The notes beneath the pieces were generated by a model. That model was not told the DNA's origin. It saw only the letters and a program-made list of their open reading frames with translations, and ran no database searches. A DNA stretch of 64,000 nucleotides from Nanobdellota archaeon. Its GTDB lineage: Archaea; Nanobdellota; Nanobdellia; Pacearchaeales; GW2011-AR1. Positions 1 to 64,000 of this stretch are shown here, piece by piece. The stretch covers positions 104,452-168,451 of the forward strand of contig JBBTAN010000017.1 of the NCBI GenBank assembly GCA_038044205.1, read 5' to 3'. The position numbers were made by a program, and so were the translations under genes. Positions within the stretch are counted from its first letter, which is position 1, and each line of letters begins with the position of its first letter.

Positions 1-95
1 TATTTTAAAAAATATTGACCATTATGTACCAGATTATGCTAAAATCAAAAACAATTCTGGACATCTAAATATCAAATAAAAAAGGAGAATCACCT

Positions 96-371
96 ATGTC
101 CCCTAATGAATTCTATGTCCTCCTCATTATCTATAAATACGGCCAAATAAATATAAATGAAATAAATATCCATATCCTTATCCCTCTACCTAATATTAAA
201 ACTATTCTTTATTCCCTGCAAAACACAAATAAACTAATCAAAAATATAAACTATTCCAATGAAGGAGATGATTCATTTATTATCACCGAATCAGGTAAAA
301 ATAAACTCCTTAATTATTTTATCGAATCTCCAGTCATTATCTCCCATCTCCCTAATTATATTAAACTCTAA
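96..371 (+). CDS. small winged-helix-like protein, paralog of 623..886
   Basis: 91-aa ORF with AGGAGA upstream; shares LLxI(Y/F)K ... (F/Y)xITExGK pattern with 623..886 (MarR-like wHTH by eye). Confidence 0.5.
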   Translation: MSPNEFYVLLIIYKYGQININEINIHILIPLPNIKTILYSLQNTNKLIKNINYSNEGDDSFIITESGKNKLLNYFIESPVIISHLPNYIKL

Positions 372-386
372 TAGGAAAAACTAATT

Positions 387-617
387 ATGTTAACTTTCGA
401 GGAAGCTTTTAAAAGAACTCCAAAAGCTTTATTCGGATATGATAGAAACAAAGCTAAAAATAATGGATGGAATTTTATCTTTATCAAACGAAAAGGAAAT
501 ACTCCTATTGAATTTGCTATATCTCCAGAAGGATTAAAATATCAGTATGATTCCTGTATGACTCATAATAACTCCGATCCCTGGACTTTAATTTCTTTCC
601 CAATAAAAAAGGATTAA
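387..617 (+). CDS. hypothetical protein
   Basis: 76-aa ORF packed between two paralogs, weak SD. Confidence 0.45.
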   Translation: MLTFEEAFKRTPKALFGYDRNKAKNNGWNFIFIKRKGNTPIEFAISPEGLKYQYDSCMTHNNSDPWTLISFPIKKD

Positions 618-622
618 TTCAA

Positions 623-886
623 ATGAATAACAATGAAATAAAAATACTCCTCACTATATTTAAAGCAAGATTCGATGGAGCACATATAAATTATATTAAT
701 TCCCTTATACATATCTCTAATATAAACTTAAATAATATAATCAAAAACCTAATAAATAATAACCTAATCTATCTTATGAAAGATGAACCAGAATCTTATA
801 CTATTACCGAAAAAGGGAAAGATGAAATAATTAATGAATTTATAGTAGATTTCGGCCCAACTTCTAATAATACATTCAAATGGTAA
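623..886 (+). CDS. small winged-helix-like protein, paralog of 96..371
   Basis: 87-aa ORF; same motif pattern as 96..371. Confidence 0.5.
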   Translation: MNNNEIKILLTIFKARFDGAHINYINSLIHISNINLNNIIKNLINNNLIYLMKDEPESYTITEKGKDEIINEFIVDFGPTSNNTFKW

Positions 887-917
887 ATATAAATAATATC
901 AATAAAAAATAAACAAA

Positions 918-960
918 ATAATCCTCTCCATTCAAACTAGAGGATTATCTTATTTATTTT
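918..960 (+). terminator. rho-independent terminator
   Basis: 10-bp stem ATAATCCTCT/AGAGGATTAT followed by T-rich run. Confidence 0.6.
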
Positions 961-1172
961 TTATCGTTCTCTTATATCTAATATATCAAACAAACGTTTC
1001 AAATAATTACTTATATCTCCTTGATATATAAAGATTTACAATGTTTCACTTTTATTCACTTCTTAACACTTCTACCCACTATTTATTTATATATTTTTTA
1101 CATATTTATTACTGTTTCTTTATATTTGATGAGCAAATGCCTTGTTTTATAGGCTTTTATGATACCTGTATC

Positions 1173-1236
1173 AAAAAATAAAGTATAAAATTGAAAGAAA
1201 TTTTTCAAATGTTAAAAAATAAAGTATAAAATTGAA
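1173..1236. repeat. two perfect 23-nt direct repeats (AAAAAATAAAGTATAAAATTGAA)
   Basis: copies at 1173-1195 and 1214-1236 in a 1.75-kb ORF-free region. Confidence 0.85.
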
Positions 1237-1634
1237 GTAAATCAATAAAAAATTTAAATTATTTTTGAAAACTGTATAAAAAATGAAAAAGTATATAAAT
1301 TTTATATTATTTTTGATTATTGATTGAGGGCTATAATTTTTAGTTAGGTGAGGAAAGTATCCAGAAATCAGTTAGAATGTCACCTGGTTGAGTTTTGGTA
1401 TGTAGAAATGGCAATTGGTATCATCTAAATGAGCGGAACATTTCATAGGAATGCGGAAAATATAATAAAAACAGGGAAAGCAATAGATAATCGACTAAAA
1501 AGGATAATTTATTATATTTTATTCATTTTTTATGGGAATGGTTAAATTTAGGATATGATTCGACTAATTGTAGAGGGAGATAAGAAAACATATATTATTC
1601 ATGTTATTTTATATTTTTTAATTTAAAATAATAA

Positions 1635-1735
1635 ATCATCCGTAATCGTGGAGTCTTTCGGAACGATTAGGGATGATCATTGCCGAAATAAGCATTTTGT
1701 TCTATCGTCGAACAAAATGCGTGATTGAGGCAATG
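1635..1735 (+). ncRNA. candidate structured RNA (two-domain hairpin element)
   Basis: 14-bp stem 1635-1649/1663-1677; then 7-bp outer stem 1678-1684/1729-1735 enclosing 11-bp stem 1692-1702/1710-1720. Confidence 0.35.
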
Positions 1736-2639
1736 TAGACTTGCCCATAAACTTATTCTGGGGTAGTTTCTTGGCATTTTGATTTTGATATGGAGAAAAG
1801 AGCCATGAGCATAAAAATAGAGGCTCCTGGTTGATTTATGGAGGTTGTGTCATTTTTTATCTATTTTTATTGGGAAAAAATAAAGGAAAATAAATAGATT
1901 TATTGATTTTTGATATTTTTTATGGATTATTTTGGATTTTGTCATTTTTGTTTCTTTTTTCTGTGTAGTTTGGATATGGGAAAGTGAATGAAAAAATTTC
2001 TTTATATATACGGGGTATATATACTTTTTTAATTTTTGGGTTATTTTGTTATTGGGATGGTGTAAGAAAATGAATAATTTTATATAATTTGGGAATGAAT
2101 TCTAAATTTATATATTTTGATTTGTTTGAAAAAAGTTGGCGTAAGTATTGAAATCAATTCTGGGGACAGAATATGATTTCAATAATACATTTCAATATAT
2201 ATAAGATACTTAACCTGGGATCCTGGATCATGAACTTTGGTCCTTCATGGTGCTTGGGCCTATATTATCGGTCCTTTTAGGTTCTTTTTGGATCATTTAG
2301 GGGGGTGATTCATCTACCTAATGGGCCTATATTTCCTTATAGCTTTGGAATTTGATTTTTGTTTGGTTATTTTCTTATTTTTCAATGGTTTATGGTGGAT
2401 TTTACATTGAATCGTTTATTGGATTTTTGGATTTGGAAAATTTTCTGTTCATTTTTTATTTAGGATTATGCTTGATTTTCTTTGTTTGGTGAAATAATAA
2501 AATATATTTTACCTGAAAGTAGGATAATGAGGTATTGGTGATTGTGTGAAATAATAATATATTTATTTCAATTGATCCTTTTTGGGTGTTTGGAATAGAT
2601 ATTTTATATTTTATTGGAATTGACTAAAGGAGAAGAAAA

Positions 2640-2936
2640 ATGAAAAGGAATTTAGTTTATAGGAGAGTTTATCATTTAGTTGGTGGAATTAAGATGAGTG
2701 GTTTACATGATAAATTGAAGTATTCAGATGATCATAAATTTACTCATGAGATTATGGGGGATTGCAGTAACATTTATGGTATTATTGGTAGTTTGTATGG
2801 GGATGTAAGTTGTTTAAATGGAGATGTTACAGGGATTTGTGGGGATGGTAGTCATTATTTTGGTGATTTAGATAGCTGTGGAATAAGTATAGAAGAAAGA
2901 GAGATGGGAGTAGATATTGGAGAATTAGTAGAATAA
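2640..2936 (+). CDS. hypothetical protein with short GD-x repeats
   Basis: 98-aa ORF, AAGGAGAAG SD; repeated GDxS/GDVT motifs. Confidence 0.6.
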   Translation: MKRNLVYRRVYHLVGGIKMSGLHDKLKYSDDHKFTHEIMGDCSNIYGIIGSLYGDVSCLNGDVTGICGDGSHYFGDLDSCGISIEEREMGVDIGELVE

Positions 2937-3006
2937 AAAATAAATATAATTTAGTTGTTAAGTTACAATTGAATTATATTATTCATTTAGGAAAAGGAGA
3001 AGAGGA

Positions 3007-3327
3007 ATGAGTGCAAGTTGTGAGATTGGAGTTAGTGTTAAGACGAAGTGTAATTCATGTAATGGGACTGGTATTTTTACTGCGAATGGTATTGATGGTA
3101 TTTGTAGGATGTGTAATGGTAGTGGTTGTGTTGTTATTAATTATGAGCCTTTTATTAGTCGAGAGAATAAGGATAATTGTAAATTTGTAAAATTATCTGA
3201 TGGCAGTGTAATTAGTTACAAGAAATTTAAGAATACATTTTATTCTATTGCTGGTAGTGTTTATTTGAAGAATAAGATAGATATTGAGCATCTATCTTCT
3301 GTAGAGAGTGCTTTGAAGTTGAAGTAG
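3007..3327 (+). CDS. DnaJ-type CxxCxGxG zinc-finger protein
   Basis: CNSCNGTG and CRMCNGSG motifs; strong SD. Confidence 0.6.
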   Translation: MSASCEIGVSVKTKCNSCNGTGIFTANGIDGICRMCNGSGCVVINYEPFISRENKDNCKFVKLSDGSVISYKKFKNTFYSIAGSVYLKNKIDIEHLSSVESALKLK

Positions 3328-3357
3328 AACAAAATAAATATAATTTAGTTAAATAAA

Positions 3358-3400
3358 AACAAAAAGGATCAATAATATGGTTCTTTTTGTTTTTTATATT
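3358..3400 (+). terminator. rho-independent terminator
   Basis: 11-bp stem (with GU pairs) 3360-3370/3379-3389 then T-run. Confidence 0.55.
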
Positions 3401-3418
3401 TATGATATTTTATTTTGT

Positions 3419-3461
3419 TGCCCGGAGGTTATTGGGATGGTTTTCTTATTGTAAATGGTTA
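3419..3461 (+). promoter_or_regulatory. TGCCCGGA-class promoter (copy a)
   Basis: TGCCCGGA 3419-3426, TATT at +21..24; no ORF >=60 aa before next copy. Confidence 0.45.
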
Positions 3462-3655
3462 TAGAGTGTGGGTTTATAGAAAAAGGAGAAAATGAAATGA
3501 ATAATATTTCTTTTTCTATTGAAGTAGAAGAAATAAAGGATATTGTTATATTTGGGCATTGATGTTTCATGATAGATTTGGTGGGAGATAAAAAAGATGA
3601 ACAGGGATGAATTTATTAGATATTGGGGGATAGATGGTAAGAAAGGACTATCTCT

Positions 3656-3698
3656 TGCCCGGAAGGGCAGGGAGAGGCTTTATTATAGGTTTATGGGC
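3656..3698 (+). promoter_or_regulatory. TGCCCGGA-class promoter (copy b, weaker downstream box)
   Basis: TGCCCGGA 3656-3663, TATA at +21..24, G at +32; ~270 nt upstream of 3933 gene. Confidence 0.35.
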
Positions 3699-3932
3699 AA
3701 GTCAATTGATCCTTTATGGGCAATGAAATGAATTATTTTCAATAAATGCGTAAATATCCGACTATATTTCCTATGGCTTATAATATAAGTGGTGTAATAG
3801 AATTGGTTTGTAAAGAATTTGGTATTATTGAAAAGAATATAATTATACTTGAGTTACCTAGTTTTGATTTTTATAGGGATTACTGAAAAATAAATAAATT
3901 ATTTTTCTTTTAGTGACGAAAAGGAGAATGAA

Positions 3933-4160
3933 ATGGCAAAGAAAATAATTTTGCGTAAAGATATGATTTTAGCTAAAGGTTTGAGTTATGATAAAGCTAG
4001 AATTCTTTTTGAGAAAGCGAGTAAGACTTCTGCTGCTAAATATATTACATTTTCTATTACAGATAAACCATACGGAAAGACATGGCAACTTTGTGGAAGT
4101 TGTAAAAAGATAACAAAGTTGTTTTGTGAAAAACCAGAAGATTTTATTATTGAGGTATAA
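3933..4160 (+). CDS. hypothetical protein
   Basis: 75-aa ORF, AAGGAG 6 nt upstream. Confidence 0.6.
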   Translation: MAKKIILRKDMILAKGLSYDKARILFEKASKTSAAKYITFSITDKPYGKTWQLCGSCKKITKLFCEKPEDFIIEV

Positions 4161-4233
4161 AATGAATATAATATATATAATTAGTATATTTTATATAGGG
4201 CGATTGATTTATATTTATTTTGAAAAGGAATAA

Positions 4234-4276
4234 TGCCCGGAGATGGTAAAAGAATATAATTTATTCTTTTTTGTGG
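4234..4276 (+). promoter_or_regulatory. TGCCCGGA-class promoter (copy c)
   Basis: octamer 4234-4241, TTTATT ending +24, G at +32 (GTGG), then AGTAAACAAAAAGGAGA leader. Confidence 0.6.
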
Positions 4277-4312
4277 CCGAAATGGAATTTAGTAAACAAA
4301 AAGGAGAATGGA

Positions 4313-4585
4313 ATGAGTAAGCGTAAGACTGATGGTGAGTATTTGGCTATTAGGAAGACAAATAAGATTCCTGTTGGTGGTTGTAATTTTATTACTTGCC
4401 CATTTTGTAAGGAAAATGGTGGTGATATAGCTGATGCTCATTTGGGAACTACTTTTATTGAAATGAATATGTTTTGTATTAAATGTGATAAGGTATGGGT
4501 AGAAACCTATGAGATTTCAGAATTTAGACAGGTTTCTAAAGATTTTGTATTGGAAAATGCAAATGTTAATATAGGTTGTAGATAG
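4313..4585 (+). CDS. CPFC zinc-ribbon family protein (member 1 of 3)
   Basis: start moved to SD-proximal ATG downstream of predicted +1; CPFC...CIKCDKVW motif shared with 6112 and 10960 genes. Confidence 0.6.
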   Translation: MSKRKTDGEYLAIRKTNKIPVGGCNFITCPFCKENGGDIADAHLGTTFIEMNMFCIKCDKVWVETYEISEFRQVSKDFVLENANVNIGCR

Positions 4586-4619
4586 AAAAGAATAGAAAAG
4601 AATAAAAAGGAGTAAGTAT

Positions 4620-5231
4620 ATGACAGAGAAGGAGTTAAAGGATAAACGTAAGAGATATAATGTTTTGGCAAAGAAGGTTAAGGATTTAGAGGCTATTGAG
4701 GATAAGCAATTTGCTGATAATTCTGGTGAATTGGCTACTCAATATGAAAATACTGCAAAGTCATTGAAAGGTAGTGAAGGGGATTTTGTTGCTATGGGTG
4801 GGGCTGAAATTGATATAGTAGATAGTGAGGGACAGATGTTGGGTTTTAGAGTTGGAGATGTTTATCATAATATTCCTGAAAAAGCAACTAAAGCGTTGTG
4901 GATCAATTATCAGCGTAGGTATATGTCCAGTAATATGCAAGGTCCATTTCTTATGAGTAAAAAGATGTGGAATATGTTGAAGAAAGAAATAGATTATAGG
5001 TTTAGTAAGGAGTATAAAAAGATAACTGAATGTATGGAATGTGGTAAGAAGTTGTCTTCTGCTGAAAAGAAGAATAATAAACATATTTGTGTTAGTTGTA
5101 TTTCAAAAAAGTGTAAGGGATGTGGTGTTATATTGGCTAGTCATGAAAAAGATGATGGAGGTAATTATTGTTCTACTTGTGCTAAAGTTGTTCCTTGTAA
5201 AGAATTGACTGAAAAGAATAAGTTGAAGTAA
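4620..5231 (+). CDS. hypothetical protein with C-terminal Cys-rich zinc ribbons
   Basis: 203 aa, strong SD; CMECG...CVSC...CKGCG...CSTC. Confidence 0.65.
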   Translation: MTEKELKDKRKRYNVLAKKVKDLEAIEDKQFADNSGELATQYENTAKSLKGSEGDFVAMGGAEIDIVDSEGQMLGFRVGDVYHNIPEKATKALWINYQRRYMSSNMQGPFLMSKKMWNMLKKEIDYRFSKEYKKITECMECGKKLSSAEKKNNKHICVSCISKKCKGCGVILASHEKDDGGNYCSTCAKVVPCKELTEKNKLK

Positions 5232-5246
5232 AAAGGAAAATGAAAA

Positions 5247-5393
5247 ATGGATAATACTTCTGTTTTGCGAACATTGGCGGAATGTCTTTTTGTAGATATG
5301 CCAAAAGATTATTCTTTTTTAGAAGATGTCGATGAAAGTCTTATTGATAATGAGCATGATGAATATAGTCATGAGGAACTTTACGGCGAATAA
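5247..5393 (+). CDS. small acidic protein (48 aa)
   Basis: below ORF-track cutoff; AAGGAAAA SD, fills gap before tRNA. Confidence 0.45.
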   Translation: MDNTSVLRTLAECLFVDMPKDYSFLEDVDESLIDNEHDEYSHEELYGE

Positions 5394-5405
5394 ATAAAAT
5401 AATAT

Positions 5406-5491
5406 GGCCTAATGACGGAACGGCATACGTGAAGATCTTAAAAGTCTTTGTCCGAAAGGGCGTGTGGGTTCGAGTCCCACTTAGGCCACCA
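5406..5491 (+). tRNA. tRNA-Leu (anticodon TAA), long variable arm, CCA encoded
   Basis: hand fold: acceptor GGCCTAA/TTAGGCC, anticodon stem AAGAT/GTCTT, loop CTTAAAA, T arm GTGGG-TTCGAGT-CCCAC. Confidence 0.8.
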
Positions 5492-5503
5492 AAATAAAAT
5501 AAA

Positions 5504-5537
5504 TAAAGCTCAAGTATTATAACTTGGGCTTTATTTT
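5504..5537 (+). terminator. rho-independent terminator
   Basis: AAAGCTCAAGT...ACTTGGGCTTT hairpin plus T-run; sequence related to 8342 hairpin. Confidence 0.6.
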
Positions 5538-5586
5538 AATTGAGGGGAATAAATATTTTTATTATTGCGAAAAAAGGAGAAAAAGA

Positions 5587-5829
5587 ATGAGGAAGTGTAA
5601 TTGTGCTGTTTGTAAGAAAGAATATAATAAATTTGAGTTGTGGTTGATAGATTTAGGGATGTCGATATTTTGTCAAGATAGGGATATAGATATTGTTTCT
5701 TTTAATAAAGAGATGATGGTATGTTCTAATTGTGTTAGAAGTATGGAGATAATTTATCTTGACGCTATTGCGAAGATAAATAAATTTAGTGAACAATTTA
5801 TTAAAACAGGAGTAAAATCAAATGTTTAA
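5587..5829 (+). CDS. small zinc-ribbon protein
   Basis: start at SD-proximal ATG; CNCAVC ... CSNC. Confidence 0.55.
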   Translation: MRKCNCAVCKKEYNKFELWLIDLGMSIFCQDRDIDIVSFNKEMMVCSNCVRSMEIIYLDAIAKINKFSEQFIKTGVKSNV

Positions 5830-6112
5830 TTGTAGTTTTCCAGTATGGAGTAAGGATAGTGCTATTATGGTTCGTGTAGTGAATATGGGTATAGATTCAT
5901 ATTTAGAAGCTATAACTGAATCAGAGTTTAAGTGGGATACAAAAGATAGAGGATTAAGGTTGTATTGTAAGATAAGTGATAAGGATATTTTTATTGTTTT
6001 GCGTAGATTAAATGAATTGTTTGAGAATGAAGATGACGAAGATGCTTTTTGTTTGGCCGAAGATATTAGGCAGGTAATTGAAGAAGAAAATAAAGAAAAG
6101 GCAGGTGTTTAA
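5822..6112 (+). CDS. hypothetical protein
   Basis: 96 aa, overlaps upstream stop, SD AGGAG. Confidence 0.55.
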   Translation: MFNCSFPVWSKDSAIMVRVVNMGIDSYLEAITESEFKWDTKDRGLRLYCKISDKDIFIVLRRLNELFENEDDEDAFCLAEDIRQVIEEENKEKAGV

Positions 6113-6372
6113 TGGCTAGGACTCTTCTTGAAAGGAAATATTTTAAGTCAAATAGAAAAATTTGTCCTTTTTGTGACAGTAAGAATATAGTTGGTTCCCG
6201 TATGAATATGGGATTATATACTTCTTTCAGACGTGTTGAATGTAAAAATTGTAATGAAGCATGGGAAGAAACTTTCAGGATAAGAGAAAGTGAAGGAAAA
6301 GAAAGTTATATTTGTGTTTCCGTTAGATTTAATTTTTCTAATCCTCCTGTCAATATTTTTCGCAGAAGATAA
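6112..6372 (+). CDS. CPFC zinc-ribbon family protein (member 2 of 3)
   Basis: TAATG coupling; CPFCDS...CKNCNEAWEETF. Confidence 0.6.
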   Translation: MARTLLERKYFKSNRKICPFCDSKNIVGSRMNMGLYTSFRRVECKNCNEAWEETFRIRESEGKESYICVSVRFNFSNPPVNIFRRR

Positions 6373-6468
6373 AATAATATAATATATTTGTGGTTAGTTA
6401 TGTATCAATTTTATTTTTTGGTGTTTGTGTTTTCAAGAGTCAGGAACTAAGTACTTTTTCTATATTTG

Positions 6469-6595
6469 GAGATGAGTATATTTACTTTTCCTGGGTGGAA
6501 GACCACCTGGCTCAAAGGAAAAGTAAATATACTCATCTCATCATTCCTAACAATTTTCTTTTCGGAAGACCTCAAGAGAAATTGTTACGAATGAT
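6469..6595 (+). ncRNA. twin long hairpins with identical GGAAGACC loop motif (candidate RNA element)
   Basis: perfect 23-bp stem 6469-6491/6517-6539; ~19-bp stem 6540-6559/6575-6595; GGAAGACC in both loops. Confidence 0.4.
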
Positions 6596-6719
6596 TTGTA
6601 TTTATTATTTATTTTATATGAGATATGATATTTATTTAATTGTTAAGGCTCCATTTCATTCTGCTCTCGCACCTGGCGGTGCTCTTTAAGGTATAATATA
6701 TCAGAAAAATCTGGTAGCG

Positions 6720-6749
6720 TTGACAACAATTTTTCTAAATTTGTACGAT
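6720..6749 (+). promoter_or_regulatory. possible sigma70-type promoter
   Basis: TTGACA-N18-TACGAT, ~170 nt upstream of 6917 gene. Confidence 0.25.
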
Positions 6750-6916
6750 TTTTTGAAAATATTTTCTAAACCCTTTACCTGTAAGGAGTTAAAAAATAAA
6801 AATATTTTTCTATGAAATGATATTCTGAATGTTGTTTCTTGTTGCAGTTTGTTATTGTTTGTTGTTGTTGCTATCATTTACTATTATTTTCTATTGACAA
6901 GAAGGGAAGAATGAAA

Positions 6917-7135
6917 ATGAGTAACAATTCAACAAGTAATGGCGCAGTTGGATTTTTGGGGATGTTATGTATTCTTTTTATTGGGTTGAAGCTAACTAAT
7001 TATATTGATTGGTCTTGGGTTTGGGTTCTTTCTCCACTTTGGATTCCATTTGGTATTACTGTTGGTGTTATTGCTATTATATTTGTGGGTGCTCTTATTT
7101 TAACTGTGTGTGGATATGATATAAATAAGGAATAA
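6917..7135 (+). CDS. two-TM membrane protein, paralog of 7155..7589 N-terminus
   Basis: MSNNS..NG.(V/I)GF.GMLCILFIGLKLTN.IDWSWVWVLSP.WIP shared. Confidence 0.65.
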   Translation: MSNNSTSNGAVGFLGMLCILFIGLKLTNYIDWSWVWVLSPLWIPFGITVGVIAIIFVGALILTVCGYDINKE

Positions 7136-7154
7136 AAAGAAAGGAACAAGTAGA

Positions 7155-7589
7155 ATGAGTAATAATTCAAGCAATGGTGGTATTGGATTTTGTGGGATGT
7201 TGTGCATATTATTTATTGGGTTGAAGTTGACTAATAATATAGATTGGAGTTGGGTTTGGGTTCTTTCTCCTATTTGGATTCCACTTGGTATTTTTTGGGG
7301 TGGAGTTGGTATTTGTTCATTGATTGATTATATTAAGGAGTATAGGGAGAATAAGAAGACAAAGGATAAGATGGAAGTTATTGATCAATTTTTGGGTTAT
7401 GTTAAGAAACAAAATAAGGATGTTATTATTAATATGACTGGAGTAAAAGTTGATCCTAAGGACGGGCAGAAAATAATTGATATTGGTGGTATTGTAGATA
7501 ATATGGCTAAAGATTTGGATATTGTTATTAATAATATTACTCCAAATGATAAGAAAAAAAGTCAATGCCCGGAGGTGCTTGAAACCTGA
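7155..7589 (+). CDS. two-TM membrane protein with C-terminal soluble extension
   Basis: paralog of 6917 gene; last codons overlap promoter copy d. Confidence 0.6.
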   Translation: MSNNSSNGGIGFCGMLCILFIGLKLTNNIDWSWVWVLSPIWIPLGIFWGGVGICSLIDYIKEYRENKKTKDKMEVIDQFLGYVKKQNKDVIINMTGVKVDPKDGQKIIDIGGIVDNMAKDLDIVINNITPNDKKKSQCPEVLET

Positions 7590-7608
7590 TATTTATTCTT
7601 TTTTGTGG
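7566..7608 (+). promoter_or_regulatory. TGCCCGGA-class promoter (copy d)
   Basis: octamer 7566-7573, TTTATT ending +24, GTGG at +32. Confidence 0.6.
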
Positions 7609-7642
7609 TCAAGGTGAAAGTAAGTAAAAAAGGAGAATGAAA

Positions 7643-7879
7643 ATGGGTAATTACATGGTTTACGAGTTTGTTTATGGTACTTTGACTCCTTGTAAGTTTG
7701 TTGATTCTTACCAAGAGGGTATTGATTTTATCAATGCCAGGATGATTGAGGATGAAATGCCCTGTACTTGTACTGATAATAACCCTGAAAATACTATTTA
7801 TTCAGCTAATGAAAATGACCAGGTGGGTTATTTGCTGAATAAGTTGATTGTTCCTCATAAGCTGGCTATGGTCAGCTAA
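7643..7879 (+). CDS. hypothetical protein
   Basis: second in-frame ATG has proper SD spacing. Confidence 0.55.
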   Translation: MGNYMVYEFVYGTLTPCKFVDSYQEGIDFINARMIEDEMPCTCTDNNPENTIYSANENDQVGYLLNKLIVPHKLAMVS

Positions 7880-7893
7880 AAGGAGAATAAATA

Positions 7894-8088
7894 ATGGAAA
7901 AAACAAAGATTGCTATTACTATTTTTATATTTGTTATTATTTATATTATGGGAATAAATTATAAAAAAAACTATAAGAATTTGCAACAGGCGGCTATAAC
8001 GGCTAAGGTTGCAGAGTTTTATACAAATGATAGTGGAGATGGTCCATTTTTTAGATTTATACCTAACGCCGAAAAGGAGAATAAGTAA
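7894..8088 (+). CDS. small single-TM protein
   Basis: 64 aa, strong SD, hydrophobic N-terminal helix. Confidence 0.55.
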   Translation: MEKTKIAITIFIFVIIYIMGINYKKNYKNLQQAAITAKVAEFYTNDSGDGPFFRFIPNAEKENK

Positions 8089-8090
8089 TA

Positions 8091-8330
8091 ATGTTTACTG
8101 AAAGTGAAAAGAGAGCGCAAGCAAAAGAAAAGATTCTTAAGGCTTTGAATTGGGCAACAGATGATGATTTGGAAAGGGCAGAAATGTCATTTAAGAATTT
8201 TACTCCTGCCCAAATGAAAGAACAACATGGTTCTAGTGGTAAAACACGTCAAGAGATTCTTGATGAATATAGGCGTGAAAGGGAGCAAATGAGATATTGC
8301 CGTCAGTTGGTAATTGATCTTATTAAATAA
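8091..8330 (+). CDS. hypothetical protein
   Basis: 79 aa, strong SD. Confidence 0.55.
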   Translation: MFTESEKRAQAKEKILKALNWATDDDLERAEMSFKNFTPAQMKEQHGSSGKTRQEILDEYRREREQMRYCRQLVIDLIK

Positions 8331-8341
8331 ATAATAAAAAA

Positions 8342-8378
8342 ATAAGCTCAAGTATTAAGTTACTTGGGCTTATTTTTA
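8342..8378 (+). terminator. rho-independent terminator
   Basis: ATAAGCTCAAGTA/TACTTGGGCTTAT hairpin plus T-run. Confidence 0.65.
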
Positions 8379-8445
8379 TAGAGGGTAATAAAATTTTATT
8401 ATATTTAGATGAAAAATATATTTTATCCAACAGGAAGGGCCTACA

Positions 8446-8736
8446 ATGGAAGATGAAATTGATTTTATTATCGACGAAATGGTAGATATTCATTTTTCTT
8501 TTATTGAACCTGAAAGTATTTATGATGAAGATGAATATAATCCAGGTGTCCAGAAGATAAAGAAGCAAAAGAAATTTAATGGCCCAGCACAAAGGAAAGA
8601 AAGGGATAGGGAACGTCTAATAAGGGAAATGAAGAAGCAATTCCCTAATATGAAGCGCAATGAAGTAAAACAATATCGGTATACTGTCAAGGAACCTGTA
8701 ACTCAATGCCCGGAAGGGCAAAACCCTGGTAATTGA
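8446..8736 (+). CDS. hypothetical acidic/basic protein
   Basis: 96 aa; 3' end overlaps promoter copy e (reads QCPE, as in 7155 gene). Confidence 0.5.
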   Translation: MEDEIDFIIDEMVDIHFSFIEPESIYDEDEYNPGVQKIKKQKKFNGPAQRKERDRERLIREMKKQFPNMKRNEVKQYRYTVKEPVTQCPEGQNPGN

Positions 8737-8749
8737 TTATATTTCGTGG
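8707..8749 (+). promoter_or_regulatory. TGCCCGGA-class promoter (copy e)
   Basis: octamer 8707-8714, GATT at +21..24, GTGG at +32. Confidence 0.55.
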
Positions 8750-8785
8750 TCAAAACAGTTCAAGTAAACAAAAAAGGAGAAAGAA

Positions 8786-9295
8786 ATGGAAAACAGTGTT
8801 GTTAGTTTTCGTGAAGGGGAAACAAGAGACTTTTCTGATGGTGATGTTATGGCCCATGCTCCTGATGGTTGGATTTATGTAAATGGAGTTAAGACAAAGA
8901 AATGGTTTCTTAATTCTATTGAAGATTCTTTTGTTTGGCCTCCTGTCCTAAATGATGTCAAGGCTATTGAAGCTAGACGTTGGAAGGTTATCAATAGAAT
9001 TGAAGATAAGAAGATAAAGAAAATATGGTCAGGTCTTTCTAGTTTTAAGAATGTTCCTCAATCTATTTGGGATATGGTCATTCCTCTAAATAGAAAGAAG
9101 CGTATTTTTAATGACGTTTTTCTTCGGGCAATAAATAATAAATATGGCCTAGTTAAGGCAAAAGAAATGGTTGATAGTAATAAGAATATTCTCAAGGTTA
9201 CTATCAATGGCAGAATTTATTGGTTTGCGATTAAGGATTATATGTTTGTTCGTTTTTACTATCCAGAAGATGTTATTGAATCCGAAGTCATCTAA
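8786..9295 (+). CDS. hypothetical protein
   Basis: 169 aa, strong SD. Confidence 0.65.
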   Translation: MENSVVSFREGETRDFSDGDVMAHAPDGWIYVNGVKTKKWFLNSIEDSFVWPPVLNDVKAIEARRWKVINRIEDKKIKKIWSGLSSFKNVPQSIWDMVIPLNRKKRIFNDVFLRAINNKYGLVKAKEMVDSNKNILKVTINGRIYWFAIKDYMFVRFYYPEDVIESEVI

Positions 9296-9300
9296 ACAAA

Positions 9301-9336
9301 AATAAGGGAGTGATTAAGTTCACTCCCTTATTTTAA
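9301..9336 (+). terminator. rho-independent terminator
   Basis: perfect 13-bp stem AATAAGGGAGTGA/TCACTCCCTTATT plus T-run. Confidence 0.7.
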
Positions 9337-9365
9337 TAGAGGAACAATATAAAAGGAGATAAATA

Positions 9366-9512
9366 TTGAAAAAGATAAAGAAAAATAAAACACTCACTGC
9401 TTTAGAAGTGTATAAAAAACAAAGAAAACCTATGGCACCTGGTTCTTTTTCTTTTGTAGATAAAAAGAAAAAGAATAATATTCTTTCTTGTAGAAAATGG
9501 AAGGGAGAATAA
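9366..9512 (+). CDS. small basic protein (48 aa, TTG start)
   Basis: AAGGAGA SD; stop overlaps next ATG (TAATG). Confidence 0.4.
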   Translation: MKKIKKNKTLTALEVYKKQRKPMAPGSFSFVDKKKKNNILSCRKWKGE

Positions 9513-9793
9513 TGAAGTACATTTTGTCTGATGGTAAGAAGTCAGTTACTTGTAATGAAGATAAGATTTATATTTTTGTTGAGGATTGGTATAATAGTTA
9601 TGAGGATGGTAATGAAATACAATCTGCTGCTATAAGGGCTTATAAAGCCGCATATATTACTTTTCCTAATCCAGGCCCAAATTGTATTGAGGACTGGCGT
9701 GTTAAGATTCACAGATGTGAATATATTTATCATGCTGTTTTGATGAGTGGCCCTATTGCTACAAATAAAATATCTCTTACTGTTGAAGAATAA
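9512..9793 (+). CDS. hypothetical protein
   Basis: SD-proximal ATG; 93 aa. Confidence 0.55.
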   Translation: MKYILSDGKKSVTCNEDKIYIFVEDWYNSYEDGNEIQSAAIRAYKAAYITFPNPGPNCIEDWRVKIHRCEYIYHAVLMSGPIATNKISLTVEE

Positions 9794-10000
9794 AGAAAAA
9801 GGAGTAAGTAAATAAATATTATTTATGTCCCTGCTAACCTGCTAGATGATAGATTGAGACTTATTAGGTTGAAGGCTCAACTTGTTGATAGGTTTCATAT
9901 AGCAGTTGCACAAAATGTTCATAAGTCTATAACTGATAAGTTTTTCTCCACTATTGTCAAAATTCATCTAAAACTCTCTGCATAAAAAGGAATAAAACAA

Positions 10001-10276
10001 ATGCCATATTTCTTTAGATTTTTGAGACGAGAAAATGAAACAGAAAATTCTATTGTTTTTACTTGCCATGATGATAAAGGATGTATGGCTATTGCACTTT
10101 GGCTAGAAAGATCAAAAGAAACAGGTGTTGTACTTGTTTCTGATAGTAAAGGAGATTTCTATAATCCTTTTACTTCTGTGATTCCACTATTGATTAGAGA
10201 TACAATAAAAATGATTTATTTGTGGAAAGGTGAAGTTGTTTCTTGTTCTATTTTTCGTAATAGACTAACTGAATAA
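10001..10276 (+). CDS. tandem-paralog family protein (1 of 3)
   Basis: shares C..(L/I)A.WL..SKETG...(V/I).D..G.FYNPF with next two ORFs. Confidence 0.65.
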   Translation: MPYFFRFLRRENETENSIVFTCHDDKGCMAIALWLERSKETGVVLVSDSKGDFYNPFTSVIPLLIRDTIKMIYLWKGEVVSCSIFRNRLTE

Positions 10277-10290
10277 TAAAGGAATAAAAA

Positions 10291-10554
10291 ATGTTCAAGT
10301 TCACAATATATAAAGACCCTTCACAACCTGATGATTGTCTCATTTATACGTGCGGGGGTAGAGAATGTATTTCACTGGCTGGTTTGCTTAAACTGGCTAA
10401 AGAAACTTGTTATTTTACTATCAATGATCCTACTGGGGCGTTTAACCCATTTGATACTGATGGATATTGGAATATGAATAAATATGAAACAGGTATCTAT
10501 TTGATTAAAGGAAGACAGGTAACTGAAAATATATTCCATGACTCAATAAGATAA
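10291..10554 (+). CDS. tandem-paralog family protein (2 of 3)
   Basis: same family, more diverged. Confidence 0.65.
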   Translation: MFKFTIYKDPSQPDDCLIYTCGGRECISLAGLLKLAKETCYFTINDPTGAFNPFDTDGYWNMNKYETGIYLIKGRQVTENIFHDSIR

Positions 10555-10572
10555 CAAAAAAGGAATAAAAAC

Positions 10573-10881
10573 ATGTTTCTTTTCCGCTTCGAGAAGCTAA
10601 ACGATGATACTTTTGTTTGTTCACTTAACTCTCATAAAGATTGTCTCTCACTTGCTTTATGGCTAAAGAAAAGTAAAGAAACAGGCTATGTCTCTGTTTC
10701 TGATTCTTATGGTTGGTTTTATAATCCTTTTTGGGAAACAGTAAGTAATAAAATGCAATGTTTGGCCCATGAATTAGTTGGATTGAATATCGTTAAAGGG
10801 ACTATAAAAGGAGATGATGATTATGAAAGACTAATTGGAAGAGGTACTGTCGATAAAATAGAATTGACTCCCACTTCCTGA
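10573..10881 (+). CDS. tandem-paralog family protein (3 of 3)
   Basis: same family. Confidence 0.65.
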   Translation: MFLFRFEKLNDDTFVCSLNSHKDCLSLALWLKKSKETGYVSVSDSYGWFYNPFWETVSNKMQCLAHELVGLNIVKGTIKGDDDYERLIGRGTVDKIELTPTS

Positions 10882-10924
10882 TGCCCGGAACAAGAAAATC
10901 AACAGAATCTATTTTCAATTGTAA
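10882..10924 (+). promoter_or_regulatory. TGCCCGGA-class promoter (copy f)
   Basis: octamer 10882-10889, TATT +21..24, GTAAC at +32; 13-bp inverted repeat AGAAAATCAACAG/CTGTTGATTTTCT spans it. Confidence 0.55.
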
Positions 10925-10959
10925 CCTGTTGATTTTCTTTTACTTAAAGGAGAAAATAA

Positions 10960-11193
10960 ATGGTAACTGATGCTGAATATGAGGATATGAAGAAAAGAGA
11001 AAAGGAATATCTGGAATCTGGTGGTAATATCTGTCCTTTTTGTAATTCAGAAGATATAACTGCTGGACCTGTCGAGTTTAATAGTATACAAGGTTTTAGA
11101 GATTGTGAATGTAAGACTTGTAAAGAAGCATGGCAGGAACATTATTCACTGTCTGGTATAAGTGAATATGACAAACAAGGTAATCTAAAGTAA
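10960..11193 (+). CDS. CPFC zinc-ribbon family protein (member 3 of 3)
   Basis: CPFCNS...CKTCKEAWQEHY. Confidence 0.65.
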   Translation: MVTDAEYEDMKKREKEYLESGGNICPFCNSEDITAGPVEFNSIQGFRDCECKTCKEAWQEHYSLSGISEYDKQGNLK

Positions 11194-11202
11194 ATAAAAC
11201 AT

Positions 11203-11276
11203 GCGGGTGTAGCTCAGTTGGCTAGAGCAAAAAGCTTTTAACTTTTAGGCCGTGGGTTCGAGTTCCACCACCCGTA
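11203..11276 (+). tRNA. tRNA-Lys (anticodon TTT)
   Basis: hand fold: GCGGGTG/CACCCGT acceptor, GCTC-AGTTGGCTA-GAGC, AAAAG-CTTTTAA-CTTTT, GTGGG-TTCGAGT-TCCAC. Confidence 0.75.
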
Positions 11277-11353
11277 ATAACATTAAAAAATGTTGTTTAT
11301 TTTTATTATTATTTGTTTAATAATAATATAAACAACTAAAAGGAGAAAAGAAA

Positions 11354-11461
11354 ATGAATATTACTCTTTATCTATCTATTTGTTTCCTTTCAATGTCTAT
11401 TGGATTTGCACTTGGCTGTATTTATTCAGTTCGTACTATGAGGAAAGAGATTGAAAAGTAA
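11354..11461 (+). CDS. 35-aa hydrophobic peptide
   Basis: strong SD; SIGFALGC core, paralog of 11562 ORF. Confidence 0.45.
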   Translation: MNITLYLSICFLSMSIGFALGCIYSVRTMRKEIEK

Positions 11462-11561
11462 TAGAATAGATAGAGAAAATGCAAATCGCGTAAGAACTAT
11501 CTAACTGTGTGTAACTAAACGACACAAATAATATAATAAACAACACAAAAGGAGAAATAAA

Positions 11562-11678
11562 ATGGATATTATTTCTATTTTTTCTTGTTCACTTGCTATT
11601 GGATTTCTTTCTGGTTGTATGTTTACAGCATGGAGATTCAATAAGGCGTTTGATGAGGTAATGGGAAAGGAAAAGTAA
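11562..11678 (+). CDS. 38-aa hydrophobic peptide
   Basis: strong SD; AIGFLSGC core. Confidence 0.45.
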   Translation: MDIISIFSCSLAIGFLSGCMFTAWRFNKAFDEVMGKEK

Positions 11679-11722
11679 AATAAACATTTAACACGAAAGG
11701 AGAAAAATATAGAATAACTCAA

Positions 11723-11766
11723 TGCCCGGAGAAACAAAAAATTCAATTCCGTATTATAGTTTGTAA
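11723..11766 (+). promoter_or_regulatory. TGCCCGGA-class promoter (copy g, +1 nt spacing)
   Basis: octamer 11723-11730, TATT +22..25, GTAAG at +33. Confidence 0.55.
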
Positions 11767-11828
11767 GTCGATACGGTTGTATGTTCAATCGTATCAAAAA
11801 GTAAGTAGAAAGAAAAGGAGAAAGTAAC

Positions 11829-12266
11829 ATGGCTGATACTATTACCGTTGATACTCAGTTTACGAGGGAGCAACTTGAGGGAATGGATCTCGCTACCCTT
11901 GAGGCTATCGCTTCTAAGCTTAGGGAAAATAAGATTTCTGAGCTTAAGGCGCAGAATATTGAACTGGCCGCTAAGGTCTCGGCTAATAACGCCGAGCTTG
12001 TTAAGCTCGGTGGTAAGTCCGACTCTAAGGCTACAGGAACTAAGGTTCCTCGCAATACCCGTGAGGCTATTGTTGCCGTTATTGATGGCGTTTATATGAC
12101 TCCACCTGAGATTGTTGAGAAGATTTGCGCTGGTTCCATTTTCAATCCCGAAGGTATGGATAATAAGAATAAGCTCCTTTATGTCCATACTGAACTTAAT
12201 AACGGCGTTAAGGCTGGTACTATTATCAGGGATGGTAAGAAGTATACTCTTGCCGCTAAGGAGTAA
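11829..12266 (+). CDS. Ala-rich coiled-coil plus C-terminal winged-helix-like (linker-histone/HARE-HTH-like) protein, paralog of 15591..16034
   Basis: GC-rich ORF; shared TREAIVAVIDG...TPPEI...YVHTEL.NGVK.GTI.RDG..YTLA. Confidence 0.6.
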   Translation: MADTITVDTQFTREQLEGMDLATLEAIASKLRENKISELKAQNIELAAKVSANNAELVKLGGKSDSKATGTKVPRNTREAIVAVIDGVYMTPPEIVEKICAGSIFNPEGMDNKNKLLYVHTELNNGVKAGTIIRDGKKYTLAAKE

Positions 12267-12277
12267 ATATAATAATA

Positions 12278-12312
12278 AATACATGGGCCTAAAAACCCCA
12301 TGTATTTTTTTT
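12278..12312 (+). terminator. rho-independent terminator
   Basis: AATACATGGG/CCCATGTATT hairpin plus T8. Confidence 0.65.
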
Positions 12313-12334
12313 ACTATATCTATTTTTTATTCGT

Positions 12335-12377
12335 TGCCCGGACATATAAAAAATCCTTTTTCTATTATAAATCGTAA
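12335..12377 (+). promoter_or_regulatory. TGCCCGGA-class promoter (copy h)
   Basis: octamer 12335-12342, TATT +21..24, GTAAAGGC hairpin starts at +32. Confidence 0.6.
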
Positions 12378-12459
12378 AGGCAATGATGGTAAGCCTTTAC
12401 AAATATATGAATATGTCATTCATATATTTCTTTTTTGTTACCATTGAAAGGGTATTACA

Positions 12460-12780
12460 ATGTCTGAAAGTGAGAACAAGGAGCGCGAGGTTGTTGTCAT
12501 TGCTATCAATGTCAATGTCGCTGTAAAGCAAGCCGTCACTATCTACAAGGCTCTCAGTTGGAGCGCTTGGGATATCTACAACAAGGGAAAGGAAGCTAAG
12601 CGCGTTGGTGATGATGAAACCGCCCGAAGGATGAAGGGCGCTTTCTATCGCTGGATTAAGCCCTGTGATGAAATCCGCCAACAGATTACTAATATCTTCG
12701 GCCAGGAGGAAGCTAATAGACTCCTCGGCCCCGATAACCGAAAGGTTAGGGAAGAGCAGCCTGTTAAGGTTGATGCCTAA
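12460..12780 (+). CDS. hypothetical protein (GC-rich cassette)
   Basis: 106 aa; elevated G+C with spurious ORFs in other frames. Confidence 0.55.
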   Translation: MSESENKEREVVVIAINVNVAVKQAVTIYKALSWSAWDIYNKGKEAKRVGDDETARRMKGAFYRWIKPCDEIRQQITNIFGQEEANRLLGPDNRKVREEQPVKVDA

Positions 12781-12794
12781 AAAGGAGAAATAAT

Positions 12795-13103
12795 ATGTCC
12801 TATCAAGGTTATGAACAGGCAATCTGTGAAAATGGTCATTATTTTCATCTTCCTTGTACTTATGGCCTTGAAAAAGATATGGACGAAGCAAGATGTCCAG
12901 TCTGCAAAGCTAAAGTAGTTTGGTTTAATTCAGTTGACGAAACTATTACTCACCAAACTATTGAACATCCTAAACAAGGGAGAGGTTATGTTGTCCTCGA
13001 AGAAAATATTGAGGAAACATTAGATAAACATGTTAGATATCTTATACCAAAAAATAAAGGAATAACTATCCATAGAATAAAGCGTTCAGAATACACCAAA
13101 TAA
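12795..13103 (+). CDS. zinc-ribbon protein
   Basis: CENGH...CPVCKAKV; strong SD. Confidence 0.6.
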   Translation: MSYQGYEQAICENGHYFHLPCTYGLEKDMDEARCPVCKAKVVWFNSVDETITHQTIEHPKQGRGYVVLEENIEETLDKHVRYLIPKNKGITIHRIKRSEYTK

Positions 13104-13121
13104 ACTAAAGGAGCAAAATTA

Positions 13122-13235
13122 ATGGAACTTTTTGTAAGTATTTGTCTTGGATTAGCATTATATCTTGCTGCTAAAGCTTATATAATTGCTAATGTTGAAA
13201 GAACCATATCCAAAGATAAAGAACTCAAACAATAA
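13122..13235 (+). CDS. 37-aa hydrophobic peptide
   Basis: SD AAGGAG; single TM helix. Confidence 0.4.
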   Translation: MELFVSICLGLALYLAAKAYIIANVERTISKDKELKQ

Positions 13236-13241
13236 ACTAAT

Positions 13242-13275
13242 AAGGCCAAGTATTAATTTACTTGGCCTTTTCCCT
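13242..13275 (+). terminator. rho-independent terminator
   Basis: AAGGCCAAGT/ACTTGGCCTT hairpin. Confidence 0.65.
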
Positions 13276-13298
13276 TTTAGTAGACAATAAAAATACCT

Positions 13299-13341
13299 TG
13301 CCCGGAAACCTACCACCTGTCCTTTTTATTCTAATACGTAA
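13299..13341 (+). promoter_or_regulatory. TGCCCGGA-class promoter (copy i)
   Basis: octamer 13299-13306, TTTATT ending +24, GTAAC at +32. Confidence 0.6.
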
Positions 13342-13377
13342 CCAAAATAAAACACCATTAGCTGAAAAGGAGATTAA

Positions 13378-13629
13378 ATGCCATCATGTATTATGGATTG
13401 TGACCTTTGTGAAACCGTTTGTAAGGAGAGTAATATGAATGAAAGCAATAACCCAGTAACAACCGATAACGGCGACACTGGAGTAGGAACACAAACGAAA
13501 AATTCAGATATGTTCTTTATTCTTAAGTTTAAGGAACATGTCGAAGAATACCAAAAAGAAGCAATAGCACATTTTATTGCTTCTCATTTCGGCAATCAAA
13601 TCAAACTGTCAAAAGCCATAGCCGTTTAA
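13378..13629 (+). CDS. hypothetical protein
   Basis: 83 aa, strong SD. Confidence 0.55.
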   Translation: MPSCIMDCDLCETVCKESNMNESNNPVTTDNGDTGVGTQTKNSDMFFILKFKEHVEEYQKEAIAHFIASHFGNQIKLSKAIAV

Positions 13630-13636
13630 TTTTTTT

Positions 13637-13708
13637 ATTCCTGTGGTGAAACGGATATCATGAGGGACTTCTAATCCCTTGTTCCCAGTTCAAATCTGGG
13701 CAGGAATA
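13637..13708 (+). tRNA. tRNA-Arg (anticodon TCT)
   Basis: hand fold: ATTCCTG/CAGGAAT acceptor, AGGGA-CTTCTAA-TCCCT, CCCAG-TTCAAAT-CTGGG. Confidence 0.7.
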
Positions 13709-13730
13709 ATAAATAAAAAAGGAAAATTAA

Positions 13731-13889
13731 ATGCTCATCAAAGTCGTCCTCGAAAAGGATAGAATTATCCTTATACCGGAAAATAGAACATTTAAGGAAG
13801 GTGGAGAACAAATGAAGTTCTATACAAAGGAAGAGTCACTACCTGACCCAGTGAAAAGTTGGCTATTACGATATGTAAATGATAAGTAA
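13731..13889 (+). CDS. small protein (52 aa)
   Basis: below track cutoff; AAGGAAAA SD directly after tRNA. Confidence 0.4.
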   Translation: MLIKVVLEKDRIILIPENRTFKEGGEQMKFYTKEESLPDPVKSWLLRYVNDK

Positions 13890-13936
13890 AAGAATAATCT
13901 TTTCTTTTACTTATAAACAAAAAAAGGAGAAATAAC

Positions 13937-14179
13937 TTGCCTGATATAACTGAAATCGAATTGTCAATAGAACAGCTAGAAGCTGAACTACTCAAACGAA
14001 AACTCGAAAAGGTTCAACGCTTCATTGATGATAACGCATCAATGGAGAAAAGAATCGCCTCACTTACTCAAAATATAGAATTCAACAAAAAGGCCATTGC
14101 TAAGTTTGAACAAAATATAGCTTTCCTAACCAAAGCTATAGCCAAAAACAAAACCATAATCGAAAACGCAACAAAATAA
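13937..14179 (+). CDS. coiled-coil protein (TTG start)
   Basis: strong SD; heptad-like repeats. Confidence 0.55.
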   Translation: MPDITEIELSIEQLEAELLKRKLEKVQRFIDDNASMEKRIASLTQNIEFNKKAIAKFEQNIAFLTKAIAKNKTIIENATK

Positions 14180-14186
14180 TATAATA

Positions 14187-14220
14187 AAAGACCAAGTATT
14201 TTTACTTGGTCTTTTTTAGT
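14187..14220 (+). terminator. rho-independent terminator
   Basis: AAAGACCAAGTA/TACTTGGTCTTT hairpin plus T-run. Confidence 0.65.
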
Positions 14221-14241
14221 AGACAATCATAAAAATCCCAA

Positions 14242-14284
14242 TGCCCGGACTAAATAAAATCACTCAACCTATTATTTATTGTAA
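14242..14284 (+). promoter_or_regulatory. TGCCCGGA-class promoter (copy j)
   Basis: octamer 14242-14249, TATT +21..24, GTAAC at +32. Confidence 0.6.
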
Positions 14285-14326
14285 CTGATTGATAACCAGT
14301 CACTTACAATAAAAAAGGAGAACAAA

Positions 14327-14590
14327 ATGAATTCAGACCAAAAAGACTCTCCACAAGTCAAACAAATGGAACTTGAAGCTAAATTAATTAAATTTTGCTT
14401 CTTAGAAGCTACTAATATCCACGTAGGAACTGAACACTATCACAAAAACGGAAATAACCTTTTTGTGAAGTTGACAGGAGAAAATTCAATCACTATCGCT
14501 GTTATTCACAATGACAATATAACAGCAATAACTCACTGCTGTCAACCTTATTCCATTGAATGGACTAATTTTGACCAACTCTTTCAATAA
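14327..14590 (+). CDS. hypothetical protein
   Basis: 87 aa, strong SD. Confidence 0.55.
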   Translation: MNSDQKDSPQVKQMELEAKLIKFCFLEATNIHVGTEHYHKNGNNLFVKLTGENSITIAVIHNDNITAITHCCQPYSIEWTNFDQLFQ

Positions 14591-14665
14591 ATAATTTATA
14601 TAAATATAATATATAAACTAATAATTTATATATTATATTTTTTATATTATTTATTTTTTATTTGT

Positions 14666-14708
14666 TGCCCGGAAAGACTATTTTTCCCTTTCCTATTATT
14701 TACTGTAA
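14666..14708 (+). promoter_or_regulatory. TGCCCGGA-class promoter (copy k) upstream of tRNA pair
   Basis: octamer 14666-14673, TATT +21..24, GTAAGG at +32; leader hairpin 14704-14749. Confidence 0.6.
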
Positions 14709-14803
14709 GGGCAAAGACTTTTCCAAAGTTAGGAAAGAACTACCTTACAAATGATACGCAAGTGGTTGATAATGGGGCTTGCGTATCTAAAGTAATCAAA
14801 CAT

Positions 14804-14876
14804 ACGGGGTTAGCTCAGTTGGTAGAGCATCGGATTTTTAATCCGAAGTGCGTGGGTTCGATCCCCACATCCCGTA
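14804..14876 (+). tRNA. tRNA, anticodon loop reads TTT (second tRNA-Lys)
   Basis: hand fold: ACGGGGT/ATCCCGT acceptor, GCTC-AGTTGGTA-GAGC, TCGGA-TTTTTAA-TCCGA, GTGGG-TTCGATC-CCCAC. Confidence 0.65.
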
Positions 14877-14889
14877 ATATAATAAACAA

Positions 14890-14963
14890 GCCCCTGTCGT
14901 CTAATTGGCTTGGATATTAGGTTTTCAGCCTAAAGATTGCGAGTTCAAATCTCGCCAGGGGTA
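14890..14963 (+). tRNA. tRNA-Glu (anticodon TTC)
   Basis: hand fold: GCCCCTG/CAGGGGT acceptor, TTAGG-TTTTCAG-CCTAA, GCGAG-TTCAAAT-CTCGC. Confidence 0.65.
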
Positions 14964-15006
14964 AATAAAATAATTGTTGCATTATGCAACATAAGGAGAA
15001 AAGATC

Positions 15007-15186
15007 ATGGATAAGGCCACTTGTTATTACTGGGAATCCGAAAGCGATCATGGGAATGTTTACGCTTCATCCGATGAGGAAGCAATAAACATAACAAAAG
15101 AGAATGCAAACCTTGTCATTATATACAAAGAAAGCAAAACGGACGATGGACTTCCGTTTATTACCGTTTGGAAATGCCAAAACTAA
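15007..15186 (+). CDS. small protein (59 aa)
   Basis: just below track cutoff; AAGGAGAA SD. Confidence 0.5.
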   Translation: MDKATCYYWESESDHGNVYASSDEEAINITKENANLVIIYKESKTDDGLPFITVWKCQN

Positions 15187-15202
15187 ATAAGGAAAAATAA
15201 AC

Positions 15203-15325
15203 ATGGAGACTATTTTTCTCTACTCTGTAATAGGAGCTTATATAGGAGCCGTAATAGGGTTCATTATAGCTCCTATTATCATAGAAATAGATATATTTCT
15301 CCATGACCTGTGGAACATTTTCTAA
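15203..15325 (+). CDS. 40-aa hydrophobic peptide
   Basis: weak SD; TM helix. Confidence 0.35.
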   Translation: METIFLYSVIGAYIGAVIGFIIAPIIIEIDIFLHDLWNIF

Positions 15326-15336
15326 AAGGAGAAATA

Positions 15337-15420
15337 ATGGCCGAACTAATAACATCCATAGTATTAGCCATTATTTCTTCTGTTTGTATTAAAACATGGG
15401 CAAAGAATATCAATAACTGA
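15337..15420 (+). CDS. 27-aa hydrophobic peptide
   Basis: strong SD AAGGAGAA. Confidence 0.35.
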   Translation: MAELITSIVLAIISSVCIKTWAKNINN

Positions 15421-15439
15421 TAATTTGCCCATCAATATA

Positions 15440-15472
15440 AGAATCAACTACTTGAAGTTGATTCTTTTTTTT
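15440..15472 (+). terminator. rho-independent terminator
   Basis: AGAATCAACT/AGTTGATTCT hairpin plus T9. Confidence 0.65.
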
Positions 15473-15496
15473 TATACCATACTAAATATAATTCGT

Positions 15497-15539
15497 TGCC
15501 CGGAGATATGATTATTGATTTTTTTATTCTATTATGTAA
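15497..15539 (+). promoter_or_regulatory. TGCCCGGA-class promoter (copy l)
   Basis: octamer 15497-15504, TTTATT ending +24, GTAAGCGGTTGAATGGTCAA leader identical to copy m. Confidence 0.6.
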
Positions 15540-15590
15540 GCGGTTGAATGGTCAATCGCAAGACAGTATCAGAAATGAAAGGGGTTTGAC

Positions 15591-16034
15591 ATGGCGAATG
15601 ATGTTGTGGTTACGGATGTTGACGTTGCAGCGCTTGACTCCGACCAGGTTATTGAGCTTATGGCTAAGCTCAATGAGAAGTTGACTGCGGCTAAGGCCGA
15701 GTCGATTGCCAAGCTTAGGGCCGCTAATGTTGAATTGGCCGCTAAGATTGCGGCTAACAACGCGGAAATCGCCAAGCTTGGCGGAAAGACGGAAGCGGCT
15801 AAGGGAAGTAAGGTTAGCCGTCATACGCGCGAGGCTATTGTTGCCGTTATTGACGGCAATTCTTTGACCCCACCTGAAATTGCCAAGGTGATTTGTGTTG
15901 GTCCCATTTTTTATCAGGGAGATATGGATAACGATAAGGTTCTCTCTTACGTCCATACCGAATTGGCGAATGGAGTTAAGAAGGGAACTATTCTCAGGGA
16001 TGGCGATACCTATACTCTCGCCGTCAAGGAGTAA
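15591..16034 (+). CDS. Ala-rich coiled-coil plus winged-helix-like protein, paralog of 11829..12266
   Basis: GC-rich; see 11829 gene. Confidence 0.6.
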   Translation: MANDVVVTDVDVAALDSDQVIELMAKLNEKLTAAKAESIAKLRAANVELAAKIAANNAEIAKLGGKTEAAKGSKVSRHTREAIVAVIDGNSLTPPEIAKVICVGPIFYQGDMDNDKVLSYVHTELANGVKKGTILRDGDTYTLAVKE

Positions 16035-16049
16035 GTAAACAAAACAAAA

Positions 16050-16090
16050 AAGAAAGACCAGGTTAATAACCTAGTCTTTCTTTTTATTTA
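16050..16090 (+). terminator. rho-independent terminator
   Basis: AGAAAGACCAGG/CCTAGTCTTTCT hairpin plus T-run. Confidence 0.6.
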
Positions 16091-16106
16091 TATTTATTTT
16101 ATTTGT

Positions 16107-16149
16107 TGCCCGGAGATAATATATGAGATTTTTTTATTGTTATATGTAA
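16107..16149 (+). promoter_or_regulatory. TGCCCGGA-class promoter (copy m)
   Basis: octamer 16107-16114, TTTATT ending +24, GTAAG at +32. Confidence 0.6.
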
Positions 16150-16200
16150 GCGGTTGAATGGTCAACTACTTACATAAGGCAACTATCAAAGGAGAATCAA

Positions 16201-16545
16201 ATGGCCATTGGAAAGTATTCTGCCCGCAATCGGGAAGCCATGCGGGAAGCGACTCTCCCTGTCAAGATGCGGACATGCTGCATTAGCGGCGAACGTCTCC
16301 CTATTGCCCAGCTTTCCAGGGCGGAATTGACAGTCAATGGCTTGTCAATCGACTTCGGCTATATCCAGAAGGGATATATTAGCCGCTTCGCGGAGTTCTG
16401 CGTTCGCGTCAAGGGGTTGTGGAACCGCAAGATTGCGTCCATGACTCCGAATGAAATGATCGCCCATTTCGGACTTCGCCAGTCCGAAGAAGCCGCTCTT
16501 GCGGCTATGGCGTTCAGGACTGGTCTTATAGCTAAGGCCAGCTAA
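16201..16545 (+). CDS. hypothetical protein (GC-rich cassette)
   Basis: 114 aa, strong SD, about half G+C. Confidence 0.55.
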   Translation: MAIGKYSARNREAMREATLPVKMRTCCISGERLPIAQLSRAELTVNGLSIDFGYIQKGYISRFAEFCVRVKGLWNRKIASMTPNEMIAHFGLRQSEEAALAAMAFRTGLIAKAS

Positions 16546-16551
16546 CCCATA

Positions 16552-16590
16552 AAGAAGACCATGCCTAATAAGCATGGTCTTCTTTTATTA
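16552..16590 (+). terminator. rho-independent terminator
   Basis: perfect 13-bp stem AAGAAGACCATGC/GCATGGTCTTCTT. Confidence 0.7.
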
Positions 16591-16608
16591 TACTTACATA
16601 ATATACGA

Positions 16609-16651
16609 TGCCCGGAAGACATAGCCCATGTTATTTTATTATATTATGTAA
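16609..16651 (+). promoter_or_regulatory. TGCCCGGA-class promoter (copy n)
   Basis: octamer 16609-16616, TTTATT ending +24, GTAAGCC hairpin from +31. Confidence 0.6.
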
Positions 16652-16687
16652 GCCAATGGTTAGCTTACAAAAACAAGGGGATAGGAA

Positions 16688-16939
16688 ATGGCAAAGTTGA
16701 TGACGGAAAAGGAAGCCCAGTCTCATGGATTGAGGATCGTTCGTCTTGTGGGCGACAAGCCCTATGCGGGACGCAATCGGACCAAGATAGGTCCGATTGC
16801 CGAGAAGGCCGTGTCGAATCCGAAAGCCCGTATCGAATCAGAGATTCTCGCGGCCTTGCGCGAAGTCTCGGAAGGTTCGGAAGGCGGAAGAGCGGCCCGC
16901 GCGCTTCGCATAACCGAAAGGACGCTCAAGATCAGCTAA
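16688..16939 (+). CDS. small HTH DNA-binding protein (GC-rich cassette)
   Basis: C-terminal AARALRITERTLK resembles Fis/excisionase-type HTH. Confidence 0.5.
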   Translation: MAKLMTEKEAQSHGLRIVRLVGDKPYAGRNRTKIGPIAEKAVSNPKARIESEILAALREVSEGSEGGRAARALRITERTLKIS

Positions 16940-16942
16940 ACA

Positions 16943-16990
16943 AAAGAAATAAATACATGAATTAAGTTTCATGTATTTATTTCTTTTTAT
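16943..16990 (+). terminator. rho-independent terminator
   Basis: 19-bp stem AAAGAAATAAATACATGAA/TTCATGTATTTATTTCTTT plus T-run. Confidence 0.7.
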
Positions 16991-17003
16991 TATTTTTTAT
17001 TGA

Positions 17004-17011
17004 TGCCCGGA
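17004..17011 (+). promoter_or_regulatory. orphan TGCCCGGA box (copy o) lacking the TATT/G downstream elements
   Basis: octamer present; followed by G/C-tract hairpins, no gene. Confidence 0.3.
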
Positions 17012-17117
17012 GATAATATAAAAACAGCCCAAAAACCCACCCCCCACCCCCGTAGTGGGGGCATAAAAAAAATCAAATATCATTTTTTACCCTTTAGGGG
17101 ACCCCCCTTTCTCTTAT

Positions 17118-17162
17118 GGGGGTGTGTTTTAGGAAATGGTATTTTCTCGATATAAGGGATTC
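17118..17162 (+). repeat. ~46-nt degenerate intergenic repeat R1
   Basis: GGGGGTGTGTTTTAGGAAATGGTATTTT..ATATAAGGGATTC. Confidence 0.7.
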
Positions 17163-17263
17163 TATTCAATAAAAAATAAAAAAAATAAAAATAAATATAA
17201 GTATTATATAAGTATATACGGTATAAGGGGTTATATTTATTTTTATTATAATTTTATTTTAGA

Positions 17264-17308
17264 GGTGGTGGTTGTTTGAAAAGTGATTTTATGTAAGTAA
17301 GGGTTCCC
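17264..17308 (+). repeat. degenerate repeat R2
   Basis: GGTGGTGGTTGTTTGAAAAGTGATTTT..AAGTAAGGGTTCCC. Confidence 0.6.
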
Positions 17309-17357
17309 TGTTTGGGAAATAATATTTTATTTTATATTTTATAGGAGAATGGAAATA

Positions 17358-17405
17358 GGGGGTGGCCTGTTTTAAAAAGTGGAAAATATCAAGTTAAGGG
17401 ATTCC
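17358..17405 (+). repeat. degenerate repeat R3
   Basis: GGGGGTGGCCTGTTTTAAAAAGTGGAAAAT..AGTTAAGGGATTCC. Confidence 0.7.
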
Positions 17406-17459
17406 ATGCGGGATAATATATTATTTATTTTATTATATTTTTTGAGGATGATGAAAACA

Positions 17460-17505
17460 GGGTGGGGTATTTTAGAAAATGGAAAATATTTATATAAAGG
17501 ATTCC
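17460..17505 (+). repeat. degenerate repeat R4
   Basis: GGGTGGGGTATTTTAGAAAATGGAAAAT..TATAAAGGATTCC; GATCCGG palindrome 42 nt downstream. Confidence 0.7.
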
Positions 17506-17635
17506 AGGGATTGGAGTTATATATTTTATTTATTATTAGAAGAGAAGATCCGGAGCCGGATCGGGAATCGACTATGGAAGAATGGGGGAAATTGGTGTCA
17601 ATAGTGATATAATTACGATAAAGGATAAATAAAAA

Positions 17636-17899
17636 ATGGAAATAAAATATAATGATTGGCTGGACACTATTGATGAAGAAGGAATATATATCATGGTGGA
17701 AGTGTTTGGTCCTTCCGGTAAGATTACGAGAGATAGTATTGATGGAGCTTTTATTCATTTAAATAAAGATCAGTTATGTTTATCGGCAATGGAAGCTATG
17801 CAAGACATTCCTTTGATGACATCGAAGTCTCCGTCTATTAAATTTGAGGATATGATGGTAACATGTGCAATTCAGCGAGCTTATCATGCTCGCTGTTGA
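17636..17899 (+). CDS. hypothetical protein
   Basis: 87 aa, SD AAAGGA. Confidence 0.5.
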   Translation: MEIKYNDWLDTIDEEGIYIMVEVFGPSGKITRDSIDGAFIHLNKDQLCLSAMEAMQDIPLMTSKSPSIKFEDMMVTCAIQRAYHARC

Positions 17900-18083
17900 G
17901 TTGATTCCTGAAATAAATGAGTTACTTAATTCTGGAGAAAATAGATTACAAGGGACTATTATTTTTGTTCCTAAAGGGAAAAGGATAAAAAATAGTATAA
18001 CTGAAAAAGAAATAGTAAGATGGATATATGGTCCAAAGGATTCAGTGTTTGAAGGTATATCTTTCATTCCATTAAAAAATTAA
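17865..18083 (+). CDS. hypothetical protein (overlaps previous ORF by 35 nt, no SD; possibly one frameshifted gene)
   Basis: 72-aa ORF in a different frame from 17636 ORF. Confidence 0.3.
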   Translation: MQFSELIMLAVELIPEINELLNSGENRLQGTIIFVPKGKRIKNSITEKEIVRWIYGPKDSVFEGISFIPLKN

Positions 18084-18205
18084 AATATATTATTTTTATA
18101 TTACATCAAGTGTATTTCATGCTTTAGATGAAAAGGAAGTCACCTGGATGATTTTTGTTGGTTTACGGGCAAATGGATAGGGTATTATGGGAGGAAGAAA
18201 TAGAT

Positions 18206-18251
18206 GGGGGTGGTATTTTGAAAATGGATTTTTATCAATTAAAGGATTCCC
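18206..18251 (+). repeat. degenerate repeat R5
   Basis: GGGGGTGGTATTTTGAAAATGGATTTTT..ATTAAAGGATTCCC; GATCCGA 36 nt downstream; 88 nt before ATG 18339. Confidence 0.7.
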
Positions 18252-18338
18252 GGTTAGAAAAATAAAAAAATAAATATATTTAAATTGATCCGATGAGTAA
18301 GGGAATAATTTTTATTTAATAAATAAAGGAGAATGTAA

Positions 18339-19070
18339 ATGATTAAAAAATTAAATAAGAAACAGGAAATTTTGCTTTTAAAATATAGGGAGAAATGGTT
18401 AAATATTTCTTTATCTACGGAACCTGCTGATCGTATTAGAGCAGAGAATGGAATTAAGGATGCTTATCGAGTTGTTGGTAAGAATATTCCAAAACGGATT
18501 GAATGGGTAGATTCTCCGAAGGCTATGGCTAAAATTGCCATAAAGGAAGGTAGGAATTTAGCATGTAAACCTTTAGTTGGATTAATTCGTGATACTGTAT
18601 TATATTCAATAATAAATCCTGCGAAAAAGTATATGTCTGATTCTATATTTGCTCATGTATGTGAGATATGGCCAAGTATTGGAGATTCTATATGGTATTA
18701 TATAATGGATTCGGTATGGAGCGATGTTCGTGTTTTTGTTTGTTTTGGACAATATGACCCTTATTGGTGGGCTTCTTATGAATACATGGGAGATGTTCTT
18801 GGTATGAAGAATGAGGTAATTCCGATGCGAGGAATGATGGAGATAGCTCAATCTGCAGGGTGGTGGATGCCATGTGAGGATGTATGTTTTATTTCTGAAC
18901 GTCCTTGTGAGTTACATTTAAATGAAAAAGGTCAACTTCATAGGGATAAAGGAATGGCTATTATATGGCCAGATGGTTGGGGAATACGTTGTATTAATGG
19001 AAAAGCAATATCGCGTGAGAAAGTAGGAAAATTTGGAAATGGTTATAATAAAGTGGCATTGGTAAAATAA
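18339..19070 (+). CDS. hypothetical protein (recalls the DUF6745-type family; unverified)
   Basis: 243 aa; N-terminal W..I.LSTEPADR..AE and C-terminal SERP..LH..G.LH.D.G.AI.WPDGW patterns. Confidence 0.55.
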   Translation: MIKKLNKKQEILLLKYREKWLNISLSTEPADRIRAENGIKDAYRVVGKNIPKRIEWVDSPKAMAKIAIKEGRNLACKPLVGLIRDTVLYSIINPAKKYMSDSIFAHVCEIWPSIGDSIWYYIMDSVWSDVRVFVCFGQYDPYWWASYEYMGDVLGMKNEVIPMRGMMEIAQSAGWWMPCEDVCFISERPCELHLNEKGQLHRDKGMAIIWPDGWGIRCINGKAISREKVGKFGNGYNKVALVK

Positions 19071-19225
19071 TATAAAAAATAAATATATTTTTATTTATAT
19101 TTTTATAAAGGAGAAAGTTGGTGGGTAAAAATAAAGTATGTAATACATCTATACCAGATGATATAGTTAAAGGGGATGAGGATAATCCTCATGCTATAAA
19201 TCATATAGTAAAAAGATAGGATGAA

Positions 19226-19936
19226 GTGTATAAGGGGAAATTATCAATAGAGCCTGGGTATATAAATATAAACATATATAAAAAGGATAATGATATATAT
19301 GAATATTTAATATCACAAGGATGTAAAGGGAAAGAAGAGATAAAAGATATTATGATATGTTGGATGCAGACGAAGAGGTATTTATATCAAGATGTAGTAT
19401 TTTTGAATAATAGTGGAAAGTCATATGGGGTAAAACTTTATGATAGCAACAAAGGTTTACAGAAGAACGAGAGATTATATGTAATAGATAAATATAAATC
19501 AAAGAGTTGTTTGAAGTTATTTTGTCAGAAGATGTATCCAGAAATATATGGAGGTGCAGTTTATTTAGATATAGAAGAAAAAGGGATAATAAATAGTTCA
19601 AATATATTAGATGGATTTGATATGATATTGTATGATACAGGGAGTCAGGATAATCATAAATTGATGTTGTATAGTTCATGTATTAGTGGATTACGGAAGA
19701 ATTATAATGGATTTACAGGGGAAAATGTACTAAAAGTAGTTTTTGAGAATAGTGAGCAAATAACAGAAGAGAAGTCTGGTGATTATGGAGATAGTGTAAA
19801 AAAGATGTTTGAAATTTGTAAGAGGAAGGGAATAAAATTAAATTTATATAATAGTTCAGGTGCGGTTACGGTAAAAGATATAAAAGAAGATAAGGATGGG
19901 AATAAAAATATTATTGTTGATAAAGTTGAGAAATAA
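19226..19936 (+). CDS. hypothetical protein; in frame with an SD-led 32-codon ORF (19121..19216) across a single TAG
   Basis: GTG start has poor SD; upstream GTG 19121 has AAAGGAGAAAG SD; TAG at 19217-19219 in frame. Confidence 0.5.
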   Translation: MYKGKLSIEPGYININIYKKDNDIYEYLISQGCKGKEEIKDIMICWMQTKRYLYQDVVFLNNSGKSYGVKLYDSNKGLQKNERLYVIDKYKSKSCLKLFCQKMYPEIYGGAVYLDIEEKGIINSSNILDGFDMILYDTGSQDNHKLMLYSSCISGLRKNYNGFTGENVLKVVFENSEQITEEKSGDYGDSVKKMFEICKRKGIKLNLYNSSGAVTVKDIKEDKDGNKNIIVDKVEK

Positions 19937-19951
19937 AAAAGGAGAATGAAA

Positions 19952-20365
19952 ATGAACATTGGATTGTGTATTGGATTTGATATATTTGTTGGTTATTCTG
20001 TAAAATATAATGATTTATTAAAGAAATATAAAGTTAGGACAAAGGATGATATTGTTATCAAGATAAATGGTGAGACCTTTGACGAAACTGAAGACGAAGA
20101 TTTTTTGGGTGAAGTAGCTGATATTGTTGGAGCTAGATCTTTTTATTTGAACTGGGTTAATAAACAAAGAGTTTATTTTGGACCGAAAGTAAAAGAAATT
20201 GGTAATGATACAGAATATGGGGGTATTTTTGTTGGTAATGATTTAGATTTTAATTCTGTATTGAGTAGTAAAGATGAAATAATTAAAATTGGTAAAGGTC
20301 TTAAGAAACTAAAAATTCCTTTTATTGGTCCAAGAATTTTTTTGGATTCATGGGACAGTAGATAA
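19952..20365 (+). CDS. hypothetical protein
   Basis: second in-frame ATG has correct SD spacing. Confidence 0.6.
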   Translation: MNIGLCIGFDIFVGYSVKYNDLLKKYKVRTKDDIVIKINGETFDETEDEDFLGEVADIVGARSFYLNWVNKQRVYFGPKVKEIGNDTEYGGIFVGNDLDFNSVLSSKDEIIKIGKGLKKLKIPFIGPRIFLDSWDSR

Positions 20366-20439
20366 AAAAAAATGTCAACGGTATATGGTATAATTTTCAT
20401 TGAATCTGTCCATTTGGCAGGTTCCAAAATAAATAAAAT

Positions 20440-20566
20440 AAATTATATTCCAATTGAATATAGTTTACAAAAAAGGATCAAATTAAATCCCATTTGGATG
20501 GTCCGAACAAGAATAAACCCAATTGGTTTATTACAAATAGGCAAATTATATTCCGATTGAATATAG
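20440..20566. repeat. two 24-nt direct repeats containing near-palindrome TATTCC(A/G)ATTGAATA
   Basis: 20440-20463 and 20543-20566, one mismatch. Confidence 0.75.
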
Positions 20567-20828
20567 CCGAAACAAAAAAACAATATAACAATTTGTAATT
20601 GTAAACAAAAATATAAACATAACAAAAAAACATAATTGTGAATAAATAGAAGTTAATAATTGGTGCCAGCTAATAGTTACAATATATTGGCCTCGGCTTA
20701 AACTCAATTATTTTTTATTTATTTTATTGGAAACATGGAAACAAAAAGAAATATTTTATTTATTATGAGGTTAGGCGTAAAAAATAAAAAAATAAATATA
20801 TTATATTATATTATATTGTTTTATATAT

Positions 20829-20871
20829 GGGGTATGTTTTAAAAACGGTATTTTTCGACATAAAGGATTCC
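20829..20871 (+). repeat. degenerate repeat R6
   Basis: GGGGTATGTTTTAAAAACGGTATTTTT..ACATAAAGGATTCC; GATCCGGA 35 nt downstream. Confidence 0.7.
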
Positions 20872-21007
20872 GTAAAATAAAAAAAATTATTTATTATTTA
20901 TTAAAGATCCGGAATCATCTAAAACGGGAAAGAAAAGATATTGTAGATTAGATTTTATACAGGATTTCGATTATAAACTATATAATATAAGTATATAATA
21001 TAAGTAT

Positions 21008-21343
21008 ATGAGTAAAGATATAAATAAATCGAGATTTTTTTATCTACATGAAGAATGTAATAAATATAAAATAATAGCTCTTGAGTTGTTGCATAAAGAA
21101 TATATAAATTATGTAAGTATTTGTGTTGAACAGATGTTATCTAATCGTGTATTGACTATGCCAAGAAAAGAGAAACAGACATTTTTTATACGTGCGGAGA
21201 AGTTGACTTCGCAAATAGAGAAGAATGCTAGACAACATGCTATAGAGATAGTTTCATCGTGGGCTAAATCTGTTTATGTAAGAAAACTAAAAAGATATAT
21301 AATGGATTTATATAAAAAATATATACCCTTTTCTTGGTATTAG
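21008..21343 (+). CDS. hypothetical protein, no SD (doubtful)
   Basis: 111-aa ORF preceded by ATATAAGTAT repeats rather than an SD. Confidence 0.3.
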   Translation: MSKDINKSRFFYLHEECNKYKIIALELLHKEYINYVSICVEQMLSNRVLTMPRKEKQTFFIRAEKLTSQIEKNARQHAIEIVSSWAKSVYVRKLKRYIMDLYKKYIPFSWY

Positions 21344-21425
21344 GAAAATGGTGTGATTAGTCGCAGTATTTGATTCATTGTCTTTTTATATAACAATATA
21401 ATTTATATTTGAAGAGGATCAATAG

Positions 21426-22046
21426 GTGTATATTCAAATTACAAATCGTTGTAATATGAAATGTGCTCACTGTTGCTTTTCTTGTACAAGTAAAGGCAAG
21501 GATATGAGTATTAATATTTTTAAACAAGCTTTACAGTTAGAGGAAGGGTTTTTAGATATTGGAGGAGGGGAACCAACTATTCATCCGAAATTTTGGGAAA
21601 TTATAGGGTTATCTTTAAATTATTTTAATTCAAATTCTTTATGGTTAGCTACAAACGGTAAAAAGACAGAGACAGCTTTGCGTCTTGCTGAATTAGCTCA
21701 TAACGGAATTATGTCTGTGGATTTGTCTTGTGATGAATGGCATGAAAAAATAGATGAGCGTGTTATATCAGCTTTTAAGAAGCGATATAAGTATAAAGAT
21801 TTGAGAGGTATTAGAAAGATAAAATTAATAAAATCAGGACGTTGTTCATGGGGAGAGGAAGATATATGTGTTTGCCCTAGTTTATTTATAAATCCTTATG
21901 GTCGAGTTTATTTATGCGCTTGTAAAGATGCTGAATTTATTGGTAATGTTACAGATAAAAATATAAAGAAGAAGGTAGAGAAATATCGTGAATTGGGTTT
22001 AATTGGTAAGTGTTCATGTTCTAAATGTACAATGAGAAGTAAATGA
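21426..22046 (+). CDS. small radical SAM protein with C-terminal Cys-rich (SPASM/twitch-like) segment
   Basis: CNMKCAHC = CX3CX2C near N-terminus, GGGEPT; GTG start with GAGGA SD. Confidence 0.7.
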   Translation: MYIQITNRCNMKCAHCCFSCTSKGKDMSINIFKQALQLEEGFLDIGGGEPTIHPKFWEIIGLSLNYFNSNSLWLATNGKKTETALRLAELAHNGIMSVDLSCDEWHEKIDERVISAFKKRYKYKDLRGIRKIKLIKSGRCSWGEEDICVCPSLFINPYGRVYLCACKDAEFIGNVTDKNIKKKVEKYRELGLIGKCSCSKCTMRSK

Positions 22047-22150
22047 TAAAAATTATATATTCTAACTGATCCTTCTGTCAATGGAGTTATATTTATTATT
22101 TTAGGCCAACATGGATGATTTGTATATGGTTTATGGGGCAATAAAATATA

Positions 22151-24424
22151 TTAAAAAGAATGAAGTAATTCATTAGTAGGGAATAATTTATTTTGTTTAG
22201 GGATATATGTTTTATTTACTTTAATATTATTTTTATTTAGTGCGTTTAGAAGATTATTTAATTCTGGACCTGGATTTGCCCACATAGTATTAACTCCATT
22301 TAATACACGTCCAGAAATTACACCTGGTACATTGTTTGTTAATATCTCAAAATCTAAATCAATATTTTTATCATTATGGAATTGTTTAGCTACATTATCA
22401 TAAAGGTCATTTATATTAATATTTTTGTAATATTTTTCTATAAGATTTTCATGGGATTTTTTAGGATGATCAAATAATAATTTACCTGATTTAATAAAAT
22501 AAATATAAGTAGCACCTGTTATTTTTTGTTGATATTCTGTTGCTCTATATAAATCATCAGGAGTAGGAGCAAAATCTTTTAATTTTTCTTCTAATTCTCT
22601 TATTTCATTTTCTATATTTTTTTTATTTCCGAAAGTAGGAGAAGTGATATGTCTTTGTCGTTTGAGATCAGCTAATCTATTTTCATCTTCTTGATGTTGT
22701 AGATATTCTTTAGTGAGAGGATCAATTTCATTAGATGCTGATTTAATAAAATTAGAATACCAACCATTAGAAGCATATTTTTTTATAAGATTTTCTACTA
22801 ATTTGATAATTTCTGGGTTATTTGTCTGTATTGCGTAATTTAAAGAATCATCATCAGGTTTAGCACCAAGAGAAAGAATTTTATCTATAATTTTTATATT
22901 TCTTGTTAACATTGCAGAGGATAAAGACCTCTCATTAGGTTTAGCACCAAGATTAATAATTTTATCTATAACTTCCATATTTCTTGTTAACATTGCAGTG
23001 TTTAAAGCCCCATCATATAATTTATTACCGACGAGATCAAAAATTTTATCAATAATTTCTATATTTTCTGTTCCTATTGCATGATATAAAGCATGGTCAT
23101 CAGGTTTAGCACCAAGATTGATAAATTTTTTAATAAGTTCTATGTTTTTATATTGTAGTACGATATCTAATGAATGGCTGTTAGGTTTAATTCCAAGATT
23201 GAGTAATTCGTTAACAATATTCATATTTCTCATGTATAATGCAGAATTTAAAGCTCCCTCATTGGGTTTAACACCAAGAGAAAGAATTTTATCTATTATT
23301 TTTGTATTTCTTGTTTGTATTGCAATACTTAAAGAATTGTCACTAGGTTTAGCACCAAGAGAAAAAATTTTATCTATTATTTCTTGATTTTCTGTTTGTA
23401 TTGCAGCATCTAAAGAATTTTTGTTAATTTTAGCCCCCATATTAAGAATCTTATCTATAATTTCTTGATTTTTTGTTCCTATTGCGTAATTTAAAGAATC
23501 ATTATCAGGTTTAGCGCCAAGAGAAAGAATTTTATCTATAATTTCTTGATTATTTGAATTTAATGCATAATTTAAAGACTTATCGTTATGTTTATATCCA
23601 AGAGAAAGAATTTTATTCATAATTTTTGTATTTTTTGTTTGCATTGCATAATTTATCAAGTTATATACTTTACCAATTATTTTTAGTTCATTATCATTTA
23701 GTTTATCTATTGATATATGCTTATTATCTGTACCTGCTATCTGATTTGTATTTTCATGTATCAATATATATGGTTTATTATTTTTAAAAAGAATAAATAA
23801 ATTATTTTTTTTATATTCATCGAAATATTCTTTGAATCTAGCACACCAACTAGTTCCTTTCATATCAATATGGCATGGATGTTGGTCTTTTTTTTCTAGA
23901 TGTTTATCAGTACTGTCGCTTTCCCATTCTATCAACTGATATAATTTATATTCTCCTAATTGTTCTACTAGTTTTTTAGTTCCAGTATTCTTCTCATTTT
24001 TTATATTATTTATTACTTGATTTACATTTTTATTATTTTTTATTATATCATCTGCTAAAATATCAATATCGTCTTTGGTATAACCTGGTAAATTAGCATT
24101 AACTAATTGATTGGTTATATCATTTTTTAATTTTTCATATTTTTGTTCAGGAGATAATAAATTATTGAGATAGTTATTGAAATTAATTTTTAAGTTATCG
24201 ACAATATGTTGATTATCTCCTTTTGGGATAGTGAATGAGTTTATGAATTTATTAATGATAGTAGATAGATTTTGATTTGGGAACTGGATTTCTTTTTCTA
24301 TGAAGAAAGATTTGATTTGGTCATACTGATTTTGATTCATAGTAGGGAATTTAGGTTTTATTATTTTGTTAAATAGGAATTTATCCCAAGTATCCTGAAT
24401 ATTAGCTAAAATATACCAACCCAT
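22151..24424 (-). CDS. ankyrin-like 27-residue tandem-repeat protein with MGWY N-terminus
   Basis: 757 aa; ~11 repeats of (S/A)Lxx(A)(I/L)xxxNxEIIDKILSLGAKPxxx. Confidence 0.75.
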   Translation of the reverse strand: MGWYILANIQDTWDKFLFNKIIKPKFPTMNQNQYDQIKSFFIEKEIQFPNQNLSTIINKFINSFTIPKGDNQHIVDNLKINFNNYLNNLLSPEQKYEKLKNDITNQLVNANLPGYTKDDIDILADDIIKNNKNVNQVINNIKNEKNTGTKKLVEQLGEYKLYQLIEWESDSTDKHLEKKDQHPCHIDMKGTSWCARFKEYFDEYKKNNLFILFKNNKPYILIHENTNQIAGTDNKHISIDKLNDNELKIIGKVYNLINYAMQTKNTKIMNKILSLGYKHNDKSLNYALNSNNQEIIDKILSLGAKPDNDSLNYAIGTKNQEIIDKILNMGAKINKNSLDAAIQTENQEIIDKIFSLGAKPSDNSLSIAIQTRNTKIIDKILSLGVKPNEGALNSALYMRNMNIVNELLNLGIKPNSHSLDIVLQYKNIELIKKFINLGAKPDDHALYHAIGTENIEIIDKIFDLVGNKLYDGALNTAMLTRNMEVIDKIINLGAKPNERSLSSAMLTRNIKIIDKILSLGAKPDDDSLNYAIQTNNPEIIKLVENLIKKYASNGWYSNFIKSASNEIDPLTKEYLQHQEDENRLADLKRQRHITSPTFGNKKNIENEIRELEEKLKDFAPTPDDLYRATEYQQKITGATYIYFIKSGKLLFDHPKKSHENLIEKYYKNININDLYDNVAKQFHNDKNIDLDFEILTNNVPGVISGRVLNGVNTMWANPGPELNNLLNALNKNNIKVNKTYIPKQNKLFPTNELLHSF
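22760..23650 (-). repeat. coding tandem repeats (81-nt period) inside 22151..24424
   Basis: visible DNA-level repetition (AAGAGAAAGAATTTTATCTATAAT...). Confidence 0.7.
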
Positions 24425-24550
24425 AATAATAATCCTTTTATTTTACATAATAATATATTCTATATTTTATATTATATTTCCTTTTTTGGATTGATCAGAA
24501 TTTTTTGGATGGAGAAGGTATAATGGTATAGAGTATTTTTGGAGAGAAAA

Positions 24551-24874
24551 ATGAGAATATATGTAGATATAGATGGTACGTTGACGAACATTGTCGAAGG
24601 GAAACCTGTAAATGCTCCTCCACGTCAGGATGTAATAGATAAAGTCAAGGCGTTGATAGAGTTAGGGCATGTTGTTGTTTTATGGTCAGGGAAAGGGGCA
24701 AGACACGCGAAGAAAGTAGCTAAATTATATAATATAAAGGCAGTAGCATGTTTGAGGAAACCTCATCTTATTATTATAGATGATGAAGTTGAACAGATGA
24801 AGAGGCGTTTACCTAAAGCAGTAATCAGTCCTGAAGATTTTTTGGCTATGGATTTTAATAATAAGAAAATATAA
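24551..24874 (+). CDS. small HAD-superfamily phosphatase-like protein
   Basis: MRIYVDIDGTLT = HAD motif I DxDGT; SD-proximal ATG. Confidence 0.6.
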   Translation: MRIYVDIDGTLTNIVEGKPVNAPPRQDVIDKVKALIELGHVVVLWSGKGARHAKKVAKLYNIKAVACLRKPHLIIIDDEVEQMKRRLPKAVISPEDFLAMDFNNKKI

Positions 24875-24900
24875 AATAAATTTATTTTAAAGGAGAAAAA

Positions 24901-25167
24901 ATGGACAATGATGTAAATGTTTTAAATGAAATTGAGAAAAATCTTTTAAGTGCAGAATATAAACCTGCTATTAATATTAGATACGCAATAGGCGATAAAT
25001 TACAAATTTTTGATCAGCCTAATATTTGGATTAATATTATTGATTCTAGTTCTGTTGGATGTATGACGTTGAATAAAGAAAAAGATAAGATTATTACAAG
25101 TTTATATTTGGCAAGCCCTTATATTTTAATAGAATGGGACGTTGGTAAAATTGAAAATATAAAATAA
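24901..25167 (+). CDS. hypothetical protein
   Basis: 88 aa, strong SD. Confidence 0.55.
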   Translation: MDNDVNVLNEIEKNLLSAEYKPAINIRYAIGDKLQIFDQPNIWINIIDSSSVGCMTLNKEKDKIITSLYLASPYILIEWDVGKIENIK

Positions 25168-25191
25168 ATTTATTATTAAAAGGAGAAAGAA

Positions 25192-25647
25192 ATGAAAATC
25201 AGGAATGGATTTGTTAGTAACAGTTCGAGTAGTTCATTTGTTATTATGACGAGTTTAGAGAATCATAAGAAGGCATTGGGGCAGATGGATGAATATAGTA
25301 GGAAGGTTATGGAGAAATTGGTAGAGAAGAGTAAGTTATTTGGCAGGGATATTGTCAGTGTAAGTGATATGCATTTAAATGATGGTGAAAGCTGGAATTT
25401 CAGGGATTTTGATTATAGTTTAGATGGTGAGTATGAAGAACCAGAGGGGGGTGATTATGATGATTGTGACGAAGAAGATGATGACGACAATGATGAAGAA
25501 TCGTCTAAAAAAGAAAAGAAAAATGGCAAGAAGCAAGTTCCTGTAAATGAATATGGAGATCAGACTAGTATATCTGAAATTATTGATGAATGGGAGAAAT
25601 TAATAAATAAAAATCCTGATGAAGTATTTAGTAATAATATTGGGTAG
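25192..25647 (+). CDS. hypothetical highly acidic protein
   Basis: 151 aa; D/E tract; stop lies at the edge of the IS element. Confidence 0.6.
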   Translation: MKIRNGFVSNSSSSSFVIMTSLENHKKALGQMDEYSRKVMEKLVEKSKLFGRDIVSVSDMHLNDGESWNFRDFDYSLDGEYEEPEGGDYDDCDEEDDDDNDEESSKKEKKNGKKQVPVNEYGDQTSISEIIDEWEKLINKNPDEVFSNNIG

Positions 25648-25860
25648 TGAACTACCCCATGCTAAAGCATCGGGGCTTCCTCATTCAACGACAGTAACTT
25701 ACTGTCAAGTCCTCAATTCCTTTTAAAGAATTAAAGACTTGACTTGCAGAGGTTACTGTCTCCTGAAGCGTTAATTCCCTGAGTCCATCAGGTATTTTAC
25801 TCATTCCCTCTCTCTTTATATTAATCGCAGCATTTATATCTCTATCTATTTCTAATTTAC
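25640..25860 (-). ncRNA. predicted omega (right-end) RNA of TnpB
   Basis: by analogy: overlaps tnpB 3' end and the hairpin-rich element end (GGGTAG/CTACCC, CCCCATGC/GCATCGGGG, GACAGTAA/TTACTGTC). Confidence 0.3.
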
Positions 25861-26959
25861 AATTATCACAAATATAAATTCTCTCATCTAACTCTACTTT
25901 CTTCTTTTTACCACATTTACTACATGTTTTAGTTGAAGGGAAGAATTGAGAAACAGGAACAGGAGTCAGTATTCTATCTTTTAGAATACTAATAAGTCCT
26001 CCTAATCCTGTCTTATTTATCTTCTTCCCGTGTCCGTTCTTTTGCCAACTAGCTATTGAATCCTCCTGATAACAAACATATTTATAGTTCTTTCTCAATA
26101 CACTCACTATCTTATTCTTTATATCCCTCTTTTTATTATTTAATTTATTATATTCTTTTTGTAACAATAATCTCTTTTTGAACATGTTCCTTGAATTCTT
26201 ATTCTTTGTATTATTTTTCTTATTTCTATTTATTCTCCTTGATATTTTTCTTATTCTCTTATTTACAGGAACTTCATATTTTATCTTTATACCATTATCT
26301 AATGTTACTTGTGTTTCACAACCTAAATCAATACCAACTGTTTTATCTTTTATACTTTCATATAATAATTTTTGTTCTTCTTTATATTCTTCATCTTTCT
26401 CCATATAACAAGTAACATGAAGAAAGAAATCATTATTTCTTTTTATTAGGTGAGCATTAGCTAATTCATAATTATCAGGTATTTGATTAGTTCCACTTAA
26501 TTTAATTTTCTTCTTTATTCCCTGCAACCTCAAATAATTATTTTCTATTTCATATGTTACATGTGCCTGTTTCAAAGGAATAGAAGAAAAATTAGAAGTA
26601 AATCCTATCCAACCAACTTTGAATCCTTTTTCTTTTAATGTGTGTAATGTTTTTATATTAGAAAATATTCTATTATGTATAGCTTGTTTCATTTGACTTG
26701 ATAATACAGATAATTCTCTTTCTTCTATCCCATTTGGAGTTACAACAGGAACAGATTTAATTTTAGTATCAACTGTAGATAAATCATCAAGTGATAAACA
26801 ATAATTAAAGAAATATTTAGCTTCTTTGAAAAGGGTATATAATAAAGATTTGGTTGATTTAGACAGGTGAGATTTGTCAATTTTTAGTTCGACAATCTTT
26901 CTCACCTGTGTCTTGCGTTTAACTTTGGTCTCTAACTTTGTTTTTAATCTTTTATGCAT
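25685..26959 (-). CDS. tnpB: TnpB (IS605 OrfB-type RNA-guided nuclease)
   Basis: 424 aa; GIDLG RuvC-I, CSKCG...CDNC zinc finger, DRDINAAINI RuvC-III. Confidence 0.85.
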   Translation of the reverse strand: MHKRLKTKLETKVKRKTQVRKIVELKIDKSHLSKSTKSLLYTLFKEAKYFFNYCLSLDDLSTVDTKIKSVPVVTPNGIEERELSVLSSQMKQAIHNRIFSNIKTLHTLKEKGFKVGWIGFTSNFSSIPLKQAHVTYEIENNYLRLQGIKKKIKLSGTNQIPDNYELANAHLIKRNNDFFLHVTCYMEKDEEYKEEQKLLYESIKDKTVGIDLGCETQVTLDNGIKIKYEVPVNKRIRKISRRINRNKKNNTKNKNSRNMFKKRLLLQKEYNKLNNKKRDIKNKIVSVLRKNYKYVCYQEDSIASWQKNGHGKKINKTGLGGLISILKDRILTPVPVSQFFPSTKTCSKCGKKKKVELDERIYICDNCKLEIDRDINAAINIKREGMSKIPDGLRELTLQETVTSASQVFNSLKGIEDLTVSYCR

Positions 26960-27219
26960 ATAAATATATTATATATGTAATCTTTGTTTTCCTGCAAAGA
27001 AAAGATTTTTATTGAAATATTTTTTCAGGTAACAGGTATAATGGATATAAGCGCCATTCATCCCTATGCTGAAGCTACAGGGCTTTCCGGCGCTATAATT
27101 CTGTAAGGATGATGCGTATGAAATAATATCAGAAAAAATATTTGATGCCATAGGAAGAACATATCCTTCATTAAAAAATGAATGTAAAAGACAAATGAAC
27201 GAAAGGAAAAAGAAATAAA

Positions 27220-27408
27220 ATGAAAGTAATTTTGTCAATTGGTTCAGATGAAGATGATAGGAAAATATGGTATGTAGGTTGGAGAGGTGAAGATTCAGAA
27301 GTTGAATTTGCATTGGATAAATTAAATAAGCAAACAGATTGTTCTGATTATTTTGTAGTAGTGGAAGAAGTTAATGGTAATTTGGGAAATGTCGGAGAGA
27401 TATATTGA
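27220..27408 (+). CDS. hypothetical protein
   Basis: 62 aa, moderate SD. Confidence 0.4.
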   Translation: MKVILSIGSDEDDRKIWYVGWRGEDSEVEFALDKLNKQTDCSDYFVVVEEVNGNLGNVGEIY

Positions 27409-27453
27409 AAAAGGAAATAATAAAATATATTATATTTTTATTGGAGTGAATAA

Positions 27454-27717
27454 ATGGAAGCACATTTAATAAGAGATGATTGTTTAACTATTAGGTCAGA
27501 GCATTCAGAATTAGTTGATAAATCTAAATTGATTTACATGGACCCTCCTTATGGGCCAAAAGCAGAAGATATTTATTATGGAGTAGGAGATAGTTTAGAA
27601 GAATATTTAGATTGGTTGATGGAAAGAATAAGAATTATTAAAAATATAAATAATAATTTTAATTTAGATATTTTAGAAGATAAATTTGGCTATGTTGATA
27701 ATTTTGGAGAAAAATAA
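27454..27717 (+). pseudogene. truncated N-terminal fragment of a DPPY-type (N6A/N4C) DNA methyltransferase
   Basis: 87 aa with IYMDPPY and EEYLDWL..RI, but no AdoMet FxGxG region follows. Confidence 0.5.
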
Positions 27718-27718
27718 T

Positions 27719-28075
27719 ATGGAATGTAAACATAATGATTTTTTATTTCAAGTTATGTTTAGTGTTGTAAAAGAAATAAATAAATTAAAATACGATGAAG
27801 TTGTTATTGTAAAAAATTGTATTGGTTTCAATAAGAGAAGTTTCATTTTAAATATTGATAATTTTAATATTTACTGTACAGAACTCAAAAATATAAAGTA
27901 TAATAATATTATTAAAGTTTGCTATTCATCAAGTAAAGATCATGTAGTATTTAATAGTTATATTTCTGATACAAATGATATATGTAATAGAGTATCAAGT
28001 TATATATGCTATACGATAGGTAAATATTTAAAAAATAAAAAGGAATCGACCAATGAAAGCAAAAGAATTAGTTGA
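27719..28075 (+). CDS. single-copy member of a ~110-aa domain family (see 28407..29543)
   Basis: SD-proximal ATG; NCIGFNKRSFILNIDNFNIYCTE resembles repeats of the next-but-one gene. Confidence 0.55.
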   Translation: MECKHNDFLFQVMFSVVKEINKLKYDEVVIVKNCIGFNKRSFILNIDNFNIYCTELKNIKYNNIIKVCYSSSKDHVVFNSYISDTNDICNRVSSYICYTIGKYLKNKKESTNESKRIS

Positions 28076-28394
28076 AATTTTAAATGATCATCCAAAAATT
28101 AAAAGATTTAGAGATGTTTTGATTAAATATCCTGATGTTGAATTATTTTCTATTTTTTATTTTGATGAGTCTGATAAATATATATCTCCTTTTGAAGAGA
28201 TTGGTATGACCTGTAGTTTATCTAAAGTTCCATGTTTAACTAAAGTGGCAAAGGTGGTATCAAATGATAATGAAGAGCATTATCATTATGAAGAAATAAA
28301 AACTATAAACAGACGTAAGAAATATAATAAAAATTATTTTAATGGTAGCGTAATTAATAAAGAAATTGAAGTTTTAATTGTATATGAAGCATAA
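28053..28394 (+). CDS. hypothetical protein
   Basis: 113 aa, SD AAAGGAA. Confidence 0.5.
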   Translation: MKAKELVEILNDHPKIKRFRDVLIKYPDVELFSIFYFDESDKYISPFEEIGMTCSLSKVPCLTKVAKVVSNDNEEHYHYEEIKTINRRKKYNKNYFNGSVINKEIEVLIVYEA

Positions 28395-28406
28395 AAGGAG
28401 AATGAA

Positions 28407-29543
28407 ATGATTATTAAAGATGATTGTTTTTCTAAAATTAAATCAATTATTAAAGACAAATTATGTATTTTAAAATCTGATAAAATTATTTATTTTGAAA
28501 ATTGTATTCATAATAACACTAAAGGTATTTCATTAAATATTGATAATAATTTTTTTATTTATTTTACAGACAATCAAAGTGTTTCTACTGGTATTGTTGT
28601 TTATATTGTTTATAATGGTGAAGAAGAATTATTACAATCATTTCCGGGTTTGTCGCAAGAAACATGTAGTAATGTTGCAAATTATGTTGTAATGATTGTT
28701 AAAAATCATTTAATAGAAAAATTTGTTAAGAAAAATAAAGATTATTTTATTTTACTTATGGAGAATATTAAAAAATATACAAAGAAAAATAAATTAGACG
28801 ATATTGTTATTTTCGATATGCTTGATTCTAATAATTTGAAAATACTCATTGATGATTTATCTATTCTTTGTAAAAGAATAGATAAAAGTAATTTAAATGG
28901 TTTTACTGGATTTGAGTTAACGGATTCATATGGAAAAGATTCTCCTATGTATATTGGCGGGATTTCTGAATGGTATTGTTGTGTGGTAGCAAATTATGTG
29001 ATTAGTAAAATAAATAAGTATTTAGATAAAAAATCTAAGGAAAATAAAAAAGAAAATAAAGATTATTTTATTTTACTTATGGAAAATATTAAAAAAGAAT
29101 TAAAGAAGATTGATATAAATGAAAAAATTATTTATACTTTACCAGAGGTTTTTTGTGCAGAAAAAATATTTACAATAAATATAAGAGATTTTTATATTTA
29201 TTGTACGGAAAAACAAGATGGTAGCATAAAATTTCAGTGTGTAAATAACAACTTACAATATGGAGAATTTGGAAAATATTTAGTAATAAATAATAAATCT
29301 GATTTTATGTTAGATGAAGCGTCAAAGTATTGTATAGAAATGATTAATAAATATTTTTATACTATGAGAATGAAAGGGATTGAATTAAACAAAAATCCAC
29401 AGTCTATTGATATTAAAAATTATTTATTTGATGGGGTGAAAATATTTGAATGTAGTAGTTGTGGTGTTTTAGCTGTTGTTGGTAGGGAAAAAGAAAATAG
29501 TAATAATATGTATTGTTTAAAATGTTCACAAGAGAAAAAATAA
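28407..29543 (+). CDS. protein with three copies of the ~110-aa domain plus C-terminal zinc ribbon
   Basis: KDYFILLMENIKK repeated; ...I(D/R)(N/D)F(F)IY(F/C)T(D/E)...; CSSCG...CLKC. Confidence 0.65.
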   Translation: MIIKDDCFSKIKSIIKDKLCILKSDKIIYFENCIHNNTKGISLNIDNNFFIYFTDNQSVSTGIVVYIVYNGEEELLQSFPGLSQETCSNVANYVVMIVKNHLIEKFVKKNKDYFILLMENIKKYTKKNKLDDIVIFDMLDSNNLKILIDDLSILCKRIDKSNLNGFTGFELTDSYGKDSPMYIGGISEWYCCVVANYVISKINKYLDKKSKENKKENKDYFILLMENIKKELKKIDINEKIIYTLPEVFCAEKIFTINIRDFYIYCTEKQDGSIKFQCVNNNLQYGEFGKYLVINNKSDFMLDEASKYCIEMINKYFYTMRMKGIELNKNPQSIDIKNYLFDGVKIFECSSCGVLAVVGREKENSNNMYCLKCSQEKK

Positions 29544-29544
29544 A

Positions 29545-29748
29545 ATGTTCAATGTTATAGAAAATTTTACTGATTTTTTCAAATGGATATTTATAATTTC
29601 ATTTGAAAGAAATATAAATATTATTTCTCGCATTAGAAGATTGATAGCTTTGCCATTATATTTAATTATTTTTATATTAGTTATTCCTATTTTTATTTTA
29701 GGTATTTTAGCTGATATTGTTAGTGATTTAGACCATACTACGGAGTAA
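29545..29748 (+). CDS. small membrane protein, paralog of 29752..29970
   Basis: RIRRLIALPLYLIIF... shared. Confidence 0.5.
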   Translation: MFNVIENFTDFFKWIFIISFERNINIISRIRRLIALPLYLIIFILVIPIFILGILADIVSDLDHTTE

Positions 29749-29751
29749 AAA

Positions 29752-29970
29752 ATGATTAAATATATGTATAAACATTTTAAAGATATGATAAAAGAAATAT
29801 TAAAAGCTCCTTTCGAGAGTGGAACTTCTGTTATAGGTAGAATAAGAAGAATAGTAGCATTGCCATTTTTTCTAATAAGTACATTGTTTGTTTTCCTTAT
29901 TTTTATTTTTTGTGGAATAGGATATACAATAAGCGGTTTAGATGAATTGAGTAAAAAGGAAAATAAATGA
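29752..29970 (+). CDS. small membrane protein, paralog of 29545..29748
   Basis: RIRRIVALPFFLIST... Confidence 0.5.
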   Translation: MIKYMYKHFKDMIKEILKAPFESGTSVIGRIRRIVALPFFLISTLFVFLIFIFCGIGYTISGLDELSKKENK

Positions 29971-30236
29971 AAAAATATTTTGTTACAGTAAATTGCAGAG
30001 AAGAAATTAGTGGTAATATTAATTACACTACACGACATACTCCTTTTTCTTTTATTATAGAAGAAGATGACTATAAAGGATATTGCGAAGCTATTTTAGG
30101 AAATGATACTGTTAGAACTTCTGGTACAATTACCAATTTAATAAAAGAAGTTTGTAGTCAATCAGGTGTGATTATGACTTCTTATGTTATGTTTGATTTG
30201 CCGCCAGGTTTTGAACATTTTAGAGATGGAAGTTAA
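29967..30236 (+). CDS. hypothetical protein
   Basis: 89 aa, ATGA overlap with previous gene. Confidence 0.5.
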   Translation: MKKYFVTVNCREEISGNINYTTRHTPFSFIIEEDDYKGYCEAILGNDTVRTSGTITNLIKEVCSQSGVIMTSYVMFDLPPGFEHFRDGS

Positions 30237-30251
30237 AAAAGGAAAAGAAAA

Positions 30252-31808
30252 ATGAATAGAGAAGATTGTTTAGTTTGGCAAGTGAGTGATAGGAGTAAGG
30301 ATTACTGTGATACGCTTTCCTGTGATAGTTGTCCGCATAAGTTAGGTAAAATGAATAATCAATGTTCAATTTGTGGAATTATTGATGTAGATCATAATAG
30401 TAAATGTATTAAATGTGGCAATATGTTTTGTAATTCTCATTTTATTTTCAGCAGAAATTTATGTTTTAATTGTATAGAAAAAGAAATAAGAAAATGTTAT
30501 TATTGTAAGGAAGAAGGTTCTTTTAGATGTGAGATATGTGGGTTGTTGTGTTGTAAATTTCATTTTAATCATGGGTATTGTTGTAATTGTTCTAAAGAGG
30601 CTTTAGTTAAATATAATATGGAGCATTACAGTAAAGACGCAAGTCAAAAATCTTTTACTAATAATGTTATGGAATTAAAAAATAAAAAAGAAAAGAAAGA
30701 ATTTCAGGAACATTTGAATAAGGCAATGGATACTGTTTTAAGTTGGCAAAAATGTAAGAAAGATCTTTTAGAGATTGAAGATGTATGTCATAGATGTGGT
30801 ATAATTTTTGCAGATCATAAATTAGATAAATGTTCTGAATGTGGTCATATGTATTGTAGTAATCATTATGATTCTATTTCTAATTTATGTTGTGATTGCG
30901 ATAAAGAAGATAGAACATGTTATATTTGTGGTGATGTAAAGGGATTATTAAATGAAAGACAAAATAAATGTAGTAAATGTGGAAAATTTGTTTGTAATAA
31001 TCATTATAGTGGACTTTTAGATTTATGTAAGAATTGTGCGGACGGAACAGATTATAAAGTAGATTGTGGTAACGGTAAAGTTATGAATGTTACTTGTCAT
31101 TGGCCACGTGAAGAAAAGACAAAGAAAGCTAAAGAATTTATTAATAAGAAAAGGGAATCGTCCAATACAAATAAATGTTATTGTTGCGACGAAGAAGCTT
31201 TTTACGGCTGTGTAAATTGTGGGGAAGTATGTTGTGATGAACATCATCATAGCGGTTTGTGTGATGATTGTCGTAAAGATAAAATAAATAAATGTTATTT
31301 TTGTAATGAAGAAGCTTTTCATAAATGTTCAGAATGTAAGGAACTTTGTTGCGATTTTCATTATAGAAAGGAACTGTGTCCTCATTGTTATGAATATATT
31401 CATGGGTATATTTCGAAAAAATGTAATTATTGCGATAAAGATTTATCATTGATAAATGAATATTATTGTATGGAATGTGAAGGATATTTTTGTGAAAAAC
31501 ATTTTAATAAAGAAAAGAAATTATGTTATATTTGTTATTCTTTATATTTAAAGAATAGTAAAGATATTAAAAATAAATTTTTAAATTTCCAGGAAGAGAT
31601 GAAGAAAGAACGACGAATTGAATTAAGAGATAAAGTTTTGAAGTTCCAAAAGGAAATGGATGAAGCAAGATTGAAGACAGCTATTAGGGACTGTGAAGAT
31701 CCATTTATAGAAAATAAAGAAAATATAATAGAAATAATTAAAGGTGTAGATGGATTATATAGAGATAGTGTTGGAAATATTTATTATTTTACTTGCAATT
31801 TGGAGTAA
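30252..31808 (+). CDS. protein with seven tandem 8-ligand (AN1/B-box-like) zinc fingers plus coiled coil
   Basis: 7x C-x2-C-x6-12-C-x2-C-x3-4-C-x2-H-x3-7-C-x2-C. Confidence 0.7.
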   Translation: MNREDCLVWQVSDRSKDYCDTLSCDSCPHKLGKMNNQCSICGIIDVDHNSKCIKCGNMFCNSHFIFSRNLCFNCIEKEIRKCYYCKEEGSFRCEICGLLCCKFHFNHGYCCNCSKEALVKYNMEHYSKDASQKSFTNNVMELKNKKEKKEFQEHLNKAMDTVLSWQKCKKDLLEIEDVCHRCGIIFADHKLDKCSECGHMYCSNHYDSISNLCCDCDKEDRTCYICGDVKGLLNERQNKCSKCGKFVCNNHYSGLLDLCKNCADGTDYKVDCGNGKVMNVTCHWPREEKTKKAKEFINKKRESSNTNKCYCCDEEAFYGCVNCGEVCCDEHHHSGLCDDCRKDKINKCYFCNEEAFHKCSECKELCCDFHYRKELCPHCYEYIHGYISKKCNYCDKDLSLINEYYCMECEGYFCEKHFNKEKKLCYICYSLYLKNSKDIKNKFLNFQEEMKKERRIELRDKVLKFQKEMDEARLKTAIRDCEDPFIENKENIIEIIKGVDGLYRDSVGNIYYFTCNLE

Positions 31809-31814
31809 TTTTAA

Positions 31815-32045
31815 ATGGCAAATTTACAGGAATTTAATGATTATTTAGTAGAAAATAATCTAACATCAAAAGTTACTGGTCTTGGTGTTGGAAAAGGTGA
31901 TGATAATAAACCTTGTATTTATATTTTTGTTAGTTCTAAATTGTTAGAAAAGAAAAATAATTTTCCAAATAAGTGGAAATGTTATTCTGTTTTTGTTAAC
32001 TATATGGGAAAAATTAAACCATTAAATAATTTAAAAGATAAATAA
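31815..32045 (+). CDS. hypothetical protein
   Basis: 76 aa. Confidence 0.5.
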   Translation: MANLQEFNDYLVENNLTSKVTGLGVGKGDDNKPCIYIFVSSKLLEKKNNFPNKWKCYSVFVNYMGKIKPLNNLKDK

Positions 32046-32071
32046 AAATATATTTATTATTTATTTATAAT

Positions 32072-32100
32072 AAGGAGACAGAAGTGTCTCCTTATTTTTT
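32072..32100 (+). terminator. rho-independent terminator
   Basis: AAGGAGACA/TGTCTCCTT hairpin plus T7. Confidence 0.65.
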
Positions 32101-32122
32101 AGCATCTGCTTCCATTTTTTAA

Positions 32123-32299
32123 TCAAGTGTAGTAATCAGGAATTTCTGCTAGATGATCAAAAGCTATCTGTCTAGCTAAATCTTTATTTTTTTGTATGTT
32201 CCATCTCGATTTCAATACCATTTTCTAATTCTTTTTTATTTATTTTACTCTCATCGTAATTTAATTCTTCTCCCTTGCCAGATTTTTATACCATCCCAT
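32123..32299 (-). pseudogene. MGWYK-led small gene with EMEHT...DHL.E.P.YY motif, interrupted by two compensating frameshifts at A-runs
   Basis: SD + ATG 32299 gives MGWYKNLAREKN*; middle (EELNYDESKINKKELENGIEIEMEHTKK) in another frame; tail (NKDLARQIAFDHLAEIPDYYT*) back in first frame. Confidence 0.5.
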
Positions 32300-32384
32300 T
32301 AGATTTCTCCTTTATACAAATATATTATTTTATTTTTGTAAAAAATCCTTGTGAAAGATATATAATGAAACTAGGAGATATTGT

Positions 32385-33227
32385 ATGATTATTTGTGGAG
32401 ATAGTTTGACTGTTTTAAAAACTCTAAATACAGAGTTTGTAAATTGTTGTATTACTTCACCACCCTATTACAACCAAAGAGATTACGGTATAGATGGACA
32501 GATAGGTCTAGAACCTGATCCTTATTTATATATTGATAAGTTAGTAGGAGTATTTTCTGAAGTCAAAAGAATATTAAAAGATGATGGGACTCTGTGGTTG
32601 AATATATCAGATACTTATGCGGCAAATAGATCATATCAGGTTCCAAGTACCAAAGGAGGGGTCAAACATGGGCCAGGACAGGCTGCAGGTGGAAGAGGTA
32701 GTAAAGTACCATGCGGGCTAAAGCCAAAAGATTTAATAGGAATTCCTTGGCGCTTGGCTTTTGCTTTACAGGCTGATGGTTGGTATTTGAGGCAGGATTG
32801 TATTTGGGAAAAACCTAATGTTTTTCCTCAATCTGTAAAAGATAGATGCACAACATCTCATGAATATATGTTTTTATTATCTAAATCAGAAAAATATTAT
32901 TTTGATTGTAAAGCTATAGAGGAAAATGGAGCAAAAGGTAAAAGAAATAAGAGATCAGTTTGGTCCATTCCTACGCAACCATCTAAAATAAATCATTGCG
33001 CTATGTTCCCATCTAAATTAATAGAACCTTGTGTTTTGGCTAGTTGTCCTATTGATGGAGTTGTCCTTGATCCTTTTGCTGGATCGGGAACAACTGGTCA
33101 AGTAGCTATAGAAAACAAAAGAAAATATATTTTAATTGAGTTGAATCCTGAATATATTAAATATATAGAAGAGAGATTAAATATAAGTAAACCTGAAGTA
33201 AAAGATAACATAGAGGGGATTAGATAA
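32385..33227 (+). CDS. DNA methyltransferase (beta-class N4-cytosine/N6-adenine, SPPY type)
   Basis: CCITSPPYY motif IV near N-terminus, DPFAGSGTTG motif I near C-terminus. Confidence 0.8.
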   Translation: MIICGDSLTVLKTLNTEFVNCCITSPPYYNQRDYGIDGQIGLEPDPYLYIDKLVGVFSEVKRILKDDGTLWLNISDTYAANRSYQVPSTKGGVKHGPGQAAGGRGSKVPCGLKPKDLIGIPWRLAFALQADGWYLRQDCIWEKPNVFPQSVKDRCTTSHEYMFLLSKSEKYYFDCKAIEENGAKGKRNKRSVWSIPTQPSKINHCAMFPSKLIEPCVLASCPIDGVVLDPFAGSGTTGQVAIENKRKYILIELNPEYIKYIEERLNISKPEVKDNIEGIR

Positions 33228-33242
33228 TTATAGGAGATTTTT

Positions 33243-35099
33243 ATGGCGGATTTTTATAGTGATGAATTGTGCAAATCAAGAGTTAATTGTTTTAGCTGCA
33301 GGACTAATAAAAACTGGCGCAGATGGCTTTTGAGTCAAAAGAAAGTAGATGTTGAGGATTTCGAATGTATTCCATTAAAACTTGCTATGGATGCTAAATT
33401 AGAAGAAATGCCAGAACCAACGCAAAAGAAAGAAAATAATATAAAAAGGATGGAGGACGTAAGGAAGAATCTTCCTGCTTTGATTCAGGTATTAAAGCAG
33501 ACTCTTCCTTCGGAGTATGAGGGAGTAGTAGAGGATATAGAATTTATTACAAATCCTCATGGTGGTTCTGCTAAAGTTTGCGAATATATGAAAGTAACAA
33601 ATAAAAAAGTAAAAAGGGATGATTGCAAGTGTAAAACATTTCTAGTTGATTGCAAGCATCCAGATCCTGAAGTTCATAAAATAGTAGATGGAGTAGCTAT
33701 TACTATGACATGTAGAATTGATAAATGTAAATGGTTTACTCCTAAACCAGATGATGTAGTTGATGTAAAAGATTTCATTAAACCTGTCAATGTTGTTGCT
33801 CCAACTGTTTTCTCTCCTCCTCCTTTTGATACTTCTAAACCTGATATTGTTCCTACTGTTATTACTTCTTCTGTTCCTCCTGTTGTTATGTTGACAGAAA
33901 AGGAAGTAAAGAGTCCTAAAAATACAGATAAAATGGATTATGCTCGTATAAGGCATGGCAGAGAAAAAGATGTTGGTTTTTTAACTGGTAAATATATACA
34001 AACACCTCCTCTTTTATTTTCTCGTGATTGTCATAATATCTGGTTAGGAGATATGTATAGGGGAGGTTCAGCATTTTTAATTTTAAGTGGTCCTTCTTTT
34101 GCAAATGTAAATAAAGAATTATTACTTGGAAATAGTAAAAGACCAAGGATGTTGACGTTAGGAGTCAATAATAGTGTTAAAACATATCGTCCTGATATGT
34201 GGACTTGTGTGGATAGGCCAGATAGTTTTATTAAATCAATATGGGTAGATCCAGGAATAATGAAATTTACTCCTATATGTCATTCTGAAAAATTTATTTT
34301 TGATAGTGATAAATGGGAAATGACAAATATTAAAGTTGGAGATTGTCCTAATGTTTGGTATTATAGAAGAAATGAATATTTTAGACCAGAGAATTTTTTG
34401 TATGAAGATACAATAAATTGGGGTAATCATAGTAAGGCAGAAGAAGATGGTGGTGGTAGAAGTATAATGCTTGCTTCTATTCGTATATTATTTTATTTAG
34501 GAATAAGAAATATATTTTTATTAGGTTGTGATTTCAAAATGGATAGTAATTATACGTATCATTTTGAACAGAATCGTGCTGGAGGTAGTGTAAATGGAAA
34601 TACAAGCACTTATGAAAAGTTAAAAGATAGATTTAATAAAATATTGCCTATATTTAAACAGAATGGTTTAAATATATATAATTGTAATCCAGATTCAGGA
34701 TTGAAAGTATTTCCTTTTATTTCTGTAGAAGAAGCAGTTAAAATAGCGACAGTAGATTTCCCTGAAGATTTATCTAAAGAGAGAACGGAAGGTCTTTATG
34801 ATCGCGAGGCAAAAGAAAAAGAGAAAAAGAAAAAAGAAAGTGTAAGTCCTGTTGATGGAAAGGTTTACACTGAAGAAGAAAAAACAAATATAAAAAATAA
34901 ATTAGATGAAGCAAGAGGTAAGTTGAGGGTTAGTAAAGAATCAGTTGCTTCATATAAATTGACAGAGATGAAAGAAATTGATAAAGTAGAATGGAATAAA
35001 AAATTAGAGGAATTAGAAGCTGATGTATTGAAATATCGTGCTGAATTTAGGACCATAGAGGCCGAGAAAAATAAGATCTGGGGCATCGTTAAAAAATAG
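33243..35099 (+). CDS. large protein with DUF115/MptE-like (Maf-type glycosyltransferase-like) core and C-terminal coiled coil
   Basis: GGSAFLILSGPSF...PDMWTCVD...GGRSIMLASIRILFYLGIRNIFLLGCDF patterns; call from memory of family motifs. Confidence 0.45.
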   Translation: MADFYSDELCKSRVNCFSCRTNKNWRRWLLSQKKVDVEDFECIPLKLAMDAKLEEMPEPTQKKENNIKRMEDVRKNLPALIQVLKQTLPSEYEGVVEDIEFITNPHGGSAKVCEYMKVTNKKVKRDDCKCKTFLVDCKHPDPEVHKIVDGVAITMTCRIDKCKWFTPKPDDVVDVKDFIKPVNVVAPTVFSPPPFDTSKPDIVPTVITSSVPPVVMLTEKEVKSPKNTDKMDYARIRHGREKDVGFLTGKYIQTPPLLFSRDCHNIWLGDMYRGGSAFLILSGPSFANVNKELLLGNSKRPRMLTLGVNNSVKTYRPDMWTCVDRPDSFIKSIWVDPGIMKFTPICHSEKFIFDSDKWEMTNIKVGDCPNVWYYRRNEYFRPENFLYEDTINWGNHSKAEEDGGGRSIMLASIRILFYLGIRNIFLLGCDFKMDSNYTYHFEQNRAGGSVNGNTSTYEKLKDRFNKILPIFKQNGLNIYNCNPDSGLKVFPFISVEEAVKIATVDFPEDLSKERTEGLYDREAKEKEKKKKESVSPVDGKVYTEEEKTNIKNKLDEARGKLRVSKESVASYKLTEMKEIDKVEWNKKLEELEADVLKYRAEFRTIEAEKNKIWGIVKK

Positions 35100-35108
35100 G
35101 AGTTGTTT

Positions 35109-35816
35109 TTGTTCTCAATTAATTTAGAATTAAATGTAACATTAAAATGTAATTGCAAGTGTTTATATTGTAATAGATGTTGTAATTTATTTGATTACGA
35201 AGATTCAGATATGATTCCTGAACAAATAATTAAATTAGGTGAGCAATTAAAATCAAAAGAGATTTATATAAAGAAAATAAAAATAGTTGGCGGTGAGCCT
35301 TTATTAAATCCTAATATTATAGATATAGTTGAAGAATTAGATAAATTAAAAACAGAAGGTTTAATTGGATATATAAAGATAAATACAAATACTACAATTC
35401 CTGTTCCTGATGGACTTAGGAAATATAATATGAGATGGTTAGGTAGTAGTAAAAAGAAAAAGAAACATATTCCATTTCCTTATTCTCTTTTAGATTGTGG
35501 ATTAGAGCCAGAAAAATGTAATATTCCAAATGGTTGTGGTTTATCTTTGGATAAATGGGGATTTCTTCCTTGTTCTCCAGCCATACCATTAGTTCGCATA
35601 TTAAACAAACCAGAATTATATTCTAAAACAGTTCCATCTAATATTTATTTTATTAAAGAGTTATGTTCTCATTGTTCTCATGCTATGCCAGCAAATTGGA
35701 AAAAAGATAATATGTCTTTTGGATTGAAAGATAATAATATTTGTCCAACGAAGACTATGGTAGAAGGCATAAAAAAATATAATTCTGAATTTGATAAAAA
35801 ATTGGAGATATATTAA
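35109..35816 (+). CDS. small radical SAM protein (paralogous in architecture to 21426..22046)
   Basis: CNCKCLYC = CX3CX2C, VGGEPLL; TTG start 6 nt after AGGAG. Confidence 0.7.
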   Translation: MFSINLELNVTLKCNCKCLYCNRCCNLFDYEDSDMIPEQIIKLGEQLKSKEIYIKKIKIVGGEPLLNPNIIDIVEELDKLKTEGLIGYIKINTNTTIPVPDGLRKYNMRWLGSSKKKKKHIPFPYSLLDCGLEPEKCNIPNGCGLSLDKWGFLPCSPAIPLVRILNKPELYSKTVPSNIYFIKELCSHCSHAMPANWKKDNMSFGLKDNNICPTKTMVEGIKKYNSEFDKKLEIY

Positions 35817-36563
35817 ATGTCAGATATTGAAATTCATACTATGCTTTACGGATTTCAGAAGAGATTTTGGTGGCAATTATCAAGTTTAATTGAGCAGGAG
35901 AACGGTCCAAAGTTGTCTTATGTAATTAGTTTACATAATAAAGATCCTTGGTTTAGTTGGAATGAAAAAATAATAAATACATTTAGTAGATATATTTCTA
36001 TTAATTCTATTATTTGGGATGATGACATGTTTGGTATTAGGGGTCAGGTGAGAAATAAGAGTATGTTATCATGTAAATCTTCTTGGATAGTATTTAATGA
36101 TGCTGACATGATTTATCCTAAAGATTTTTTTAATAAATTTTGGGTAGGATTAGGTAGAATACCAGATGAGCATAGGGTAATAGGAACTGGAAGGAAGACA
36201 GTGTTGAAGGTAGAAGATGCCGATAAATTGATAGAATCAGAGAAATATGATTTGCCTATAAATAATTCTTTTAATAAATGTTCTAATCTTATTCTTAGAA
36301 ATATTACTGGCGCTTATGGAGTTGGATTTTTTCAATGCGTCAATGTAGAAAATTATAGAAAATATCAAGCAGAGAATGGTAGAGATGGGTCTTATGTTGG
36401 AGAATATAAAAGAGATTGGAGTATTTTGAGTGATAAGCCCCATACAAGAACAAATAGTGATAGGTGTTTTCGCATTAGGGCTGGAGGTGCAATTGCAATA
36501 CCTGATATTTTTGCTATTCATCTACAGCATTTTAGAGGACCAGCTAACGGGGTGCAACGATGA
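35817..36563 (+). CDS. putative GT-A fold glycosyltransferase
   Basis: IVFNDADMIYP (DxD); TAAATG coupling. Confidence 0.4.
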   Translation: MSDIEIHTMLYGFQKRFWWQLSSLIEQENGPKLSYVISLHNKDPWFSWNEKIINTFSRYISINSIIWDDDMFGIRGQVRNKSMLSCKSSWIVFNDADMIYPKDFFNKFWVGLGRIPDEHRVIGTGRKTVLKVEDADKLIESEKYDLPINNSFNKCSNLILRNITGAYGVGFFQCVNVENYRKYQAENGRDGSYVGEYKRDWSILSDKPHTRTNSDRCFRIRAGGAIAIPDIFAIHLQHFRGPANGVQR

Positions 36564-37180
36564 AATTATTAAAAGGGTGCCACAATTTATTAAATGAAGT
36601 AGTAAAAAATGATTTCTATAAAGTCAGAGTTTTCCGTCGTAGGGTTCCAGAGACTTTTGTTGATATTGGCGCTAATGTTGGCATGTTTTCCATAATGGTT
36701 AGATTTTTATTTCCTAATTCAAGAATTATTGCTATTGAACCTGACCCTAATAATTATGCTGCATTGGTGGATAATTGTTCTGGTCTTGAGATTGAGACGG
36801 TAAATGTAGCTATTGCCGATGGAAAGCCAGTGCAGATGATAGGAAGTCGTTCTACGTGTAAAAGAGTTGAATCGTCAGATATTGGGATTCCAAGTATAAT
36901 ATTTTCAGATTTAGTTAAGATGGTTAAATCTCCATTAAGTAAAACATATTTAAAATTTGATTGTGAAGGTGGAGAAAAATATTTTTTATCAGATCCAGTT
37001 AATGTATCTAAATTATGGGAATTTCAAGCTGTTGGTGCTGAATTGCATCCAGCATGGCTAACTCAAATACAATGGGATAGTTGGTCGGCTCTTTTGAAAC
37101 AGGAAGCTAGTAAATTTGGGTCAATTGATATAAAACTCGTTAAGAAAAATGCTGTTCTAATATATTTTCGGAGAAAATAA
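36560..37180 (+). CDS. FkbM-family methyltransferase
   Basis: FVDIGANVGMFS ... IIAIEPDPNNY; ATGA overlap. Confidence 0.6.
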   Translation: MKLLKGCHNLLNEVVKNDFYKVRVFRRRVPETFVDIGANVGMFSIMVRFLFPNSRIIAIEPDPNNYAALVDNCSGLEIETVNVAIADGKPVQMIGSRSTCKRVESSDIGIPSIIFSDLVKMVKSPLSKTYLKFDCEGGEKYFLSDPVNVSKLWEFQAVGAELHPAWLTQIQWDSWSALLKQEASKFGSIDIKLVKKNAVLIYFRRK

Positions 37181-37668
37181 TGAGTTGTTCAAAACATTTA
37201 AATAAATTTCCAAATGATATATTTATTGAAACTGGATCTTTAGTTGGAAAAGGTATAAAAAATGCTTTAAAGTATGGATTTAAAGAAATTCATTCTATAG
37301 AAATTTTAAAAACTAATTATGATATATGTGTTAAATTATTTAAAGATGATAAGAGAGTGAATTTATATTTAGGAGATAGTGCGGAAACTCTTCCTTATGT
37401 ATTAAAAAATATAAAAAATAAAGTAACTTTTTTACTTGATGCTCATGGTCCATGTTTTAAATGTCCTATATTAAAAGAATTAAAAATTATATTAGATCAT
37501 TCTAATTTAATAGGGGTGAAACATACAATAATAATAGATGATGCTAAATATTTTAATGGTAAGCGAGAAGATTTTGGATTTTTAAATATTGCCGATGTAA
37601 AAGAAATAGTTAATAAATATCCTTTATATATTTTTAATAATAATAAAAAATATATAACAATTCTATAA
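37180..37668 (+). CDS. putative class I SAM-dependent methyltransferase-like protein
   Basis: IETGS.VGKG...SIE...LGDS pattern; TAATG overlap. Confidence 0.35.
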   Translation: MSCSKHLNKFPNDIFIETGSLVGKGIKNALKYGFKEIHSIEILKTNYDICVKLFKDDKRVNLYLGDSAETLPYVLKNIKNKVTFLLDAHGPCFKCPILKELKIILDHSNLIGVKHTIIIDDAKYFNGKREDFGFLNIADVKEIVNKYPLYIFNNNKKYITIL

Positions 37669-37685
37669 TATATTGGAGTGATGAA

Positions 37686-39275
37686 ATGAGATCAAGAGGA
37701 GTATTATATTACAACATTGGTAGGAAATGCCTATCTCGTCTTGGAGTTTCAATTTTCAGTTTAAGAAAACATTACAGTGGACCTGTGACAGTTATATGGA
37801 GCGGGAAAGAAAGTGGAAATGAATGTAAAAAATTATTGAATTCTCCATTAGATATTAATTTAGTTGAAATGAAATCAGATGTATCTGAAGGTTTCCATAA
37901 AGCTTTTATGGATAAGACGTTAGTTCATACTGTCACTCCATACGATACAAGTATTTTTCTTGATACTGATACTTTAGTTGTTGGTAAAATTGATGAGTTG
38001 TTTGATTACGCTGAAGAATATGAATTTATATGTACTCAATTCTCGGATTGGGTAACTACTGGAAGAGCTATGGCCGGAAGAATACAGCAATTCAATGGAT
38101 TAGATCCACTTGCAGTAAAAGAAGCATTAAAACCAGGTCCAGGTCTAAATGTTGGTGTTTATTCCTTTATTAAAGAATCTAAGTTTATGGCTGATTGGAA
38201 TAAATTAACAATGCCAGGAAGAAATTTCAATCTTCCTGAAGAATCAGCATGTATGGTTTATAGGCATAGATATCCCCATAAAGTTGTTGACCAAAAATTC
38301 AATTGTTCTTGTAGATATAGTAATACTCATAATCCAGATATAAGAATTATACATTATCATGGAGATAAACATTGCCGAAATACAAATAATAAATTTATTT
38401 ATTCTGCTGATTTATGGATGAATCATTATGAAGAGATAATGAGCAATAAAATACCAGGTTTAGTTCAATTGGTTCAGGATAATAGTAATTATGATAAATT
38501 TTTAAAAAGATTAAAGAAACCAATTATAGAAGTTCCTAAAATAGAAATTCCTAAAGTTCCTGATTTTAAAACACCTGATATTACATTGGTTACTGCCGTT
38601 ACAGAAGAATATCTCCCTATATTAAAACTAACATATAAAACATGGGATCTGAAAAGTTGTTTAAAGAATGCTCCTATTCTTATTTTTTCTCATGGATTAT
38701 CCAGTAAACATGATTTCGATTTTCTAAAACCAAGAAATTATAGAATAGTTGATTGGGATATGCCTAAATATGATAGCCAAAGAGAATTAATGTTATCTTC
38801 TTTTGTATTAGGATCTGCTAAATATGTAGAGACTCCTTATTGGATGAAATTAGATTCAGATAGTTTTTTCCATAATGATAATCCATTATTTGAAAAAGAA
38901 GATTTCGATTATGATTTAGTAGCTCCTTCGTGGGGTGTATCAAGAACTGAATTTATTATTGCAATGGATAAATGGGCTGAAGTTCATTGTTTTTCTGGAG
39001 AACCATTTTTCAAAGATGGGATTCCTGATGTTGTAAAATATAAACATAATAGATTTATTTCTTATTTATGTTTGCACAGGTCAGAATTTGTCCGTACAAG
39101 TGCTGCAATGTCCCCAGGACGGCTTCCGATACCTAGTCATGACTCATACCTATGGTATCTTTTATATCGCTTTGGCGGTAAGTATAAAACAAAAAGAAGT
39201 CATAAGTTTAGTGTTGTGCAGAAGAGAGGTTTAAAAAACGTAAGAGAAACGATGATAAAATTAAAATTATTATAA
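37686..39275 (+). CDS. two-domain nucleotide-sugar glycosyltransferase (GT8-like N-domain)
   Basis: IFLDTDTLVVGKIDELF (DxD) and second MKLDSDSFF. Confidence 0.5.
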   Translation: MRSRGVLYYNIGRKCLSRLGVSIFSLRKHYSGPVTVIWSGKESGNECKKLLNSPLDINLVEMKSDVSEGFHKAFMDKTLVHTVTPYDTSIFLDTDTLVVGKIDELFDYAEEYEFICTQFSDWVTTGRAMAGRIQQFNGLDPLAVKEALKPGPGLNVGVYSFIKESKFMADWNKLTMPGRNFNLPEESACMVYRHRYPHKVVDQKFNCSCRYSNTHNPDIRIIHYHGDKHCRNTNNKFIYSADLWMNHYEEIMSNKIPGLVQLVQDNSNYDKFLKRLKKPIIEVPKIEIPKVPDFKTPDITLVTAVTEEYLPILKLTYKTWDLKSCLKNAPILIFSHGLSSKHDFDFLKPRNYRIVDWDMPKYDSQRELMLSSFVLGSAKYVETPYWMKLDSDSFFHNDNPLFEKEDFDYDLVAPSWGVSRTEFIIAMDKWAEVHCFSGEPFFKDGIPDVVKYKHNRFISYLCLHRSEFVRTSAAMSPGRLPIPSHDSYLWYLLYRFGGKYKTKRSHKFSVVQKRGLKNVRETMIKLKLL

Positions 39276-39278
39276 AAA

Positions 39279-39307
39279 GAAAAGGCGCAAATAATTTGCG
39301 CCTTTTC
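39279..39307. terminator. bidirectional terminator between convergent genes
   Basis: 13-bp stem GAAAAGGCGCAAA/TTTGCGCCTTTTC. Confidence 0.65.
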
Positions 39308-39336
39308 TAGGAGGAGGGATCGGGCGAGGTGAAATA

Positions 39337-39798
39337 TTAAAAATTTTCTAACATGGCTTTTACATAAGCATCTGGGTAAAGTTGTTTCCAATAAGAACCT
39401 AAGAAAGTTTTTTGTGCAGGAGTAAGTTTAGAAATTTTCTGGAAATTTTGAGGTTGTGTGCTTGCATGGCAAGAAGCAGAAGAAGGTTTTGAATCTTCTT
39501 CTTTCTTCTTGGGCTGAATCTTTTTACCACATTTAGGGCATGTAGTTTTCCCATTTTTTTCGCACTGACATTTTTCTCCGCAAGGACAACTAATTGCAAT
39601 TTTAATTGTTTTATCTGTTTTTGCTGTAACAGTTTCAGGCTTGATTTCTGTTGCATTTGTAGTTGTTTCAGTTGGTTTAACTTCTGTAGTTGGTGCAGGA
39701 GTATCTTCTATTTTTGGTGCTTCTGCAACTTTATTAATAGATTTTAATACTTCATCTACTGATTTTACTTTACCTAAATGAATCCTATTCGCAAACAT
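39337..39798 (-). CDS. hypothetical protein with Cys cluster
   Basis: 153 aa, AAGGAG SD; CPCGEKCQCEKNGKTTCPKCG. Confidence 0.6.
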   Translation of the reverse strand: MFANRIHLGKVKSVDEVLKSINKVAEAPKIEDTPAPTTEVKPTETTTNATEIKPETVTAKTDKTIKIAISCPCGEKCQCEKNGKTTCPKCGKKIQPKKKEEDSKPSSASCHASTQPQNFQKISKLTPAQKTFLGSYWKQLYPDAYVKAMLENF

Positions 39799-39896
39799 TT
39801 CTAAACTCCTTAATCCTTTTAATAAAACAAAAAATAAATTAACTATTTATATATTACAAATTTATTTTGTTTTTCCTTTATTTATTTTTCTTTTAT

Positions 39897-41057
39897 TTAT
39901 GGAATTGGATTTCCAATAACGAATGCTGGATTGTTTAATGCGGCTGCTATTCGATCAATAGCACCTTTAGTAGTTGTTGGTGCTGTATCAACCCATTTAG
40001 TTGGATCGGAATCATATGTGGTATTAGCTGGTCCAGTTGGTCCTGTAGTTCCTTGTGGTCCTGTAGGACCAGTAAATCCTATTTCACCTGATATTATTGT
40101 TGTTTGTATATAAGAGGAATTTGTTATTCCTGCCATATATACTGTTACATTAAAAGAAGCAGTCCCAGAAACACGAGTTGCTGAAACTTTAAATACAATT
40201 CTATCAGTAGTTAAAAGTGCATACCCAGTATCGTCAGTATATGACCATATGATTTCAGTTATATTAGTAGTTCCAGTATGATTCGGAGAATAGCCGCTTC
40301 TTAATAATGTTTCACTTCCGACTGAATCTCTTTTATATAAATCTACTTTTATTTTAGAAACACCACCATTAGTAGAATTAGCGATATGAAAATGCCTAAA
40401 TGCAGTTCCTGCTGGTAAATCAAGAACATTTGCTCCAGTTGTGGGATAGGTAATATAGGAAGCAACTGCAACATCAGAAGTTCCACTAACTGTTACCGTG
40501 AAAGTTGATTCACCTCCGGGAGATGGAGATTGAAGTGATTGATAATATCCTCCAACATCAGCAGCAACATTAGTAAGATAATATATTTTTCCAGCATCAC
40601 CACCTTGTGGCCCAGTTGGGCCAGTGGTTCCTTGTGCTCCTGTACTACCTACAGAACCAGTTAACCCTGTAATCCCTTGTGGTCCAGTAGGTCCTGTACT
40701 ACCAGTAATTCCGATAGGACCAGTTGATCCAATCGGGCCTGTAGTTCCTATTCCCTGTGGTCCAGTTGCTCCTGTATTTCCTACCACTGAAGGACCAGTT
40801 GGCCCTGTTGGTCCACTTGGTCCTGTAGCACCAGAAATTACTGTACCTTGAAATTCTTTTTCAGTTACATTGCTGGCCAGATCAGAGTAAAAAGAATTGA
40901 TTTGTACTTTATTTTGTGATACAGCAATCATAAGACTAGTAGAGTTAGCAAATTTATCATCTACTTTCATAGTTACATTAGGATTCAATACAAGAAATAA
41001 TCCTTTTAGGTTATCTGATACATCTAATATAGTATTTGTCAAATTTGTAACTATCAT
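39897..41057 (-). CDS. collagen-like (G-X-Y) fibre protein
   Basis: long GxTGPxGPTGP tracts; N-terminal MIVxN...(L/V)D(V/I)SD domain shared with 49192 and 54391 genes. Confidence 0.8.
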
Positions 41058-41156
41058 TTATTATTACCTTCCAATAAAAATATATTATCTCAAACGTATT
41101 GGTTCTTTATCTTTTTTGTAACTATTTTATATATTATATATTACTTATAGGAAATA

Positions 41157-41190
41157 AAAAATCCTCTATAAATATACTATAGAGGATTTT
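41157..41190 (-). terminator. terminator for 41223..41732
   Basis: AAAATCCTCTATA/TATAGAGGATTTT hairpin. Confidence 0.55.
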
Positions 41191-41222
41191 ATTGAAATTA
41201 AATATATTTTTCTTTTTGTTTT

Positions 41223-41732
41223 TTAGAAGAAAAGTCCAAAAGAAAAATGATTGCGGTGATTATAGTAGGAGTAGCGCATATAGACAGGTTCAGGTTGTAG
41301 ATAAACAGGTTGAATAACTACAGGGGCTGGTTGTACAATAAGTGAAGTGGGAGTAAGAACTGTTGGGACAGGAGTGGTTGCAGGAACAGGTGTGACGGTA
41401 GGTGCTGGAGTTGTAGGAGCAACCGCAGCGGCAGGAGTAGGTTGAACAACAATTGGATCAGGCTGTATAGTATAAACAATAACAGGAGTAGGAATAACCT
41501 CTACAACTGTCGCGGGTTCGTAATAATAAACTCCACCGATGATGTATGGCCTATAACGATAGGTTTGTCTATAACTATACTGATAAGCTGGTCTATAAGC
41601 AGGAGCAAACATTGGTCCGTGACGCATAGGAGCGAAACCTTGATGACCACCAGACGGCCTAAAACTTTGATGTCCAGCAAATAAAGAAGTAGACACAAGT
41701 AAACAAACAACAATTGCAAGTACTTGGCGCAT
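41223..41732 (-). CDS. secreted Pro/Tyr/Val-rich protein
   Basis: signal-peptide-like MRQVLAIVVCLLVSTSLFA; strong SD; higher G+C than flanks. Confidence 0.6.
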   Translation of the reverse strand: MRQVLAIVVCLLVSTSLFAGHQSFRPSGGHQGFAPMRHGPMFAPAYRPAYQYSYRQTYRYRPYIIGGVYYYEPATVVEVIPTPVIVYTIQPDPIVVQPTPAAAVAPTTPAPTVTPVPATTPVPTVLTPTSLIVQPAPVVIQPVYLQPEPVYMRYSYYNHRNHFSFGLFF

Positions 41733-41901
41733 TCTTTTTTCTCCTTATAAAAAAGTTTTCTACTATAATTGTAGACGAAAAATAAAAATTAAATATCTAT
41801 AATTATTTTTTGTTTTTTTTGCAGGAAAAAATTATATGATGGACAATAAGATAACATGTTGTTATTTATTTTTTCTTTTTTAACGAAAGGAATATTTTCA
41901 A

Positions 41902-43065
41902 ATGGGCGTAGGAATCGAATCAAATCCAATTTCCACAGCAGAGGAAGTGTCTTCCAATGCTGAGGAACCTCCCGGTAGTAGAAGATATTTTAATCATGTT
42001 AATAAAATAGACTGGGACGACTGGACGTGGCAGTTTAAGAACAGAATACGCACTTCTAATGAATTAGAAAAATATTTAGAATTGAGTATAGAAGAAAAAG
42101 AAGCATTCAATAAAGGTTGCAACCTTCCTTTTTCTATTACTCCCTATTATTTAAGCCTAATACCAAGGAATGATTTTAATAATCCTATTAGAAGGTGTAT
42201 GGTTCCAACAGTTTATGAATTTATTAAATCTTATGGAGAAGAGGAGGATCCTCTTCATGAAGAAAAACAAAGTCCAGTAGAAGGTTTAGTCCATAGGTAT
42301 CCTGATAGAGTTTTACTTATGGCATCTGATATTTGTTCTTGTAATTGTCGTTACTGTACACGGTCTCGTGTAGTTGGAACAAGTAAAATAAAAGAAAATG
42401 AGTCTAGGTTAAACAAAGCTTTTGAGTATATAAAATCTCATAAAGAAATAAGAGATGTTATTATTTCTGGTGGTGATCCTCTTTTATTAAAAGATAGTAA
42501 ATTAGAATGGATATTAAGTAATATAAGAAACATACAACATGTTGAAATTATTAGGATTGGAACGAAAGTTCCTGCTGTTTTGCCGCAGAGAATAAATAAA
42601 AATTTATTAAAGGTGTTAAAGAAGTATCATCCTTTATTTATGAGTATTCATTTTACTCATCCAGATGAATGTACTAAAGAAGTAAAAGAAGCATGTTGCA
42701 AGTTAGCTGATACAGGTATTCCGTTAGGTTCGCAGACAGTTTTATTAAAAGGAATTAATGATAATTTAGAATCAATAAAAGATTTGGTTCATAAGTTATT
42801 GATGATGAGGGTAAAACCTTATTATTTATATGCTTGCGATCCTATATTTGGTTCACACCATTTTAGGGCAGATATAAATAAAGGAATAGAAATCATTAGA
42901 GGATTGAGAGGATTTACAAGTGGTTATGCTATTCCTAACTTTGTTATTGATGCCCCAGGTGGAGGTGGAAAAATTCCTATTATGCCTGATTACGTAAAAG
43001 AAATAAATAAAAAATATATAGAAATGGAAAATTATCTAGGAAATCTATACAAATATTATATTTAA
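41902..43065 (+). CDS. KamA-family radical SAM aminomutase (lysine 2,3-aminomutase / EpmB-like)
   Basis: HRYPDRVLL, CSCNCRYCTRS, SGGDPLL, PYYLYACD, DAPGGGGKIP. Confidence 0.85.
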   Translation: MGVGIESNPISTAEEVSSNAEEPPGSRRYFNHVNKIDWDDWTWQFKNRIRTSNELEKYLELSIEEKEAFNKGCNLPFSITPYYLSLIPRNDFNNPIRRCMVPTVYEFIKSYGEEEDPLHEEKQSPVEGLVHRYPDRVLLMASDICSCNCRYCTRSRVVGTSKIKENESRLNKAFEYIKSHKEIRDVIISGGDPLLLKDSKLEWILSNIRNIQHVEIIRIGTKVPAVLPQRINKNLLKVLKKYHPLFMSIHFTHPDECTKEVKEACCKLADTGIPLGSQTVLLKGINDNLESIKDLVHKLLMMRVKPYYLYACDPIFGSHHFRADINKGIEIIRGLRGFTSGYAIPNFVIDAPGGGGKIPIMPDYVKEINKKYIEMENYLGNLYKYYI

Positions 43066-43667
43066 TTTTTTATTTTATTTAATATTTCAATTATATAATT
43101 AGCTGGCATATGGATTCCGACAATAGGTTTTTGTACAGTGACAAAACTATTTATTCCTATTACTTTATTATTACATAGCAGCGCGCCTCCCGACATCCCA
43201 TGTTCTAATTTGCAGTCTGTTTTTATATAAGAAGAATAATTATCAGTAACAGATAAAAATATTCCAATAGTTTTGCACGGCATAACAACATAACCTGACT
43301 TATAGCCAAAGCCTACAGCTAAACACTGTAGGTTTGGTCTTATGTTATCTTCTAATGGTAATCCGTATTTTAATTGATCGGAAAATATAATAATAAAATC
43401 ATGGGTTTTTGACTTAATTGTATATTTAGGTATTATTCTAATACTACCTTGCCAAATAAAAATATCTTTTGCTGTATTTTCCATTAGATGTTTAGCTGAT
43501 AAAATAAATACTTTATCTTTATATGAAGCTATTACTCCAGTTCCATTGTATAGAACAGTTTTATTGTTTACTACATTTTCTACTTGGACATTTACAATAA
43601 AATCTTTTATATCTCCAGCAAAAGAAAAATCAGATAATAATAAAATAATAAATATTATTTTTTTCAT
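43062..43667 (-). CDS. secreted trypsin-like serine protease
   Basis: N-terminal signal peptide; SAKHL (His), HDFIII (Asp), GMSGGAL (Ser). Confidence 0.65.
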   Translation of the reverse strand: MKKIIFIILLLSDFSFAGDIKDFIVNVQVENVVNNKTVLYNGTGVIASYKDKVFILSAKHLMENTAKDIFIWQGSIRIIPKYTIKSKTHDFIIIFSDQLKYGLPLEDNIRPNLQCLAVGFGYKSGYVVMPCKTIGIFLSVTDNYSSYIKTDCKLEHGMSGGALLCNNKVIGINSFVTVQKPIVGIHMPANYIIEILNKIKN

Positions 43668-43668
43668 T

Positions 43669-44112
43669 TTATATTCCTTCAGTTATTTGAGCCATAGCTT
43701 CTTTTAAATTTCCATCTTTATCAAAAGATGCATCAAATATAATTATCTTACCATTATCTTCTTTTGTTAATACTATATTTCCATCTGCCAATTGAATACT
43801 TATATTATTTAATTTTTGTGATAATTCATATAAAAATTCGAAAGTGAAATTAGTATTTGGTGATAAATCAGAATCAAAAGCAACACTTAGAAAACATGCT
43901 ATACCTTTAGAATTAGTTATTCTCAATGTTTTATTTTTATAATTTTTAAAAAAATCAATAATAGGTTTATATATATGAGTTTCTTTACCTAATAAAGAAT
44001 TTTCTGGTATTTTTTCTTTTATTGAGGTATCATTGAACCAATTGTCAAGTTTTTCCTGACTACTGAAAAAATAATTCAATTCTCCATCTGTTAAATGATA
44101 TTCTTGCTCCAT
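43669..44112 (-). CDS. hypothetical protein
   Basis: SD-proximal ATG; 1-nt gap to protease gene. Confidence 0.55.
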   Translation of the reverse strand: MEQEYHLTDGELNYFFSSQEKLDNWFNDTSIKEKIPENSLLGKETHIYKPIIDFFKNYKNKTLRITNSKGIACFLSVAFDSDLSPNTNFTFEFLYELSQKLNNISIQLADGNIVLTKEDNGKIIIFDASFDKDGNLKEAMAQITEGI

Positions 44113-44230
44113 AAAATAATCCTTTAATATCAACCATTTATATATTATTTACTTATTCTTTTTATTCCTTTAGAAGGATAAAAAACAGATAAGAAGAATA
44201 TGATAATAACATTCCGCATGGAGGTTTTCT

Positions 44231-44998
44231 ATGGGAATCAACAAAGAGGTATATAAAAATAGGTTTGGAATGGAGTTTGAATGTTCTACCCCTTTTGATG
44301 AATTAAAAGGACTTGTTCATGATGCTTGTATTAAATATTATGGTGAGAATTCTGTTTTAATTAAAAAAACATCTTATTCTTCCAATAAAAACTATAATAA
44401 ATGGCATTTAAAAATAGATGGAACTACAGAATCTGAGTTATGTACTCCCATATCATCATTTAATGATATAGGTAAAATTAAAAAAGTAATAAAAGAATTA
44501 GGCCAAAATATAAAAATAACAAACAATGATTCTACGCACCTCCATTTAGAAATAGGAGATATTGATCCCAGATTATTGGTAATTGGTTGGCTTATTATAG
44601 AAAAAGGAATTATTCGATGTTTTCCAAAACATAGAAGAAAGAATAATTTTTGTGAGAAGTTAGGCGATGGTAAAAAACACAATATCGGTCTTTTATTTGA
44701 AAAAGCATATGGGATAGCAGAAAATCATCATTCTATTTTATCTTTGTATCATTACGACCAAAGAAAAACAATAGAATTTAGAGTATGTGAAGGAACTAAT
44801 AATTCGGAAACAATTGAAAATTGGATTAAATTTTGTTATTTATTTTTGAATTATTGTAAGAATATGGATGTAATAGAAGTTCTTAAAAAAGATATTGGTA
44901 ATAAAAATATATTTTTTGCTATAGAGGAGTTGAAACTAACAGGAAAAATAAAGAAATGGTTAGAAGGGAGATACGAACTATTCAACAAAGAAGATTGA
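44231..44998 (+). CDS. putative glutamine-synthetase-like amidoligase (Amidoligase_2-type)
   Basis: FGMEFE, WHLKIDGT..SELCTP, STHLHLEIG, IEFRVCEGT patterns recalled from the family. Confidence 0.45.
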   Translation: MGINKEVYKNRFGMEFECSTPFDELKGLVHDACIKYYGENSVLIKKTSYSSNKNYNKWHLKIDGTTESELCTPISSFNDIGKIKKVIKELGQNIKITNNDSTHLHLEIGDIDPRLLVIGWLIIEKGIIRCFPKHRRKNNFCEKLGDGKKHNIGLLFEKAYGIAENHHSILSLYHYDQRKTIEFRVCEGTNNSETIENWIKFCYLFLNYCKNMDVIEVLKKDIGNKNIFFAIEELKLTGKIKKWLEGRYELFNKED

Positions 44999-45025
44999 TT
45001 TTTTCTATTTTTTCAGGAGAAAAAA

Positions 45026-45406
45026 TTGAGTCTAAAAATTAAAGTTTATGATGAGGTAAATGAATCAACTAACATCTACGAGGAGAACATTGATGATGAA
45101 GAACTGGAAATGGAAAAAGAAATATATGAAGGAAATGATTTTGATCATTATATAAGAGATGTAAAATTAAAAGTAAATTATCTTCCAAACTATAAAGAGG
45201 ACGATTCCCATTATATTTCTTTATTTTATATTAATTTAACTAAAAATGGCAGATGCCCGAACTGGTTGAAAGGTGTAGATGAAAATAATGTTTGGGTTGA
45301 AGTGAAAAGGACAGGTGTTGAAAATAAGATTATAGATAAGGAAAAGAAAAATATAATTATTAATATTTTATCATGGATTGGAGAAAAATTAAGTGCAAAG
45401 AAATAA
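45026..45406 (+). CDS. hypothetical acidic protein (TTG start)
   Basis: 126 aa, GGAGA SD. Confidence 0.5.
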   Translation: MSLKIKVYDEVNESTNIYEENIDDEELEMEKEIYEGNDFDHYIRDVKLKVNYLPNYKEDDSHYISLFYINLTKNGRCPNWLKGVDENNVWVEVKRTGVENKIIDKEKKNIIINILSWIGEKLSAKK

Positions 45407-45674
45407 AATAAATATTAAATTTAATATTTCTTCTGGAGGTTGTGCTGGATGTACTGGCTGTGGTTATATCTGGGATACTCCTTTTTCTTGTTTAGGATGT
45501 GGTCCACCTTTATATCCAACAAGTGTAGGATGCGCTGGATGTGGCGTAGCTGGTTGTTTTGCGTGTGCTGGATGTAATGATTGTGGAACAGATTTACCTC
45601 CTACGGCTGGTCAATCAGGATGCAATACTTGTAGAGCATGTGCTGGTTGTAATATTTGTTCAGTACCTCCATAG
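45393..45674 (+). CDS. Cys/Gly-rich peptide with chained CxxC (CAGC) motifs (GTG start)
   Basis: 93 aa, ~22 Cys; GCAGCTGCG, GCAGCGVAGCFACAGCNDCG, CNTCRACAGCNIC. Confidence 0.5.
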   Translation: MQRNKINIKFNISSGGCAGCTGCGYIWDTPFSCLGCGPPLYPTSVGCAGCGVAGCFACAGCNDCGTDLPPTAGQSGCNTCRACAGCNICSVPP

Positions 45675-45717
45675 AAGAAAAATTAAATAAATAATTGAAT
45701 ACAATATAGGAGATTGT

Positions 45718-45957
45718 ATGTTTGAGGAACATAATTTAGAAAAGAAAAAACATGGTAATAGAATTAATTTTTTAATTAAAAAGAAAAAGAAAGCAAAAGA
45801 GATATATAAGGATTGGCCGAAGTTTTATAAAGCAGCCAATAATTTAAAAATTTGCTCTTGTTCGATGTGTGGTAATTTTAGAAAAAATAGAAAAGGAAAA
45901 GATAAATTTACTATCCAGGAAATTAAACAGATAGAAAAAGAAAAAATAGAGGATTAA
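45718..45957 (+). CDS. small basic protein with CSCSMCG motif
   Basis: 79 aa, strong SD. Confidence 0.55.
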   Translation: MFEEHNLEKKKHGNRINFLIKKKKKAKEIYKDWPKFYKAANNLKICSCSMCGNFRKNRKGKDKFTIQEIKQIEKEKIED

Positions 45958-45968
45958 GGAATTTTATT

Positions 45969-46682
45969 ATGGGTTGGTATAAGATGGCAAATTTTATAGG
46001 TCAGGGAAATATTGTAGCATCAAACAATAAATATTATATTATAGATATAATGAAATATAATATTATTTATGTAGTAGATAGAGAATTGTTAGATAGTAAT
46101 AATTTAATTGAAGATAAGAACATTAAACCAATAATGGTAGATGATAAAAAGAATATATATAAATTAATTAAAAAGATAGATGAGAAATATGGAGAGCATG
46201 GAGAGTGGAAAGTTTTTGAGGATGTTTCTATAGAAAAAGAAACAGATAAAATAAGAGATGAATTCAAACATAAAATCAATTTGCCAAGGATAGCATCTGT
46301 GTATAAGAAATCATGTAGGTCTTCCAGTATGCAGTTTCAGTGTGCTTATTGTAGAAAATTAGAGGATAAAGATACATGCGATCCAAATGATAAAAATAGT
46401 AAAGGTATTTTATTATCAAGAAAAGATTGGGAAACAAAACATGGTTCATTGGAATTTTTAATAAAAAATAAAGATACAGGTGAATATGTTAAAATTCATG
46501 GTGATAGCCCAGTAAATAAAGAATATATTCCTATTGATGAATCAGGATTATTTATAGATAAAAAATTATATACTACGTATTTAGTTAGATATGGTAAGAA
46601 TGGTGATATTTTAGTTACTCATGGAATTTGTCTTCCTTGTAAAGAAAAAGCGTGGAATGAATATAAAGGAATTGTGAAATAA
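45969..46682 (+). CDS. hypothetical protein with MGWYK N-terminus
   Basis: 237 aa. Confidence 0.6.
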   Translation: MGWYKMANFIGQGNIVASNNKYYIIDIMKYNIIYVVDRELLDSNNLIEDKNIKPIMVDDKKNIYKLIKKIDEKYGEHGEWKVFEDVSIEKETDKIRDEFKHKINLPRIASVYKKSCRSSSMQFQCAYCRKLEDKDTCDPNDKNSKGILLSRKDWETKHGSLEFLIKNKDTGEYVKIHGDSPVNKEYIPIDESGLFIDKKLYTTYLVRYGKNGDILVTHGICLPCKEKAWNEYKGIVK

Positions 46683-46716
46683 AAATATAATATAAATTTA
46701 TATTTATTTGGAGAAT

Positions 46717-47331
46717 ATGATGAAGAATATCAGTAAATGGGAGAAAAGTCAACTAAAGAAAACAGAGAAGCAGTTAAAAGATATTAATTTATCTGCTATA
46801 TCTGGTAATAGTATTTGCACTTCTGGTAGAATCATGCCTAAAATGATTAAGAAGGCAGAGGTAAAGTATGAGACTCCAGCTAAACAATTAGCTGGTAATA
46901 TTCAAGAATATTTATACCATACTGATTTACAAAAAAGACAGGTGAGATTAGTTGAAGGAAGAAAAGAGAAGATAGGGGCAGAGGATATTCCTGTTATTAG
47001 AGAATTAAGTATTTATTTACAAAAGGTTATAAATGGTAATATAAAACCAGAAATTTCTGATGTTGTATTATATTCTGGAAAACAATTTGATATAGCTAAT
47101 GGTTGGTTGTTTAATCAATCTCATGGAACATTTTCTCCTGATAAGAAAGGTGGAAATACTACTATTATTTTCGATCCTAATAAATTAAAAGATATATATA
47201 ATAATATAGTAGCACCTCCTGCTAAAAAAGAAGTAGCTCCTGTTGCTACACAATCGCCAGCACAAGCCCCTGCAAATCTACCTTCACAACAACCTATGCC
47301 TAAAGCAGCATCTAATAAGAAAATTAAATAA
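46717..47331 (+). CDS. hypothetical protein
   Basis: ATG after GGAGA; Pro/Ala-rich tail. Confidence 0.55.
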   Translation: MMKNISKWEKSQLKKTEKQLKDINLSAISGNSICTSGRIMPKMIKKAEVKYETPAKQLAGNIQEYLYHTDLQKRQVRLVEGRKEKIGAEDIPVIRELSIYLQKVINGNIKPEISDVVLYSGKQFDIANGWLFNQSHGTFSPDKKGGNTTIIFDPNKLKDIYNNIVAPPAKKEVAPVATQSPAQAPANLPSQQPMPKAASNKKIK

Positions 47332-47354
47332 TTTATTTTTTTAGGAGAATTATT

Positions 47355-47759
47355 ATGATTAAAAGAAGTAATTGGGAAATTGAAAAGATTGAGTTGATGA
47401 AGGAAGCGCAAGCTGCTGCTATTGCTAAAGGATTAGGGAAAGGAGTTGGAACGGCGGTTGATGTTGCTAAAGGAGTTTGGAATGCTGGTAAAGGGGCGGT
47501 GAATACAGTTAAAGGATTAGGTCAAGCATTTATGCAGGGATATAGGGGGCAACCGAATCAACAGCAAGTTGCCGCTGTCATTCCAGTAGTGACTAATGTA
47601 ATAAATCAATTAAAACCATTTTCTATGAATCCTGACATTTCTAATATCATTAATAATTTAGTTGCGATTCAAAATAAAATGAATCAACCAGTACAACAGC
47701 AGCAACCTCAATCTGTAGGAAACGCTCCTGTAGCACCAGCAGTTGCGCCTGTACAGTAA
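47355..47759 (+). CDS. hypothetical Gly/Ala/Gln-rich protein
   Basis: 134 aa, strong SD. Confidence 0.55.
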   Translation: MIKRSNWEIEKIELMKEAQAAAIAKGLGKGVGTAVDVAKGVWNAGKGAVNTVKGLGQAFMQGYRGQPNQQQVAAVIPVVTNVINQLKPFSMNPDISNIINNLVAIQNKMNQPVQQQQPQSVGNAPVAPAVAPVQ

Positions 47760-47773
47760 AAAGGAGAAAATAT

Positions 47774-48166
47774 ATGATTTGGTATAAAAAATCAAAAAAA
47801 GAAATAGTATATAAATTACAAAAGGAATCTTTTATACTATCAGCACAAGGCACTCAACCTGTTGTTCCGGCTGCTCCTGTTGTTCCTCCTAATAAATCTA
47901 TTACTCCTGCTGCTATGCCAAATAACCAGGCTGCTATTATTGCTGCCGAAAAATTAGCTGCAGAAGCACGAGAAAAAAAGGAAGTTGCGGCTGAACAACA
48001 AGCAGCTAAAGAACGAGCAGCGGCAGCAAAAATGGCAGCACTACGTCAATCAACTGTTGAAAAATTGGCGTTGCAAAAATCAGAGCAAGCAGCATTACAA
48101 GCAGCACAACTCAAGGCTAACAAGGAACAAGAAATTGCAAATAGAGAAATGAAAAATACTATATAG
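47774..48166 (+). CDS. Ala/Gln-rich coiled-coil protein with MIWYKK N-terminus
   Basis: 130 aa, strong SD. Confidence 0.55.
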   Translation: MIWYKKSKKEIVYKLQKESFILSAQGTQPVVPAAPVVPPNKSITPAAMPNNQAAIIAAEKLAAEAREKKEVAAEQQAAKERAAAAKMAALRQSTVEKLALQKSEQAALQAAQLKANKEQEIANREMKNTI

Positions 48167-48320
48167 GTCAAATTGACAAATCTCCAATATAAAATAAATA
48201 TAATAAAACAATATAACTTATTACATATCAAGCATTTACAATTTTATTTCAAATCTGGCACGATTTTTTCTAAAAATTAATACTGAATAATTTTACTAAA
48301 TATTTTATTTTCCATAAATG

Positions 48321-48353
48321 AGGCAACATAATTCATGTTGCCTTTATTTTTTT
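48321..48353 (+). terminator. rho-independent terminator
   Basis: AGGCAACA/TGTTGCCT hairpin plus T-run. Confidence 0.6.
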
Positions 48354-48435
48354 ATCCAAGGATTTCATTGTAAATAAAAAGAATATATAACAGGTTCATT
48401 TTATCTTTTGTTTGTTGAAAAAGGAGGAAAAAGAA

Positions 48436-48867
48436 ATGAGTAAATATGCAAATGGAATCGCTGTAATTATGTTTGTTTTTATTTTATCTGGATGTAATAT
48501 GGACAGGTCGATGAATGTTCAAAAGTCAGTAATTAGAGGCACTGGTGATGTCTCTGCTACTTTAGTTTTAGAGAAGACTCAATTAGTAGATGTTGAACAA
48601 AGAAAAATACAAATGGATAAAGCTGCAACAATAGTAATTGAGACATTGGAGAAAGATGCTATCTATCCTATGACAATTGATGAGTTGAGAGCGAAATTAA
48701 GAGCCAAATTGCCTATTGAGTTCTGGTCTTACATAGATGAAATTTTAGCTTATGTTGAAAGAATTAAACCAAGTGAATATATGAGCCAGACTGTTATAGA
48801 TAGATTATTAGCTTATGCCAAGGGATTTAAAATTGGCACCAACGAATACAACATTAAATATAGGTAA
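48436..48867 (+). CDS. lipoprotein
   Basis: SD-proximal ATG; lipobox FILSGC. Confidence 0.6.
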   Translation: MSKYANGIAVIMFVFILSGCNMDRSMNVQKSVIRGTGDVSATLVLEKTQLVDVEQRKIQMDKAATIVIETLEKDAIYPMTIDELRAKLRAKLPIEFWSYIDEILAYVERIKPSEYMSQTVIDRLLAYAKGFKIGTNEYNIKYR

Positions 48868-48871
48868 AAAT

Positions 48872-49177
48872 ATGAATAAAATAAGTCAATGGGCAAGGAT
48901 AAATTTAGAGAAATTATCTCAAATTACAGATGATAATGTAGAAAATCAGCAGAATGTGCGTATGCAGCAACTATTAAATGATTTTTTGAAAAATAAAAAA
49001 TTTAGCATTTATGATATTAATTTAATTAAATCATTAGCAAATGAATTTATTAAATTGATAAAATTAAATGTAAATGATAATTATTTATTTTTTAAGATTC
49101 CGAATCATTCTTATAGTTACGAAGATATGGAAGATGCTATAATTTCTAAAATGAAAGAAATTGTAAATCCGATTTAA
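48872..49177 (+). CDS. hypothetical protein
   Basis: internal ATG directly after previous stop. Confidence 0.5.
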   Translation: MNKISQWARINLEKLSQITDDNVENQQNVRMQQLLNDFLKNKKFSIYDINLIKSLANEFIKLIKLNVNDNYLFFKIPNHSYSYEDMEDAIISKMKEIVNPI

Positions 49178-49191
49178 TAGAGATAATATAA

Positions 49192-49854
49192 ATGATAGTA
49201 GTGAATGTAAATAATGAAGCTGTTGATATATCTGATTCAACAGTAGGGTTAAATTTAGCTCCAATTCAGCCTGGAGAAAGAGTAACTGTATCTAATGAAT
49301 ATGAATCATCTACTAATTTTTTAGATGCTTATGATAAAGGATATATTAAATTAGTTGGTACAGAATATCCAGTTGGTCTTTTTTTGACTAAAAGAAGATT
49401 TGATGTTTCTGGAAGTTCTACTGGTCCTGTTGGCCCTACAGGACCAAGTGGGCCATCTGGGGCCACTGGACCGCAGGGGACTACAGATACGAGCTTCCAG
49501 GTGGTTGTAGACGGTAATAAAAGAACAATAACAACTGGTGAGAAGAATGTATTCTGGATTACTTTCAATGGGACTATAAGTGAAGTAATATTATTAGGAA
49601 AACCTACTTCTGGGGTATCTGGTTCAATTCAAATTGATATATGGAAAAGTAATTATTTGAATTATCCTCCTACTGTTACTGATTCTATTACATCATCAAC
49701 TCCTCCTTCAATTGTTTCTGGGATAAAATCAAAAAATTCTACTTTGACAGGTTGGAATAAATCACTATATATTGGAGATATTGTTAAATTTAATATTGAT
49801 TCAGTAGATAATATAACTAATGTTACTGTTATTGTTAGATATTTAAAAATATAA
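49192..49854 (+). CDS. short collagen-like fibre protein sharing the MIVxN N-domain
   Basis: GPVGPTGPSGPSGATGPQG tract. Confidence 0.7.
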   Translation: MIVVNVNNEAVDISDSTVGLNLAPIQPGERVTVSNEYESSTNFLDAYDKGYIKLVGTEYPVGLFLTKRRFDVSGSSTGPVGPTGPSGPSGATGPQGTTDTSFQVVVDGNKRTITTGEKNVFWITFNGTISEVILLGKPTSGVSGSIQIDIWKSNYLNYPPTVTDSITSSTPPSIVSGIKSKNSTLTGWNKSLYIGDIVKFNIDSVDNITNVTVIVRYLKI

Positions 49855-49874
49855 AATGAATAGGAGATAATTAC

Positions 49875-50459
49875 ATGTTAGAGGTTGCTATTAGTTTAAG
49901 AAGAGATTTGGAAGGTGAAGGTGAAATAGGTAAATTGGAAAAACAAGAAAAGAAATGTGGAGATATATTAGTTGCTAAAATTGCACCGGCTAATTGGGGT
50001 GAAGAAGAAAAAAGATTATTTCTTATTACTTATTTAGATGATCCTGAATTAGAATTAAAAGTAAAAGAAAATGGTGGACTTATTTCTTATCCTTATGCTG
50101 TTGATGGGGCTTCATTAGAGTTACCTGGCACTATAAATGGAGATTTATTAAAAGATGATCCAAAGGATGAACCATCTACACATGTAATGATAAATAGATC
50201 TAAGTATAGGGTTAAAGTTGGGCAAGAAATAAATAAAGAAAAACAACCTAATATGTTTATTAGTTCTAATGGATTAGATTGTAAAAATATTACTGAAGAA
50301 ATATCAGAACCAACCACTAAATTAAATAATATTTCTTATTGTCCAATTTGTAATGAAAAACAAGAAAGTAGAGATGGTTTTTGTCCTAAATGTAACAATT
50401 CATCTGCACAATATTTAGAATTATCTGATTTATTTTTTGATGATTCTGCTAGGATATAA
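49875..50459 (+). CDS. hypothetical protein with C-terminal zinc ribbon
   Basis: CPICNEK...CPKCNN; last 7 codons lie in the 24-nt repeat. Confidence 0.6.
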   Translation: MLEVAISLRRDLEGEGEIGKLEKQEKKCGDILVAKIAPANWGEEEKRLFLITYLDDPELELKVKENGGLISYPYAVDGASLELPGTINGDLLKDDPKDEPSTHVMINRSKYRVKVGQEINKEKQPNMFISSNGLDCKNITEEISEPTTKLNNISYCPICNEKQESRDGFCPKCNNSSAQYLELSDLFFDDSARI

Positions 50460-50484
50460 TTTGATGATTCTGCTAGGATATAAT
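50437..50484 (+). repeat. perfect tandem duplication of 24 nt (TTGATGATTCTGCTAGGATATAAT)
   Basis: 50437-50460 = 50461-50484; third copy at 55350. Confidence 0.9.
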
Positions 50485-50486
50485 CT

Positions 50487-53400
50487 TTGGCAACGGTTAA
50501 AATTGTAAATCCAGATGGTAGTGGAGATTATACTACATTAGCCCTCTGGGAAGACTGGGCTGATGGTCAGGGCACGACTGATCAATGGGCAGAATGTGAG
50601 ATAGACTCAGTTGACAATACAAGTCTTGGTCGCGTTGCTGTGGCTGGGTGGTCCGCCACATCAGTAGGGGCCTACCCGCGCATATATACTTCGCTCGCGC
50701 ATAGACACAACGGTCAGAGTGGCAGTGCTGGTGCGTGGATATTAGGATCCGCCAGCACGACATGTATAGCCATAACTGTAAATTATGTCAGGGTCGAGGG
50801 AATCAGATGCGTCATCACTGGCCTGTCCGGCAAGGGCGTCACCGTTGCCAATATGGGTTCATGCTTTATTGATAGCGTACTCGTTGACTACACAGGAACC
50901 ACTCCAACCTCAAGCACTTTTGCGGTATTTTGCGACTCTAACACCACGTCCAATTACACTGTGCAAAACTGTCTGTATTACGGAAGCGGGATATCTCAGG
51001 GGCAAGCGATCTTTATTCGCGCGCTGAGTGGGTCGAACGTCACCGCCAGCATCTATAACAACTCTGGAGTTGGTTGGGAATACGGGTTCTACTTTAACGA
51101 GGTAGCCGGTGGAACGCTGGCAGTCACGTCCACCAATAACATTGCGACGGCGGCTACCACACAGTGCTACATAACTGCTGGAGACCTCGTAATCACGCAG
51201 ACCTACTGTATCTCCAGCGACACGTCAGCCGACAATTGGTTTGGAGCAGGTAATCAAATTAGTGTAGCTGGAAATACTATATTTACAAATGCTACTACTA
51301 ATTTTAATTTAGTATCTGGCTGTGTCGCTGTTGACGCTGGTGCAACGATTGCTTCTTTTGATTGGGATGCCGTACATTTAGACGCAGATAATTGGCGTCC
51401 ACAAGGCGCTTCGTGGGATATAGGTGCGCTTGAGTTACAGGATAATAATTCAAGTAGTTCTAGTTCATCATCTTCATCAGAATCCCCGTCTTCTCAAAGT
51501 TCTCAATCTTCTCAAAGTTCTAGTTCATCATCTTCATCGTTTAAAGATCAAAGTTCGTCAAGTAGTTCTTCGAGTGAATCTGATGAACCATCATCAAGCA
51601 GTTCGTCTTCTGAAAGTGAATCAAGTATAAGTTCTCAATCATCGTCTTCTACATCATTAGGTGAATCTAGTTCATCCTCATTTAGTTCTAGTAGTTCTTT
51701 AGGATTTAGTTCATCAAGTTCCAGTTCGTCAGAATTAATAAATTCGAGTAGTTCATTGTCTAGTTCCAGTTCTTTATCTAGTTCTTTATCTGAAAGTTCG
51801 AGTAGTTCATTATCTAGTTCAAGTTTATCATCTGAATCTTCATCTAGTTCAACATCTTTAGGAGAATCTTCATCTAGTTCCTCTTCGTCAGAGTTAGTTA
51901 AATCTTCGAGTTCAGAGTCTAGCTCTTCTAGTTTATCTAGCTCATCATCTGAATCTAGTTCATCATCAGAATCAAGTAGTAGTGAAAGTTCAAATTCTTC
52001 TTCATCTGAATTGATAAATTCGAGCAGTTCACTTTCAAGTTCAAGTTCTTTGTCTAGTTCATCATCTGAAAGTTCAAGTAGTTCTTTGTCAAGTTCAAGT
52101 TCTTCATCAGAATTAATAAATTCATCTAGTTCTTTATCTAGTTTATCAAGTTTAAGCTCTAGTTCGTCATCCGAATCAAGTTCTTCTAGCGAATCTAGTT
52201 CAAGTTCATTAGGATTTAGTTCTTCTTCATCGGAATCATCAAGTAGTTCTTCATCTATCTCTTCCTTGTCTAGTGAATCTAGTTCTAGTTCAACTTCGTT
52301 AGGTGAGTCTTCATCTAGCTCAAGTTCAGAATCTTCTCCTAGTTCATCATCAACCTCGCTTGGGGAGTCTTCATCAAGTTCGTCCAGTTCTACATCATTA
52401 GGTGAGTCATCATCTAGTTCAACCTCTCTTGGTGAATCTTCATCTAGTTTTTCATCATTATCATCATCTAGTTCTTTATCATCTGAAATAGCAAAATCTT
52501 CAAGTTCGGAATCAAGTTCAAGTTCATCATTATCAAGTGAATTAATAAAATCAAGTAGTTCTTTGTCAAGTTTAAGTTCTTTATCAAGTTCATCTTCAGA
52601 AAGTTCTTTAAGTTCGGAATCGAGTTCAAGTTCATCATTATCAAGTGAATTAATAAATTCAAGTAGTTCATTATCTAGTTCATCAAGTGAATCTAGTTCT
52701 AGCTCAACATCGTTAGGTGAGTCAAGTTCATCTTCTACATCATTAGGGGAATCGAGTTCTAGTTCTTCTTCATCAGAATTGATAAACTCTAGTAGTTCTT
52801 TATCAAGTAGTAGCTCATCAAGTGAATCATCGTCCAGTTCAACTTCATTAGGAGAGTCTAGTTCATCTTCTTCCAGTGAATCTTCATCTAGTTCTTCTTC
52901 ATTGGGGTCTAGTTCTAGTTCAGGTTCTAGTTTATCATCTGAAAGTTCAAGTAGTTCTTTGTCAAGTTCAAGTTCATCATCTGAATTAGTAAATTCTTCT
53001 AGTTCTTTATCTAGTTCTTCTAGTGAGTCTTCATCTAGTTCTACTTCGTTAGGGGAGACTTCATCTAGTTCCAGTTCAGAATCTTCTTCTAGTTCATCCT
53101 CAACCTCGCTTGGTGAATCATCGTCAAGTTCGTCTTCATCAACATCATTAGGAGAATCGTCATCAAGCTCATCTAGTGAATCTTCTTCTAGTTCAAATTC
53201 ATCGGAATTAATAAATTCATCAAGTTCAGAATCTAGTTCTAGTTCTTCATTAAGTTCTTTATCCAGTTCAAGTTCTAGTTCTAAATTAATAAATTCGAGT
53301 AGTTCTTTTTCAAGTGAATCTAGTTCTTCTTCATTAGGATTTAGTTCAAGTTCGTCATCTAGTTCGTTGTCAGAATCTAGTTTATCCAGTGAATCATCTT

Positions 53401-54326
53401 CGAGTTCTACATCGTTAGGAGAATCTTCATCAAGTTCTTCTTCTTTATCTTCTGAAAGTTCAAGTAGTTCTTTATCCAGTTCTAGTTCATCTGAATTAGT
53501 AAATTCAAGTAGTTCTTTATCTAGTTCTAGTTCTTTATCTAGTTTATCATCCGAAAGTTCTTTATCTAGTTCGAGTTCTTCCAGTGAGTCAAGTTCTAGT
53601 TCAACATCTTTAGGAGAGTCTTCATCTAGTTCAGAATCTTCTTCCAGTTCATCCTCAACCTCGCTTGGAGAGTCTTCGTCAAGTTCCAGTTCTTCTTCGT
53701 CAACATCATTAGGTGAATCTTCATCCAGTTCATTATCTTCTGAATTAATAAATTCATCTAGCTCGGAATCAAGTGATAGTTCAGAATCCAGTTCATCATC
53801 TGAAAGTTCAAGTAGTTCGCTGTCCAGTTCTTCTTCATCATCAGAATTAATAAATTCATCTAGTTCAGAATCAAGTTCTTCTAGTTCAACATCGTTAGGT
53901 GAATCAAGTTCAAGCTCATCTAGCGAGTCATCTTCTAGTTCTACTTCGTTAGGTGAATCTTCATCTAGTTCTACATCATTAGAAGAATCAAGTTCTAGTT
54001 CTGAATCTTCATCTAGCTCAACCTCATTAGGGGAATCTAGTTCTAGTTCTTCGTCATCTGAATTGATTAATTCAAGTAGTTCTTTATCTAGTTCTAGTTC
54101 TTCCTCAAGTTCAATATCTGGAAGTTCTGGAAGTCCCTCCTCAAGTTCTAGTTCCTCGTCAGAATTAATAAATTCATCAAGTTCTTTATCTAGTTTATCA
54201 AGTTTAAGTTCTTTATCATCTGAATCTAGTTCATCATCAAGCTCTAGTTCACTATCCGGATATGAATCGAGTTCTTCTAGTTCATCTTCATTTTTTGAAT
54301 ATATATTTATGGTAGTTAATTGTTAA
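50487..54326 (+). CDS. giant beta-helix (pectate-lyase-fold-like) head plus ~960-aa serine-rich repeat protein (TTG start)
   Basis: N-terminal ~315 aa paralogous to 55376 gene, ends ...DADNWRPQGASWDIGALE; then STSLGESSSSS / SELINSSSSLSS repeats. Confidence 0.75.
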   Translation: MATVKIVNPDGSGDYTTLALWEDWADGQGTTDQWAECEIDSVDNTSLGRVAVAGWSATSVGAYPRIYTSLAHRHNGQSGSAGAWILGSASTTCIAITVNYVRVEGIRCVITGLSGKGVTVANMGSCFIDSVLVDYTGTTPTSSTFAVFCDSNTTSNYTVQNCLYYGSGISQGQAIFIRALSGSNVTASIYNNSGVGWEYGFYFNEVAGGTLAVTSTNNIATAATTQCYITAGDLVITQTYCISSDTSADNWFGAGNQISVAGNTIFTNATTNFNLVSGCVAVDAGATIASFDWDAVHLDADNWRPQGASWDIGALELQDNNSSSSSSSSSSESPSSQSSQSSQSSSSSSSSFKDQSSSSSSSSESDEPSSSSSSSESESSISSQSSSSTSLGESSSSSFSSSSSLGFSSSSSSSSELINSSSSLSSSSSLSSSLSESSSSSLSSSSLSSESSSSSTSLGESSSSSSSSELVKSSSSESSSSSLSSSSSESSSSSESSSSESSNSSSSELINSSSSLSSSSSLSSSSSESSSSSLSSSSSSSELINSSSSLSSLSSLSSSSSSESSSSSESSSSSLGFSSSSSESSSSSSSISSLSSESSSSSTSLGESSSSSSSESSPSSSSTSLGESSSSSSSSTSLGESSSSSTSLGESSSSFSSLSSSSSLSSEIAKSSSSESSSSSSLSSELIKSSSSLSSLSSLSSSSSESSLSSESSSSSSLSSELINSSSSLSSSSSESSSSSTSLGESSSSSTSLGESSSSSSSSELINSSSSLSSSSSSSESSSSSTSLGESSSSSSSESSSSSSSLGSSSSSGSSLSSESSSSSLSSSSSSSELVNSSSSLSSSSSESSSSSTSLGETSSSSSSESSSSSSSTSLGESSSSSSSSTSLGESSSSSSSESSSSSNSSELINSSSSESSSSSSLSSLSSSSSSSKLINSSSSFSSESSSSSLGFSSSSSSSSLSESSLSSESSSSSTSLGESSSSSSSLSSESSSSSLSSSSSSELVNSSSSLSSSSSLSSLSSESSLSSSSSSSESSSSSTSLGESSSSSESSSSSSSTSLGESSSSSSSSSSTSLGESSSSSLSSELINSSSSESSDSSESSSSSESSSSSLSSSSSSSELINSSSSESSSSSSTSLGESSSSSSSESSSSSTSLGESSSSSTSLEESSSSSESSSSSTSLGESSSSSSSSELINSSSSLSSSSSSSSSISGSSGSPSSSSSSSSELINSSSSLSSLSSLSSLSSESSSSSSSSSLSGYESSSSSSSSFFEYIFMVVNC
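51438..54290 (+). repeat. coding serine-rich low-complexity repeat region
   Basis: degenerate TC(A/T)/AGT-rich repeats; antisense frames give E/L/D-rich artefact ORFs. Confidence 0.85.
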
Positions 54327-54390
54327 AAAAGGATTTTACTAAATTAAAAAATAATATAAATATAATAATTTATACGCTAGGAGAATTTAG

Positions 54391-55341
54391 GTGATAGTAA
54401 TTAATATGTATAAAGAAGCTGTAGATATATCAGATTCAACAGTAGGACTTAGTTTACCTCCAATTCAGCCAGGAGAAAAGGTAACTGTTCCTGATGTTTT
54501 TGAAGCATCTTCTAGTTTTATTAGTGCCTATAATAATAAATATATAAAAATAATAGGTATTCCACATCCGATTGGTCTTTTTCTTACTAGTCAGAGATTT
54601 GATGTTGAGAGTTCCGCAGTAGTAAATAACGCTAAATATGTATTAAAAGCGGGAGTGTCAGGTGGTCAAACTGCTTATGGAGGAACAGGAGCAGGAGATA
54701 CTCTTTCTTTATCTGGTTCAAATGTTGATTCGGGTGGAGTTATTTTAGATAAAGCTACTGTAAGTGAATTAGTTGGAACTGGAGACCGACCTGTTATTGT
54801 TGATTCAACTGGTAAATTAAAAACATCAGGTATAACAAGAACTATCGTATTAAGTGGTGCGGGTGGTTGGCCATCCACAACTAATGGATGTTCAGTAAAT
54901 ACAAAAGTTAATTTTCCTAGTAATGGAGTTGATGCTTATACTCTTGATTTCAGTTCAGCTATTGTTGAATATGCCCAATGGACATTAGCTATGCCCGCTA
55001 CTTGGGATGGAGGAACTGTATCCGCTAAATTTTATTGGGTTGCTAATGATACTACTACAAATTCTGTTGTTTGGGGTTTACAAGGTAGATCTTATTCAAA
55101 TGGAGAATTGATAGATCAAACATGGGGGACGGCGAAAGAAATAATAGATGCTAATGATTCTATAGCTTATCAGTTGAGAATATCAGATGTTACAGACGTT
55201 ATTACTTTAGCGGGGACTCCTGCTGGTGGAGAACTAGTCCAATTTAGAGCATACCGTAACGCAATAGATATCGCAGATACTCTTGCTGTAGATGCCAGAT
55301 TGATTCTGATAATGTTAACTTATACTGATGTTGGACCATAA
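54391..55341 (+). CDS. fibre/receptor-binding-like protein sharing the MIVxN N-domain (GTG start)
   Basis: N-terminal 60 aa ~70% identical by eye to 49192 gene. Confidence 0.7.
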   Translation: MIVINMYKEAVDISDSTVGLSLPPIQPGEKVTVPDVFEASSSFISAYNNKYIKIIGIPHPIGLFLTSQRFDVESSAVVNNAKYVLKAGVSGGQTAYGGTGAGDTLSLSGSNVDSGGVILDKATVSELVGTGDRPVIVDSTGKLKTSGITRTIVLSGAGGWPSTTNGCSVNTKVNFPSNGVDAYTLDFSSAIVEYAQWTLAMPATWDGGTVSAKFYWVANDTTTNSVVWGLQGRSYSNGELIDQTWGTAKEIIDANDSIAYQLRISDVTDVITLAGTPAGGELVQFRAYRNAIDIADTLAVDARLILIMLTYTDVGP

Positions 55342-55349
55342 TTTATTTT

Positions 55350-55373
55350 TTGATGATTCTGCTAGGACATAAT
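55350..55373 (+). repeat. third copy of the 24-nt leader repeat (1 mismatch)
   Basis: TTGATGATTCTGCTAGGACATAAT followed by identical CTTTGGCAACG. Confidence 0.85.
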
Positions 55374-55375
55374 CT

Positions 55376-58063
55376 TTGGCAACGACAAAAACTATAAAAT
55401 CAGCAGATGGTGATTATACTACGTTAGCCCTTTGGGAGGATTGGGCTGATGGGCAGGCAACTGCCGACCAGTGGGCCGAATGTTATTCAGGCTTCAATAT
55501 GGGAGTGGTAGTTTTTGCGGGGTGGACTACGACTCCTACTTCAGGCGCATATCCAAAGATATACACTCCCATTGCTCAACGCCACAATGGGAAAGATGAC
55601 TCTTCAGGTGACGGAGCATATCTAACTGTTGGTGCCACTGACATTGGCATTGACATTCAGATTCCCTATGTTCGGGTCGAAGGCATCCGCGTCAACATGC
55701 GGAATAGCGCCGCTTGTGTGGGCATCTACCCTCGTTCAGGCGGCAATAACGTCATCCTCGATAGTAACTTGATTTCTTGCAAGGTCGCCAATTCTACTGC
55801 GGCGATATTTCCAACCCCTAATGCTACCTGTGACACGATTATACGAAACAACCTCATCTATGGTGGAGGGACTTGCGATTACGGCATCTACGTTTATGTA
55901 ACTTCAAATATCACCGCTACCGTGTATCTGCAGAACAACACTATTCAAAGTTGTGAAGCTAGAGGAATTGTTGTAACTACAAACAACAACGTTGGGGAGG
56001 TTATCAACTGCACTTCCACTAACAATATCTCTACCTCTGCTGCGCTTCAGGATTACTATGCGGAAGGGGTCTCCGCAACCCTTACCAATACTTATTGTCT
56101 TTCGAGCGACGCTACCGCTGGTACTGACGGGGTTGATGGAAACCTTACAGGCAGGGCCGCGTCCGATCAGTTCGTCAATACCACAAATGATTTTACGTTG
56201 AAGAGCACGGCTGACGCTCTTAATGCTGGTACTACCATAGCCGCTTTTGACTGGGACGCTCTACATCTTGACGCGGACAACTGGCGTCCTCAGGGTGCGG
56301 CTTGGGATATGGGAGCGATTGAGTCTGCGGTTGTAGAATCCAGTTCATCCTCAAGTTCGTCTTTGTCATCTTCTTCCAGTTCGCCCAGTTCGTCTTCGTC
56401 ATCTTCTTCTTTTAAAGATCAAAGTTCATCCAGTTCCAGTTCCTCTGAATTAATAAATTCAAGTAGTTCAGAATCAAGTGAAAGTTCAGAATCTTCGTCA
56501 AGTTCAACATCGTTAGGTGAGTCATCATCCAGTTCTTCATCTCTGTCGTCATCTAGTTCTAGTTCATCTGAAATAGTGAAATCTTCAAGTTCTGAATCTA
56601 GTTCTAGTTCTTCATTGTCATCTGAATTAATAAATTCATCTTCTTCTTTATCTAGTTCTAGTTCTAGTTCTAGTTCTAGTTCTAGTTCTAGTTCGGAGTT
56701 GATAAATTCAAGTAGTTCACTATCAAGTTCTTCTAGTGAGTCGTCATCAAGTTCTTCTTCTTTAGGTGAGTCATCTTCTAGCTCTACGTCATTGGGAGAG
56801 TCTAGTTCGTCTTCATTGTCTAGTTCATCTAGCAATAATTGTTTTACTATTGAAACTATGAAGGCATTATGGCATTTTGATACTAGCGATACTGGTGTGA
56901 CTCCAGATATAAGTGGAAACGGTTATGATCTTACTTTAAATGGAGATGCGTCTATAATAAGTGGTGGAAAATTTAATAGTTGTCTTATTTTAGATGGAGA
57001 TGGTGATTATGCTGTTTCAGATGTAGATATTACTGATTTTGATTTTAGTTCAGGGAGTTTTACTGCCGCTTGTTGGGTGAAAACTACAGCTACTCCAGCT
57101 ACTACAATGATTATTATGTCTTATCACAATGGGGGGGCATATTCTCTTTCTAATATAGCATGGTGGGTTGGTATTCCATCAGGGCAAAAGCTCCAACTTG
57201 TTGCTACGTTTAATGGTTCCACTTGGGGTGTTCTCTTATCCACGGCTGGCAGTACTGGTATTTGTGATGGGAATTGGCATCATGTCGCTTTGGTTAGAAA
57301 TGGAAATGCTTGGAATTTATACCTTGACGGGACATCAGTATTAAGTACTACGGCAAGTGGGTCATTGTATGAACCTGCTAATAGAATGATGAATTTTGGA
57401 AGGGGAATGAACGATAGTGGGCAATGGAGTTATTATAATGGAAGGATTGATGAAGCTATAATAGCAAAATATGCTGTTTGGACAGGTAATTTTTCAAGGC
57501 CGGAATCTCCTTATTGCGATCCTGTTACATTATCTTCTAGTTCAAGTAGTCAATCATCTAGTTCTTCATCTTCATCTATTTCTAGTGAATTAATAAATTC
57601 ATCTTCTTCTTTATCTAGTTCTAGTTCTAGTGAGTCATCATCCAGTTCAACCTCTCTTGGTGAATCTTCATCTGGTTCTAGTTCATCATCATCATCTGAA
57701 TTAATAAATTCAAGTAGTTCTTTGTCAAGTTTAAGTTCTTTATCTAGTTTATCATCAGAAAGTTCTTTAAGTTCTGAATCTAGTTCTAGTTCTTCATTAT
57801 CATCCGAATTGATTAATTCAAGTAGCTCTTTATCTAGTTCCTCTAGTTCATCATCTGAATCAGATGAACCTTCTTCAAGTTCATTTTCTAGTTCTTCTTC
57901 ATTGTCATCTTTATCTTCTCCTAGTTCTTTATCTTCTAGTTCGTTATCGTCTAATTCTTCTTCCAGTTCTCTGTCGTCAAATTCTTCTTCTAGTTCATCC
58001 TCATCGGAATTAGCGCATATTCCAAGAAATCCATTTTTCTCAAGTCCTTTAATGATTGTATAA
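55376..58063 (+). CDS. beta-helix head + Ser-rich repeats + LamG/concanavalin-like domain + Ser-rich repeats (TTG start)
   Basis: paralog of 50487 head; LamG-like segment ~56828-57535 (NWHHVALVRNGNAWNLYLDG...GRIDEAII). Confidence 0.75.
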   Translation: MATTKTIKSADGDYTTLALWEDWADGQATADQWAECYSGFNMGVVVFAGWTTTPTSGAYPKIYTPIAQRHNGKDDSSGDGAYLTVGATDIGIDIQIPYVRVEGIRVNMRNSAACVGIYPRSGGNNVILDSNLISCKVANSTAAIFPTPNATCDTIIRNNLIYGGGTCDYGIYVYVTSNITATVYLQNNTIQSCEARGIVVTTNNNVGEVINCTSTNNISTSAALQDYYAEGVSATLTNTYCLSSDATAGTDGVDGNLTGRAASDQFVNTTNDFTLKSTADALNAGTTIAAFDWDALHLDADNWRPQGAAWDMGAIESAVVESSSSSSSSLSSSSSSPSSSSSSSSFKDQSSSSSSSSELINSSSSESSESSESSSSSTSLGESSSSSSSLSSSSSSSSEIVKSSSSESSSSSSLSSELINSSSSLSSSSSSSSSSSSSSSELINSSSSLSSSSSESSSSSSSLGESSSSSTSLGESSSSSLSSSSSNNCFTIETMKALWHFDTSDTGVTPDISGNGYDLTLNGDASIISGGKFNSCLILDGDGDYAVSDVDITDFDFSSGSFTAACWVKTTATPATTMIIMSYHNGGAYSLSNIAWWVGIPSGQKLQLVATFNGSTWGVLLSTAGSTGICDGNWHHVALVRNGNAWNLYLDGTSVLSTTASGSLYEPANRMMNFGRGMNDSGQWSYYNGRIDEAIIAKYAVWTGNFSRPESPYCDPVTLSSSSSSQSSSSSSSSISSELINSSSSLSSSSSSESSSSSTSLGESSSGSSSSSSSELINSSSSLSSLSSLSSLSSESSLSSESSSSSSLSSELINSSSSLSSSSSSSSESDEPSSSSFSSSSSLSSLSSPSSLSSSSLSSNSSSSSLSSNSSSSSSSSELAHIPRNPFFSSPLMIV

Positions 58064-58117
58064 TTTCTAACAAAAAACAAAAGAAATATAATATAATCTC
58101 CATATAAGGAGATCTCA

Positions 58118-59254
58118 ATGGAATTCCCTAAAAAATTTAGATTTCATTTATTATCTCTTGCTCATATTCCAACCACAAAAGAATATTCTGCTTGTGCTTA
58201 TTCTCAAAAAATAATAAAATTATCAACTATGTTAATGAAATTAGGTCATGATGTTTATTTTTATGGTAATGAAGATTCAGAATTACCATGCACTGAATTA
58301 GTTCCTGTTCTAACTAAAAAAGAAAGAGATGATTGTTATGGTCCTTATGATTGGAAAAAAGAATTTTTTAAGTTTAGTAATACAGATTCAGTTTGGACAA
58401 CATTTAATAATAGATCAATAGTTGAAATAAATAAAAGAAAAGAAAAATTTGATTTTCTTTTATGTACAATGGGGCATTGGCATAGGCCAGTAGCAGATGC
58501 TGTTAAAGATATTACTGTAGTAGAACCTGGTATAGGATATAGTGGAGTTTTTAGTAGTTTTAGAGTATTTGAGAGCTATGCTTGGATGCACTATATTTAT
58601 GGTCAATTAAAACAAGAAACAGGTAATTTTTATGATTGTGTAATTCCTAATTTTTATGATCCTATGGATTTTCCTTATAGTGAGAAAAAAGAAGATTATT
58701 TTGTTTATATGGGTAGGTTAATATATAATAAAGGAGTAGATATTGCAGTTCAGACAACTAAAAAGATAGGGGCTAAACTTATAGTTGCTGGTCAGGGATC
58801 TTTAACTGATGGTGGATTGAATATAAAAGATAGTCATGTTGAGCATGTTGGTTGTTTAGGGATGAAAGAAAAAGGTGAGTTATTAAGTAAAGCTAAAGGG
58901 CTGTTTGTTCCAACTTATTATATAGAACCTTTTGGTGGAGTATCAATTGAAAGTTTTTTTGCTGGAACTCCTGTAATATCAACAGATTGGGGGTGTTTTT
59001 CAGAAAATAATATTCATGGTAAAACTGGATATAGATGTAGAACATTAGGTGAATTTATTTGGGCAGCAAAAAATATAGAAAATATAAAATCATACGATTG
59101 TAGACACTGGGCTGTAAATAATTTTTCTATGGATAGAATAGCGCAACAATATCAACATTATTTCGAAAATATAAGAGATCTTGATATAAATTTAGGTGCT
59201 GGATTTTACTCTGATAGAGTAGGAAATATGAATCATCTAACCAAATATTTTTAA
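58118..59254 (+). CDS. GT4-family (group 1) glycosyltransferase
   Basis: EPFGGVSIESFFAGTPVISTDWG motif; 378 aa. Confidence 0.7.
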   Translation: MEFPKKFRFHLLSLAHIPTTKEYSACAYSQKIIKLSTMLMKLGHDVYFYGNEDSELPCTELVPVLTKKERDDCYGPYDWKKEFFKFSNTDSVWTTFNNRSIVEINKRKEKFDFLLCTMGHWHRPVADAVKDITVVEPGIGYSGVFSSFRVFESYAWMHYIYGQLKQETGNFYDCVIPNFYDPMDFPYSEKKEDYFVYMGRLIYNKGVDIAVQTTKKIGAKLIVAGQGSLTDGGLNIKDSHVEHVGCLGMKEKGELLSKAKGLFVPTYYIEPFGGVSIESFFAGTPVISTDWGCFSENNIHGKTGYRCRTLGEFIWAAKNIENIKSYDCRHWAVNNFSMDRIAQQYQHYFENIRDLDINLGAGFYSDRVGNMNHLTKYF

Positions 59255-59776
59255 TATATCAGTTAATTTAATTCCAAGAGCGACTAATGCTATTAAAAAA
59301 GAACCGAGCAGAGCATACCAATAATATTTATTACCTGTCTTTTTAACGAAAGCACAAGCTTCTTTGAGTTCTTCATCCTTACCTGGGCATACTTTAATAA
59401 TAATTGTCTCAACTATTGGTTCAAGTATTGGTCTTAACCTTTCAGAAGTAAGAAAGTCTTTTAATTCTTTTATTACCAAATCAGTATAATTTCCTTTTTC
59501 TTCTATTTTTTCTGATATGTTCGATAACATTTCTTTCATATTAGATAATTTTTCTTTTATTTCACCTAATTGTTCCGAACTATCATCTCTAATTTCCTCT
59601 ACTTTGTCTACTTCTCTTTTTATATCTTCTATTTTATTTCTAAGAGTCTCAAGTAAAGCACAAACATCTTTGTGATTACCTTGGATGCCACTTATTCTGT
59701 CTAATGCTTGGGCAGTAGCAACAGACAGTTCTTGTATTGTAGTTACTAATTTTTCAAGTAGAGTATTATCTGCCAT
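59237..59776 (-). CDS. coiled-coil protein with C-terminal TM anchor
   Basis: 179 aa, AAAGGAAA SD. Confidence 0.55.
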   Translation of the reverse strand: MADNTLLEKLVTTIQELSVATAQALDRISGIQGNHKDVCALLETLRNKIEDIKREVDKVEEIRDDSSEQLGEIKEKLSNMKEMLSNISEKIEEKGNYTDLVIKELKDFLTSERLRPILEPIVETIIIKVCPGKDEELKEACAFVKKTGNKYYWYALLGSFLIALVALGIKLTDILKIFG

Positions 59777-59799
59777 AAAAATATTTCCTTTCTATATAA

Positions 59800-60303
59800 T
59801 TAAATATTTACTATTTCTTTTTCTTTGATTATAGCACTATTTTTAGAATATGTCATTGATTTTTTAAGTATAGCCCGACATGAATCTAATATATCTCCTA
59901 AATTATTATCTGATATATTTTTATAGTCTAGAGAATGATAAGCATTATATAAAGATATGGCTTTATTTATTTTAGCTTCTAATTCTAATAACTCAAAAGG
60001 TTTTTTAATGACATCTAAAGCGCCTTTATTTAAAAATTTTACTTTTTCTTCTGTTTTTATTGTTTCGGCTGATATGACTATAACTATTGAACCGTTTGCG
60101 TTTCCTGATTGTAAGAATTGTCTTCCATCTTTACCTTCATTAAAATTAAGATCAAGTAATATTACTTGTGGACAGAACTCCATCATCATTGTCTCTGCTT
60201 CTTCTATGGATAGTGCTATCTTTAGTTTGTATTTATCTTTGAGAAAATTATCAAGCATTGTTCCAAGCATTTGGTCGTCATCTACTAACAACACTTTATC
60301 CAT
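59800..60303 (-). CDS. stand-alone response-regulator receiver (CheY-like) domain protein
   Basis: LLVDDD, ILLDLNF, IKKPF positions; SD-proximal ATG. Confidence 0.65.
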   Translation of the reverse strand: MDKVLLVDDDQMLGTMLDNFLKDKYKLKIALSIEEAETMMMEFCPQVILLDLNFNEGKDGRQFLQSGNANGSIVIVISAETIKTEEKVKFLNKGALDVIKKPFELLELEAKINKAISLYNAYHSLDYKNISDNNLGDILDSCRAILKKSMTYSKNSAIIKEKEIVNI

Positions 60304-60468
60304 AATTAGTTCCCCTTTTTCACGCAAATACTACACCGTAACTCATGTAATATTTTTCCATATATCTGTCATTATTTGATTCTGAAAATATTTTCTAATT
60401 TCCTGCAAAGAAATAATATAATATATTTGATTTCTTTTTATTTTTATTTTTTGATAAAGAGGAGAAAA

Positions 60469-61509
60469 ATGAATAAATGTATTGAAGTTATTAATGTTTT
60501 AGCTCCAACTAGGATTTGTGACTGCGGCGGTTGGACAGATACTTGGTTTGCGGGTCATGGGAAAGTATTCAATATAGCAGTTTATCCTTGTGCGGAAGTT
60601 CAATTGAAAATATTCAATGAACTTTTTGAGAATGGTAAAAGAGTTGTAATACATGCTGAAAATTATGGAGATAGATACGCATTAGATCTTAATGGAGATG
60701 GTTTTGATAGGCATCCTTTATTAGAAGCAGCAATAAAATATATGGGCATTCCTGAAAACATAGCTATAGAAGCTAATATATATAGCGAGATGCCTGTAGG
60801 TTGCTCCGTAGGCACGTCTGCAGCCGTCACAGTGGCTATGATAGCTGCACTTGATGCTATTACGCCAGGTAGGATGAGTGCCCATGAAATAGCCCTTGCT
60901 GCACAAAAAATAGAAACAGAGATGTTGGGTCAACAATGCGGCATACAGGACCAGATTTGTAGTGCTTATGGTGGTATTTGTTACATGGATATGTACCAAT
61001 ACCCCCATGCTTCAGTTAGTAAATTAAATATACCACAGGACTTTAGATGTGAATTAGAAAGAAGACTTGCTCTTATTTATTTAGGTAAAAGCCATTCTTC
61101 TTCTGCTATCCATAAAGAAGTAATAGAATTATTAGAAAAGGGTAATGATGCTCAACAGAGACTTGAGCCTCTTAGAAAGTCTGCTGAACATGCTAAAAAT
61201 GCTGTAACTAATTGTGATTTTCAAGGTTTAGCTATGGCTATGAATCTAAATACACAGGCGCAAGAATCATTACATGGTAAATTAGTAAGCGATAAAGCTT
61301 GGAAAGTAATAAATATAGTTAAAAATTATGGAATTTGTGGTATTAAAGTAAATGGAGCAGGTGGAGATGGGGGTTCATTAACTATTCTTTGTGATGAATC
61401 ATCCCATAAAAAAAGAGAAATGTTAAAAGAAATAGAAAAACAAGTAACTGGGTGTATTTCGATTCCTATTTATATCAATGACAATGGTGTGAGAGTTTGG
61501 AAAAGTTAG
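60469..61509 (+). CDS. GHMP-family sugar kinase (HddA/fucokinase-like)
   Basis: CDCGGWTD N-terminal motif, PVGCSVGTSAAVTVAMIAAL motif II; SD-proximal ATG. Confidence 0.7.
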   Translation: MNKCIEVINVLAPTRICDCGGWTDTWFAGHGKVFNIAVYPCAEVQLKIFNELFENGKRVVIHAENYGDRYALDLNGDGFDRHPLLEAAIKYMGIPENIAIEANIYSEMPVGCSVGTSAAVTVAMIAALDAITPGRMSAHEIALAAQKIETEMLGQQCGIQDQICSAYGGICYMDMYQYPHASVSKLNIPQDFRCELERRLALIYLGKSHSSSAIHKEVIELLEKGNDAQQRLEPLRKSAEHAKNAVTNCDFQGLAMAMNLNTQAQESLHGKLVSDKAWKVINIVKNYGICGIKVNGAGGDGGSLTILCDESSHKKREMLKEIEKQVTGCISIPIYINDNGVRVWKS

Positions 61510-61557
61510 AAGGAATATATTTATTTATTTTTGAATAGAAAATAAAGGAATAAGTAT

Positions 61558-61755
61558 ATGTGGTATAAAAGATTTCAAGGCACTATAGAAATGTCCATTC
61601 CAGAGGAAGAGACAGGTCAATATATAGATGAGAATTTAATTCCTCGTCAATCTGATGCTGATAATACAGAAAGTGAAAATGCTGACCAGTATGGTTTAGA
61701 AAGAGAATTAAATAAGTTAAGAGGTGTCAAAAGACAATTAAAAAGGAAAATTTAA
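61558..61755 (+). CDS. small protein with MWYKRF N-terminus
   Basis: 65 aa. Confidence 0.5.
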   Translation: MWYKRFQGTIEMSIPEEETGQYIDENLIPRQSDADNTESENADQYGLERELNKLRGVKRQLKRKI

Positions 61756-62064
61756 ATGCCTGAAGAAAAAAAAGAACCAGAACCTGTTACTGCAAAGGAA
61801 CCTGAAAAAGCATCATGGAATCATATATCTATGGTCAATGATGGAAAGTTGATGAAAGCATTTATAGATGGTAAAGAAGTTTTTTGCACAAATCAAGAGA
61901 AGATTGCAGAAGTTAGTAAAGAAATAAAAGAAGAAGTTAAAGTAGAGGAAAAGGCTAAACCTAATTATGCTGGAACTAATTATGTTCCTCTTTCTGGCTC
62001 TGGTAGAGTATCAACTAAATTTCTAACTGGATTTTTAGGAAAGAAAAATGAAAACAAACGATAG
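61756..62064 (+). CDS. hypothetical protein
   Basis: 102 aa, adjacent to previous stop. Confidence 0.5.
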   Translation: MPEEKKEPEPVTAKEPEKASWNHISMVNDGKLMKAFIDGKEVFCTNQEKIAEVSKEIKEEVKVEEKAKPNYAGTNYVPLSGSGRVSTKFLTGFLGKKNENKR

Positions 62065-62392
62065 ATTCATTAAAATATTTTCTTCTTTAGCTGATAATCT
62101 AATTAAAGAATCAATGGATTCTAATAAAAAGTGTAACAGAGATTTTGTTTTCCCTCCAATTGGTAAAGATAAAAGAGGGCATTATCCTTTAGGTCCAAGT
62201 CCTTTATGCGGAAAGAAAGCCAGAGAAAGAGCAAGTAAATGTAAGACTATAACTGACTGGATGAAAACAAGAGGATTGACCTGTGAAAAATTAAAAAAAT
62301 TAGTCAATCAAAAAGCGATGAGTTCAGGTAAGAAAAAGAATATTTTTGCACCTCAAAAACAAGTTCCAAATATTCCACCAAAACCAGTATAA
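62048..62392 (+). CDS. hypothetical basic protein
   Basis: 114 aa. Confidence 0.5.
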   Translation: MKTNDRFIKIFSSLADNLIKESMDSNKKCNRDFVFPPIGKDKRGHYPLGPSPLCGKKARERASKCKTITDWMKTRGLTCEKLKKLVNQKAMSSGKKKNIFAPQKQVPNIPPKPV

Positions 62393-62393
62393 T

Positions 62394-62675
62394 TTATTCG
62401 TCTTCTATTTTCCTATAGCCTAGTTTCCATAGGAATTTACCAATGTCTTCTGCGGAATTAGTTACTGTTTCTTCTTCCAAATTCCAAAATAAAGCATGAA
62501 GTGCTTCGTGAATAAATACTTCTAATTTTCTTTTAGGATTTAATTTTTCTTTTATTACTATTGTTTTCTTTTTTGTGGAGGGATCGTCACAAGAACCATC
62601 TGAACTATCTGTCCTATTTGATAATTTTATTTCATATAACTTTTTGTTGAATTTATGAAAAAATAATTTTTTCAT
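62394..62675 (-). CDS. small HExxH protein (minimal metallopeptidase-like)
   Basis: FIHEALHALF; strong SD. Confidence 0.5.
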   Translation of the reverse strand: MKKLFFHKFNKKLYEIKLSNRTDSSDGSCDDPSTKKKTIVIKEKLNPKRKLEVFIHEALHALFWNLEEETVTNSAEDIGKFLWKLGYRKIEDE

Positions 62676-62741
62676 TTATTTCTCCTTAATATATAATTAT
62701 TAATAAAATATATTTATTCCTCTTTTTGTAAGGAACGAGAA

Positions 62742-63239
62742 ATGAACATTATATATAATAATCTTTGTAAATTGACTATTGATTTGCAGTTACATCGAGA
62801 CCAAGGTAAAAAGATAGGATTGGTAAATGGAACTTTTAATATAATTAAACCAGATCATATTGATTTATTTTTATATACCAAGAGTTTGTGTGATATATTG
62901 ATAGTTGGAGTGAATAATGAATCTTTTCTAAAAAGAAATAATAAGAAAACAATTTACAGTTCGTCAGATAGAGCATGTATAATAAATAACATAAAGTCTG
63001 TTGATTATGTTTTAGTTGGTCCTAGTTCTGGTTGTAATGAGTGGAACAATGAAATATTAGAATTATGTCCTGATATATTAGTTAAAGGAATAAATTATAC
63101 TATTGATGATGTAGAAGGAGGAGAAAAAGAAGCCTGTGAGAGAGTTGGATGTAAATTATATATTATGAATAAAAATAATAGTTCTTCTGTTTATTTTAAT
63201 GATATAAAACATGTTGTTCCTAAAGTGAACTGGAGATAA
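62742..63239 (+). CDS. cytidylyl/adenylyltransferase-fold protein (RfaE domain II-like) with degenerate HxGH
   Basis: GLVNGTFNIIKPDHIDLF aligns to NGCFD.LH.GH; ILIVGVNNESF. Confidence 0.5.
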   Translation: MNIIYNNLCKLTIDLQLHRDQGKKIGLVNGTFNIIKPDHIDLFLYTKSLCDILIVGVNNESFLKRNNKKTIYSSSDRACIINNIKSVDYVLVGPSSGCNEWNNEILELCPDILVKGINYTIDDVEGGEKEACERVGCKLYIMNKNNSSSVYFNDIKHVVPKVNWR

Positions 63240-63241
63240 TT

Positions 63242-63640
63242 ATGCCTAATTATTTATATTTATGTAATTCCTGTGAAAAAGAATTTAATATTTTTCATTC
63301 TTTTAAGGAGAAGTGTGAGAAATGTCCTGAATGCAATAGTAAAAAGATAGAGAGATTGATTACTGCTTGTGCTATATCTATAAAGGGTCATGAGAATCCT
63401 GACAAGGACAGAGGATATACGGGAAAACATCGAGAATTGGTAAATAAGTTAAAAAATAAGTCTTATAGAGATGGTAGAAGGAATGAAATGAAAGAAAACG
63501 CCAAGTTGAATGATGCTATTAAAAACTTTGCGAAGATGCAAGAAATTGGTAAGACTATGACAAAAGAAGAAAAAGAGAAGATAAAAAAGGAGTATGGTAT
63601 TGATAAGAATAATATTAAAGTTAAAGGGAGAAATATATGA
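63242..63640 (+). CDS. FmdB-family zinc-ribbon protein
   Basis: MPNYLYLCNSCEKEF...CPECNSKKIERLI. Confidence 0.65.
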   Translation: MPNYLYLCNSCEKEFNIFHSFKEKCEKCPECNSKKIERLITACAISIKGHENPDKDRGYTGKHRELVNKLKNKSYRDGRRNEMKENAKLNDAIKNFAKMQEIGKTMTKEEKEKIKKEYGIDKNNIKVKGRNI

Positions 63641-63993
63641 TAATTAAAGGCCCGACTACTTTGACTGCTGCTGAAATTGGTCAAAGAGAAGCAAAAATGG
63701 TTTATGGTATAAGGGTGGAGGATGGTGAAAAGTGGTATTGCGTTGATAGTTATGTTCATCCATTAGGTTATGCTGATATTCATATTACTCCATATAAAGT
63801 AACAATAAGATTAAGGATAAATGCTACTGGTCCGAAGAGGCATTTAATTAAGTGGAAGACAGATAAAAAGAGTACATTAGAAGAAATAAGAAAAGATGTT
63901 CTTGAGACTGTCGTTCCTAAATTATTACATATATTTAATAGATATATGGGGGACAGTAAAATTCCTTTATTAGGATCCACAGATTTAGCTTGA
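63637..63993 (+). CDS. hypothetical protein
   Basis: 118 aa, ATGA overlap. Confidence 0.5.
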   Translation: MIIKGPTTLTAAEIGQREAKMVYGIRVEDGEKWYCVDSYVHPLGYADIHITPYKVTIRLRINATGPKRHLIKWKTDKKSTLEEIRKDVLETVVPKLLHIFNRYMGDSKIPLLGSTDLA

Positions 63994-64000
63994 GGAATAA

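What the first reader, a model, noticed from the sequence alone, without database searches (positions are those of the whole stretch)
3419..17011. Fifteen same-strand copies of a bipartite motif TGCCCGGA-N20-TATT-N7-G: a dedicated, non-canonical promoter class
The GC-rich octamer TGCCCGGA (usually WTGCCCGGAR) occurs 15 times between 3.4 and 17.0 kb. It is always on the + strand and is intergenic or at the extreme 3' end of an ORF (one copy, at 3656, may lie within a possible 44-codon ORF). I found no copy by eye in the other 47 kb or on the - strand. In about 13 copies a TATT core (often TTTATT) sits exactly 20 nt after the octamer, and a conserved G (GTAAG or GTGG) sits 7 nt further on; one copy is shifted by 1 nt. 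An 18-nt gap between the box and a TTTATT-like hexamer, then 7 nt to a conserved purine, is the geometry of a sigma70-family -35/-10/+1 promoter. The -35 box, however, looks nothing like TTGACA. I infer recognition by an element-encoded or element-modified sigma or activator, as with the SPO1 gp28 and gp33/34 promoter classes. At ~30% G+C the octamer should occur far less than once per 17 kb by chance (rough estimate). One copy drives a tRNA pair rather than a protein gene.
Basis: partly seen in the sequence, partly recalled or inferred. Interest (0 to 1): 0.85.

Follow-up and report, generated by a model that had tools for sequence, protein, structure and literature searches.

The report
Phage-specific promoter class with GC-rich box
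A roughly 0.5-Mb uncultured groundwater phage-like genome drives a long block of small unknown genes and tRNAs from at least 17 near-identical promoters, each pairing an invariant 8-base GC-rich box with a normal-looking -10 element 20 bases downstream; this signal matches no known promoter consensus and implies a dedicated, still unidentified recognition factor.

Summary
TGCCCGGA occurs 15 times in the window, all on the + strand at 3419-17011, against 0.27 expected. Two more copies lie in the 9.9 kb upstream of the window. One-mismatch variants occur only at the chance level. Thirteen of the 17 copies carry TATTnT exactly 20 nt downstream (P about 5e-25), one has it at 21 nt, and 15 of 17 have a G five nt after the hexamer. 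The spacer carries almost no information. A weight-matrix scan of 79 kb finds nothing between the true sites and background.

The sites are intergenic or lie in the last codons of a gene. Twelve of 17 sit 21-44 nt (most often 27-29) after a terminator-like hairpin. Eight sit 38-41 nt upstream of a start codon, measured from the predicted start G. Several predicted transcripts begin with a hairpin that starts exactly at the conserved G. A diverged relative keeps the boxes and keeps the leader hairpins through different sequence.

I read this as a dedicated promoter class. That is outside canonical sigma70 geometry. The recognition factor, a phage sigma or a MotA-like activator, was not found in the 79 kb I could reach. 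This is a new variant of a known kind.

The parts
3419..3461 (+). Promoter copy: TGCCCGGA-N20-TATTGT-N5-GTTA; predicted start G at 3458
   Evidence: terminator-like hairpin 3355-3394 just upstream
3656..3698 (+). Weak or degenerate copy: octamer intact, TATAGG at the -10 offset, GGGC at the start; lies in a doubtful 44-codon ORF
   Evidence: lowest weight-matrix score of the class at 30.9 bits
4234..4276 (+). Promoter copy: N20-TATTCT-N5-GTGG; start G 4273, 40 nt before the ATG at 4313; this unit includes tRNA-Leu at 5406
7566..7608 (+). Promoter copy whose box overlaps the last codons of gene 7155-7589; TATTCT, GTGG; start G 7605, 38 nt before the ATG at 7643
8707..8749 (+). Promoter copy whose box overlaps the last codons of gene 8446-8736; GATTAT, GTGG; start G 8746, 40 nt before the ATG at 8786
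10882..10924 (+). Promoter copy directly after the stop codon of 10573-10881; TATTTT, GTAA; start G 10921, 39 nt before the ATG at 10960; this unit includes tRNA-Lys at 11202
11723..11767 (+). Promoter copy with a 21-nt spacer; TATTAT, GTAAG; start G 11763; leader hairpin 11770-11795; drives the coiled-coil/winged-helix gene 11829-12266
   Evidence: the orthologous site in relative L226 has a 20-nt spacer, GATTGT, GTAAG and a different-sequence hairpin
12335..12377 (+). Promoter copy: TATTAT, GTAAAGGC; start G 12374; hairpin beginning at +1 (12374-12400), then a second hairpin plus T-run (12401-12436) before the gene at 12460
   Evidence: conserved in L226 with compensatory changes
13299..13341 (+). 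Promoter copy: TATTCT, GTAA; start G 13338, 40 nt before the ATG at 13378; this unit includes tRNA-Arg at 13636
   Evidence: terminator 13242-13269 upstream
14242..14284 (+). Promoter copy: TATTAT, GTAAC; start G 14281; hairpin starting at +1 (z = -4.8)
   Evidence: terminator 14186-14215 upstream
14666..14708 (+). Promoter copy whose first downstream features are tRNA-Lys (14803-14877) and tRNA-Glu (14890-14963); TATTAT, GTAAGG; hairpin closing GTAAGG with CCTTAC
15497..15539 (+). Promoter copy: TATTCT, GTAAG; start G 15536; hairpin from +5; drives 15591-16034, a paralogue of 11829-12266
   Evidence: terminator 15439-15466 upstream
16107..16149 (+). Promoter copy: TATTGT, GTAAG; start G 16146; hairpin starting at +1 (z = -4.5)
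   Evidence: hairpin 16047-16085 upstream
16609..16651 (+). Promoter copy: TATTAT, GTAAGC; start G 16648; hairpin GTAAGC...GCTTAC starting at +1; 40 nt before the ATG at 16688
   Evidence: terminator 16551-16585 upstream
17004..17011 (+). Orphan octamer: box intact and preceded by hairpin 16942-16987, but with no TATTnT and no G at the expected offsets; marks the right-hand end of the array
12277..12307 (+). Example of the terminator-like hairpin plus T-run that precedes the box. The gap from hairpin to box is 27-29 nt at 7 sites, 21-24 nt at 3 sites, and 13 and 44 nt at the other two. Others lie at about 3355-3394, 4166-4189, 13242-13269, 14186-14215, 14604-14638, 15439-15466, 16047-16085, 16551-16585 and 16942-16987
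   Evidence: 12 of 17 boxes have such a hairpin

Best explanation
These are the promoters of a dedicated transcription class of a very large, uncultured phage-like element. The source is a 499,814-bp contig from Hainich groundwater, 0.1-um filter fraction.

Each copy is a compact cassette with these parts, in order:
- often a terminator hairpin and an AT-rich linker;
- the invariant box TGCCCGGA at about -40 to -33;
- a 20-bp spacer of arbitrary sequence;
- a sigma70-type -10 element TATTnT;
- 5 nt and then a pyrimidine-G start (GTAA or GTGG);
- a short leader, often closed by a hairpin that begins at +1;
- a strong Shine-Dalgarno sequence and a small gene, or tRNAs.

Inferred mechanism: a bacterial-type RNA polymerase holoenzyme melts the TATTnT element through a sigma region-2-like domain. 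The missing -35 contact is replaced by sequence-specific reading of the 8-bp box by an element-encoded protein. That protein is either a phage sigma whose upstream-binding domain reaches about 3 bp further than usual, or an activator that takes the place of the -35 contact as T4 MotA/AsiA does. I put the two roughly level, about 45:35, with the rest on other factors.

Shown: the motif, its statistics, its placement, and its conservation in a relative. Inferred: that transcription starts at the G, and that a dedicated factor exists. Not identified: the factor and the temporal class.
For: - Counts and strand: 15 exact copies in the window against 0.27 expected, all on the + strand, and no excess of 1-mismatch variants. 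There are 17 copies in 79 kb with zero reverse-complement copies.
- Bipartite structure: TATTnT lies at +20 in 13 of 17 copies (binomial P about 5e-25) and G at the start position in 15 of 17 (P about 7e-10). Spacer columns carry 0.05-0.5 bits, against 1.5-3 bits in the boxes.
- Discreteness: weight-matrix scores are bimodal. Fifteen of the 17 sites score at least 30.9 bits, and nothing else on either strand exceeds 8 bits. Sites 11723 (21-nt spacer) and 17004 (no -10) do not score under this fixed-spacing matrix. The downstream half alone (TATTnT-N5-GTRR) occurs 23 times; 13 are with the box and most of the rest are in coding sequence.
- Placement: all copies are co-directional with the genes and are intergenic or in the last codons of a gene. 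Twelve of 17 are preceded by a terminator-like hairpin ending 13-44 nt upstream, 27-29 nt in seven of them. The predicted start lies 38-41 nt before the ATG in 8 sites.
- The hexamer keeps the positions that matter most for sigma70-type -10 recognition: A at position 2 in 16/16 and T at position 6 in 15/16. The base before the G is a pyrimidine in 15/16 (the recognition rules are established knowledge).
- Hairpins start exactly at the conserved G in 12335, 14242, 16107 and 16609 in 32-nt folds (z from -2.0 to -5.0), and in 14666 in a 60-nt fold. Hairpins start within 8 nt of the G in 11723 and 15497. A base-paired 5' end is what a protected transcript 5' end would look like.
- A relative with 49% protein identity (Logan SRR26786787, L226) keeps both flanking boxes, the 20-nt spacing and GTAA. 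It keeps the leader hairpins through a different sequence or compensatory changes.
- No TTGACA-like hexamer or TGn lies at the canonical offsets, so the -10 alone would need help.
Against: - There are no transcript 5' ends, so the start site and even promoter activity are predictions.
- No sigma, RNA polymerase subunit, MotA or AsiA homologue was detected among about 130 genes in the 79 kb examined, using Pfam precomputed hits and direct scans. Most proteins there are orphans, and about 420 kb of the contig was out of reach.
- A 20-bp gap is longer than in any well-studied sigma70-family promoter class, which is awkward for a simple 'new -35' model.
- Intergenic DNA in the one relative is 78-86% identical overall, so retention of the boxes there is weak evidence taken alone.
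- One copy (17004) has the box without a -10, and one (3656) has a poor -10.
Confidence: 0.78

Rival explanations
1. Host-only promoters. The box is the -35-equivalent read by the primary sigma of an unusual, unknown host lineage, and no phage factor is needed. These would be ordinary strong early promoters.
For: The array covers a block of small orphan genes typical of phage early regions. In T4 and SPO1 such genes are read by unmodified host polymerase (PMC2988021, PMC13401047). The -10 is close to the sigma70 type.
Against: - The box is absolutely invariant, with no 1-mismatch variants, unlike the degenerate -35 elements of housekeeping sigmas.
- None of the other ~60 gene-upstream regions in the 79 kb has it.
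- A scan of one genome from each of 185,579 bacterial and archaeal species found only 42 singleton, chance-level matches of the bipartite pattern. The one double hit is a duplicated coding repeat.
- The 20-bp spacing is non-canonical.
Confidence: 0.07
2. Operator model. TGCCCGGA is the binding site of a repressor, for example an early-gene shut-off protein. The repressor sits over the -35 region of promoters that otherwise run on the -10 element and an AT-rich upstream region alone.
For: The box overlaps the place where sigma region 4 normally sits. One box (17004) exists without a -10, so binding may be independent of initiation. Candidate DNA-binding proteins are encoded nearby: small winged-helix-like proteins at 96-371 and 623-886 (sub-threshold Pfam hits), and coiled-coil plus winged-helix paralogues at 11829 and 15591 that are themselves driven by these promoters. 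A T-rich stretch abuts the box in several copies.
Against: No -35, TGn or other compensating element is conserved. The -10/start module is almost never found in intergenic DNA without the box, which fits a positive requirement better than a purely negative one. The rigid 20-bp phasing with the -10 points to a contact with polymerase.
Confidence: 0.09
3. Promoters for a polymerase that is not sigma70-based: an element-encoded multisubunit polymerase (phiKZ-type) or a single-subunit polymerase (T7- or N4-type).
For: Very large phages often carry their own polymerases (general knowledge; reviewed in PMC13282480). The invariance of the box and the conserved G start recall phage-polymerase promoters.
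Against: Known single-subunit polymerase promoters are one contiguous conserved block of about 20 bp, or a hairpin. Here 20 bp of arbitrary sequence separate two short boxes. The downstream box matches the sigma70 -10 at exactly the positions that matter, and the start obeys the pyrimidine-purine rule at the usual distance. No polymerase gene was seen in the 79 kb.
Confidence: 0.06
4. Not primarily transcriptional. The repeats are cassette boundaries for recombination (as proposed for T4-type PeSL elements), strand-specific nicking or packaging signals, or Chi-like sites.
For: The terminator-plus-promoter units flank orphan genes, as PeSLs do (PMC2839356). The sites are strictly on one strand.
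Against: Only 8 + 5 + 2 bases are conserved and the spacer is random, which is too little homology for homologous exchange. The fixed register with a -10-like element, the start G, the leader hairpins and the Shine-Dalgarno sequence is not expected of nicking, packaging or Chi sites. All genes in the array are on the same strand, so strand bias is explained by gene orientation.
Confidence: 0.03

Closest known systems
T4 middle promoters (MotA box plus sigma70 -10; sigma appropriation by AsiA/MotA)
   Same: Both are bipartite. A host-type -10 (TAnnnT) is retained and the -35 is replaced by a phage-specific box. There are many copies upstream of prereplicative genes and phage tRNAs (PMC2988021). 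Here tRNAs also sit in these units.
   Different: The MotA box is (a/t)(a/t)(a/t)TGCTTtA, centred at -30 and 12+/-1 bp from the -10, and it tolerates many deviations (PMC2988021). Here the box is TGCCCGGA, centred near -36.5 and 20 bp from the -10, and it is invariant in 17 of 17 copies. No MotA or AsiA homologue was found in the DNA available.
SPO1 middle (gp28) and late (gp33/gp34) promoter classes
   Same: These are phage-specific promoter classes read by phage sigma factors on host core enzyme, with nearly invariant upstream boxes unlike TTGACA (programme: PMC13401047; consensus sequences from my own knowledge of the SPO1 literature).
   Different: The SPO1 boxes, as I recall them, are AGGAGA-N17/18-TTTnTTT and CGTTAGA-N18/19-GATATT. 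Their spacing stays within the sigma70 range and their -10 elements differ from TATAAT. Here the spacing is 20-21 bp and the -10 keeps the TAnnnT core. No sigma gene was identified.
PeSL cassettes (promoter-early stem-loop) of T4-type phages
   Same: Both are composite terminator-hairpin plus promoter units, repeated between small orphan genes in a plastic region, so that each gene or small group of genes is transcriptionally insulated (PMC2839356, PMC4122927).
   Different: PeSL promoters are strong sigma70-consensus promoters, and about 100 bp are conserved, enough for recombination. Here the promoter is non-canonical and only the two short boxes are conserved.
Class II activator-dependent promoters and the long-spacer Spo0A-dependent spoIIG promoter
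   Same: A factor bound over the -35 to -40 region compensates for a missing or misplaced -35 contact (established knowledge, not tested here).
   Different: Those sites are usually dyad-symmetric or repeated and are degenerate. Here there is a single asymmetric, invariant 8-mer.

Membership tests
Canonical sigma70-family -35/-10 promoter | -10 hexamer with T-A-n-n-n-T, 5-8 nt upstream of a purine start | tested here: met
   TATTnT with A 16/16 and final T 15/16; G five nt downstream in 15/17; pyrimidine at -1 in 15/16
Canonical sigma70-family -35/-10 promoter | TTGACA-like -35 hexamer | tested here: not met
   The bases at the canonical -35 offset are GGA plus three unconserved bases; no TTGACA-like consensus is present
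Canonical sigma70-family -35/-10 promoter | Spacer of 17+/-2 bp between the upstream element and the -10 | tested here: not met
   20 bp in 15 sites and 21 bp in one, measured to the conserved TATTnT
Canonical sigma70-family -35/-10 promoter | Extended -10 (TGn) as a substitute for the -35 | tested here: not met
   No TG lies one base upstream of the hexamer; those columns are T-rich and weakly conserved
T4 MotA/AsiA-dependent middle promoters | MotA box (a/t)(a/t)(a/t)TGCTTtA, 12+/-1 bp from the -10, centred at -30 (PMC2988021) | tested here: not met
   The box is TGCCCGGA, 20 bp from the -10 and centred near -36.5
T4 MotA/AsiA-dependent middle promoters | Host-type -10 retained | tested here: met
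   TATTnT
T4 MotA/AsiA-dependent middle promoters | motA and asiA homologues in the genome | tested here: inconclusive
SPO1-type phage-sigma promoter classes | A phage-encoded sigma70-family protein that reads both boxes | not testable with these tools
   The contig beyond +/-10 kb of the window could not be fetched, and no sigma domains were found in the part seen
SPO1-type phage-sigma promoter classes | The SPO1 consensus boxes themselves (AGGAGA / TTTnTTT; CGTTAGA / GATATT; recalled from the literature) | tested here: not met
   The sequences are different
PeSL cassettes of T4-type phages | Terminator stem-loop and promoter combined in one intergenic unit next to orphan genes | tested here: met
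   12 of 17 sites have a terminator-like hairpin ending 13-44 nt (27-29 nt at seven sites) upstream of the box; the flanking genes have no family matches
PeSL cassettes of T4-type phages | Sigma70-consensus promoter and about 100 bp of conserved sequence usable for recombination (PMC2839356) | tested here: not met
   The upstream box is non-canonical; outside the boxes the columns carry less than 0.6 bits
Single-subunit phage RNA polymerase promoters (T7-like) | One contiguous conserved block from about -17 to +6 | tested here: not met
   The two boxes are separated by 20 unconserved bp
Sigma54 and ECF-sigma promoters | GG-N10-GC at -24/-12, or GAAC-N16/17-CGT | tested here: not met
   Neither pattern is conserved in the aligned sites

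The most novel reading that the evidence does not exclude
The box and the -10 are read by a previously unknown initiation factor of a half-megabase phage. It could be a sigma-like protein with an upstream-binding module that specifies 8 bp and spans a 20-bp gap. It could instead be a monomeric activator that replaces the -35 contact at a position no characterised appropriator uses. Either would give a naturally orthogonal factor/promoter pair with essentially no off-target sites: no match above background in 79 kb of its own genome outside the array, and only chance-level matches in about 600 Gb of bacterial genomes.
Probability: 0.3. Interest if true: 0.75.

Novelty: new variant of a known kind. 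Interest (0 to 1): 0.55.

Why it matters
Temporal promoter classes read by phage-encoded factors are the classic way large phages take over transcription. They are known from only a handful of cultured models. Here a complete and unusually clean class can be read directly from the sequence of an uncultured element of about 0.5 Mb with no relatives among deposited phages. That gives three things:
- an operon map and predicted transcript starts for a region made entirely of orphan genes;
- a concrete handle (8-bp box, 20-bp gap, TATTnT) with which to look for the cognate factor in the rest of the genome;
- if the factor is found, a stringent orthogonal promoter/factor pair.

The 20-bp geometry, if confirmed, would extend what is known about how the -35 contact can be replaced.

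Tried and rejected
**Searches for the motif elsewhere**
- Scans for the bipartite pattern in IMG/VR, JGI and other metagenome contigs and one genome per GTDB species gave only single matches. These were at GC 40-60% or in coding sequence. The double hits in L158 and in the palsa_968 MAG are duplicated unrelated repeats.
- A literature search for the octamer returned only primer sequences.

**Searches for relatives of the element**
- Nucleotide and protein searches against deposited phages found no relative.
- Protein homologue searches for promoter-proximal genes found one relative for the 145-aa protein and none for the 169-aa protein.
- A concatenated query of 17 early proteins returned nothing, not even the proteins themselves, so that search was wasted.
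- A search of viral contigs with the family alignment found nothing.

**Access to the rest of the contig**

**Looking for other signals or a candidate factor**
- k-mer enrichment over 61 gene-upstream regions without the box showed only the Shine-Dalgarno sequence, so no second promoter class was found.
- The generic sigma70 consensus scan was at background, 108 found against 101 expected.
- Rfam found only the five tRNAs.
- PDB sequence searches of three mid-sized proteins gave nothing.
- The structure prediction of the 145-aa protein gave a moderate-confidence coiled coil plus winged helix, but only generic weak fold matches with E of at least 0.03. It cannot be called the factor.

**Ideas rejected on the anatomy**
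- CCGG-type restriction or modification site: CCGG is not otherwise depleted or enriched.
- Palindrome or hairpin in the box: only 2 of 17 copies continue as TGCCCGGAAGGGCA.
- Archaeal TATA/BRE promoter: the distance to the start is wrong, and bacterial terminators and Shine-Dalgarno sequences are present.

Full report
**1. The observation**

TGCCCGGA occurs 15 times in the 64-kb window. Every copy is on the + strand, between 3419 and 17011. Dinucleotide-preserving shuffles give a mean of 0.27 and never more than 2. Allowing one mismatch adds only 10 sites against 9.7 expected; they are scattered on both strands, so there is no halo of degenerate copies.

The strict composite TGCCCGGA-N20-TATTNT-N5-G matches 11 times against 0.00 expected. 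Reading the sites one by one:
- 11 window copies have TATT exactly 20 nt after the box.
- 11723 has it at 21 nt.
- 8707 has GATTAT and 3656 has TATAGG at the same offset.
- 17004 has nothing resembling a -10.
- The G five nt after the hexamer is present in all window copies except 17004.

The window comes from a 499,814-bp contig of a Hainich groundwater metagenome, 0.1-um filter fraction. A second assembly of the same element gave 9.9 kb upstream of the window. It holds two more copies, at window -8868 and -5750, with the same architecture. The array therefore has at least 17 members over 26 kb, and its left end is not yet seen. Over the 79 kb available the reverse complement never occurs.

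**2. Anatomy**

Aligned on the box, 16 sites give TGCCCGGA (8/8 invariant), then 20 columns with 0.05-0.5 bits each. Next comes T(15) A(16) T(16) T(15) n T(15), then five AT-rich bases, then G(15) T(14) A/G A/G.

TATTnT at +20 in 13 of 17 has a binomial P of about 5e-25, given the motif's own frequency in this AT-rich DNA. The G has P of about 7e-10.

A weight matrix built from the sites separates them completely. Fifteen of the 17 sites score at least 30.9 bits, and nothing else on either strand of the 79 kb exceeds 8 bits. Sites 11723 (21-nt spacer) and 17004 (no -10) do not score under this fixed-spacing matrix. The downstream half alone occurs 23 times. Thirteen of these are attached to a box, and most of the rest are inside genes. 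The two halves are therefore a unit, not two common motifs that happen to coincide.

The conserved columns do not support that. The two T's upstream of TATT are present in only 9-10 of 16 sites. The A at hexamer position 2 and the T at position 6, the two positions that matter most in sigma70-type -10 elements (established knowledge), are 16/16 and 15/16 when the hexamer is read as TATTnT. The gap is therefore 20 bp and the box occupies about -40 to -33.

**3. Context**

The whole region from -9.9 kb to about 17 kb is a one-directional run of small genes with strong AAAGGAG ribosome-binding sites.
- The boxes are intergenic, or overlap the last 24-30 nt of the upstream gene (7566, 8707), or abut its stop codon (10882). 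Site 3656 lies in a doubtful 44-codon ORF.
- Twelve of 17 boxes are preceded by a terminator-like hairpin with a T-run. It ends 27-29 nt upstream of the box in seven cases, 21-24 nt in three, and 13 and 44 nt in the other two.
- From the predicted start G to the start codon is 38-41 nt in eight sites and 46-98 nt in most of the others.
- The unit at 14666 leads first into tRNA-Lys and tRNA-Glu. Three more tRNAs sit inside other units.
- None of about 30 proteins tested from the array has a significant family match. A few are paralogues, but most are unrelated. The repeated promoters are therefore not simply copies of one duplicated cassette. The random spacers make the same point.

**4. Evidence that the G is a transcript 5' end**

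In the GTAA subclass (10882-16609), the sequence from the G folds into a hairpin whose first paired base is the G itself. In 32-nt folds this holds for 12335, 14242, 16107 and 16609, with z-scores from -2.0 to -5.0 against shuffles. In a 60-nt fold it also holds for 14666. Hairpins begin within 8 nt of the G in 11723 and 15497. Six of nine GTAA sites have a complementary TTAC within 45 nt, which I estimate should happen in about 14% of sites by chance. A base-paired 5' end with no overhang is the arrangement known to protect bacterial mRNAs from 5'-end-dependent decay (established knowledge). Its register with the conserved G is hard to explain unless RNA begins there.

The GTGG subclass (-8868, 4234, 7566, 8707) lacks such hairpins.

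**5. A relative**

The 145-aa product of 11829-12266 has one homologue outside this element. It is 49% identical and lies on a 1,040-bp contig from an unrelated sequencing run. That contig keeps the gene order and both flanking promoters:
- TGCCCGGA-N20-GATTGT-N5-GTAAG upstream of the gene;
- TGCCCGGA-N20-TATTAT-N5-GTAAAGGC downstream of it.

The intergenic DNA is 78-86% identical overall, so box retention alone is weak evidence. The leaders are more telling. The hairpin after the first promoter is replaced by a different sequence that folds at a similar position. The two hairpins after the second promoter are kept through a U-A to U-G change and two compensatory pairs. This points to selection at the RNA level just downstream of the predicted start.

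**6. What the element is**

About 130 genes in 79 kb yield only about 15 Pfam families: glycosyl- and methyltransferases, three radical SAM proteins, a TnpB-like protein, ankyrin and collagen repeats. None are ribosomal or core metabolic proteins.
- A collagen-repeat protein and a 220-aa protein match phage tail-fibre and virion-protein families.
- The five tRNAs all read A-ending codons.
- There is no nucleotide or protein similarity to deposited phage genomes, apart from one 36% match over 107 residues.

A very large tailed phage of an unknown bacterial host is the best reading. A giant plasmid-like element is not excluded. Intrinsic terminators and Shine-Dalgarno sequences make the host bacterial.

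**7. Mechanism**

The downstream half behaves like a sigma70-family -10 with a normal start-site rule. There is no -35, no TGn and no other conserved element apart from the box, so the box must supply the missing upstream contact.
- Its invariance, its absence from every other upstream region of the 79 kb and its absence from bacterial genomes at large argue against a housekeeping host sigma. They argue for a dedicated, element-encoded reader.
- Two models fit. One is a phage sigma that reads both boxes. The consistent T at hexamer position 4 and the GT start hint at a -10 preference of its own. The other is an activator that stands in for the -35 contact, as MotA does with AsiA-remodelled sigma70 in T4 (PMC2988021, PMC6755090).
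- The 20-bp gap is about 3 bp more than sigma70-family enzymes normally span, which favours the second model or an atypical sigma.
- I could not find the factor.
- Possible DNA-binding proteins nearby are noted below, but nothing links them to the box.
- The temporal class is also open. If no factor is injected with the DNA, these cannot be the very first promoters used, and 'middle' (delayed-early) is the natural assignment. T4 middle units likewise include tRNAs (PMC2988021).

**8. Comparison with known systems**

- In function the class resembles T4 middle promoters and the SPO1 gp28 and gp34 classes. In layout it resembles the terminator-promoter PeSL cassettes that flank orphan genes in T4-type phages (PMC2839356).
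- It is a member of none of them. The box sequence, its position and its invariance differ from the MotA box. The spacing is outside the SPO1 and sigma70 range. Unlike PeSLs, the promoter is non-canonical and too little sequence is conserved to drive recombination.
- Single-subunit polymerase promoters, sigma54 promoters and ECF promoters are excluded by the anatomy.

**9. Verdict**

The promoter interpretation is well supported in silico, with a corrected geometry. The recognition factor is unidentified. This is a new variant of a known kind of system. Its interest is moderate to good: it is clean, specific and testable, but the underlying principle is familiar and the organism is uncultured.

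Noticed in passing
window 887-2639: A 1.75-kb stretch with no called gene sits inside an otherwise tightly packed gene run. It is very AT-rich (about 26% G+C) and GC skew drops to zero there. It has tandem 41-48-nt repeats (AAAAAATAAAGTATAAAATTGAA...) at 1173-1316. It might be an origin, a regulatory region or an unannotated RNA. Rfam found nothing.
   Followed up: partly
window 50487-54326 (+) and 55376-58063 (+): Two very large ORFs of 1279 and 895 aa are packed with serine-codon repeats. TCTAGTTC occurs 80 times in the 79 kb, 79 of them inside these two ORFs and none as the reverse complement. The second ORF has a Laminin_G_3/tail-fibre-like domain. The public gene call places two short minus-strand genes inside it instead.
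   Followed up: partly
window 11829-12266 and 15591-16034: These are paralogues (64% identical), each directly behind one of the promoters. The predicted fold is a long coiled coil plus a C-terminal winged-helix domain (pLDDT 65; only generic winged-helix fold matches). They are possible dimeric DNA-binding proteins, but there is no evidence that they bind the box.
   Followed up: partly
window 96-371 and 623-886: Two small proteins of about 90 aa have sub-threshold matches to winged-helix families (HTH_45 at E 3e-4; MarR at 0.025). They lie in a unit without the box, just left of the long non-coding stretch. They are candidate regulators.
   Followed up: partly
window 12374-12436: The leader behind promoter 12335 has a hairpin starting at +1, then a second 12-bp hairpin followed by TTTCTTTTTT. 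This could be an attenuator, or the end of a ~60-nt small RNA, ahead of the gene at 12460. Both hairpins are kept in the relative through compensatory changes.
   Followed up: partly
window 17004-17125: The last box has no -10. It is followed by C-run/G-run hairpins (CCCCCACCCCCGTAGTGGGGG, AGGGGACCCCCCT), one of which reads as a terminator for the minus strand. The gene pattern changes here from small orphans to larger enzyme genes.
   Followed up: no
window 5406-5491, 11202-11277, 13636-13709, 14803-14877, 14890-14963: The five tRNAs are Leu-UAA, Lys-UUU (twice), Arg-UCU and Glu-UUC. All read A-ending codons, as expected if an AT-rich phage supplements a host with a different codon preference.
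   Followed up: no
window 25685-26959 (-): A TnpB/Cas12f-like protein (OrfB_IS605 plus the TNB domain) lies on the minus strand between phage-like genes. No transposase partner is called next to it.
   Followed up: no
window 22151-24424 (-), 28407-39275, 58118-64000 and beyond (L001): There is an ankyrin/DUF3447 repeat protein of 757 aa, three radical SAM genes, and two clusters rich in glycosyl- and methyltransferases. One glycosyltransferase matches phrog_3408 at E 1e-107. Together these suggest an extensive glycan or modification capacity.
   Followed up: no
window 7566-7589 and 8707-8736: Where the box overlaps the end of the upstream gene, it is read in the same frame both times (…Q-C-P-E…). 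These C-terminal tails are probably incidental read-through into the promoter.
   Followed up: no
L226 (Logan SRR26786787, 1,040 bp): This is the only relative found anywhere. It has the same gene order and the same two promoters, 49% protein identity and 78-86% intergenic identity. The intergenic DNA is thus better conserved than the protein, which is unusual.
   Followed up: partly

Follow-up and report, generated by a model that had tools for sequence, protein, structure and literature searches.

Six degenerate direct repeats of about 46 nt, lying within 3.8 kb of a 249-kb contig of a huge groundwater phage (positions are those of the 64,000-nucleotide window analysed), are read here, with a probability of about one half, as a diverged and active local offshoot of the phage's class-1 promoter cassettes standing ahead of three gene groups. 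In such cassettes, the conserved 3' block TAAAGGATTCC(NGG) would take the place of the class-1 box GATGCCCGGA, a TATTAT-like −10 element would stand 19–21 nt past this box equivalent, and transcription would start 5–10 nt past the −10 element, at or just ahead of a GATCCG(G)A in copies D, E and F. Units A–D, arranged in tandem behind the terminator at 16942–16987, would fire serially into gene 17636, and units E and F would drive genes 18339 and 21008, respectively. The units have an extra conserved upstream part, the G-box GGGGGTGG plus TTTTAGAAAATGG, predicted at about −85 to −48. As about 35 upstream bases are conserved and the box differs from the class-1 octamer, we infer that the units are probably read by another factor than class 1, or by an additional one; a separate factor would give the three transcription units their own regulation.

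All six + strand copies described in an earlier note were recovered where it had placed them (Table 1), and the consensus given there is roughly correct, with the information sitting in three blocks (G-box, (R)AAAAYGG and TAARGGATTCC) spaced approximately 17–20 nt apart. Mean column identity over the 46-nt core is approximately 60%, and the copies are 60–79% alike. A profile of the six copies searched against the whole 1.0-Mb bin returned just these six (next match E = 1.3). Leave-one-out profiles regained five copies (E = 3e-6 to 8e-4 for A, C, D, E and F); copy B, recovered at E = 3.7 only, is marginal alone and is backed by the register of the array and by a 73-nt alignment with copy C (z = 8.3). 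No further copies were found in the bin, in IMG/VR or in the JGI metagenomes; thus, the repeat is not a genome-wide class. Related phages carrying the element were not found either. The decayed copies suggested at 1.3–2.6 kb are absent, the best nhmmer match there scoring −0.3 bits. The tandem spacing of 94–146 nt was confirmed, with start-to-start distances of 146, 94 and 102 nt. Copy A, whose closest relative among the units is copy F, is probably decayed and lacks a −10-like hexamer where the class-1 spacing would put one.

Table 1. Features of the repeat locus (window positions; assignments of function are predictions)
Feature	Position	Strand	Remarks
Strong intrinsic terminator	16942-16987	+	20-bp stem and T run; closes gene 16688-16939
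Last TGCCCGGA box	17004-17011	+	AAAACC where TATTAT is expected at N20
Two overlapping inverted G-boxes	17036-17061	-	GGGGGTGG inside terminator-like hairpin; left edge of array
Copy A core	17118-17163	+	GGGGGTG...GGAAATGG...TAAGGGATTCT
ATATAAGTAT(T)ATATAAGTATAT string	17195-17217	+	behind copy A
Copy B core	17264-17308	+	degenerate, GGTGGTGG...GGGTTCCC
Copy B box equivalent TTCCCTGT	17304	+	N21, then TATATT 17333-17338
Copy C core	17358-17405	+	
Copy C box equivalent TTCCATGC	17402	+	N21, then TATTAT 17431-17436
Copy D core	17460-17505	+	
Copy D box equivalent TTCCAGGG	17502	+	N21, then TATTAT 17531-17536
Palindrome GATCCGGAGCCGGATC	17547-17562	+	predicted 5' end of D transcript
Extended -10 TGATATAAT	17605-17613	+	perfect; 23 nt ahead of ATG 17636
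Copy E core	18206-18250	+	
Copy E box equivalent TTCCCGGT	18247	+	N20, then TATATT 18275-18280
GATCCGA, preceded by AAATT	18287-18293	+	predicted start of E promoter
Copy F core	20829-20871	+	
Copy F box equivalent TTCCGTAA	20868	+	N19, then TATTTA 20895-20900
GATCCGGA	20906-20913	+	predicted start of F promoter
Two ATAATATAAGTAT units, TATAAT in each	20975-21007	+	run directly into ATG 21008, without Shine-Dalgarno

The tandem copies occupy the gap (16940–17635) that the note called ORF-free, in which no ORF shows coding signal. The gap also opens where the TGCCCGGA class ends, since its last box is at 17004 and none follows on the contig. Gene 16688–16939 is the last gene of this class and is closed by the strong terminator, so that the genes to its right need a new promoter. 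Because TATTAT is missing at N20, the box at 17004 itself reads as a decapitated class-1 promoter. The G-box GGGGGTGG occurs four times in the 249 kb, every time in this locus. Three of the four intergenic regions in the 17–21-kb block bear a copy 88–134 nt ahead of a gene; D, E and F precede genes in this way (17636, 18339 and 21008), whereas A, B and C do not. Most genes downstream could not be matched to a family; the product of gene 18339 (243 aa) matches DUF6745, with a best homologue at 41% identity, and that of the more distal gene 21426 matches radical SAM proteins. The 23-mer AAAAATAAAAAAATAAATATATT occurs exactly at 18258–18280 (+ strand, downstream of E) and only again at 20780–20802 (upstream of F), with looser versions at 17185 and 19073.

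The contig carries 31 class-1 promoters, with the layout TGCCCGGA-N20-TATTAT-N7-purine (G), and about 12 class-2 promoters. When the six units were aligned together with seven class-1 promoters in an unbiased MAFFT run, the 3' block GGATTCC(NGG) of the repeats fell under the class-1 box GATGCCCGGA, with GGATTCC under G(A/T)TGCCC and near-invariant G, T, C and C columns; the same alignment placed the TAT-rich hexamers of the units under the class-1 TATTAT. Copy E (GATTCCCGGT) and GATGCCCGGA agree in 8 of 10 bases. The exact TGCCCGGA octamer is present in 31/31 class-1 copies on the contig and in 0/6 box equivalents (Table 1; TTCTATTC in copy A), which diverge past TTCC (CCTGT, ATGC, AGGG, CGGT, GTAA). 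Given an octamer invariant in 31 copies and box equivalents that vary past TTCC, the class-1 reader probably does not bind the units. Counting against a separate factor, no gene for sigma-70 region 2 or 4 was found on the phage contig.

A TATTAT-like hexamer follows the box equivalent at N19–21 in five of the six units (none in A), compared with N20 in class 1, and such words are frequent in spacers this rich in AT. A position weight matrix built from the −10/start region of class 1, and applied within 3 nt of the class-1 offset, placed copies B, C, D and F at the 99.7–99.97th percentile of an AT-rich null, while A and E scored poorly; the agreement of B, C and D is not independent because they are tandem duplicates. 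The spacer of copy C contains the exact 15-mer TTATTTTATTATATT, which recurs within the −10 region of the neighbouring class-1 promoter (16609), and the score of this match was reached in 0 of 100 shuffles. Units and class-1 promoters agree in layout, strand, box position, spacer length (N19–21), TATTAT-like hexamer and predicted purine start. They differ in that GGATTCC plus variable bases replaces the invariant octamer, in that about 35 additional upstream bases (G-box and AAAATGG) are conserved, and in that the units have no terminator hairpin each, one strong terminator standing ahead of the whole array; moreover, they form six local copies, four of them in tandem without intervening genes. 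The earlier idea of a promoter-like module is thus supported in so far as the 3' block occupies the TGCCCGGA box position and is followed by a −10-like hexamer at the spacing of class 1. A separate genome-wide class, however, is not supported by six copies in 3.8 kb, and the module looks like a derivative of class 1, not like an independent type.

GATCCG(G)A was indeed found behind three copies, at 17547, 18287 and 20906, 31–41 nt past the TTCC end of D, E and F, and the gene starts follow 88–134 nt downstream of the repeats. On the whole contig, GATCCGR has 14 + strand matches, 11 of which are class-2 promoters, and because of this rarity its association with the repeat is not due to chance. 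In D, E and F it lies 5–10 nt past the −10-like hexamer, the predicted transcript start, and it fits a transcript start, or what is left of a class-2 box, better than one part of a new bipartite signal. For copy D, the start is predicted at approximately 17544, immediately ahead of the palindrome GATCCGGAGCCGGATC, which may fold into a hairpin at the 5' end of the RNA, a feature also supposed for class-1 transcripts; such a hairpin-forming start is confined to copy D. Class-2 promoters have the layout CCAAYTGATCCGA-N19-TATTGTA. Their CCAAYT prefix is lacking in D (AGAGAA) and F (TTAAA) and partial in E (AAATT). At N19, the class-2 spacing, D has TATGGAA and E has TATTTAA, the latter 21 nt ahead of ATG 18339, whereas the site at 20906 has TATTGTA only at N26 and is therefore not a working class-2 spacing. 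A class-1 promoter followed by a class-2 promoter is found elsewhere on the contig (C17, 50432/50491 and 83071/83126); the succession of variant unit and GATCCGR box mirrors this order, which we counted for the promoter reading.

Canonical promoter-like elements lie close to two of the genes. The reported ATATAAGTAT strings at 17195 and 20972–21009 are real, the former being the counterpart of the string that adjoins the ATG of gene 21008, with ATA in place of ATG. The two TATAAT-containing units at 20975–21007 may serve as promoter for a leaderless mRNA of gene 21008, and TGATATAAT is, judged by its sequence, an alternative canonical promoter of gene 17636. Counting against active promoters in the repeats, the sequencing runs found to contain this sequence are all of DNA; moreover, with canonical −10 boxes next to both genes, the repeats are perhaps dispensable as promoters.

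This bears on the main rival explanation, which we consider possible but somewhat unlikely, that the repeats are dead relics. Recombination among the many repeated promoter cassettes would have copied one of them and removed gene bodies. The remaining skeletons, now without genes, would decay neutrally and consist of the translation start of a lost gene (G-box as Shine–Dalgarno sequence, AAAATGG as start) and the next promoter box; the true promoters of 17636 and 21008 would be the adjacent −10 boxes, which are nearer to the genes than the repeats are. Consistent with decay, homology between units extends past the core (C–D 97 nt, A–E 78 nt, B–C 73 nt), erosion is heavy in copies A and B (A without a −10 element), the invariant class-1 CGGA is lost from the box equivalents, and one public contig from another sample has a SNP inside copy B (T17305G). 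In five of six copies an ATG or GTG lies 10–13 nt past the Shine–Dalgarno-like G-box, and AGGAAATGG in copy A is identical to the start region of gene 16688. The blocky conservation argues against neutral decay, however: four to six copies retain the G-box, AAAATGG and TAARGGATTCC, whereas the 6–7 nt between these blocks and the flanks vary, and G/C positions are as well kept as A/T positions in a genome of 30% GC. Furthermore, E and F, at separate genes, keep the −10 distance even though their spacers cannot be aligned to those of C and D.

A further proposal, which we regard as unlikely, is that the 46-nt element is the site at which a putative phage factor retargets or blocks RNA polymerase at the three transcription units at the border of the early block. 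It would then define a third minimal regulon beside the TGCCCGGA and GATCCGA classes, with G-box/AAAATGG as activator or operator site and the tandem copies as a cooperative switch.

That the repeats form a protein-binding array other than a promoter, i.e., iterons for origin or copy control, a partition site, or repressor operators of the three downstream genes, is quite improbable. Such an array would be in keeping with the single orientation of the direct repeats, of which four are clustered and two dispersed over 3.8 kb of very AT-rich DNA, with the spacing of the three blocks and with the inverted G-boxes at its edge. The iteron arrays of lambda ori, P1 incC/incA and P4 ori/crr and the 43-bp sopC repeats of F are likewise one-orientation direct repeats, clustered and dispersed, in AT-rich DNA, but they are near-identical and lie beside rep or par genes. 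In contrast to the near-identical 17–22-bp iterons, the units are 46 nt long, only 60–79% alike and promoter-like, no rep, par or integrase gene was found near them, and GC skew remains positive on both sides of position 17 kb, with no turn there; a replication origin of the iteron type was rejected on these grounds. The likeness to class-1 promoters would also be left unexplained.

Readings as small RNAs or as a family of tiny proteins (one frame giving xGWGxLENGxxxKGF, another MENIxIKDS) are largely refuted. Four of six copies are open in the GWG frame, and a public contig has a gene annotated for a 68-aa ORF across copy D (17406–17612). However, the copies differ by indels whose lengths are not multiples of three, the frame shifts in the best DNA alignment, the GWG frame has a start codon in only two of six copies, no peptide relatives were found elsewhere, and codon-usage scores of the gap ORFs (−0.16 to 0.12) are at noise level compared with 0.34–0.59 in neighbouring genes, while RNAalifold gave 0 consensus pairs, the fold z-score of the region was −1.39 and Rfam matches were all below threshold. 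A CRISPR array or solitary repeat was likewise rejected, as the repeats are degenerate and the spacers (48–100 nt) mutually homologous; no matching repeat was found elsewhere in the 1.0-Mb bin.

Returning to variant promoter cassettes, comparable arrangements exist in well-studied phages. The tandem early promoters A1, A2 and A3 of phage T7 are canonical host sigma-70 promoters of proven activity that are not repeats of one another. Like the units, they stand approximately 100–130 nt apart in the same direction and feed a single transcription unit where a gene block begins; the units differ in being mutual repeats of predicted activity. In T4 middle promoters, a MotA box is combined with a sigma-70 −10 element by sigma appropriation. 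The predicted layout of the units is similar, with a phage-specific box standing in for the −35 element upstream of an ordinary −10 element, but the box of the units is unrelated, their conserved region is much longer, and no MotA/AsiA-like or sigma gene was found on the contig. In the promoter-early stem-loop (PeSL) cassettes of T4-type phages, of which a genome has about 50, a sigma-70 consensus promoter is joined to an effective terminator, and both activities have been demonstrated (PMC2839356, PMC4122927). PeSLs and units are both short repeated regulatory cassettes before small genes of no assigned function in a variable region, directly upstream of ORFans, and both are liable to recombinational duplication and deletion; PeSL stem-loops often have poly-G/poly-C tracts, like the left edge of the array. 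The units differ from PeSLs in their non-canonical −35 region, their six members and their predicted activity; terminator-like hairpins within units occur in B (17304–17318, weak, TTCCC/GGGAA) and weakly in C only.

The kind of signal is thus ordinary, whereas its sequence is new and the element is lineage-specific. Huge uncultivated phages are known almost solely from sequence, and at least two promoter types seem to be private to this one. The units show such a cassette in local duplication, with its invariant box lost and a conserved upstream part newly acquired; this is one plausible route to a new regulatory class. If dead, they would be a record of cassette turnover as described for T4-type phages. 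If active, they would place three transcription units (17636, 18339 and 21008) at the close of the early block under a control of their own, and the 46-bp element would be a defined bait for the responsible protein.

A profile built from the six copies (A–F) of the repeat, a degenerate unit of about 46 nt, matched those six alone when run against the whole bin, the assembly containing this region; the next match had E = 1.3. All six copies claimed for the + strand in the earlier note were found at their positions. Leave-one-out profiles re-found A, C, D, E and F with E values from 3e-6 to 8e-4; copy B was returned at E = 3.7 only, but is in register with the array and shares a 73-nt alignment with C (z = 8.3). 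Neither nhmmer over the whole bin nor the leave-one-out profiles gave an extra copy, and targeted scans of 1.3–2.6, 16.95–17.12, 19.06–19.23 and 20.37–20.83 kb revealed none, including the decayed copies that had been suggested for the first of these intervals. A seventh unit considered at 17590–17630 (ATGGGGG and ATAAAGGAT in common) was not significant (z ≤ 1.3). Every other GGATTCC word on the 249-kb phage contig carrying the repeats falls in coding DNA. The stretch at 1000–2640 (about 1.6 kb) is G/T-rich and lacks convincing genes; a sign change of the GC skew, negative in the first kb and positive after, coincides with it, and transcription or replication may diverge at this point.

The information content sits in three blocks: a G-box (GGGGGTGG or a variant), (R)AAAAYGG, and TAARGGATTCC. 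GGGGGTGG itself has only four occurrences in 249 kb, all within this locus, and is thus too rare for a Chi-like reading of the G-box. Avoidance of methylation sites (GATC, GANTC) showed nothing striking. The repeat unit is longer than 46 nt. Local alignments extend over 97 nt for C–D (17343–17439 versus 17445–17534, z = 14), and beyond the core also for A–E (78 nt) and A–F (62 nt); that of C and E takes in 20 nt of an upstream purine-rich box. Because the pairwise alignments run past the core, the tandem part was assigned to tandem duplication of a unit of approximately 100 nt, composed of purine box, core, and AT-rich spacer. Two subfamilies were distinguished, A and F, each followed by a ATATAAGTAT string, and C, D, and E. 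Further local repeats are the ATATAAGTAT strings and an exact 23-mer at 18258 and 20780.

The phage contig carries 31 copies of TGCCCGGA, the box of its class-1 promoters (TGCCCGGA-N20-TATTAT), on the + strand throughout, most of them with TATTAT at N20 and then a G about 7 nt on, and about 12 copies of the class-2 promoter, CCAAYTGATCCGA-N19-TATTGTA. The top matches in the locus to a position weight matrix of the class-1 −10/start region were the array spacers (17326, 17427, and 17523). An exact 15-mer of the C spacer, TTATTTTATTATATT, recurs in the −10 region of the 16609 class-1 promoter, a score reached by none of 100 shuffles, and GATTCCCGG of the E unit aligned with GATGCCCGG from the 17004 promoter. 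When the six units and seven class-1 promoters were aligned without bias, GGATTCC fell beneath G(A/T)TGCCC, the G, T, C, and C columns being near-invariant, and the TAT-rich hexamers of the units fell beneath TATTAT. At the class-1 offset (±3 nt), the class-1 matrix placed B, C, D, and F at the 99.7th to 99.97th percentile of an AT-rich null. The repeats have neither the octamer that defines class 1 nor the class-2 prefix, and were therefore filed as a new local variant of the promoter cassettes of the phage, belonging to neither class.

Repeat units with their class-1 box equivalents (the 3' block aligned under the class-1 octamer) and −10-like hexamers; spacers are counted from the box-equivalent octamer to the hexamer.
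Unit	Copy start	Box equivalent	Spacer	Hexamer	Hexamer position
A	17118	17160		none	
B	17264	17304	N21	TATATT	17333
C	17358	17402	N21	TATTAT	17431
D	17460	17502	N21	TATTAT	17531
E	18206	18247	N20	TATATT	18275
F	20829	20868	N19	TATTTA	20895

The GATCCG(G)A motif described after D, E, and F was confirmed 31–41 nt past the TTCC end. GATCCGR has 14 matches on the + strand of the phage contig, 11 of which are class-2 promoters; since it is so rare, its presence at a fixed distance from each of three repeats is not due to chance. The motif starts 10 nt (D), 6 nt (E), and 5 nt (F) past the hexamer, at the expected transcription start site, and in D it belongs to a palindrome of 16 nt with the potential to fold into a 5' hairpin. 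In copy E, GATCCGA is followed by N19 and TATTTAA, a spacing as in class 2. The order of a class-1-like unit and then GATCCGR resembles the class-1/class-2 pairs at contig positions 50432/50491 and 83071/83126. Promoters of the two classes often form such tandem pairs, 55–59 nt apart and in either order (also 69214/69271).

Judged from these sequence features, the repeats are, with a probability of about 0.5, promoter cassettes that arose from class 1, perhaps from a class-1 promoter paired with a class-2 promoter, and have since diverged. Copies D, E, and F would then be positioned to drive three transcription units, with A–C as extra or decaying tandem copies, and primary 5' ends would be expected near 17346, 17444, 17544, 18287, and 20906. 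Of the four intergenic regions in the 17–21 kb block, three contain a copy, and the genes after D, E, and F (starting at 17636, 18339, and 21008) are mutually unrelated, encoding an 87-aa protein, a 243-aa DUF6745 protein, and a 111-aa protein without paralogy among them. The best homologues of the DUF6745 protein show 39–41% identity; their genomic surroundings are unrelated, and one of them is located in a bacterial type I-C CRISPR locus.

It is rather unlikely that the units are dead relics of cassette duplication and deletion; in that case, all transcription would be expected to begin either downstream of TGATATAAT (about 17620), around 18325, or at the gene 21008 ATG. The eroded state of A and B, the loss of CGGA from the boxes, the canonical −10 boxes nearer genes 17636 and 21008, and a 5' half of the core that looks like a Shine–Dalgarno sequence plus start would fit such relics; however, conservation is blocky, and the box-to-−10 distance is kept in E and F even though their spacers are not alignable to the C and D spacers.

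A non-promoter binding array, e.g. of iterons or operators, appears improbable. No GC-skew turn indicative of a replication origin was observed here. A CRISPR-like array was ruled out by the degenerate repeats and the homology of the spacers to one another.

A coding or RNA function is highly improbable: the peptide frames GWGxLENG..KGF and MENIxIKDS, tempting in a six-frame reading, are mutually inconsistent, the best DNA alignments require 1–2-nt indels that shift the frame, start codons occur in some copies only, and no related peptides or paralogs were found elsewhere in the bin. ORFs in the gap, including a 68-aa ORF accepted by one gene caller, had codon-usage log-odds of −0.16 to 0.12 versus 0.34–0.59 for neighbouring genes. 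RNAalifold predicted 0 pairs, folding of the 629-nt gap was no better than that of shuffled sequences (z = −1.39), and no Rfam family scored above threshold.

To the left of the array, a terminator with a 20-bp stem (16942–16987) ends the last class-1 gene. The last TGCCCGGA, at 17004, is without a −10 element (GATAATATAAAAACAGCCC after the box, no TATTAT at N20) and resembles a class-1 promoter truncated by the event, whatever its nature, that introduced the 17.0–21.0 kb block. Adjoining it, a C-rich tract (17036–17061) contains two overlapping inverted G-boxes and, on the − strand, a terminator-like hairpin (CCCCCACTACGGGGG plus a T run), with no − strand gene within 5 kb to its right. An ORF of 32 codons led by a Shine–Dalgarno sequence, a single in-frame TAG, and a 236-aa ORF follow each other at 19118–19936. 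The gene-free gap before copy F comprises 640 nt, the first 460 nt of which (20366–20830) open with an extended −10, TGGTATAAT, at 20386 and contain a tandem duplication with CCATTTGG.. at 20410 and 20490 and AAATTATATTCC(A/G)ATTGAATATAG at 20440 and 20543. Within this second repeat are the near-palindrome ATATTC-N5-GAATAT and the class-2 prefix CCAATTGA; the stretch could represent a gene for a small RNA or a pair of operators. Gene 21008 has no Shine–Dalgarno sequence, and two TATAAT-containing ATAATATAAGTAT units abut its ATG (20975–21010), which suggests a leaderless mRNA. The string at 17195–17217 resembles it, with ATA instead of ATG.

Class-1 promoters, class-2 promoters, and the six repeats are all confined to the phage contig within the bin (1.0 Mb, 124 contigs, about 30% G+C); it is also the sole contig with the phage-specific TGCCCGGA boxes in promoter context, and its genes are phage-like or orphan. 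The window corresponds to positions 104452–168451 of this contig. The region is absent from all relatives of the bin, which have 0.5–0.9-Mb genomes, and the bin looks chimeric, composed of a small-genome bacterium and the 249-kb phage contig. A public 499,814-bp contig carries the same proteins; the searches here covered the 249-kb half only. No related phage with the element was found in IMG/VR (6 chance matches in a pattern scan, each without G-box), JGI metagenomes (4 chance matches), or GenBank phages (no BLAST match), and forty relatives of the host-like bin gave AT-rich noise only. The class-1 pattern likewise had single chance matches only in IMG/VR. Five public runs, all DNA, contain the sequence; four are from one study, and in the fifth, from another, only 5% of the sampled words were present. 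The sequence is the same in the four runs except for one SNP in copy B (T17305G, on one ENA contig) and one TATAT length variant at 20796, an extra TATAT in one run within the (TATAT)n tract directly 5' of copy F.

The class-1 octamer is invariant, whereas the repeat boxes retain GGATTCC only, together with 35 conserved nt upstream; a different or additional reader, a putative factor, is therefore likely for the repeats. A search of the phage contig for sigma-70 domains found none, and PDB sequence searches for a binder among the neighbour proteins of 83, 87, and 111 aa were empty. The closest functional picture for the repeats is that of T7 A1–A3, which are tandem early promoters. The closest concept is provided by PeSL cassettes, which T4-type phages carry in variable regions: these promoter-terminator units are repeated in front of ORFans, and they recombine and shuffle genes (PMC2839356, PMC4122927).

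What the first reader, a model, noticed from the sequence alone, without database searches (positions are those of the whole stretch)
33243..39275. Seven-gene translationally coupled glycosylation/methylation operon
The genes are packed with 0-4 nt overlaps (TAAATG, ATGA, TAATG). In order they encode a 618-aa protein with a DUF115/Maf-like core (the family that O-glycosylates Ser/Thr of flagellins), a small radical SAM enzyme and a DxD GT-A protein. These are followed by an FkbM methyltransferase, a second methyltransferase-like protein and a two-domain GT8-like transferase. The content predicts synthesis and transfer of a methylated, possibly unusual sugar onto a protein or cell-surface acceptor. 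The serine-rich proteins 11 kb downstream are obvious candidate substrates.
Basis: partly seen in the sequence, partly recalled or inferred. Interest (0 to 1): 0.7.

Follow-up and report, generated by a model that had tools for sequence, protein, structure and literature searches.

The report
Phage operon that glycosylates serine-rich fibres
A ~500-kb groundwater phage carries a tightly packed operon with four sugar-transferase domains, a radical SAM enzyme and two methyltransferases, and relatives of its lead enzyme sit next to giant serine-rich proteins in many other phages and bacteria, so it most likely coats the phage's own serine-rich fibres with a methylated glycan, a system that appears to be undescribed.

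Summary
The operon is real, but it holds six genes within the given coordinates, not seven. A seventh, a DNA methyltransferase, lies upstream in the same terminator-bracketed unit (32385-39275).

- g1: MptE-like/DUF115 core.
- g2: small radical SAM enzyme.
- g3: GT2-type DxD GT-A.
- g4: FkbM methyltransferase.
- g5: class-I methyltransferase-like.
- g6: GT8 plus a second GT-A domain, closest in structure to LARGE1, chondroitin polymerase and heparosan synthase.

Other phages fuse these parts: GT8+g1 in one ORF, and g6C+radical SAM in the next, followed by g3 and FkbM homologues. So the genes form one functional module.

The key result concerns serine-rich ORFs. They occur in 55 of 84 viral loci anchored on g1 homologues (15 of 29 lineages, mostly within 1.3 kb). 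Control phage loci show 2 of 94, and both are marginal or spurious. PVC-superphylum MAG loci show 22 of 41.

The window's only two serine-rich ORFs (50487-54326 and 55376-58063) are therefore credible substrates. The sugar identity, the g1 chemistry and the acceptor are inferred, not shown. I found no paper describing this pairing.

The parts
32069..32096 (+). Terminator hairpin plus T-run closing the preceding gene. It marks the upstream boundary of the transcription unit.
   Evidence: Read directly. RNA fold gives -16.3 kcal/mol, z = -6.5.
32385..33227 (+). N6/N4 DNA methyltransferase (SPPY motif). It is the first gene of the unit and ends 15 nt before g1. It is probably a passenger, not part of the glycosylation module.
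   Evidence: PF01555 E=1e-49 and phrog_67 E=4e-67. A homologue lies near a g1 homologue in only 1 locus, L043.
33243..35099 (+). g1, 618 aa. Residues 1-229 are a low-confidence Cys/Pro-rich N-terminus. Residues ~250-530 are a conserved MptE-like/DUF115 Rossmann core with GPS 283-285 and LLGCD 426-430. Residues 544-612 form a coiled coil. Proposed enzyme acting directly on the serine-rich acceptor.
   Evidence: More than 360 homologues at 45-63% identity over the core. Invariant residues. AF2 model. Foldseek matches. Pfam scan of family members. Serine-rich neighbours.
35109..35816 (+). g2, a small radical SAM enzyme of 235 aa. The start is TTG 35109; TTG 35103 is also in frame. It has CX3CX2C, GGEP and further conserved Cys residues (possibly an auxiliary cluster).
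   Evidence: PF04055 at 45.6 bits against a 29.5 cut-off. Alignment A5. Fused to g6C-like domains in L015, L026-L028, L031, L034, L222 and P0239.
35817..36563 (+). g3, a GT2-type GT-A glycosyltransferase of 248 aa with DxD at D95/D97.
   Evidence: Alignment A4. 9 of 12 homologues hit PF00535. The profile hits TarS 5tze at 1e-7, and also K4CP, TarP and SunS.
36560..37180 (+). g4, an FkbM-family SAM methyltransferase of 206 aa.
   Evidence: TIGR01444 at 56.6 bits (cut-off 37.7) and PF05050 at 26.4 bits (cut-off 22.7). Homologues follow the g3-like gene in L026, L028, L031 and L222.
37180..37668 (+). g5, a class-I SAM methyltransferase-like protein of 162 aa with motif I IETGSLVGKG.
   Evidence: 3302 representative homologues. 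Family profile A3 hits the O-methyltransferase YrrM 5zw3 at E=3e-5. Pfam hits are weak and scattered.
37686..39275 (+). g6, a 529-aa two-domain glycosyltransferase. The N domain (aa ~1-280) is GT8-like, with DxD at D93/D95 and H223/H225. The C domain (aa ~298-529) is a second GT-A with DxD at D390/D392.
   Evidence: Alignment A2. Glycogenin hit at 2e-5. AF2 pLDDT 90.9. Foldseek best matches are LARGE1 at 1e-16, then K4CP, PmHS2, UGGT and GlyE. The two domains are separate genes in L001 and are fused to g1 or to radical SAM elsewhere.
39278..39308 (.). 14-bp GC-rich hairpin with T-runs on both sides. It acts as a bidirectional terminator ending the operon.
   Evidence: -20.3 kcal/mol, z = -5.9.
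50487..54326 (+). Serine-rich protein 1, 1279 aa with 708 Ser. It has a globular ~330-aa N-terminal domain followed by ~950 aa of Ser-rich repeats, and no signal peptide. Candidate acceptor.
   Evidence: Ser codons are mixed (TCT, TCA, AGT).
55376..58063 (+). Serine-rich protein 2, 895 aa with 284 Ser. It shares the N-terminal domain of protein 1 and carries a LamG/concanavalin-like domain flanked by Ser-rich tracts. Candidate acceptor.
   Evidence: PF13385 E=6e-18. A 2413-aa serine-rich neighbour of a g1 homologue in L199 also carries PF13385.
58118..59254 (+). GT4 glycosyltransferase starting 55 nt after serine-rich protein 2. It is a possible extra participant, but its link to serine-rich proteins is not conserved.
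   Evidence: PF00534 E=7e-15 and phrog_3408 E=2e-107. None of 14 loci carrying homologues has a serine-rich ORF.

Best explanation
The operon is a cytoplasmic protein O-glycosylation and methylation module whose acceptors are the phage's own serine-rich fibre-like proteins.

Proposed steps, all inferred unless marked otherwise:
1. g1, the MptE-like/DUF115 enzyme and the one constant partner of serine-rich proteins across genomes, binds a nucleotide-activated donor and modifies Ser hydroxyls of the poly-Ser tracts. By analogy with Maf and Cst enzymes the donor is a CMP-activated ulosonic or nonulosonic acid, probably supplied by the host.
2. g3 (GT2) and the two GT-A domains of g6 (GT8 plus a second DxD domain) extend the glycan. 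The g6 architecture resembles LARGE1, chondroitin polymerase and heparosan synthase, so extension may produce an alternating disaccharide polymer.
3. The radical SAM enzyme g2 is physically fused to the g6C domain in other phages. It probably remodels the sugar that this domain handles.
4. FkbM (g4) and the second methyltransferase (g5) O-methylate and possibly cap the chain.

The expected product is a mucin- or proteoglycan-like coat on virion fibres.

Shown: the gene order and coupling, the domain and fold assignments, the fusions that tie the genes together, and the genomic association of g1 homologues with serine-rich ORFs.

Inferred: the acceptor, the donor sugars, the order of steps, any polymerisation, and a virion location.
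For: 1. Module integrity. In L025-L028, L031 and L222 one ORF fuses the GT8 domain to the g1 core. The next ORF fuses g6C to the radical SAM domain, and g3-like and FkbM-like genes follow. g1 sits directly beside g6 or split g6 genes in more than 20 loci.

2. Acceptor.
- Serine-rich ORFs (at least 40% Ser in a 60-aa window) occur in 55 of 84 g1-anchored viral loci (66 of 1464 ORFs).
- Loci anchored on the DNA methyltransferase show 2 of 80, and GT4-anchored loci show 0 of 14. Fisher p = 7e-22. The two control hits are marginal or spurious.
- After collapsing g1 at 70% identity, 15 of 29 lineages have one, 12 of them within 1.3 kb. The serine-rich proteins fall in different sequence clusters.
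- In about 35 small phages the g1-like gene lies in the tail module, immediately upstream of a Ser-rich/Hint protein and flanked by a methyltransferase and a GT32-like gene.
- In PVC MAGs, 22 of 41 loci pair a g1 homologue with serine-rich ORFs of up to 2429 aa, often with no g6 homologue detected in the ±10-kb locus.

3. Consistency within the window. It holds exactly two serine-rich ORFs. Neither has a signal peptide. They lie among collagen-like fibre genes.

4. No convincing transmembrane segment occurs in g1-g6. This fits cytoplasmic protein glycosylation.

5. Maf enzymes of the same Pfam family O-glycosylate Ser/Thr with nonulosonic acids or Kdo (PMC11339370; bioRxiv 10.1101/2020.06.03.131540). 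Some g1 homologues hit CST-I. One is fused to Capsule_synth (KpsC/S type), and a paralogue hits WaaZ_KDO_III.
Against: - There is no biochemical evidence for any step.
- In this window the serine-rich genes are 11 kb from the operon, not adjacent.
- About half of the g1 lineages show no serine-rich ORF within 10 kb.
- g1's only significant PDB match is a pyrophosphokinase (MptE), not a glycosyltransferase. No Maf or Cst-II structure appeared among the hits.
- The window protein scores below Pfam's PF01973 threshold (16.4 against 34.6 bits).
- In several huge-phage loci the neighbours are DNA-metabolism genes (SbcCD, ligase, NucS).
- No donor-sugar pathway was found in the window.
- Virion incorporation of the serine-rich proteins is assumed.
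Confidence: 0.6

Rival explanations
1. The operon remodels a host cell-envelope polysaccharide (LPS O-antigen, capsule or a teichoic-acid-like polymer) during infection, for example to block superinfection. The serine-rich proteins would be unrelated.
For: GT2, GT8 and FkbM enzymes are typical of O-antigen and capsule loci. There is a weak RfbT hit for g4 and a Capsule_synth fusion in L186. A jumbo-phage survey interprets phage glycosyltransferase clusters this way (PMC7824862).
Against: g1-g6 have no transmembrane segments, and the unit has no flippase, polyprenol-phosphate transferase or exporter. This reading does not explain the strong, repeated adjacency of g1 homologues to serine-rich ORFs, or the placement inside a tail module.
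Confidence: 0.12
2. g1 is not a glycosyltransferase but an ATP-dependent (pyro)phosphotransferase like MptE. It would phosphorylate the poly-Ser tracts, and the GT-A enzymes would then build a phosphodiester-linked glycan or act elsewhere.
For: The only significant PDB match of the g1 model is the MptE pyrophosphokinase 8sd5. Cytidylyltransferase-like genes lie near g1 in L003 and at window 62742-63239. The closest structural analogue of g6, LARGE1, works on a phosphodiester-linked glycan (my own knowledge of LARGE1 biology, not tested here).
Against: TM-scores to MptE are only 0.46-0.49. Family members also hit CST-I sialyltransferase, and PHROG 4603 is annotated as a sialyltransferase. The characterised PF01973 members that act on proteins are glycosyltransferases (PMC11339370).
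Confidence: 0.1
3. The operon hypermodifies phage DNA or nucleotides with a methylated sugar, acting together with the co-transcribed DNA methyltransferase.
For: A DNA methyltransferase is the first gene of the same unit. Some homologous loci lie among replication and repair genes. Phage glycosyltransferases are known to hypermodify DNA (Pyle et al. 2024, seen only as a reference in PMC12619734).
Against: A methyltransferase homologue lies near g1 in only 1 locus, and none of 80 methyltransferase-anchored loci has any g1-g6 homologue. The unit holds no hydroxymethylase or nucleotide-kinase genes. This reading does not explain the serine-rich association.
Confidence: 0.05
4. The adjacent GT4 (58118-59254), not the operon, glycosylates the serine-rich proteins, as GtfA does in Gram-positive SRRP systems. 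The operon would then make something else.
For: The GT4 gene starts 55 nt after the second serine-rich gene. GT4 initiates SRRP glycosylation in streptococci (my own knowledge).
Against: None of 14 phage loci carrying GT4 homologues contains a serine-rich ORF, whereas g1 homologues show the association repeatedly. The two enzymes could also act together.
Confidence: 0.08

Closest known systems
Maf (motility-associated factor) flagellin glycosyltransferases, Pfam PF01973 MptE-like/DUF115
   Same: The Pfam superfamily signal and the Rossmann-type core with a GPS nucleotide-binding motif are shared. Both are cytoplasmic enzymes. Both are genetically linked to a Ser/Thr-bearing structural protein that self-assembles outside the cell.
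   Different: g1 scores below the family threshold, and no Maf structure was matched. The partner is a poly-Ser low-complexity tract rather than a folded flagellin. The system is phage-borne and embedded with three further GT domains, a radical SAM enzyme and methyltransferases. The donor is unknown.
Serine-rich repeat glycoprotein systems of Gram-positive bacteria (Fap1, GspB, PsrP with GtfA/B and GT8 enzymes such as GlyE)
   Same: Both have huge Ser-rich repeat proteins with a globular binding domain, modified in the cytoplasm by several glycosyltransferases that include GT8 domains. GlyE is among the fold matches of g6.
   Different: No GtfA/GtfB pair, accessory Sec system or LPXTG anchor was seen. 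The conserved partner here is an MptE-like enzyme. The carriers are phages and PVC bacteria.
Mycobacteriophage virion glycosylation (Freeman et al. 2023, seen only as cited in PMC12619734)
   Same: Phage-encoded glycosyltransferases modify the phage's own structural proteins.
   Different: The enzyme families and acceptors differ: C-terminal tails of capsid and tail-tube proteins there, against kilodalton-scale poly-Ser fibre proteins here. I could not read the primary paper, so the details rest on the citing text.
Bifunctional two-GT-A glycan polymerases (LARGE1, E. coli K4 chondroitin polymerase, Pasteurella heparosan synthase 2)
   Same: g6 has two GT-A domains in one chain (GT8-like plus a second DxD domain). 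These enzymes are its best structural matches, with LARGE1 at E=1e-16.
   Different: Global TM-scores are only ~0.25-0.35 because the domain arrangement differs. The second domain has no sequence-detectable family. Polymerising activity is untested. The two domains are separate genes, or are fused to other partners, in relatives.

Membership tests
MptE-like / DUF115 (PF01973; includes Maf) | Pfam PF01973 match at or above the gathering score (34.6 bits) | tested here: not met
   The window g1 scores 16.4 bits, E=0.008. 30 of 36 family members match at E<=0.01, best 1e-6. Five PVC homologues score 20.8-23.8 bits.
MptE-like / DUF115 (PF01973; includes Maf) | MptE-type Rossmann fold | tested here: met
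   The AF2 core has pLDDT >90. Foldseek gives 8sd5 MptE at probability 1.0, E=2e-4, TM 0.46-0.49. BFVD MptE-like phage proteins match at E=5e-10 to 1e-7.
MptE-like / DUF115 (PF01973; includes Maf) | Transfer of a CMP-activated nonulosonic or ulosonic acid to Ser/Thr of a protein (Maf activity) | not testable with these tools
   Only indirect hints exist: CST-I hits in 2 members, PHROG 4603, and a Capsule_synth fusion.
Radical SAM superfamily | CX3CX2C cluster motif and PF04055 above threshold | tested here: met
   C-NCK-C-LY-C near the N-terminus is invariant in alignment A5. PF04055 scores 45.6 against 29.5 bits.
FkbM methyltransferase family | TIGR01444 / PF05050 above threshold | tested here: met
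   56.6 against 37.7 bits, and 26.4 against 22.7 bits.
GT2 (GT-A fold, inverting) for g3 | PF00535 match and DxD motif | tested here: inconclusive
   The window protein has no Pfam hit. 9 of 12 aligned homologues hit PF00535, best 6e-9. The profile hits TarS at 1e-7. DxD is invariant.
GT8 (retaining GT-A) for the g6 N domain | PF01501 above threshold; DxD and HxxGxxKPW-type His motif | tested here: inconclusive
   PF01501 scores 13.5 against 24.3 bits. The family profile hits glycogenin at 2e-5 over the DxD region. D93xD95 and H223/H225 are invariant. Fold matches include the UGGT catalytic domain at TM 0.64-0.66, GlyE and LARGE1.
Gram-positive SRRP / accessory-Sec glycosylation system | GtfA/GtfB initiating pair, SecA2/SecY2/Asp export genes and an LPXTG anchor | tested here: not met
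   None appeared among the Pfam or PHROG hits of operon and neighbouring genes. Only a lone GT4 lies at 58118. The similarity is analogy only.
LARGE-type bifunctional glycan polymerase | Two active GT-A domains in one chain that alternately add two sugars | tested here: inconclusive
   Two GT-A domains, each with an invariant DxD, and top fold matches to LARGE1, K4CP and PmHS2. Alternating polymerisation cannot be tested here.

The most novel reading that the evidence does not exclude
A previously unrecognised system, shared by PVC-superphylum bacteria and their phages, makes proteoglycan- or mucin-like fibres. A distinct clade of MptE-like enzymes would directly derivatise kilodalton-scale poly-serine tracts, with an ulosonic acid or a phospho-linked primer. 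A LARGE-like two-domain polymerase would extend this into a repeating polymer. A radical SAM enzyme fused to the glycosyltransferase in some relatives would tailor it, and methyltransferases would cap it. Huge phages would thus display glycan-coated hairs on their virions.
Probability: 0.3. Interest if true: 0.85.

Novelty: new variant of a known kind. Interest (0 to 1): 0.72.

Why it matters
Self-glycosylation of phage particles has been shown for few phages, and it affects immune recognition, stability and adhesion. If this reading is right, it has several consequences:
- A large, well-conserved and so far unannotated enzyme family gains a function and a recognisable acceptor (poly-Ser tracts). 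More than 360 homologues were found, nearly all annotated as hypothetical proteins.
- Virion glycosylation extends to huge environmental phages and to ordinary tailed phages of Verrucomicrobiota and Planctomycetota.
- It provides a simple genomic rule, g1 homologue plus serine-rich ORF, that can be tested by co-expression.
- It offers new parts for glyco-engineering: a poly-Ser-directed transferase, a compact LARGE-like two-domain glycosyltransferase, and a glycosyltransferase-linked radical SAM enzyme.
- The restriction of cellular hits to PVC MAGs is a lead on the host of this 500-kb groundwater phage.

Tried and rejected
- Nucleotide and protein searches of GenBank phages with the operon, g1 and g6 found nothing.
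- Single-sequence scans of IMG/VR also found nothing. Only the profile scan worked.
- A word-indexed search for g3 returned only the protein itself. Homologues had to be recovered from the neighbourhoods of g1 loci.
- Sequence-profile searches of g1 against the PDB gave only coiled-coil noise.
- hhalign of the g6 profile against the g3 profile was uninformative, with probability 1%.
- PADLOC was not run. A defence-system reading was not pursued, because all proteins are biosynthetic-type enzymes.
- The idea that g2-g5 are a random insert between g1 and g6 was my first impression from L001 and L006. It was rejected once the fusions and conserved order in L026, L028, L031 and L222 were seen.
- The idea that the GT4 gene next to the serine-rich genes explains them was tested and found unsupported.
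- Literature searches for DUF115 or MptE-like enzymes in phages, and for serine-rich phage proteins, found no description of this pairing. Two apparent DUF115 hits were prefix matches to DUF1156.
- The Freeman et al. 2023 paper could not be opened.

Full report
**Setting**

The window is low-GC (~30%) and phage-like. It carries Shine-Dalgarno-led genes, collagen-like tail-fibre genes, five tRNAs and a transposase. The g1 protein maps to a 499,814-bp ENA contig, Hain_H43_01um. The name reads as Hainich groundwater, 0.1-um fraction, so this appears to be a huge phage.

**Observation**

Between 33243 and 39275 there are six co-directional ORFs, not seven. The other two are gaps of 9 nt and 17 nt with AGGAG/GGAG in front. 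The public gene call starts g2 at TTG 35109.

A seventh gene, an N6/N4 DNA methyltransferase (PF01555, E=1e-49), ends 15 nt before g1. Strong terminator hairpins occur only at 32069-32096 and 39278-39308. The transcription unit is therefore 32385-39275 and holds seven genes. Six of them form the glycosylation set.

**What the genes encode**

- **g1 (618 aa).** Residues 1-229 are a low-confidence Cys/Pro-rich N-terminus. Residues ~250-530 form a core modelled at pLDDT >90. The C-terminus is a coiled coil.
  - The core is unusually conserved: more than 360 homologues at 45-63% identity, nearly all annotated as hypothetical proteins. Invariant residues include GPS 283-285, NN 309-310 and the LLGCD motif at 426-430 (G428 and D430 invariant, L426 and L427 nearly so).
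  - The window protein is sub-threshold for PF01973 (16.4 against 34.6 bits). However, 30 of 36 family members hit it and 2 hit CST-I. PHROG 4603, annotated as a sialyltransferase, matches at 1e-7.
  - The only significant PDB fold match is the MptE pyrophosphokinase 8sd5. BFVD matches are MptE-like phage proteins.
- **g2** is a minimal radical SAM enzyme with CX3CX2C, GGEP and extra conserved cysteines.
- **g3** had no homologue by word search. Eleven homologues recovered from related loci show it is a GT2-type GT-A with an invariant DxD.
- **g4** is an FkbM methyltransferase, above both curated thresholds.
- **g5** belongs to a family with 3302 representatives. Its profile hits the O-methyltransferase YrrM.
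- **g6** was modelled at pLDDT 91 and has two GT-A domains, each with an invariant DxD. The first is GT8-like (glycogenin at 2e-5). The best structural matches are LARGE1 (1e-16), K4 chondroitin polymerase, heparosan synthase 2, the UGGT catalytic domain and the SRRP enzyme GlyE.
- No convincing transmembrane segment occurs in any of the six proteins. The one hydropathy peak, in g1, lies in the buried Rossmann core.

**The genes form one module**

A profile scan of IMG/VR returned 80 loci with g1 homologues on contigs of 6-498 kb.

- In L006, g1 and a fused g6 overlap by 4 nt. In L001 the two g6 domains are separate genes in the opposite order.
- In L025-L028 and L031 a single ORF joins the GT8 domain to the g1 core. 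In L026-L028 and L031 the next ORF joins g6C to the radical SAM domain (in L025 it joins a g3-like domain to g6C instead). g3-like genes follow, and FkbM-like genes follow those in L026, L028 and L031.
- L222 repeats the whole arrangement.
- Other g6 homologues are fused to Methyltransf_24.

These fusions show that g1, g2, g3, g4 and both halves of g6 work in one pathway. By contrast, the DNA methyltransferase accompanies g1 in only one locus.

**The acceptor**

In about 35 related small phages the g1-like gene lies in the tail module, after the capsid and tape-measure genes. It sits immediately upstream of a ~510-aa Ser/Gly-rich protein with a Hint domain. It is flanked by a class-I methyltransferase and a GT32/TcdB-like transferase.

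In huge-phage loci, unrelated serine-rich proteins of 330-1677 aa end 18-700 nt from the module. Like the two in the window, they have a globular head followed by long SSSES-type tracts. One has a BclA-like head.

Counts, using ORFs with at least 40% Ser in a 60-aa window:

| Set | Serine-rich ORFs | Loci with at least one |
|---|---|---|
| g1-anchored viral loci | 66 of 1464 | 55 of 84 |
| Methyltransferase-anchored control loci | 2 of 1643 | 2 of 80 |
| GT4-anchored loci | 0 of 227 | 0 of 14 |
| PVC MAG loci with g1 homologues | 24 of 515 | 22 of 41 |

The difference between g1-anchored and control loci gives Fisher p = 7e-22. The two control hits are threshold-level or shadow ORFs, and no control locus holds any g1-g6 homologue. 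After collapsing g1 at 70% identity, 15 of 29 lineages keep the association, 12 of them within 1.3 kb.

A scan of 185,579 species genomes found g1 homologues in 41 loci. Of these, 39 are MAGs of Verrucomicrobiota, Planctomycetota or Victivallaceae. The other two are an unclassified "uncultured bacterium" bin and a contig binned as Methanosarcinales. In 22 of the 41, serine-rich ORFs of up to 2429 aa lie in the same locus, often beside the g1 homologue and often with no g6 homologue detected in the locus. One of these serine-rich proteins carries the same LamG domain as the window's 895-aa protein.

The window itself has exactly two serine-rich ORFs out of 91, with 708 and 284 serines. Their Ser codons are mixed and they have no signal peptide.

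**Interpretation**

g1 is the constant partner of poly-Ser proteins, so it most likely acts directly on them. The other glycosyltransferase domains, the radical SAM enzyme and the methyltransferases would elaborate the product.

The nature of the g1 reaction is inferred, from three points:
- Characterised protein-modifying members of PF01973 are Maf glycosyltransferases (PMC11339370; bioRxiv 10.1101/2020.06.03.131540).
- Some members hit CST-I, and PHROG 4603 matches g1.
- There is a Capsule_synth (KpsC/S-type) fusion and a WaaZ_KDO_III-like paralogue.

A phosphotransferase activity like that of MptE cannot be excluded. The LARGE-like architecture of g6 suggests, but does not show, polymer synthesis.

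**Rivals**

- **Host-envelope remodelling** is the published reading of jumbo-phage glycosyltransferase clusters (PMC7824862). Here it lacks any membrane or export component and does not explain the serine-rich linkage.
- **DNA hypermodification** rests only on the adjacent methyltransferase and on some replication-gene neighbours.
- **The GT4 gene at 58118** is adjacent to the serine-rich genes, but that link is not conserved. It may still contribute in this phage.

**Novelty**

I found no paper that describes MptE-like enzymes paired with serine-rich proteins in phages or PVC bacteria. The logic resembles Gram-positive SRRP glycosylation, Maf-flagellin glycosylation and mycobacteriophage virion glycosylation. 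The enzyme set, the acceptor class and the carriers differ. I rate it a new variant of a known kind. All functional steps remain predictions.

Noticed in passing
L182-L222 (genome-contig hits of the g1 profile): 39 of the 41 cellular-genome hits are MAG contigs of the PVC superphylum (Verrucomicrobiota including Akkermansiaceae and Opitutia, Planctomycetota, Victivallaceae). The other two are an unclassified bin and a contig binned as Methanosarcinales. This hints that phages carrying the module, perhaps including this 30%-GC groundwater phage, infect PVC-related hosts. I did not check whether these contigs are prophages or native loci.
   Followed up: partly
window 39897-41057 (-), 49192-49854 (+), 54391-55341 (+): Three fibre-like proteins share a conserved N-terminal ~60-aa domain (MIV.N..N.A.DISDS.VGL.L.PIQPGE). 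Two of them (39897-41057 and 49192-49854) carry collagen-like G-X-Y repeats. They interleave with the serine-rich genes, which suggests a battery of interchangeable fibres on a common anchor.
   Followed up: partly
window 58118-63239: A GT4 glycosyltransferase (58118-59254), a response-regulator receiver domain protein (59800-60327, - strand), a GHMP kinase (60376-61509) and a cytidylyltransferase-like protein (62742-63239) lie together. This may be a sugar-activation set. The cytidylyltransferase-like protein resembles one two genes upstream of the g1 homologue in L003.
   Followed up: partly
window 41902-44998: A lysine-2,3-aminomutase-like radical SAM enzyme (41902-43065; LAM_C E=9e-16), a secreted trypsin-like protease (43062-43667, - strand) and an Amidoligase_2 protein (44231-44998) lie close together. 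This may be a separate amino-acid or peptide-modification set.
   Followed up: no
window 21426-22046: A second minimal radical SAM protein (206 aa) is a distant paralogue of g2. It aligns with the radical SAM half of the g6C-radical SAM fusions.
   Followed up: partly
window 30252-31808: A 518-aa protein is built almost entirely of repeated CxxC...CxxC zinc-ribbon-like units, with a coiled-coil tail. It lies one gene upstream of the unit. Function unknown.
   Followed up: no
window 5406-14963; 25685-26959 (-); 22151-24424 (-): There is a cluster of five tRNA genes (Leu-taa, Lys-ttt x2, Arg-tct, Glu-ttc), all reading A/U-ending codons. Nearby are an IS-type transposase (phrog_506) and a 757-aa ankyrin-repeat protein.
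   Followed up: no
L019 66-1667: A 533-aa protein that reads like a major capsid protein (no Pfam hit) ends in a Ser-rich C-terminal tail. It lies 8 kb from the g1 homologue and among three other serine-rich ORFs. This is reminiscent of the glycosylated capsid C-termini reported for mycobacteriophages.
   Followed up: no
whole window: GC skew is positive in nearly every 2-kb bin (cumulative skew rises from 0 to 6.7). This matches the predominance of + strand genes.
   Followed up: no
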